Shown: positions 1 to 20,000, numbered from the stretch's first letter. The stretch is DNA of 20,000 nt from an uncultured virus (IMG/VR IMGVR_UViG_3300021599_002865) (IMGVR_UViG_3300021599_002865); one strand, 5' to 3'. Made by a program: numbers and translations. Notes: generated by a model not told the origin, from the sequence alone.

Positions 1-316
1 AACCATATCTCTTAATGGCTTCTTCTTCCAAAACGAAGTGCACTCTACTTCCCAAATTCGTGGAATAAGAACCAGCTGCCGCCCATTCCTCGATAAGTTG
101 TTGTTGTTTTTCAGGGTCACCACCAGCTTTATTATACGCAGCTTCCTCGGTGGGAAATGGCTTATAAAAATGTTTCAAGACTTTCGAAACTGATGGCCAA
201 CTTGTCTTACCATCCATTGTGTATATATGTTTTTCTTCTTGGAAAGTAAGACCTAATTCGTCTTGTCTTCGGGAAATTATTTCCCTTAATTCATTGGCTA
301 CGTTACTTAATTTCAT
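1..316 (-). CDS. Partial (5' part; runs off the window start) PD-(D/E)XK-family phage exonuclease, Cas4/lambda-exo-like
   Basis: Not in the ORF track. Manual translation from ATG at 316-314 is open to the window edge: MKLSNVANELREIISRRQDELGLTFQEEKHIYTMDGKTSWPSVSKVLKHFYKPF...EEWAAAGSYSTNLGSRVHFVLEEE. The F-x-E-x-x-H-x-Y...PSVS...W...G(S/T)xVHxxxE pattern is typical of the N-terminus of phage PD-(D/E)XK exonucleases. It overlaps the primase end by 14 nt. The catalytic motif lies outside the window. Confidence 0.75.
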   Translation of the reverse strand, partial: MKLSNVANELREIISRRQDELGLTFQEEKHIYTMDGKTSWPSVSKVLKHFYKPFPTEEAAYNKAGGDPEKQQQLIEEWAAAGSYSTNLGSRVHFVLEEEAIKRYG

Positions 317-1220
317 AATAGAATTCTTCGATGTTACCTTTCAAATCACAAACGTCTTTGTCTTTAGGTAATTTAACAATTTTTATTTTATTATACAAAC
401 GACCTCCATTCAGTTCGTGATACATTTTGAGACCGTCATCCCAAGCATCACCATCGACACATATTGTAATATTTCCATTTGCCCTTGTATAAAGGGTTTC
501 GAAAATGAGTTTACTCATTTTTTTACCAAGCATCACTAACGGGTTTGGAAGAAAGAATGAGTCAAAGGCACCTTCTACGAGGTATATTTCCTTATCCCAA
601 TCAATTAGTTTTTCATTGAATATGATTTCGTCTTTAGGGACTGAAGCAGGATTTTTGTATTTCATCTTTTTATTAACCCATGCTCTACCAACAAAATAAT
701 TCAAGACACCTTCTTTGTCAAAAGACGGTATAATTACTCTATATGCAAAATCTCCTTGAACCGTATATCCAATCTTATATTTTTCAATCATTTCATCTGA
801 TATACCACGAGATTGAAGGTATTTGTAAGCTTCAATATGAGGAATGAATCTAGGATTTGAATCTTTAAATAAAGTGAACCCTTCAGGTAGTCTTAATCTG
901 AGTCTTTTTTTATCCTCCTGTTTGAACTCTTCGGGTTTGATAAGATTGTAAACTTTCTTTTGTTGTTTTGTTGCATGTCCATCGAAAAGTTTACCCAAGG
1001 GTCCGTGTGTTCCGTGAGTTTCACCACAAGCCCAACATTTGTAAACGTGTCGGATATAGTTAATCTCAAGGTTTCCTTTACCGTCTCCTTTATCCAAACC
1101 TTTTTCATCCGCACAGACAGGGCAGTCAAAAGATATTTGCCCCTTTGATTCATAGTGCTGATTAGGTTCACCTAAAAAATCACTAAGGAGTTCAACTAAA
1201 ACCTCTATTTCATCACTCAT
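303..1220 (-). CDS. dnaG: DnaG-like phage DNA primase (Zn finger + Toprim)
   Basis: The N-terminus has a CPVC...CWAC zinc-binding motif. The core shows YLQSRGI...YKIGY...RVIIPSFD...YFVGR...KYKNP, and the Toprim motifs are LVEGAFD and VDGD. At 305 aa it lacks the C-terminal helicase-binding domain, as in phage primases. Confidence 0.9.
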   Translation of the reverse strand: MSDEIEVLVELLSDFLGEPNQHYESKGQISFDCPVCADEKGLDKGDGKGNLEINYIRHVYKCWACGETHGTHGPLGKLFDGHATKQQKKVYNLIKPEEFKQEDKKRLRLRLPEGFTLFKDSNPRFIPHIEAYKYLQSRGISDEMIEKYKIGYTVQGDFAYRVIIPSFDKEGVLNYFVGRAWVNKKMKYKNPASVPKDEIIFNEKLIDWDKEIYLVEGAFDSFFLPNPLVMLGKKMSKLIFETLYTRANGNITICVDGDAWDDGLKMYHELNGGRLYNKIKIVKLPKDKDVCDLKGNIEEFYYEIK

Positions 1221-1378
1221 ATGTCGATATCTTTAGGTGCTTCTGCCACAACGTGTTTTCTCCACCATTTTTTTACCGGATGATTTTCATCAAAATTTTT
1301 TTCTATGAAACCAGCAAAAATGAAGAAAACGACCGTTATAATAAGAAGCGTGACCCAAATGTAAAAAAATATTATCAT
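1217..1378 (-). CDS. Small single-pass membrane protein (53 aa)
   Basis: Below the ORF-track cutoff. It translates as MIIFFYIWVTLLIITVVFFIFAGFIEKNFDENHPVKKWWRKHVVAEAPKDIDI*. It fills the gap exactly, with ATGA overlaps at both ends (1375-1378 and 1217-1220), and has a hydrophobic N-terminus of about 25 aa. Confidence 0.85.
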   Translation of the reverse strand: MIIFFYIWVTLLIITVVFFIFAGFIEKNFDENHPVKKWWRKHVVAEAPKDIDI

Positions 1379-1743
1379 TTCCAAATAATTTTCTTAATCA
1401 AATCATAATAGGGTATTTCAATATCGAAATACTTTAAGTAAGTTTTAACATCAAAAAAAATGTTTCGTCTTATGAATCGATTGACTTTAATTTTTGAAAC
1501 TCTTCCCCCATTTGGAAAAACGTCAGTCATGACTGAAGAACTATACCAATCTTTTTTCCTATTATAGTGAACGAAAATTTGCCCTTCGAATATTATATCT
1601 ACTTCTTCGAGGTGAGAGTATGAACGGTAGTTTTTGATTGTAAAAGTTCCTTTGAGTTGTGAGTTGGATATGGGTATCTTGTTACCAAATTTTTTTACAA
1701 CTTTGGAAATTGACTTTGTGTGTGGTGTTCTCAACATGTGCAT
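1375..1743 (-). CDS. Hypothetical basic protein (122 aa; alternative start at 1737)
   Basis: Open frame in the same orientation as its neighbours, with its stop overlapping the next ATG and a consensus promoter immediately upstream. No family recognised. Confidence 0.75.
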   Translation of the reverse strand: MHMLRTPHTKSISKVVKKFGNKIPISNSQLKGTFTIKNYRSYSHLEEVDIIFEGQIFVHYNRKKDWYSSSVMTDVFPNGGRVSKIKVNRFIRRNIFFDVKTYLKYFDIEIPYYDLIKKIIWK

Positions 1744-1747
1744 ACCA

Positions 1748-1779
1748 CAAAGATATGCTTTGTTCTTTAAATCACCAAA
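1748..1779 (-). promoter_or_regulatory. Bacteroidota-type sigmaA promoter (-33 TTTG / -7 TAnnTTTG)
   Basis: The minus strand reads TTTG (1779-1776), a 20-nt spacer, TATCTTTG (1755-1748), then TGGT and ATG. This matches the Bacteroidota consensus TTTG-N19-21-TAnnTTTG exactly. Confidence 0.7.
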
Positions 1780-2374
1780 TTTCTTTCATCTTCATGTAAC
1801 CTAGTGCTGCACAGTAAGCGTCTGTTTGGTCGAAGTTTTCTTTTTTAAGGGTGTTGTTTTTTGTGTATAACCAAGTAATTTGTGGTTCTCTTTTCGCAAT
1901 CAACTCCCATATGATAACTTTTTTATCTATGTCTTTAGGAAAACCCCCGAACAATACAAATTTACCTTTATCATTTTTCTGAACTAAGTGTGGGAATGCA
2001 AATTTTCTTGAGTTGTAAGTAGACATAAATTCAGGAACTACTCCTAAGATATCATACACTTCTTTACAAATCAAAGTGTTGAACCTCATAAGAGTTCCAA
2101 CCGTATACACGTTGTTTGAATTAAGTAGTGGTTCCTCGATAATGACATTTTGGATTCCTAATCCTACATATTCAGAAAGTTTGTTCCTAAAAATGCCCGA
2201 TTTGAGAATGAGTTCCTCGATTTTATTTTCACTTTTTGGTTTTGGGACCGGTGAAATATGTGTAAGTTCTAATAAATTTTTTGATTCAATATCAAACAAA
2301 GCCCATCCAATAGTTTTGGTGGACACATCCAATCCTAAAATCTTAGGGGAGTCTTTAACAATATTTTTAGCCAT
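1772..2374 (-). CDS. ruvC: RuvC-like Holliday junction resolvase
   Basis: RNase H-fold motifs are present: ILGLDVSTKTIGWA (first Asp), VIIEEP (Glu) and the C-terminal helix FDQTDAYCAA (DxxD). Length is 200 aa. Confidence 0.8.
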   Translation of the reverse strand: MAKNIVKDSPKILGLDVSTKTIGWALFDIESKNLLELTHISPVPKPKSENKIEELILKSGIFRNKLSEYVGLGIQNVIIEEPLLNSNNVYTVGTLMRFNTLICKEVYDILGVVPEFMSTYNSRKFAFPHLVQKNDKGKFVLFGGFPKDIDKKVIIWELIAKREPQITWLYTKNNTLKKENFDQTDAYCAALGYMKMKEIW

Positions 2375-2375
2375 A

Positions 2376-4619
2376 TTAAAAATCTAATTTCACTACGTAT
2401 TGTTGAATACCTTGTCTCAATTCGGGAGACTGTAGCTTAGATATAACAATAAGGTCTTTATTGGAATCGTAAAGACCAATTTCGGTAACATATGAAGTAG
2501 TTCCACTTGTCCATGTTGGGTTAGAAGTGTTAGTGAATTGATTTCTTCCCAAATTTATCAAGTATCTCATCTCATATATTGTTGCCGAAATATCTGTTGT
2601 GAAATTACCATAGAAGTAATACTCATCACCAAAATTCAAATAATCTGTTTGATTGTTTGTTGGAATGTCTATGTAAGAGGCGAGGTTATATATATCACTG
2701 TTTGTAACTGCACTTTGATACGTTGCCAAATCTATTTGGAATGTTGTGCCTGTCAATCCTGACATTGTAATATATCCATTAACCGATGAACCAGATATTT
2801 GGTCTGTAACATCAATGTATTTCCAATCAGTTGGACTTGGTCTAGTGTCACCTGAAACCATTTGACAAAGAATCATCAATGAGTTTGCACAATATCCTGT
2901 CAGATTAATAGCCGTAGAAGAAGGTGAAGGTTGATTCAAAAATTGAAACTCTGGTCCGAATCTGACAGCAACATTTTGACTTGTGTCTGTGCAACCTGTT
3001 GAAGGTCCAACAATTTTCGAATAATAATTACAGTGTAATGAATCAGTAAATCCTGTATTGTTGAATCTATAGGTTACCCAAAGTGTTTGTGTATCAGCAG
3101 TAAGTAAACCTGTGGCGGTTGAGTTGTTCGTGAAACAAGTATTAGGTGCCAAATAAGAAAGTTTAGGTGCTGATAGAGTCCAGTTTCTATTAGCCTTATA
3201 AGACATAGCCGCTATTACCTCCTCATCGTCAATTACAATGGTCTGTGAATCAGGGAAAACCTTGCCAATTCTATTCAAATTACCATTACTATCAGGATTT
3301 GTATCCCAAAGATGATAATAACGAATACCAGGGTCGTTCATATCAATGTTTTTGGTTGATTTGATATAGTATGGTTTACATAAATCATAACCTGGTGGGT
3401 CGATAAAGAATGTTTGACCAATTGTGTTTCCTGTCGACTTATGCCACATCAAAGTAGGTATTGTAACCTTAAGGTGTCTCGCTAAACCTGTTTGATTCGA
3501 AGGGTTCTGTGGGTCATAAGGAATAGTTGAAAACTTCTCGCCATAAACATGGTCAATATCTTGATTAGTGTAGTGTATGATTGCAATTGCTTTTTGGTCT
3601 TGGGGTCTAACAACTACTTTCTCATCAAACGAATTGTAATAAAAAACTTGACTTGTATCGGTTTGACCTGAAGGCTCTTGATATCCCAAATATTCTTTAG
3701 TCCCGATGTAAGTTACTGAACCGTATTTTGTATAATCTTCATAAGCGTTACTGAAAAGACCAGCAGGACTTTCTGACCAAGGAATATTCATGTTCCAAAT
3801 TAAAGTATTTTCACGGTTTGAAACATCACATGGTGATTCAAAATTAATAGTGTCAGTCTGCCAATAAGGTGCTGGTGTTATGAAATCATAAAGAACAGTC
3901 ATACCTGAAGGATATATCAGAACTCTTGCATATTCTCCTGATAATGAAAAAGAACTTAAATCTGGAACACTTCTATCTAAGGTAAGTGTCCATGGAGTTG
4001 TTCCAGAGGTTCCTGTTGAAGGGCTTATGTTTTGAATTTTATATGTGAAAACAGGATAGTTACCTACAAAACCTGTAAGTCCTACTCCGAGTATTAATGT
4101 AACAAAATCACCTATTGAGGGTGTTCCTGATGATGGCTCGAGTGTAAGTGGGTTTGTATCTAATTCGATGTCTATCGTTGTTTGACCTGTGAGCGTATCT
4201 TGTGCAACCCAATAGTTAGAAGTTATTGTATATGCAGATGAAGTTTGTGCCGTCCAACTACCTTGAGTTCCTCCCGTCATGAAAAATCCTTTTTCACCAG
4301 CAGAATTATAAACTTCTTGAAATGTAGAATCCATGTAAGGTATTCCGTATGTGTTACCGATACCACCCTGAACATAGTAAGGATATTTCACATTTTCTTT
4401 GTTGGACTGAGGGGAACCTGTGTCATTTTGAGCATTGAAATCAGGCATCAAAATGTTATTATTAGTTTGATTATAGTTAGGAACGGCCTGATAATTAACT
4501 TCACTATCCCCTATTTGGAAATAAGAAATGTTGAAATTCCCTTGTGATATCTTTCTACGACCAACGTCAGTTAATCTTGTGTTAATTAGACCCGAAGTAT
4601 TTTTAATTATATAAGCCAT
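2376..4619 (-). CDS. Putative virion structural protein (tail-collar/baseplate-like), 747 aa
   Basis: The N-terminal RLTDVGRRKISQG...FQIGDSE and C-terminal YVTEIGLYDSNKDLIVISKL...VKLDF resemble the two ends of the phage tail-collar fibre (DUF3751-like) domain. The interior is rich in T/S/G/N and looks beta-type. Confidence 0.6.
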   Translation of the reverse strand: MAYIIKNTSGLINTRLTDVGRRKISQGNFNISYFQIGDSEVNYQAVPNYNQTNNNILMPDFNAQNDTGSPQSNKENVKYPYYVQGGIGNTYGIPYMDSTFQEVYNSAGEKGFFMTGGTQGSWTAQTSSAYTITSNYWVAQDTLTGQTTIDIELDTNPLTLEPSSGTPSIGDFVTLILGVGLTGFVGNYPVFTYKIQNISPSTGTSGTTPWTLTLDRSVPDLSSFSLSGEYARVLIYPSGMTVLYDFITPAPYWQTDTINFESPCDVSNRENTLIWNMNIPWSESPAGLFSNAYEDYTKYGSVTYIGTKEYLGYQEPSGQTDTSQVFYYNSFDEKVVVRPQDQKAIAIIHYTNQDIDHVYGEKFSTIPYDPQNPSNQTGLARHLKVTIPTLMWHKSTGNTIGQTFFIDPPGYDLCKPYYIKSTKNIDMNDPGIRYYHLWDTNPDSNGNLNRIGKVFPDSQTIVIDDEEVIAAMSYKANRNWTLSAPKLSYLAPNTCFTNNSTATGLLTADTQTLWVTYRFNNTGFTDSLHCNYYSKIVGPSTGCTDTSQNVAVRFGPEFQFLNQPSPSSTAINLTGYCANSLMILCQMVSGDTRPSPTDWKYIDVTDQISGSSVNGYITMSGLTGTTFQIDLATYQSAVTNSDIYNLASYIDIPTNNQTDYLNFGDEYYFYGNFTTDISATIYEMRYLINLGRNQFTNTSNPTWTSGTTSYVTEIGLYDSNKDLIVISKLQSPELRQGIQQYVVKLDF

Positions 4620-4624
4620 TACGA

Positions 4625-4631
4625 ATAAATA
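4625..4631 (-). promoter_or_regulatory. TATTTAT motif, putative phage late promoter element
   Basis: It lies 5 nt upstream of the ATG at 4619. The same motif recurs upstream of the starts at 13389 and 13499, with the variant TAATTAT upstream of 7499. Confidence 0.45.
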
Positions 4632-4649
4632 TTTGTCATCCTTTTTTTA

Positions 4650-7499
4650 TTAATCCTGTGCACATTTACAGCTCGCGTTTGAACATTGTTTTGATGAACA
4701 AGAGATAAGAGAATTATCTACGCTGTCAATACAATAAGCAACTATTGTTGGGTCAGGTCCTGGACTTCCTGAAACGTTGTCTATCATATTACCCGAAGAA
4801 TTTCCACTTGTTATTGTTACGGTTTTATAAAATACCCCATAGTTACTCGTCTCAATCTGAATCGAAAAACTAGTATCAATTGTCACAATGTTTTGCGTAG
4901 TAATTACTATGTCCACTGCGGGTTCACCCAAATTAGTAGTTGGTGTCACAATCAAACTTGTCACAGGATTACAAACAATACTTCCACCATCACTATTATA
5001 AACCATCTTGAACACATCACCTGCAACAAGATTAATCGGGTTATACATAACAACACTAACACTTTCATTTATTCCCGCAGAACAGAATCCGTTGAAAATA
5101 CCCGAGCCAACTTCAACGTCATTCAGCATTGCTTTAACCTCAACATAATAATTGTCGCTTGTTGGTGTTTGGAAGTTTGCCTGCATGTATTGAACATTAT
5201 TATTTGGGGATATACCACACGGATATGTGGATAGTCCTGAATCAATTGTAAGAACACCACCAGTAGGGCTATATCTGAAATTTTGGAAACAACCCACCTT
5301 ATTTGGTCCTGAACAAATTAATCCTCCAACTAATTGATTCATGTTGAGATAAATGTTACCACTTTGAATAACACCTTGACATGTTACACATTCAGGTGTA
5401 TCAACCTGACCTTGATAGGTGATTGAGTTGTTATTCACCTGTGTTTTTTCTGTATCACCTACCGCTGAACAACAAGTGCATCCTTTGATGACTACATCAG
5501 AAACTTGAAAAGAAATTGTCTGTTGTAGATTAGTTGTGCAGTTGGACTGAGCTCCAACTTGACCATCGGTTATTGTTAATATCGAAGTAGTAGAACCTGA
5601 AACAGTGCTAAAATTTGAGAGTTCCAACGAATATTGGTCAGTCTCAGTATCAATTCTTTGTGTCTCGGGATTACAGTTTGGTCTACTTCCAATAACAGTA
5701 TCTATGTCTGTGGAGAAAGGTGTCTTTGTTGAACCATTTTGTAGAATAGTAAAGTTGTCTACACAAGTTCCTGTTCCTGGTCCATTGAATGTCTTGATAG
5801 ATGATGTTGTCAAATTGAAATTAACCACAACTCCATTAGGTATAGGCGGAACCGAAGTAACATAAAAATATGTTGTTTTCGTTGAAATATTATTTGAAGA
5901 TACCTCAGTGTTTAATTGTGGTTGTGTTATAATATTAATTTGATATGTTTGTGGACTTCCCACTGAACTTATTTGAACCGATTGATTAACTATATTATTC
6001 GCGGCATCTATAACTCTAATATTGTATGTGTTCGGGCAAAGATTTGTAAAAATATTTGAGGTTTGATATGATACCCCGTTATTAATCGAATATTGATATG
6101 GTGCTAATCCAAATCTCGCACTAACCGTTATTGAACCATCACAGTTCGTTTGGTTGTTGCAAGACGCATCTTGTTTTGTTGTTGTCACTTGAAGTGGTAT
6201 TATTGTAGGACAAGAACCTAAAGTTACATTTATAGTATAAGTTTGTGTTCCACCAAGTAAACTCCAACCACCTAAAGGTGGTAATGAAGTGGTTGAGGAC
6301 GCAAAAATACCTCCCCCCACAGGGTTTATTGGTGTTATCAAATCTGAACCAACAAGTTCCCATCTTGTTCCTTTCCACACAATGTTCTGTGAATTACTAC
6401 TTGTCCATCTTGGTTTACCATTAGACGTTCCATTTTGACTGAACGTTGTTGGTCCTACAACGTTAGAATTGTTGTATGCCAAGAAACAAATGTTGGCGTA
6501 AACTGGTGGAGGTGTTGTGGATGGCGTTACAGTTGGGGATGGAGTTGGACTTGCTGTCGGTAAAAGTATGGAGCAAACTGTGTTTGCAGTATAGTCACCG
6601 TAATAATCAACAACGGTAACAGGATAATAACCAGGTCCTATGTTAGTTAAAGTTCTTGTTCTTTGACCATTTGCCCAATAAATTGAATACGGACTTGTTC
6701 CTCCTGTGATGTTCAAAGTGAGAATCCCATCATATGATTCTGAGTTTGAAGGCATTTTGAGAAGATTACAATTCACACCCAAATCGAAAAGGGTAAACGG
6801 TTCACAATTGTTTTTCGGACGATAAACTGGTGTTGGGTTAGGTGTTGGTGTTTGACTTGGTGTTACATTTGGTGTCAGACTTGGCGTTTGAGTAGGGGTC
6901 GGTGTAGTTGTGAGAGTAGTTGTTGGTGAGGCTGTTTGTGTTGGTGTTGGGGTCAGGCACGCTGTGGTTGCAGGCTCGTTCAATAAAACTACACCACTAT
7001 AAACTTGAGTATAATCTAACGAAACAAGGACTTCAAAACTTTCACCTTTTTGGAAATTACCACAACAATCTGTATACCAAAATATTCCAGTTGTATAAGC
7101 ACTTCCACACACTATTGGGGTGGATGATGGGGTCTGCGTTGGTGTAGGGGTATTAGTGGGAGTTTTGGTAGGGGTCGGTGTTTGGGTTGGAGTTTTAGTT
7201 TGCGTAATAGTTTGTGTTGGTGTTGGTGGTGGGGTTTGAGATTGGGTTGGCGGGGGGGTTTGAGTCGGTGTTTGTGTAGGGGTTTGGCTCGAAGAAGGAA
7301 TAGGGGGCGTGGGACAAGCACCGAGAACTGTGAGTATTATGAACTCACCTGGAGCTTGACCTGGCACAGTATAGGAACAAACAGTTATTGTGCCGCTCGG
7401 TGGAATTGTAGGAATAGGATTCAATTCACAGTCAAACCCTATAGGAGTTGCAGGTAAAATTGCGGACCCATTTGTTATTTGATAGTTAATACAAGCCAT
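4650..7499 (-). CDS. Cys-rich modular putative virion protein with Pro/Thr linkers and two SprB-like repeats, 949 aa
   Basis: TPTQTP tracts lie at about 7118-7295, 6830-6955 and 6505-6560. The SprB-like repeats are DGILTLNITGGTSPYSIYWANG...PGYYPVTVVD and DGSITVSARFGLAPYQYSINNG...FTNLCPNTYNIRVID. There is no signal peptide. Confidence 0.7.
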   Translation of the reverse strand: MACINYQITNGSAILPATPIGFDCELNPIPTIPPSGTITVCSYTVPGQAPGEFIILTVLGACPTPPIPSSSQTPTQTPTQTPPPTQSQTPPPTPTQTITQTKTPTQTPTPTKTPTNTPTPTQTPSSTPIVCGSAYTTGIFWYTDCCGNFQKGESFEVLVSLDYTQVYSGVVLLNEPATTACLTPTPTQTASPTTTLTTTPTPTQTPSLTPNVTPSQTPTPNPTPVYRPKNNCEPFTLFDLGVNCNLLKMPSNSESYDGILTLNITGGTSPYSIYWANGQRTRTLTNIGPGYYPVTVVDYYGDYTANTVCSILLPTASPTPSPTVTPSTTPPPVYANICFLAYNNSNVVGPTTFSQNGTSNGKPRWTSSNSQNIVWKGTRWELVGSDLITPINPVGGGIFASSTTSLPPLGGWSLLGGTQTYTINVTLGSCPTIIPLQVTTTKQDASCNNQTNCDGSITVSARFGLAPYQYSINNGVSYQTSNIFTNLCPNTYNIRVIDAANNIVNQSVQISSVGSPQTYQINIITQPQLNTEVSSNNISTKTTYFYVTSVPPIPNGVVVNFNLTTSSIKTFNGPGTGTCVDNFTILQNGSTKTPFSTDIDTVIGSRPNCNPETQRIDTETDQYSLELSNFSTVSGSTTSILTITDGQVGAQSNCTTNLQQTISFQVSDVVIKGCTCCSAVGDTEKTQVNNNSITYQGQVDTPECVTCQGVIQSGNIYLNMNQLVGGLICSGPNKVGCFQNFRYSPTGGVLTIDSGLSTYPCGISPNNNVQYMQANFQTPTSDNYYVEVKAMLNDVEVGSGIFNGFCSAGINESVSVVMYNPINLVAGDVFKMVYNSDGGSIVCNPVTSLIVTPTTNLGEPAVDIVITTQNIVTIDTSFSIQIETSNYGVFYKTVTITSGNSSGNMIDNVSGSPGPDPTIVAYCIDSVDNSLISCSSKQCSNASCKCAQD

Positions 7500-7530
7500 T
7501 AATTTATAATTATCTTTTCCATTTTTTTAT

Positions 7531-8871
7531 TTATGAACATCCACCACAATCTACGCTATCAGTGCAAATAGTTACACTACTACAAGGTTGAATTGATGTA
7601 ACCCCACCTGAAAAATCACCCGACCCAGCTCGGATGCACCTTTCGACTTTTGAACCTGCAGAAAGTGGTTCACCAACTACTGAACCATCACATAAAGTAT
7701 ATTGTATTGTTGAACCCACAACATCTTGATTTTCAAAGTAATAACACAAACATGGACAAACATAAGTTCCACAAGAGCTTATATCATCGAAATTAGTTAT
7801 TGCCACTACAACACCATTTAAGATTTCCATAACATAAAGTGGTGGTGACGATATATCAGGATTTGCTGGATACGTAGATGGTCCGTATACATATTTTCCT
7901 GTAAGAGTTGTGTTTACAAAAAATATTCCAAAAAGATTATAATATAATTGACTGCCAGGTCCTAAAGTAGTTGAAGAATTGTAATAATACCCTGCGTTTC
8001 CATCTACCTCAACTAATGGGTCGAAAGCTTCTATAAAATCACATTTCACTTCTTCTTTTGTTTTTGATGTCCAATTTATTTCTGACCCACATATAGTTGC
8101 CCCATATGATAAAAGAAACTCAACAAATGAAGGTGTAACCGTTGGCGTTTGTGAAGGGGTTTCTGTTTGGGTAGGAGTTTGAGGAGGTGTTTCAGATTGG
8201 GTAGGAGTTTGGGTTTGGGATGGAGTTTGAGTTTGTGTTGGTGTCGATGGAACACAAAGTGAAAAAGATACTATTTTACCTTGGGAATCAATTACCACTT
8301 GATATAATGTTCCTCCGAAAGAAATGATATATGTGTTCCCACCCCCATTCAAAGGGTTATATAATACCCCGTTTAGAAGTGTTTGGTAAATTGTGGCACC
8401 TACAACAGGGACTAAATTTGCCTCTGAAATGTATGTATAATAACCTGTTAGATTGAGTGGTGATGAACAACTATCAGCTGTCGGGTGAAAAACAACAAGA
8501 GGTGTTGCGGTTGGTGTTGATGATATAGTTGCTGTATTCGAGGTAGTGGGTGAATTTGTTGGTGTCATGGATGGCGTTTGGGTTGGTGACAAGGTAGGTG
8601 AATACGACGGGGTTGGTGTCATGGTTGGGGTTTTAGTGACATTTGGTGTTGGTGTGGGAGTTATATCTATAGGAATCTCATCAATACAACCTTGGGTATC
8701 TTCAATTTTAATAACAATTGTTGATTCACTATATGGTGATGGGACATAGAATGAGAATGGAAATGTTGCAACCGACGCAACAAATTGACAGTCGCCACCA
8801 CCCGAGTTACAATAATATATGTCAACTGGTGTATTTGCAGTTACAGATTGGATAGTTACAAATTGACTCAT
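7531..8871 (-). CDS. Cys-rich modular putative virion protein with Pro/Thr linkers, about 446 aa
   Basis: The ORF track starts at 8901, but the ATG at 8871 (MSQFVTIQ) forms an ATGA overlap with the upstream stop and aligns with the N-terminus of the 72-aa paralogue. PT tracts lie at about 8500-8665 and 8140-8250. Confidence 0.75.
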   Translation of the reverse strand: MSQFVTIQSVTANTPVDIYYCNSGGGDCQFVASVATFPFSFYVPSPYSESTIVIKIEDTQGCIDEIPIDITPTPTPNVTKTPTMTPTPSYSPTLSPTQTPSMTPTNSPTTSNTATISSTPTATPLVVFHPTADSCSSPLNLTGYYTYISEANLVPVVGATIYQTLLNGVLYNPLNGGGNTYIISFGGTLYQVVIDSQGKIVSFSLCVPSTPTQTQTPSQTQTPTQSETPPQTPTQTETPSQTPTVTPSFVEFLLSYGATICGSEINWTSKTKEEVKCDFIEAFDPLVEVDGNAGYYYNSSTTLGPGSQLYYNLFGIFFVNTTLTGKYVYGPSTYPANPDISSPPLYVMEILNGVVVAITNFDDISSCGTYVCPCLCYYFENQDVVGSTIQYTLCDGSVVGEPLSAGSKVERCIRAGSGDFSGGVTSIQPCSSVTICTDSVDCGGCS

Positions 8872-9086
8872 GCTACATAAGTTACTCCTGAGATTATGCA
8901 ATTCTGCGAATCAATTACTTTCAACATGTAAGCCAGTCCAGTATCATATGGTTGTGGTATATCAAAATCATATGGAAGAGTTGTTATAGTATTAATATAA
9001 AAGCAACCACTACCGTTTGGTTGACAGATATAAATGTCAAATGGTGATTGTCCTGTTATACCATTTATTGTAACTTGAACTGCCAT
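8868..9086 (-). CDS. Small 72-aa beta-rich module protein, paralogous to the N-terminal domain of the downstream gene
   Basis: VTINGITGQSPFDIYICQPNGSGC...LPYDFDIPQPY...LKVIDSQNCI aligns with VTIQSVTANTPVDIYYCNSGGGDC...FPFSFYVPSPY...IKIEDTQGCI. It is coupled at both ends (TAAgATG and ATGA). Confidence 0.85.
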   Translation of the reverse strand: MAVQVTINGITGQSPFDIYICQPNGSGCFYINTITTLPYDFDIPQPYDTGLAYMLKVIDSQNCIISGVTYVA

Positions 9087-9087
9087 C

Positions 9088-12000
9088 TTATGTTGTTCGT
9101 TTTATAAAAATTTTATACAAAGTTCCTGTCACTGATGGGAAAACAATTGTGTAACATCCTACAAGAGGTTTGTAATTGAATGGTGGATTTGTAAGTTGAA
9201 CTGAATTCAACACGAAACCGCCATACTTGTTACATTCAACAACTTTTGTTGTTTGTGAGTTACCTGAAAGGAGATACCAAGTTCCACTGACATCAACAAA
9301 CCCACATTGTGCACCGTAACGAATGTATTGTCCGAATTCATTACCAATATCAAACGGAAGGGTGGTTAGGTTAATTTCATCAGGTGTGCTAGATAAGACG
9401 AAGTTCATATTATAAGTTCCGTCTCCATTATTTTCCAAACTTACATTCAAATAAACCTCAACTTCATCAACACTACTCAAACACGTATCACAACTCAAAT
9501 AGGTTTTATCAGGTGCTGAAGCAAAGTAATCTCCATCGAATCTTTGTGAGGTTGCAATTTTGATAGGTGCAAAATAATTACAATCAAATTCACCCTCATA
9601 GGTCCAACAATTTCCATCAGCATCTTTAAATTGTCTTCCAACTGTAGTCTGTATTGGTGATTGTTGTGTTTGAATCATATATGTTCTGACTGTATTTGGA
9701 CTAATTGGAATACAACTTGAATAAACATATACCAAACAAGGGGTTTCACTTGGCGTTGGGGTCATCGTTGAAGTAGGACTATAAGACGGTGTTTGTGATG
9801 GAGTCTGAGTTTGGGTTGGCGTTGATGAATAACTTGGCCTTGGTGTTGCTGTTGGTGTAAGACCAGGAGTTGTTGTCTGTGTTGGAGTTGGCGTGAATGT
9901 AGGAGTCGAGGACGAAGTTTGTGTCGGCGTAATTGTCATCGTTGGTGTTGATGTAGGTGTTGATGTTATCGTCGTTGAAGGTGATGGTGAAGGGACTGTT
10001 GAACATTTCGAACAATCGTTTCCAAAAATATCAATTATCGAGTCTACGTTCGTGTTAGATGATAAGTTTGAATCATCCCTCAAATACTTCAAGCAAAGAA
10101 TTGTTTCATTAATAACCGCCGAGAATACCATCTCAGTTTGGATTGGAATTTCCTCAAACACAAGTGGGTCAGAAGTGTAGAAATAATTTTCAGTTCCACA
10201 TTGATTCAATACCTTAACCGAAACACAACTGAATGTTTCTTCAAATATATTGAAGGTAACTTGTCCATCCGCAGGAACTGTTCTTGTCAGTGTTATCGTT
10301 GGTGTGTTTGAAGGGGTTGGGGTTGAATCAGGAACATAATTAATCTCAAAGTCGACACTTTTCCCAAGACATATCAATCCTGTTGGTGATGGAGTTGGCG
10401 TTACACCTATGGAAGTGAAAATGAAATTCACATCGTCACAAGGAACTGACGGACTTGGTGTTGGGACTGGTTCCCAATCACAGTCAAAGTATGCATTGAA
10501 ATCGAAGGTGTCACAATTTATTGGCGTTGGAGTTGGAGTTGGACAAACTCCTGGTTCAAAAGAACCGAAAGATATATCAGGACACGCAGAGTAACATGGA
10601 GACGAGCCCTTCAATAAACAAGTCCCACCGAGAGAGGTGCTCAGACACCAATAACTCTCAGTAACTGATGTAAAATAATAAATGTAACCCAAGCTGACGC
10701 TTCCACCAGAATAGGAGATTCTACCATTATAAGTTGCACCTGAAACGTAAAGTCCATTGTAATTCAACAAAGAAGGTAGGGTTGTAGTAAAGCAAAATTC
10801 ACCCGAATCACAAGCCGCTGGTGTCGAAGATACTGTCGGAGTGTTTGTTGGTGTTGAATACGGGGTTGGCGTTGGTGTGTTCAATAGACAAGCTCTACAA
10901 CTACCCCAATCAGGTGCACCCAAATCAGGTCCACCAGGACCTGAAAACTCTTCGAATCTATAACATCTATTGTTATATTCATAAACCGCTCCTTGATAAG
11001 CGGTATCTTCATCAACATTGGCATAAAATATTTCTTCAGTGGAACAGTCAATCAATAATGCAGCAACACTCGCAACTCTTGGACAAAGTGTAGAACCGCA
11101 ACCTGTTACATTTGTAAATGTAACCGATGTTCCATCATATATTGGACCACTTCCCGAATCAACAACTGTCGCACATCCTTCATATTCTGTAGAACCTGTG
11201 ATAAGATAGACATCGTCAACCACAACTGCAACTGGTAAATCCTCAAATCTGAATAAAGTCCCTGAAACACAATCACGGAACCCTATTAGGTTTTGTGTCG
11301 GTGTTTGAGTGTTAGTTGGGGTATTAGATGGCGTTTGAGTTGGGTCTGGAGTTACAGAAGGTGTCTGTGTCGGAGTTTCGGTTTGAGTTTGGGTTGGTGT
11401 TACATCAGGGGTTGGTGATAGAGTCTGTGAAGGCGTCTGAGTTGGAGTTTCTGAAGGTGTTTGTGTAGGAGTCTCAGTTGCTGTAGGGGATGAACCAATA
11501 GTTGATGTAGGGGTCTGAGTTGGGGTTTCGGATGGTGTTTGTGTAGGAGTTTCTGAAGGCGTTTGAGTAATAGTCTCAGTTGGTGTTTGTGTGGGAGTTT
11601 CGGTTATTGTAGGAGTCTGAGTTGGGGTTTCAGAAGGTGTTTGAGTAGGGGTTTCAGATGGTGTTTGTGTAGGTGTTTCTGTTGCTGTAGGTGACGAACC
11701 TATAGTTGCGGTTGTTGTTGGTGTAGGCGTTTCGGTTGGAGTTTCAGTTGGAGTTTCAGTTGTTGTCGGTGTAGGTGTTGGAGTACCACAACAATCTACA
11801 AATGTATCCGTAGCATAAGACGATACTGGAAAGTAAGCGACATTGTTTTTATAATAATAAGTCGACTGAACGTAATTTGCACAAAATGAATCGTCGAAAG
11901 TTCCTGCGTCAGCAAAACTTGCCGTGGTCAGTATATTATAACAATTGTAATAGTCTACGAATATAGTGTTGTTTAGTGACGAAGGTGTATTACCCGTGGC

Positions 12001-13389
12001 ATCATCCAAGTCAGGTTGTGCAATTGTAACATCAAAATATGTACAATTACAAGGAGTTGAAGGGGTTGGAGTTTGTGTTTGAGTTGGCGTAGGAGAAGGG
12101 ACTACACCACAATCTCCATCAACCACACAAGTTCCTCCCAAAGATGTCCAAGTATATAAAGGCTCAGGTCCTCCTGCACAGGTAGTTCCCGATGAAACAA
12201 GTTTTAATCCTTGTGTTCCACCCGATATACAAATATATCTACTTGATGTCACATCAACTTGAACACATTCCTCATTTCCATTACACGCGTAGTATCTGAT
12301 TGAAATATCTACAATATCATTGTTAGTGATTTCCCAACATTCGCAATCACCAGGTGGTGTTAGGGTAGGTGTTGGGGTAGGTGTTGTAGTTGGCGTCTCA
12401 GTAAGAGTTGGTGTCGGTGTTTGTGATGGGCTTACAAAACAAGGACCAACAACGGTCAAAATTGCAGATGGACCGCTTATAACGGTTCCAGCCAGTGCAC
12501 AAAAAACATCAGTATTACCGTTGGTTATTGTGGCGTTTTGGGGTACAGAATCACAATCAGTGTAAGAATAAGGTTCTGAAATAGGCCCTGAAAAACCTAA
12601 ATATAATGAATATTGAACACAACCTGTCTGTGGTGTTGGGGTAGGTGTTTGTGTTTGTGTTTGCGAGATTGCTGGAGCTGGAGGGTCTGGGTCCGTTGGA
12701 GTAGGGGTTGGAGTTTCTGTTGGCGTTTCTGTTACAGTTGGAGTTGGTGTAGGGGTAGGAGTTTCGGTCGGAGTTTCTGTTGGAGTTGAAGAAACTACAG
12801 GCCCTACTGAACAAAGTTCTTGATTGTTTAGAATCCCATTACTTCCACTTATTTCCCAAGAATAGATTCCGTTAGAATAATATCCGTCAGGCGCAAATGT
12901 TGTAAGACCTGAGTCAGAATATAAAGTACTACCACTCCAAAGTCCTTCTACTGATGAGGTGTAATAACCTGTACCACCTGTAGATGCAAAATCAGAACAA
13001 GCAGACGGACCACTTATGACTGAGTATGAAACCAAAAAGGTGTTTGCACCTAATGGACCACAAAAATTGTCGTATATTGATATTCCTATTTCAGTAATCC
13101 CGTCGTAAATTACGTTGGGAAAAGATTGAGTTGCCGAGCCGCCAGCACCCGCATCAAAATTTTGTTTTCTACCAGTACTATCTGTAACCTCGATACAACC
13201 ATTCAACAACCCATTACTCCAATATACAGTAAGAGTGTACTCACCAACTTGTGTAGTGGTGAATGCACAAGTACTCGAACTTGGCGTACAAGGACATCCC
13301 ACATCACAAGTTGCTGTAACACCGTTAAAGTCAATTTGACTTATAGTAATTGTGGGTGGTGACTGATTATAAACAAATATGTTAGACAT
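9088..13389 (-). CDS. Large mucin-like Cys-rich putative virion protein, 1433 aa
   Basis: More than ten small Cys-containing modules are separated by Pro/Thr/Ser tracts. There is no signal peptide, TM segment or recognisable secretion CTD, and the gene heads the structural operon. Confidence 0.75.
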   Translation of the reverse strand: MSNIFVYNQSPPTITISQIDFNGVTATCDVGCPCTPSSSTCAFTTTQVGEYTLTVYWSNGLLNGCIEVTDSTGRKQNFDAGAGGSATQSFPNVIYDGITEIGISIYDNFCGPLGANTFLVSYSVISGPSACSDFASTGGTGYYTSSVEGLWSGSTLYSDSGLTTFAPDGYYSNGIYSWEISGSNGILNNQELCSVGPVVSSTPTETPTETPTPTPTPTVTETPTETPTPTPTDPDPPAPAISQTQTQTPTPTPQTGCVQYSLYLGFSGPISEPYSYTDCDSVPQNATITNGNTDVFCALAGTVISGPSAILTVVGPCFVSPSQTPTPTLTETPTTTPTPTPTLTPPGDCECWEITNNDIVDISIRYYACNGNEECVQVDVTSSRYICISGGTQGLKLVSSGTTCAGGPEPLYTWTSLGGTCVVDGDCGVVPSPTPTQTQTPTPSTPCNCTYFDVTIAQPDLDDATGNTPSSLNNTIFVDYYNCYNILTTASFADAGTFDDSFCANYVQSTYYYKNNVAYFPVSSYATDTFVDCCGTPTPTPTTTETPTETPTETPTPTTTATIGSSPTATETPTQTPSETPTQTPSETPTQTPTITETPTQTPTETITQTPSETPTQTPSETPTQTPTSTIGSSPTATETPTQTPSETPTQTPSQTLSPTPDVTPTQTQTETPTQTPSVTPDPTQTPSNTPTNTQTPTQNLIGFRDCVSGTLFRFEDLPVAVVVDDVYLITGSTEYEGCATVVDSGSGPIYDGTSVTFTNVTGCGSTLCPRVASVAALLIDCSTEEIFYANVDEDTAYQGAVYEYNNRCYRFEEFSGPGGPDLGAPDWGSCRACLLNTPTPTPYSTPTNTPTVSSTPAACDSGEFCFTTTLPSLLNYNGLYVSGATYNGRISYSGGSVSLGYIYYFTSVTESYWCLSTSLGGTCLLKGSSPCYSACPDISFGSFEPGVCPTPTPTPINCDTFDFNAYFDCDWEPVPTPSPSVPCDDVNFIFTSIGVTPTPSPTGLICLGKSVDFEINYVPDSTPTPSNTPTITLTRTVPADGQVTFNIFEETFSCVSVKVLNQCGTENYFYTSDPLVFEEIPIQTEMVFSAVINETILCLKYLRDDSNLSSNTNVDSIIDIFGNDCSKCSTVPSPSPSTTITSTPTSTPTMTITPTQTSSSTPTFTPTPTQTTTPGLTPTATPRPSYSSTPTQTQTPSQTPSYSPTSTMTPTPSETPCLVYVYSSCIPISPNTVRTYMIQTQQSPIQTTVGRQFKDADGNCWTYEGEFDCNYFAPIKIATSQRFDGDYFASAPDKTYLSCDTCLSSVDEVEVYLNVSLENNGDGTYNMNFVLSSTPDEINLTTLPFDIGNEFGQYIRYGAQCGFVDVSGTWYLLSGNSQTTKVVECNKYGGFVLNSVQLTNPPFNYKPLVGCYTIVFPSVTGTLYKIFIKRTT
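11293..11785 (-). repeat. Longest coding Pro/Thr tract, with (TPSETPTQ)n-like units
   Basis: About 160 aa of TPT(E/Q)/TPS(E/Q) units with a 12/24-nt period. It includes two copies of TIGSSPTATETPTQTPSETPTQTPS that differ at synonymous positions. Confidence 0.9.
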
Positions 13390-13498
13390 GAATTACTTAC
13401 TTACCTTATAAATAACTTGAACTTTATTTTTTTCACATTCAAAATATAGTTTGACTAAAAACAATATAAAGGCACGCTCAGCCTATATTTATGATTAT
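13390..13498. promoter_or_regulatory. Divergent promoter region with TATTTAT on both strands
   Basis: The minus-strand TATTTAT at 13414-13408 precedes the 1433-aa gene. The plus-strand TATTTAT at 13486-13492 lies 6 nt before the ATG at 13499. Confidence 0.5.
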
Positions 13499-13681
13499 AT
13501 GAAACTTCTTAAAACGATAAAGAAGATTATTCAAGAGGCTGAAGAACAGTATAATACTGCAAGTGAGACTAACACACCACTTGAAGAATTAGATAGACTC
13601 GAAAAACACTATCAAGACTCTCTGAAATTGTTACGCTTATACAATTCCAAACAGGAAAAACTAAAATCCAAGAAAAAATAA
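13499..13681 (+). CDS. Small charged helical protein (60 aa)
   Basis: MKLLKTIKKIIQEAEEQY...LEELDRLEKHY. The ATG at 13499 is preferred over the TTG at 13451 because the TATTTAT motif directly precedes it. Confidence 0.7.
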   Translation: MKLLKTIKKIIQEAEEQYNTASETNTPLEELDRLEKHYQDSLKLLRLYNSKQEKLKSKKK

Positions 13682-13733
13682 TTACATCTTAAGTCAATAG
13701 ATTTTCTTAAAGTTCTTTCTTATATTTCATCAC

Positions 13734-14672
13734 ATGAAAGAACCTCTATTAGACTTACATCTGAGTCATGGATTAGGTGACACTATTTGTGCAACACCTT
13801 CTTTAAGGAAACTATATTTTGCTTATGGAAAAAAAATATCAGTATTAACTGACCATCCACTAATATTCAAACATAACAAATATGTTGATAAAATCTTTGA
13901 TACCAAGAACACAAATAGAGATGATTTAGAATCTCAATACGAATTACTCGTAAGTTTTGCACCAAATTTAGAAAACCGATACGGTTTAGGATTACGTCAT
14001 AATGTTATGGACATAAGACAATTCCATGCGGCGGGGTTGGGTTTCCAATTATTACCCGAGGAATGTGATATGGATTACGTTCCTGATGAGTGGGAGCCAA
14101 TTGATGGTTTACCTGAAAAGTTTGTTTTGATACATCCCGTAACCTCTTGGGCTTCGAGAACTTGGCCCGCAGAGAAATGGCAGTTATTAACACGAATGTT
14201 AAACGATTACGGTATTCCTGTTGTTTCGATGGGGAAGGCATCGAGTGAGGTAGGTTTTCACATGGTAGACAAACCTGTTTTCGATTTCCCTATCAAACTT
14301 GGTTTGAATTTAATGAATAAAGCAAATGTCCCCCAAACTTGGTGGTTAATGCAAAAAAGTATTTGCACGGTCACCATGGACTCAGGTATGTTACACTTAG
14401 CAGGAACCACAGATGCAAACATCATTCAATTAGGTAGTTCTGTTCATTGGAAGTTAAGAGCCCCTTTTCGAAACGGTTCTCAAGAATATAAATTTCATTA
14501 TATTGATGGGGATTGTAAGATAGCATGTGCATCTGACATGAGATATGGTGTCAAAGAATGGGGTTCAATAAGAGGAATCCCACCTTTAGTTGGATGTTTA
14601 GAAGGAAAATCCGAATTTGTTTGTCATCCTAGCGTTCTACAAATTTTCAATAAAATATTAACCCTATTATGA
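13734..14672 (+). CDS. GT9-family (heptosyltransferase-like) glycosyltransferase
   Basis: Canonical GT9 motifs are present: GLGDTICATPSLRKL, VLIHP...SRTWPAEKWQLL and VTMDSGMLHLAG. The C-terminus has a Cys cluster (CKIAC...C...C). Confidence 0.85.
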   Translation: MKEPLLDLHLSHGLGDTICATPSLRKLYFAYGKKISVLTDHPLIFKHNKYVDKIFDTKNTNRDDLESQYELLVSFAPNLENRYGLGLRHNVMDIRQFHAAGLGFQLLPEECDMDYVPDEWEPIDGLPEKFVLIHPVTSWASRTWPAEKWQLLTRMLNDYGIPVVSMGKASSEVGFHMVDKPVFDFPIKLGLNLMNKANVPQTWWLMQKSICTVTMDSGMLHLAGTTDANIIQLGSSVHWKLRAPFRNGSQEYKFHYIDGDCKIACASDMRYGVKEWGSIRGIPPLVGCLEGKSEFVCHPSVLQIFNKILTLL

Positions 14673-17600
14673 GTATAAGATACAACTTTATAGAGGTCGG
14701 AACATCAGACTTCATGACTCTAATTCAATCTGCTGATGACCAAACTGTCGGACTCAGTATCGAACCCATTTCAGAATATCTCGATAGATTACCTAATAAA
14801 CCCAAAGTTCAAAAAGTCAATGCGGCTCTTTCTGATACAGACGATACTATTGAAATATATCATATAGAATCTAAAGATTTAGAAAAATACAATCTTCCCT
14901 ATTGGATTAGAGGATGTAACTCTGTTAATGGTCCTCATGAATTTACAAAGAAAAAAATTGGTGATGAAACATATAACAAGTTGGTAAAAATTGATAAAGT
15001 CCCAACTATATCTTGGAAAACTTTAATAGAAAAATACAATATAGGTTCAATTGATTATTTAAAAATTGACACTGAAGGTCATGAACATATAATTTTAAAA
15101 GGGTATCTCGAACAATGTAGACTGAATCATAATCTTTTCGCATCTAAAATTGAATTCGAATACAATGAAACATCAAATAAAATTGAATTAGATAAAATTA
15201 TAAATCAATTATCAAATTATAATGTAACTTATTTGGAGGAAGACGTTATATTGAACATCAAAACAGAGTCTGAATTTGACAAATCTTATGTCTTATATTC
15301 AACCGAAAATTACTTTGATATTGTAACTGAATGTGCAAAATCAATAAGACAATTTAGTAAACTACCAATATTGGTTTATTTAATAAATTCAAACAGAACT
15401 GTTGAAGTAGAAAATACCAAGACTTTAAATTGGTCTATAGATATCGAACCTACTTCAAATAACATGTATATTAAGGAAAGGGACAACTTTTACATAGATA
15501 GAAAAAATCCAATAATTTATAAAATTTTATCTCAAAGACCTCTGATTATCAAAGATGCTTTAGAAAAATATTCAAATATTGTTTGTTATGTTGACAGCGA
15601 TTCAATCGCAACCCCTAACGTTGATACTATATTTTCATATTATGATGAAAATTCATCTCACCCATATTTTGTTGAAGGGATATACGATTTTTTGAAATAC
15701 GATGGTAGAGGTGGAGGAGGAGGATTCGGAGGTGGAATGGAAACAACTTTGGAACACGATACCTGTGTCTTGTTTGGTGTTGACCAATCGGTCAGAAAAA
15801 ACTATAGACAAACAGGATATTTCGTTTCAGGTCAAAATACCATCGAGTTTTTGGAGGAATGGTATTGGATGTGCTCACACCCAAAAGTCCTGAAAAATGT
15901 TAGTCATTATGCTCCGTATAATGAGGAGACTATTTGTAACGTTCTATTATGGAAATACAATATAGATAAGGGTCTTCCCTATGTCTATGTCAATGGGAGA
16001 TTAGAAACGGTTGAGAAAATGTATACCCAAGTAGAATATAAAGGAAAGGGTATCAGAAACCACATCGGTGAATGGTTAAGAGTTCCTGAAGAAAAAAATC
16101 ATCTCCTGTTTTTTCATGGTGAAAAAAATCCAAACATGATGAGAGAGATGGTAGATGAAATCAAAAAATATAACAAGGAAAAACTTAGAATTTTATACTT
16201 AGCACCTCACCTTTCAACTGGTGGTATGCCAGCTTACTTATTGAAAAGAATCGAAACCCTACAAGAATATTACCCTGAGGTAGAATTATATGTTGTTGAG
16301 TATTGTCTTTACTCAACTTGGTATGTGGTTCAAAAAGAAAAAATAAAACAAATTATACCCGATAACAGATATTGGACATTAAACACTTTGGGAAATCATA
16401 ATGATGAAAATTCTCTGAAGTTAATTCAAATTATAAAAGATAATTCAATTGATATTGTTCATGTTGACGAAATACTTGAGGGGTTTGATAGTTTCAATCG
16501 AGTATCAATAAATGTCTTAAATGCACTTTTTGATAACAACAGAACTTGGAAAATTGTCGAGACCTGTCATAATATTCATTTTAATCCTGAGAATAGACAT
16601 TTTCATCCCGACGCTTACGCCTTCTGTTCTCCCCATCATCCGAAGGTTCAATTCAAAAATGAAAATTCTTATTATGAATTTTTTGAATACCCTATTGACC
16701 GAAAATTTGTTACCGAAGAACAAAAAGAACACGCAAGGTTAAAACTTGGTTTAGACCTTAATAAAACCCATGTGATAAACGTTGGACTTTGGACTCAAGG
16801 AAAAAATCAAGGAGAGGGCATCGAAATCGCAAGATATCTACAAGGTGAAGATATAGAGTTTCATTTCATAGGAAATCAAGCATCAAATTTCGAAAGTTAT
16901 TGGAAACCTCTGATGATGAATTTACCATCAAATGTAAAAATTTGGGGTGAAAGGAGTGATGTGGATTTGTTTATGAAAGCATCAGACATATTTTTATTTA
17001 ACTCCACAATTGAATGTAATCCCCTTGTTCTTAGGGAAGCCGCTTCTTATGGTTTAAAAATTCTTTCTAGAAATCTTACACAATATTATGATATGTTTAC
17101 ACCATACATCACACCAATTGATGATGATTGTGAGAAAACGTCAAACATAATTCGTGAGTTAAAATACAATGGAATCTCAAGAGACTATGAAGTTAGTCAT
17201 GACCAATCTCAGAACTTTGCTTTATCTCATAAAAAGTTTTATGAGAAGTTAAAAACTATGGATATAAAGATTCAAAAATCATCAAAGAATAATATACAAA
17301 TTACTCAATATTTTATAAGACAACCTTTTTTAGAAATTAAAGGGGATTCAAGTTCTAAGTTTTTGGTTCAATTCATTGATGATAAAGGGGTAATTCATTA
17401 TGAAAATAAAATAGATTCCAACTGTTGGGTAAAACTTAACAGACAATATTTTACAAATTGGAGAACTAAGGTTTACGAAGAAGAAACACTAATATATGAC
17501 TCGAAATTAGATTTGAAAGACAAAAGAGTGTTTATAAATTTTGATAGTAAATCTTTAGGTGACAACATTGCTTGGGTGCCTTATGTTTTGGAGTTTCAAA

Positions 17601-18358
17601 AGAAACATAATTGTAAAATTATTCTTTCCACATTTTGGAATAAGTTATTCAAAGAAGTTTACCCTGAGATAGAATTCATAGAACCAGGGAATGTTGTAAA
17701 AGACATTCATGCACAATACTCCATTGGTTGGTTTTATAATGAAAATATGGAACCAGTAATCCCGAATACAATTCCTCTCCAAAAAGCAGCAACAAACATC
17801 TTAGGTTTGGAATTTGAAGAAATAAAACCACGAATTAATTTTAACGTTTATCGAAGACCTTTTGATGAAAAATATATAAGTATCGCAACCAATTCCACCT
17901 CAGGTTTAAAATTTTGGAAAAAAGAATATTGGCAAGAACTAATTGATTACTTAGTAGATTTAGGTTTCAAAGTAATAAACGTATCAAAAGAAAAAAATGA
18001 GTTCAGAAATGTTACACAAATTTCAGATAGTTCAATTGGTAATACCATGAATGTAATACATCATAGTGAATTTTTCATAGGTTTATCAAGTGGACTTTCT
18101 TGGTTGTCTTGGGCAATGGGTAAACACGTTGTGATGATTAGTAATTTTACTGAACCCGACCACGAATTTACCACAAACTGCACCCGAATTATAAACAAAT
18201 CAGTCTGTAATGGATGTTGGAATAACCCCAACTTCAAGTTCGATAAAGGTGATTGGGATTGGTGTCCAATTCACAAAGGAACACCAAGACAATTTGAGTG
18301 TCACACTTCAATAACACCAAGTATGGTAATAAATCAAATTCAAAATTTATTGAAATGA
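14669..18358 (+). CDS. Four-domain fusion: FkbM-like methyltransferase + GT-A (DxD) + GT4 + TibC/Aah-like protein O-heptosyltransferase, 1229 aa
   Basis: FkbM domain (about 14669-15260): FIEVGTS, SIEP, IDYLKIDTEGHE. GT-A domain (about 15280-16170): CYVDSD, NEET, FFHG. GT4 domain (about 16185-17260): RILYLAPHLSTGG, NVG...KNQ, FMKASDIFLFNS..ECNPLVLREA. TibC/Aah-like domain (about 17320-18358): SLGDNIAWVPY, FFIGLSSGLSWLSWA, CNGCWN...WCPIHKGTPRQFEC. Confidence 0.85.
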   Translation: MSIRYNFIEVGTSDFMTLIQSADDQTVGLSIEPISEYLDRLPNKPKVQKVNAALSDTDDTIEIYHIESKDLEKYNLPYWIRGCNSVNGPHEFTKKKIGDETYNKLVKIDKVPTISWKTLIEKYNIGSIDYLKIDTEGHEHIILKGYLEQCRLNHNLFASKIEFEYNETSNKIELDKIINQLSNYNVTYLEEDVILNIKTESEFDKSYVLYSTENYFDIVTECAKSIRQFSKLPILVYLINSNRTVEVENTKTLNWSIDIEPTSNNMYIKERDNFYIDRKNPIIYKILSQRPLIIKDALEKYSNIVCYVDSDSIATPNVDTIFSYYDENSSHPYFVEGIYDFLKYDGRGGGGGFGGGMETTLEHDTCVLFGVDQSVRKNYRQTGYFVSGQNTIEFLEEWYWMCSHPKVLKNVSHYAPYNEETICNVLLWKYNIDKGLPYVYVNGRLETVEKMYTQVEYKGKGIRNHIGEWLRVPEEKNHLLFFHGEKNPNMMREMVDEIKKYNKEKLRILYLAPHLSTGGMPAYLLKRIETLQEYYPEVELYVVEYCLYSTWYVVQKEKIKQIIPDNRYWTLNTLGNHNDENSLKLIQIIKDNSIDIVHVDEILEGFDSFNRVSINVLNALFDNNRTWKIVETCHNIHFNPENRHFHPDAYAFCSPHHPKVQFKNENSYYEFFEYPIDRKFVTEEQKEHARLKLGLDLNKTHVINVGLWTQGKNQGEGIEIARYLQGEDIEFHFIGNQASNFESYWKPLMMNLPSNVKIWGERSDVDLFMKASDIFLFNSTIECNPLVLREAASYGLKILSRNLTQYYDMFTPYITPIDDDCEKTSNIIRELKYNGISRDYEVSHDQSQNFALSHKKFYEKLKTMDIKIQKSSKNNIQITQYFIRQPFLEIKGDSSSKFLVQFIDDKGVIHYENKIDSNCWVKLNRQYFTNWRTKVYEEETLIYDSKLDLKDKRVFINFDSKSLGDNIAWVPYVLEFQKKHNCKIILSTFWNKLFKEVYPEIEFIEPGNVVKDIHAQYSIGWFYNENMEPVIPNTIPLQKAATNILGLEFEEIKPRINFNVYRRPFDEKYISIATNSTSGLKFWKKEYWQELIDYLVDLGFKVINVSKEKNEFRNVTQISDSSIGNTMNVIHHSEFFIGLSSGLSWLSWAMGKHVVMISNFTEPDHEFTTNCTRIINKSVCNGCWNNPNFKFDKGDWDWCPIHKGTPRQFECHTSITPSMVINQIQNLLK

Positions 18359-19029
18359 GTATAGAAAATTTTATATGGGAACCTAAATGTTACGATGGTT
18401 TTAGAGAAACTGTGGAACAAGAAATATTTGTTGACAGGATTTACGAAAGATTTTTTGAGGTTGAAGAGGGCGATATTGTTTTCGATATTGGGGCTAGTTT
18501 AGGTCCTTTCACATATTCAATATTATCAAAGAATCCTTCTCACGTATTTGCTTTTGAGCCTAGTTTTGAAGAATTCAAAACTTTGTTATTAAATACAAGA
18601 CACGGAAATGTAACCGCAATAAATAAAGGTATTTCGAGTTCAATAGGTGAATTTAATTTCACTGATGTTTTTGATTTGACTGGTGGTTATAAACTATATT
18701 CAACAACATTCTCAAAGGTAATTGAGGATTATAATATTAAAAAAATTGACTTTCTTAAAACTGATTGTGAATCAGGCGAATATGATATATTCACAATTGA
18801 AAATTTGTTTTGGATAAAAAATAATGTCAGAAAAATTGTTGGTGAGTGGCACCTTGGCCAGCCTTGGATGAAAGAAAAATTCAGAATTTTTAGAGATGTG
18901 TATTTGAGGGTTTTTCCTAACTTTAAAGTAATTTCTTTTGATGGAATTGATATAACTTGGCAAATATGGAATGATAATTTTATCCCTTATTATAACGAAG
19001 TAATGATTTATATTGACAATAGTAAATAA
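18355..19029 (+). CDS. FkbM-family SAM-dependent methyltransferase (224 aa)
   Basis: Motifs VFDIGASLGPF, VFAFEP, IDFLKTDCESGEY and IVGEWH are present. The start is moved from 18298 to the ATG at 18355, which forms an ATGA overlap with the upstream stop. Confidence 0.88.
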   Translation: MSIENFIWEPKCYDGFRETVEQEIFVDRIYERFFEVEEGDIVFDIGASLGPFTYSILSKNPSHVFAFEPSFEEFKTLLLNTRHGNVTAINKGISSSIGEFNFTDVFDLTGGYKLYSTTFSKVIEDYNIKKIDFLKTDCESGEYDIFTIENLFWIKNNVRKIVGEWHLGQPWMKEKFRIFRDVYLRVFPNFKVISFDGIDITWQIWNDNFIPYYNEVMIYIDNSK

Positions 19030-19072
19030 AAAAAACGCACCCATTTTATTGAGTGCGTTTTTGTATTTTTTT
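19028..19072. terminator. Bidirectional intrinsic terminator between convergent genes
   Basis: AAAAACGCAC (19031-19040) pairs with GTGCGTTTTT (19053-19062). The stem extends by CA/TG around a TTTTAT loop, with an A-run on the left and T-runs on the right. Confidence 0.85.
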
Positions 19073-19077
19073 ATTCC

Positions 19078-20000
19078 TTATACTATTGGACGATACTCGA
19101 GTAATACTTTTTCTACGTCTTTTCTCTCAGCATTTATCATAAAGAACGCGTCGATATGAGAACTTTGAGAGTCTATGAAGACTTTATTATCTTCAATTTT
19201 GACAACAAAGTGTGTATTAGAAACACCAATTGGTGTTAATGATACCGAAATCGATTCCTCTTTTACTAATCCTATCCAATAATGAGGTAATTCTATTACG
19301 TTTCCTTGAACTCTACCTCTGAAATAAACACCATGTTCAGGACCCTCCAACACACCATATCTTAATCTCCAACCTTCTTTTGTAGGGTGAGGAATATCGA
19401 ATGATTTAGAAGCCGCTGTTAATGCTCCTGTTATATTAGTGTCACCAGTCACTTTGAGTGTTGAACCATCAAACTGAAGGTTTTGTTCACCATTGATTGT
19501 TCCTGCGGTTCCTGTCGCAGTAAGGACATAGTCATTAACGTTGTTGTTGATTGTCCCGAGTCCAGAAGAACCTGATGTTCCACTTGTGCCAGAGGAACCT
19601 GATGTTCCACTAGTTCCCGAAGAACCTGATGTTCCGCTAGTTCCCGAAGAACCTGATGTTCCACTAGTTCCCGAGGAACCTGATGTTCCACTAGTTCCCG
19701 AAGAACCTGATGTTCCGCTAGTTCCCGAAGAACCTGATGTTCCACTAGTTCCCGAAGAACCTGATGAGCCTGATGTTCCACTTGTTCCAGATGAACCTGA
19801 TGTTCCGCTCGAACCTGACGTTCCACTTGTTCCAGAAGAACCTGATGTTCCGCTAGTTCCAGATGAACCTGAACTTCCAGATGAACCTGATGTTCCAGAT
19901 GTTCCATTTGTTCCAGAAGTTCCTGACGAACCACTTGAACCAGATGAGCCAGATGTTCCACTTGTTCCAGATGAGCCAGATGTTCCACTTGTTCCAGATG
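19078..20000 (-). CDS. Partial (3' part) tail-fibre-like protein: Gly-Ser/Thr repeats followed by a C-terminal phage fibre/chaperone-like domain
   Basis: The frame of the 124-aa track ORF stays open upstream to the window end: (SGSSGTSGT)n-SGSSGLGTINNNVNDYVLTATGTAGTINGEQNLQFDGSTLKVTGDTNITGALTAASKSFDIPHP...LEGPEHGVYFRG...IELPHYW. This C-terminal motif is familiar from phage fibre C-termini. Confidence 0.75.
   Translation of the reverse strand, partial: SGTSGTSGSSGTSGTSGSSGSSGSSGTSGTNGTSGTSGSSGSSGSSGTSGTSGSSGTSGTSGSSGTSGSSGTSGTSGSSGSSGTSGTSGSSGTSGTSGSSGTSGTSGSSGTSGTSGSSGTSGTSGSSGTSGTSGSSGTSGTSGSSGLGTINNNVNDYVLTATGTAGTINGEQNLQFDGSTLKVTGDTNITGALTAASKSFDIPHPTKEGWRLRYGVLEGPEHGVYFRGRVQGNVIELPHYWIGLVKEESISVSLTPIGVSNTHFVVKIEDNKVFIDSQSSHIDAFFMINAERKDVEKVLLEYRPIV
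19562..20000 (-). repeat. Coding 9/27-bp tandem repeat encoding G-S-S / G-T-S triplets
   Basis: Seven 27-bp units (consensus gaagaacctgatgttccactagttccc on +) lie at 19565-19753, followed by more degenerate units to the window end. Confidence 0.95.

What the first reader, a model, noticed from the sequence alone, without database searches (positions are those of the whole stretch)
4650..20000. Candidate phage-encoded protein O-glycosylation system flanked by its likely substrates (glycosylated, mucin-like virion)
Seen in sequence: a coupled operon with four glycosyltransferase domains and two FkbM methyltransferase domains lies between genes with hundreds of Thr/Ser residues, in PT linkers on the left and GSS/GTS repeats on the right. 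Established: TibC/Aah-family enzymes attach heptose to Ser residues in repeats of autotransporters (TibA, AIDA-I) in the cytoplasm, PT/PTS linkers are classic O-glycosylation sites, and FkbM-family enzymes often O-methylate glycans. Inference: the TibC-like domain primes Ser/Thr on virion proteins, GT9/GT4/GT-A extend the glycan and FkbM caps it. The result would be a glycan coat affecting protease resistance, fibre stiffness, adsorption or grazing.
Basis: partly seen in the sequence, partly recalled or inferred. Interest (0 to 1): 0.88.

Follow-up and report, generated by a model that had tools for sequence, protein, structure and literature searches.

The report
Phage TibC-like cassette beside serine-collagen fibre
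An uncultured giant phage carries a fused four-enzyme sugar-adding gene, including a true relative of the E. coli adhesin-glycosylating enzyme TibC, facing a huge proline-free Gly-Ser/Thr-Ser collagen-like fibre gene, so it probably sugar-coats that fibre, although no sugar has been measured.

Summary
The window contains a translationally coupled cassette: a GT9-like gene; a 1229-aa fusion of FkbM, GT-A, GT4 and a TibC/Aah-type (BAHT) domain; and a second FkbM gene. Three Pro/Thr-linker proteins lie on one side and a 1899-aa (Gly-Thr/Ser-Ser)n collagen-like fibre gene on the other. The contig is a fragment of a ~321-kb T4-core myovirus.

The BAHT domain passes the curated TIGR04414 cut-off and keeps the catalytic Asp and all four iron-finger Cys. 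In viral relatives, a proline-free Ser/Thr collagen gene lies downstream and convergent in 32 of 41 informative clusters, against 1 of 37 upstream. A tree of 118 domains splits cleanly into collagen-linked and AIDA/autotransporter-linked halves.

The Pro/Thr-linker proteins are poorly linked to this cassette and are Thr-dominated, whereas TibC modifies Ser. In this lineage they sit directly upstream of a GT60 GlcNAc-transferase gene elsewhere in the genome (77 of 80 loci).

The donor sugar is uncertain, and no glycan has been observed. My searches found no publication describing this pairing. Earlier notes from this scan report it on other DNA (73 findings, at least 65 genomes). A cultured phage, Microcystis phage Mel-JY01, carries the pairing and could serve for a test.

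The parts
4650..7499 (-). 949-aa Pro/Thr-linker protein with SprB repeats (34 Cys, 3 PT linkers)
   Evidence: (PF13573 SprB, E 4.5e-8). No other family hit.
7531..8901 (-). 456-aa Pro/Thr-linker protein
   Evidence: (phrog_15511, function unknown, E 5.4e-16).
9088..13389 (-). 1433-aa Pro/Thr-linker protein: 10 linkers totalling 426 residues (T 157, S 46, P 98) and 59 Cys
   Evidence: Homologues occur near the BAHT gene in 7 of 52 representative loci.
13407..13414 (-). TATTTATA motif 17 nt upstream of the 1433-aa gene. The same motif precedes the portal, tail-tube, baseplate-wedge and collagen-fibre genes.
   Evidence: The motif lies 3-47 nt upstream of 20 of 165 ORFs. 27 of 45 genome hits are intergenic, where about 7% of the contig lies outside ORFs of 100 aa or more.
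13451..13681 (+). Small ORF (76 aa from TTG, 60 aa from the ATG at 13499) ahead of the cassette. Unknown; may not be a gene.
13734..14672 (+). 312-aa GT9-like glycosyltransferase, a distant paralogue of the BAHT domain that shares the S-x-x-L-G-D motif
   Evidence: PF01075, E 5.2e-12; 24% identity to the BAHT domain, E 1e-5; present in 10 of 52 loci.
14669..18358 (+). 1229-aa fusion protein; its four domains are listed in the entries below
14729..15217 (+). FkbM methyltransferase domain (residues 21-183)
   Evidence: PF05050, E 4.3e-13; TIGR01444.
15254..16183 (+). GT-A fold domain (residues 196-505), GT6/GT8-like, with an invariant D-x-D
16727..17098 (+). GT4-type (GT-B) domain: Pfam match at residues 687-810; the domain as a whole spans roughly 510-860
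   Evidence: PF00534, E 2.3e-8; co-occurs with the BAHT domain in 49 of 52 loci.
17357..18346 (+). BAHT (TibC/Aah-type) domain, residues 897-1226
   Evidence: TIGR04414, 293.6 bits against a cut-off of 200; TibC PDB 4rb4, E 8.9e-54; catalytic Asp, T226, K230, W305 and all four Cys conserved in 52 of 52; R286 is Thr.
18355..19029 (+). Second FkbM methyltransferase; its start overlaps the fusion gene's stop (ATGA)
19031..19062 (.). Terminator-like hairpin (13 pairs) between the convergent cassette and fibre gene
19078..20000 (-). 3' part of the collagen-like fibre gene: GTS/GSS triplets plus a 160-aa C-terminal domain. The gene runs beyond the window and is 1899 aa in the contig.
   Evidence: (phrog_17490, phrog_28536 and tail-fibre PHROGs).

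Best explanation
The cassette is a phage-encoded cytoplasmic protein O-glycosylation line whose main substrate is the convergently encoded, proline-free (Gly-Thr/Ser-Ser)n collagen-like fibre.

Proposed mechanism, all steps inferred:
- The BAHT domain, using its conserved Asp base, attaches the first sugar to Ser hydroxyls of unfolded fibre chains before they trimerise. The sugar would be heptose from host ADP-heptose, or a related sugar.
- The fused GT4 and GT-A domains and the separate GT9-like enzyme extend the glycan.
- The two FkbM domains O-methylate it.
- The dense glycan hydrates, stiffens and protects a fibre with about 1550 residues in triplets. That is roughly 0.44 micrometres if it forms a triple helix (rise per residue recalled, not computed).

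What is shown: the domain identities, the conserved catalytic residues, and the gene linkage across relatives. What is inferred: the substrate, the sugar, the order of steps and the effect.

The Pro/Thr-linker proteins to the left are more likely served by a separate GT60-led cassette elsewhere in the same genome.
For: 1. Family membership. TIGR04414 scores 293.6 bits against a cut-off of 200 and 296.8 bits in the genome search. Solved TibC matches at E 8.9e-54.

2. Catalytic residues. Residues named in PMC4358343 (passages) are kept: the Asp-110 equivalent, T226, K230, W305 and Cys-339/342/358/370 are each conserved in 52 of 52 phage representatives at 50-70% identity to the window's domain.

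3. Linkage in viral contigs. 161 viral contigs encode relatives. The 80 kept fall into 52 clusters at 95% identity.
- A Pro-free Ser/Thr collagen ORF lies within 10 kb downstream, always on the opposite strand, in 32 of 41 informative clusters, against 1 of 37 upstream.
- Counting only clusters with at least 7 kb of downstream sequence gives 20 of 29 (read from the table).
- At 80% clustering the figures are 26 of 31 against 1 of 27.
- The link also holds for stand-alone enzymes of 355-390 aa.

4. Tree. In 118 BAHT domains, a branch with SH-aLRT 100 separates 74 rows (43 with a Ser/Thr-collagen neighbour, 0 AIDA-like) from 44 rows (25 with an AIDA-like neighbour, 0 collagen). Pfam confirmed AIDA repeats in 7 of 7 checked neighbours and collagen in 4 of 4.

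5. Varying gene order. Distant members keep the pairing in other arrangements. In cultured Microcystis phage Mel-JY01, a Gly-Ser/Thr collagen ORF of at least 1016 aa lies co-directionally two genes upstream of a 1226-aa fusion with a BAHT C-terminus.

6. Internal control. Three other collagen-like fibres of this phage are GAQ/GSQ-type (Ser+Thr 0.12-0.19) and lie far from the cassette.

7. Residue preference. TibC modifies Ser and not Thr. The fibre's Y position is Ser in 462 of 518 triplets.

8. Donor sugar. ADP-heptose pathway genes flank the enzyme in 4 of 52 loci.

9. Late-gene signal. The fibre gene carries the TATTTATA motif also found before the portal, tube and baseplate genes.

10. Precedent. 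C. difficile SgtA, encoded next to bclA3, O-glycosylates Thr/Ser in its collagen repeats (passages in PMC7157674).
Against: - No glycan has been measured on any of these proteins.
- The collagen/AIDA contrast amounts to one change on the tree. It is one ancient switch that has been retained, not many independent events.
- 9 of 41 informative clusters have no Ser/Thr collagen ORF within 10 kb downstream.
- Ser/Thr collagen fibres with the same C-terminal domain exist without a BAHT gene in the fetched locus: L110, L113 and L114/116/117. L112 also lacks one, but only about 2 kb downstream was held. In the 3 of 3 of these loci that I examined, a GT4-GT25 fusion lies nearby.
- The TibC sugar-binding Arg-286 is Thr in 52 of 52 representatives.
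- The complete 321-kb genome lacks rfaE domain I, rfaE domain II and gmhA, so the donor sugar is unknown.
- TibC recognises a folded beta-helix through its iron finger. A collagen repeat is a different kind of acceptor.
- The cassette genes themselves lack the TATTTATA motif.
- The fibre's C-terminal domain gave no significant fold match, so its place on the virion is inferred from PHROG tail-fibre hits that rest mainly on the collagen repeats.
Confidence: 0.6

Rival explanations
1. One cassette serves all flanking repeat proteins. The BAHT domain primes both the Pro/Thr linkers on the left and the GSS/GTS fibre on the right.
For: - The three PT-linker genes abut the cassette, and the 1433-aa gene is divergent from it across a 344-bp spacer.
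- PT-rich ORFs occur in 10 of 52 representative loci (read).
- 6 of the 10 loci that contain the GT9-like 312-aa gene also contain a PT-rich ORF.
Against: - Homologues of the 1433-aa protein occur in only 7 of 52 loci, all close relatives.
- The linkers are Thr-dominated, whereas TibC/AAH modify Ser and not Thr.
- Four of the seven PT-rich genes of this genome lie elsewhere.
- In this lineage, PT-rich genes sit directly upstream of GT60 in 77 of 80 loci.
Confidence: 0.15
2. The cassette remodels host envelope glycans (LPS core, capsule) or makes a free polysaccharide during infection. Its position next to fibre genes is a matter of synteny only.
For: - GT9, GT4 and FkbM families are mostly known from LPS and polysaccharide pathways; the best NCBIfam hits of the 312-aa protein are LPS heptosyltransferases, far below their cut-offs.
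- The phage carries many other glycan genes: GT2, GT10, GT11, GT25, GDP-sugar enzymes and UDP-galactopyranose mutase.
Against: - The BAHT model is passed above its curated cut-off, and all characterised members glycosylate proteins.
- The collagen link persists across 50% sequence divergence and across different gene orders.
- I noticed no membrane or lipid-carrier features in the translations, but I ran no dedicated test.
Confidence: 0.12
3. The BAHT domain glycosylates some other phage or host protein, such as another fibre or a host adhesin. The Ser/Thr collagen gene is merely a common neighbour within tail-fibre modules.
For: - 9 of 41 informative clusters lack the collagen ORF. At least three of these (L044, L050, L058) have other large Gly-rich fibre-like ORFs downstream; a fourth large ORF, which I took to be in L047, falls in the truncated part of the output.
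- The phage encodes several proteins of 1600-2560 aa with no family assignment.
Against: - The upstream side, which also holds structural genes in many loci, has a Ser/Thr collagen ORF in only 1 of 37 clusters.
- The other collagen fibres of this genome (GAQ/GSQ type) are not beside the enzyme.
- No AIDA or autotransporter neighbour occurs in the collagen-linked half of the tree (0 of 74 rows).
Confidence: 0.1
4. The transferases glycosylate phage DNA.
For: Phage glycosyltransferases often modify DNA. This is stated in PMC12619734 (passage).
Against: No hypermodified-base pathway was noticed next to the cassette. The BAHT family and the collagen linkage point to a protein substrate.
Confidence: 0.02

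Closest known systems
TibC-TibA and Aah-AIDA-I of E. coli (bacterial autotransporter heptosyltransferases, BAHT; TIGR04414; PDB 4RAP/4RB4; PMC4358343)
   Same: - The same enzyme family by curated score.
- The catalytic Asp, three of four sugar-binding residues and the four-Cys iron finger are conserved.
- The enzyme gene lies next to a Ser-rich repeat protein.
- It acts on a cytoplasmic, multi-site target.
   Different: - The neighbour is a Gly-X-Y collagen-like phage fibre, not an AIDA-repeat beta-helix autotransporter.
- The enzyme belongs to a separate branch of the tree.
- Arg-286 is replaced by Thr.
- It is fused to FkbM, GT-A and GT4 domains.
- It is encoded by a virus.
SgtA-BclA3 of Clostridioides difficile and glycosylated BclA of Bacillus exosporium (PMC7157674; PMC8968730)
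   Same: A glycosyltransferase encoded next to a collagen-like filament gene O-glycosylates Thr/Ser within Gly-X-Y repeats. The glycan is thought to help hydration of the helix (passages).
   Different: - SgtA is a GT-A enzyme that adds GlcNAc to GPT repeats, which contain Pro.
- Here the initiating enzyme is a GT-B BAHT, and the repeats have essentially no Pro (10 in 1899 residues).
Virion glycosylation of mycobacteriophages (Freeman et al. 2023, Cell Host Microbe)
   Same: Phage-encoded glycosyltransferases decorate the phage's own virion proteins. I saw this only as a one-sentence description in PMC12619734. The paper itself was not held.
   Different: - There, the glycans sit on C-terminal extensions of capsid and tail-tube subunits of siphoviruses of Actinobacteria.
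- No BAHT enzyme or collagen fibre is involved (recalled, not checked).
CAZy GT60 / PF11397 polypeptide alpha-GlcNAc-transferases of protists (T. cruzi mucins, Dictyostelium)
   Same: This is relevant to the PT-linker proteins. The genome encodes a PF11397 protein (E 4.6e-66) directly behind PT-rich genes. GT60 enzymes start mucin-type chains on Thr (PMC8724618 passage; PMC3769586 abstract).
   Different: - It lies outside the window, about 75 kb away on the contig.
- It is of phage rather than protist origin.
- No activity has been tested.
Moraphages, large aquatic phages with predicted Bacteroidota hosts (PMC12619734)
   Same: - Large aquatic T4-distant phages with several core glycosyltransferase groups of unknown target, and with DnaJ.
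- This phage also has DnaJ and SprB repeats.
   Different: Membership was not tested. The paper mentions neither collagen nor heptose (0 occurrences of each).

Membership tests
BAHT (TIGR04414, TibC/Aah) | Whole-protein score above the curated cut-off of the equivalog model | tested here: met
   293.6 bits against 200; 296.8 bits.
BAHT (TIGR04414, TibC/Aah) | Catalytic base equivalent to TibC Asp-110 | tested here: met
   Asp within S-L-G-D aligns to position 110. Conserved in 52 of 52 phage representatives.
BAHT (TIGR04414, TibC/Aah) | Sugar-binding residues Thr-226, Lys-230, Trp-305 and Arg-286 | tested here: inconclusive
   T226, K230 and W305 are conserved in 52 of 52. Arg-286 is Thr in 52 of 52. 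Three of four residues met.
BAHT (TIGR04414, TibC/Aah) | Iron finger: four Cys (339, 342, 358, 370) | tested here: met
   All four align and are conserved in 52 of 52. Iron binding itself is not testable here.
BAHT (TIGR04414, TibC/Aah) | N-terminal beta-barrel and dodecameric ring | not testable with these tools
   The alignment to TibC starts at residue 59 of the 97-residue barrel. PF21129 was not reported for this protein at E 0.01. Oligomeric state was not examined.
BAHT (TIGR04414, TibC/Aah) | Adjacent AIDA-repeat autotransporter substrate | tested here: not met
   The window has no AIDA or autotransporter domain. The neighbour is collagen-like. The collagen-linked branch has 0 AIDA-like neighbours among 74 rows.
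BAHT (TIGR04414, TibC/Aah) | Transfers heptose from ADP-heptose to Ser | not testable with these tools
   Indirect only. ADP-heptose genes lie beside the enzyme in 4 of 52 loci. They are absent from this phage's complete genome.
Collagen-like proteins (PF01391) | Long uninterrupted Gly-X-Y repeats | tested here: met
   PF01391 E 8e-210 for the full protein. 518 triplets in three blocks.
Collagen-like proteins (PF01391) | Forms a triple helix | not testable with these tools
   Not modelled. The composition (no Pro, few charged residues) is unusual for stable bacterial collagens as described in PMC8968730.
FkbM methyltransferases (PF05050 / TIGR01444) | Domain match above the gathering score | tested here: met
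   50.2 and 29.6 bits against 22.7. TIGR01444 gives 50.4 bits against 37.7 for the 243-aa protein, and 35.9 bits (just below the cut-off) for the fused domain.
GT-A fold glycosyltransferase (GT6/GT8-like) | Rossmann-like GT-A fold with a D-x-D motif | tested here: met
   Model pLDDT 88.7. Foldseek hits to GT6, alpha-1,3-GalT, BoGT6a, glycogenin and UGGT at E about 5e-7, TM about 0.5. D114 and D116 are invariant in 32 sequences. The CAZy family is not assigned.
Phage virion glycosylation systems | Glycan demonstrated on a virion protein | not testable with these tools
   No proteomic or glycan data were available. A search for a paper on Mel-JY01 found none.

The most novel reading that the evidence does not exclude
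This jumbo phage runs two orthogonal mucin-like protein glycosylation systems on its own particle.

- System 1: a BAHT-led assembly line hyper-glycosylates Ser in a proline-free collagen. The triple helix can form only because of the sugars, as reported (recalled, not checked) for glycosylated-Thr worm cuticle collagen.
- System 2: a GT60-led line decorates Thr, or hydroxylated Pro made by the phage's three P4H-like oxygenases, in Pro/Thr linkers.

Together with the fucose, galactofuranose, methyl and possibly sulfate genes, these would give the virion a eukaryote-like glycocalyx.
Probability: 0.25. Interest if true: 0.85.

Novelty: new variant of a known kind. Interest (0 to 1): 0.62.

Why it matters
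If true, three things follow.

- The BAHT family, known only for glycosylating autotransporter adhesins of Proteobacteria, would gain a second and much larger substrate class: collagen-like fibres. It would also extend into viruses.
- Tailed phages of aquatic bacteria would be shown to build heavily glycosylated fibres with their own enzymes. So far this is documented only for mycobacteriophage capsids and tails and for giant viruses of eukaryotes.
- It would explain how a Gly-Ser/Thr-Ser polymer without proline can serve as a fibre hundreds of nanometres long.

The idea is directly testable in a cultured system, Microcystis phage Mel-JY01, where the fibre gene is currently mis-annotated on the wrong strand.

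The enzyme family is large: 769 clusters at 50% identity with E up to 1e-30.

Tried and rejected
- **Nucleotide and whole-protein searches.** Megablast of the whole window against phage records found nothing. tblastn of the 1229-aa protein matched only through its BAHT part, in 4 records. The DNA polymerase is about 25% identical to any cultured phage, so no close cultured relative exists.
- **Fold of the fibre's C-terminal domain.** The model was mediocre (pLDDT 70.8), and Foldseek found no match at E 0.001. The best was a cyanophage tailspike receptor-binding domain at E 0.17. It could not be shown to be BclA/C1q-like.
- **T4-type late promoter TATAAATA in the window.** One match against 1.9 expected, not significant on its own. 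It proved to be the reverse complement of TATTTATA belonging to the minus-strand 1433-aa gene.
- **Sigma-70 promoter scan.** 37 sites found against 31.2 expected; uninformative.
- **Heptose pathway genes in the complete genome.** None found.
- **Reverse search with the fibre's C-terminal domain.** Most of the 80 kept loci hold proteins of about 256 aa without collagen repeats and without a BAHT gene. The domain alone does not predict the enzyme.
- **Small ORF frame.** A first reading of the small ORF upstream of the cassette was in the wrong frame and was corrected.
- **Literature.** Searches found no paper tying BAHT enzymes to collagen-like proteins or to phages and none on Mel-JY01. Freeman et al. 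2023 was not held.

Full report
**What the window is.** The window is the reverse strand of positions 110877-130876 of a 199,545-base IMG/VR viral contig, estimated at 65% complete. Contigs with an identical enzyme gene reach 321 kb and are classed as complete. The phage is a myovirus with a T4-type core:
- Gp20-like portal and Gp23-like capsid protein.
- Tail sheath, tube and baseplate proteins.

Its DNA polymerase is only about 25% identical to any cultured phage, and megablast of the window found nothing. Three weak hints point to a Bacteroidota host:
- SprB repeats.
- The closest genome-binned relatives of the enzyme sit on small contigs of Chitinophagaceae MAGs.
- The phage resembles the published 'moraphages' in having DnaJ and many glycosyltransferases.

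On the plus strand there are three coupled genes.
- Window 13734-14672, 312 aa: GT9 (PF01075, E 5.2e-12).
- Window 14669-18358, 1229 aa: a four-domain fusion.
- Window 18355-19029: FkbM.

The fusion holds four domains:
- FkbM at residues 21-183.
- A GT4-type domain, with a Pfam match at 687-810.
- At 897-1226, a match to TIGR04414, the Aah/TibC O-heptosyltransferase model, at E 2e-87 and 293.6 bits against a curated cut-off of 200.
- Residues 196-505, which had no Pfam hit. With an alignment of 32 homologues they fold at pLDDT 88.7 into a GT-A fold closest to retaining GT6/GT8 enzymes (Foldseek E 4.6e-7). Two Asp of a D-x-D motif are invariant.

Both gene junctions are ATGA overlaps.

To the left lie three minus-strand proteins of 1433, 456 and 949 aa, with 10, 3 and 3 Pro/Thr linkers and many Cys. 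To the right, beyond a 13-pair terminator-like hairpin, a collagen-like gene converges on the cassette. In the contig this gene is 1899 aa, with 518 Gly-X-Y triplets of which 458 are GTS or GSS. It has 701 Ser, 323 Thr and only 10 Pro.

**Is the TibC-like domain a real family member?** By sequence, yes. It aligns to solved TibC at E 8.9e-54. The TibC paper (PMC4358343, passages read) names these residues:
- Asp-110 as the catalytic base.
- Cys-339, 342, 358 and 370 as the iron finger.
- Pro-300 in TibC (Ser-294 in AAH) as the determinant of heptose stereochemistry.

In 52 phage representatives at 50-70% identity to the window's domain:
- The Asp, Thr-226, Lys-230, Trp-305 and all four Cys are invariant.
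- Position 300 is Ser in 49 of 52, as in AAH.
- Arg-286 is Thr in all 52.

The catalytic machinery is therefore intact, but one sugar contact differs throughout this branch.

**Linkage among relatives.** A scan of viral contigs found 161 relatives of the domain. The 80 kept form 52 clusters at 95% identity.
- A collagen-like ORF with at least 45% Ser+Thr and at most 2% Pro in its repeats lies within 10 kb downstream, always on the opposite strand, in 32 of 41 informative clusters. On the upstream side the figure is 1 of 37.
- Restricting to clusters with at least 7 kb of downstream sequence gives 20 of 29 (read from the table).
- At 80% clustering it is 26 of 31 against 1 of 27.
- The link holds for stand-alone enzymes of 355-390 aa, so it does not depend on the other fused domains.

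Among the other cassette parts:
- The GT4 domain accompanies the BAHT domain in 49 of 52 loci.
- The GT-A domain in 33 of 52.
- The 312-aa GT9-like gene in 10 of 52.
- The FkbM units in 6-9 of 52.

**A profile scan of one genome per prokaryotic species** found 528 relatives. I built a tree of 118 domains from 52 viral representatives and 80 genome loci. Fourteen candidates were dropped for lacking a domain hit of at least 250 residues at E 1e-20.
- The deepest branch (SH-aLRT 100) separates 74 rows from 44 rows.
- Of the 74 rows, 43 have a Ser/Thr-collagen neighbour and none has an AIDA-like neighbour.
- Of the 44 rows, 25 have a large Gly/Ser/Thr-rich neighbour and none has a collagen neighbour.
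- Pfam confirmed AIDA repeats in 7 of 7 such neighbours checked, 3 of them also with an autotransporter beta-domain. It confirmed collagen repeats in 4 of 4.

The label change is needed only once on the tree. The pairing with collagen is therefore one old switch that has been kept, not many independent gains.

Its retention does argue for a functional tie. The pairing survives across different phage types, different fusion architectures, some large cellular contigs (for example contigs of 238-308 kb) and different gene orders.

Microcystis phage Mel-JY01, a cultured phage, is the clearest case of a different order.
- It has a Gly-Ser/Thr collagen ORF of at least 1016 aa on the plus strand, at the very start of the record.
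- A 508-aa 'structural protein' follows, and then a 1226-aa fusion with a BAHT C-terminus.
- The record annotates the collagen region as Pro-rich hypothetical proteins on the opposite strand.

**Evidence bearing on the substrate.**
- TibC and AAH modify Ser but not Thr. The fibre's Y position is Ser in 462 of 518 triplets.
- The phage's three other collagen-like fibres are GAQ/GSQ-type, with 12-19% Ser+Thr, and lie about 45 kb away from the cassette.
- The fibre gene and the 1433-aa PT gene carry a TATTTATA motif a few bases upstream of the start. The motif is also found before the portal, tail-tube and baseplate-wedge genes. It precedes 20 of 165 ORFs, and 27 of 45 genome hits fall in the 7% of the contig that is intergenic. 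This suggests expression with the virion genes. The cassette genes themselves lack the motif.
- In the reverse direction, the fibre's 160-aa C-terminal domain belongs to a common family (198 contigs). Most members are proteins of about 256 aa with neither collagen repeats nor a BAHT neighbour.
- Ser/Thr collagen fibres with this domain but no BAHT gene in the fetched locus do exist: L110, L113 and L114/116/117. L112 also lacks one, but only about 2 kb downstream was held. In the 3 of 3 of these loci that I examined, a GT4-GT25 fusion lies two or three genes away. Ser/Thr collagen fibres thus seem to come with a glycosyltransferase, but not always this one.

**The donor sugar is open.** In 4 of 52 representative loci the enzyme is flanked by genes whose best matches are ADP-heptose 6-epimerase, heptose-7-phosphate kinase and heptose-1-phosphate adenylyltransferase. 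The E-values are 1.8e-47, 6.3e-34 and 7.9e-28, all below the curated cut-offs. The complete 321-kb genome of this phage has no match to rfaE domain I, rfaE domain II or gmhA. It would therefore have to use the host's ADP-heptose or another donor. The invariant Thr at the Arg-286 position leaves that possibility open.

**The Pro/Thr-linker proteins.** The genome has seven such proteins, four of them far from the cassette.
- Homologues of the 1433-aa protein are near the BAHT gene in only 7 of 52 loci. PT-rich ORFs of any kind occur in 10 of 52 (read).
- The linkers are Thr-dominated; in the 1433-aa protein they hold T 157, S 46 and P 98.
- About 75 kb away on the contig, two PT-rich genes are followed directly by a PF11397 (CAZy GT60) gene (E 4.6e-66), a GT25 gene and an HtrL-like gene.
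- GT60 enzymes start mucin-type chains with GlcNAc on Thr in protists (PMC8724618 passage; PMC3769586 abstract).
- The phage GT60 gene has 388 relatives in viral contigs. In the best 80, all at 84-100% identity, a PT-rich ORF of very variable length lies directly upstream on the same strand in 77. The other three have under 1 kb of upstream sequence. These are close relatives, so this is conserved synteny within one lineage rather than independent evidence.

I conclude that the PT-linker proteins are plausible glycoproteins. The better candidate for their initiating enzyme is GT60, not the cassette in the window.

**Mechanism proposed.** All steps are inferred. During late infection the fusion protein acts in the cytoplasm on unfolded fibre chains. 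Collagen modifications in general must precede trimerisation (passage in PMC8968730).
- The BAHT domain adds the first sugar to Ser.
- The GT4, GT-A and 312-aa GT9-like enzymes extend the glycan. The GT9-like enzyme is a distant paralogue sharing the S-x-x-L-G-D motif (24% identity, E 1e-5).
- The FkbM domains methylate it.

The glycan would supply the hydration and stiffness that proline, hydroxyproline or charge pairs supply in other collagens. It would also shield a fibre of about 1550 triplet residues, roughly 0.44 micrometres at the collagen rise per residue (a recalled figure).

The nearest experimental precedents are TibC-TibA and Aah-AIDA-I and SgtA-BclA3 of C. difficile. In the latter, a transferase encoded beside the collagen-like gene glycosylates Thr/Ser in its repeats.

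**Novelty.**
- My literature searches found no paper linking BAHT enzymes to collagen-like proteins or to phages. They also found none on Mel-JY01.
- Supplements and subscription journals were not searched.
- The moraphage paper notes four core glycosyltransferase groups of unknown target and does not mention collagen or heptose.
- Earlier notes from this scan describe the same BAHT-collagen pairing: 73 findings in at least 65 genomes. They describe the GT60-PT pairing in 8 findings.
- I consulted those notes only after reaching my reading. They agree with it but are not independent evidence.
- What this window adds is that both systems sit in one genome and can be told apart.

**Verdict.**
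- The system is a new variant of a known kind of system, protein O-glycosylation by BAHT-family enzymes, with a new substrate class and a viral setting.
- Confidence that the cassette glycosylates the collagen-like fibre: 0.6.

Noticed in passing
G000 contig 34900-46341 (outside the window); loci L180-L259: A second glycosylation locus. Two PT-rich genes (1309 and 629 aa) are followed by a PF11397/GT60 gene (E 4.6e-66), a GT25 gene and an HtrL-like gene. A PT-rich ORF lies directly upstream of GT60 in 77 of 80 related loci. GT60 homologues at 44-50% identity occur in the jumbo phages XacN1, Xoo-sp13 and Stenotrophomonas CM1/RAS14.
   Followed up: partly
G000 contig 17848-29505: A third glycan locus: GT2, GT4-type, two SDR epimerase/dehydratase genes (best hit GDP-L-fucose synthase, below cut-off), GT10 and GT11 fucosyltransferase-like genes, TylF and FkbM methyltransferases, and a GT2+GT4 fusion.
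   Followed up: no
G000 contig 196003-199500: A GT2 gene and a UDP-galactopyranose mutase (PF03275, E 6.8e-76) at the contig end suggest galactofuranose use.
   Followed up: no
G000 82101-82841; G001 about 152970-153233 and 162023-162214: The complete genome has three 2OG-Fe(II) oxygenase (PF13640, prolyl-hydroxylase-type) genes. They could hydroxylate Pro in the PT linkers. Similar oxygenases cluster next to the BAHT cassette in L022-L025.
   Followed up: no
G000 genome-wide; window 13407-13414: A TATTTATA motif lies 3-47 nt upstream of 20 of 165 ORFs, including the portal, tail-tube, baseplate-wedge, collagen-fibre and two PT-linker genes. 27 of 45 hits are intergenic. It is a candidate late-gene promoter element.
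   Followed up: partly
G001 (321,139 bases) positions 1-5417 and 319766-321139; loci L013-L020: The records classed as complete with direct terminal repeats begin and end inside the collagen-like gene, so the 'terminal repeat' is probably the gene's own tandem repeat. The gene's length differs (1430 to 2058 aa, with one frameshifted copy) among contigs whose BAHT domain is 100% identical.
   Followed up: partly
window 19767-19993: The window differs from the laid contig at 81 positions, all within the last 234 bases and inside the GTS/GSS repeat. This looks like a shift of repeat register between two versions of the record.
   Followed up: no
L341 (PP395634.1, Microcystis phage Mel-JY01) 1-3052: The GenBank record annotates two Pro-rich hypothetical proteins on the minus strand and a 177-aa protein. 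On the plus strand there is one open frame of at least 1016 aa of Gly-Ser/Thr triplets with a C-terminal domain. This is a probable wrong-strand annotation of a collagen-like fibre gene.
   Followed up: yes
loci L027, L043, L044, L050-L052, L058, L062, L067, L069, L071, L072, L078, L086; G000 170897-171346: APS-kinase-like genes (14 of 52 loci) and sulfotransferase/NoeE-like genes (13 of 52) lie near the BAHT gene in many relatives. This phage has an APS-kinase gene elsewhere. Glycan sulfation is possible.
   Followed up: no
loci L110, L113, L117: Ser/Thr collagen fibres without a BAHT neighbour are followed, after two collagen-type fibre genes, by a GT4+GT25 fusion that is sometimes joined to a 2OG oxygenase domain.
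   Followed up: partly
window 13451-13681 (+): A small Lys/Glu-rich ORF (76 aa from TTG, 60 aa from ATG) lies in the spacer between the 1433-aa gene and the cassette.
   Followed up: no
window 1-4619: Outside the finding:
- an exonuclease-like fragment;
- a DNA primase (phrog_47, E 5.3e-43);
- a RuvC-like protein (weak match);
- a 747-aa protein with 21% Ser+Thr and no family hit, directly downstream of the 949-aa PT protein.
   Followed up: no
G000 51024-52562: A 512-aa protein carries complete Fe/Mn superoxide dismutase domains (E 1.4e-39 and 1e-22).
   Followed up: no
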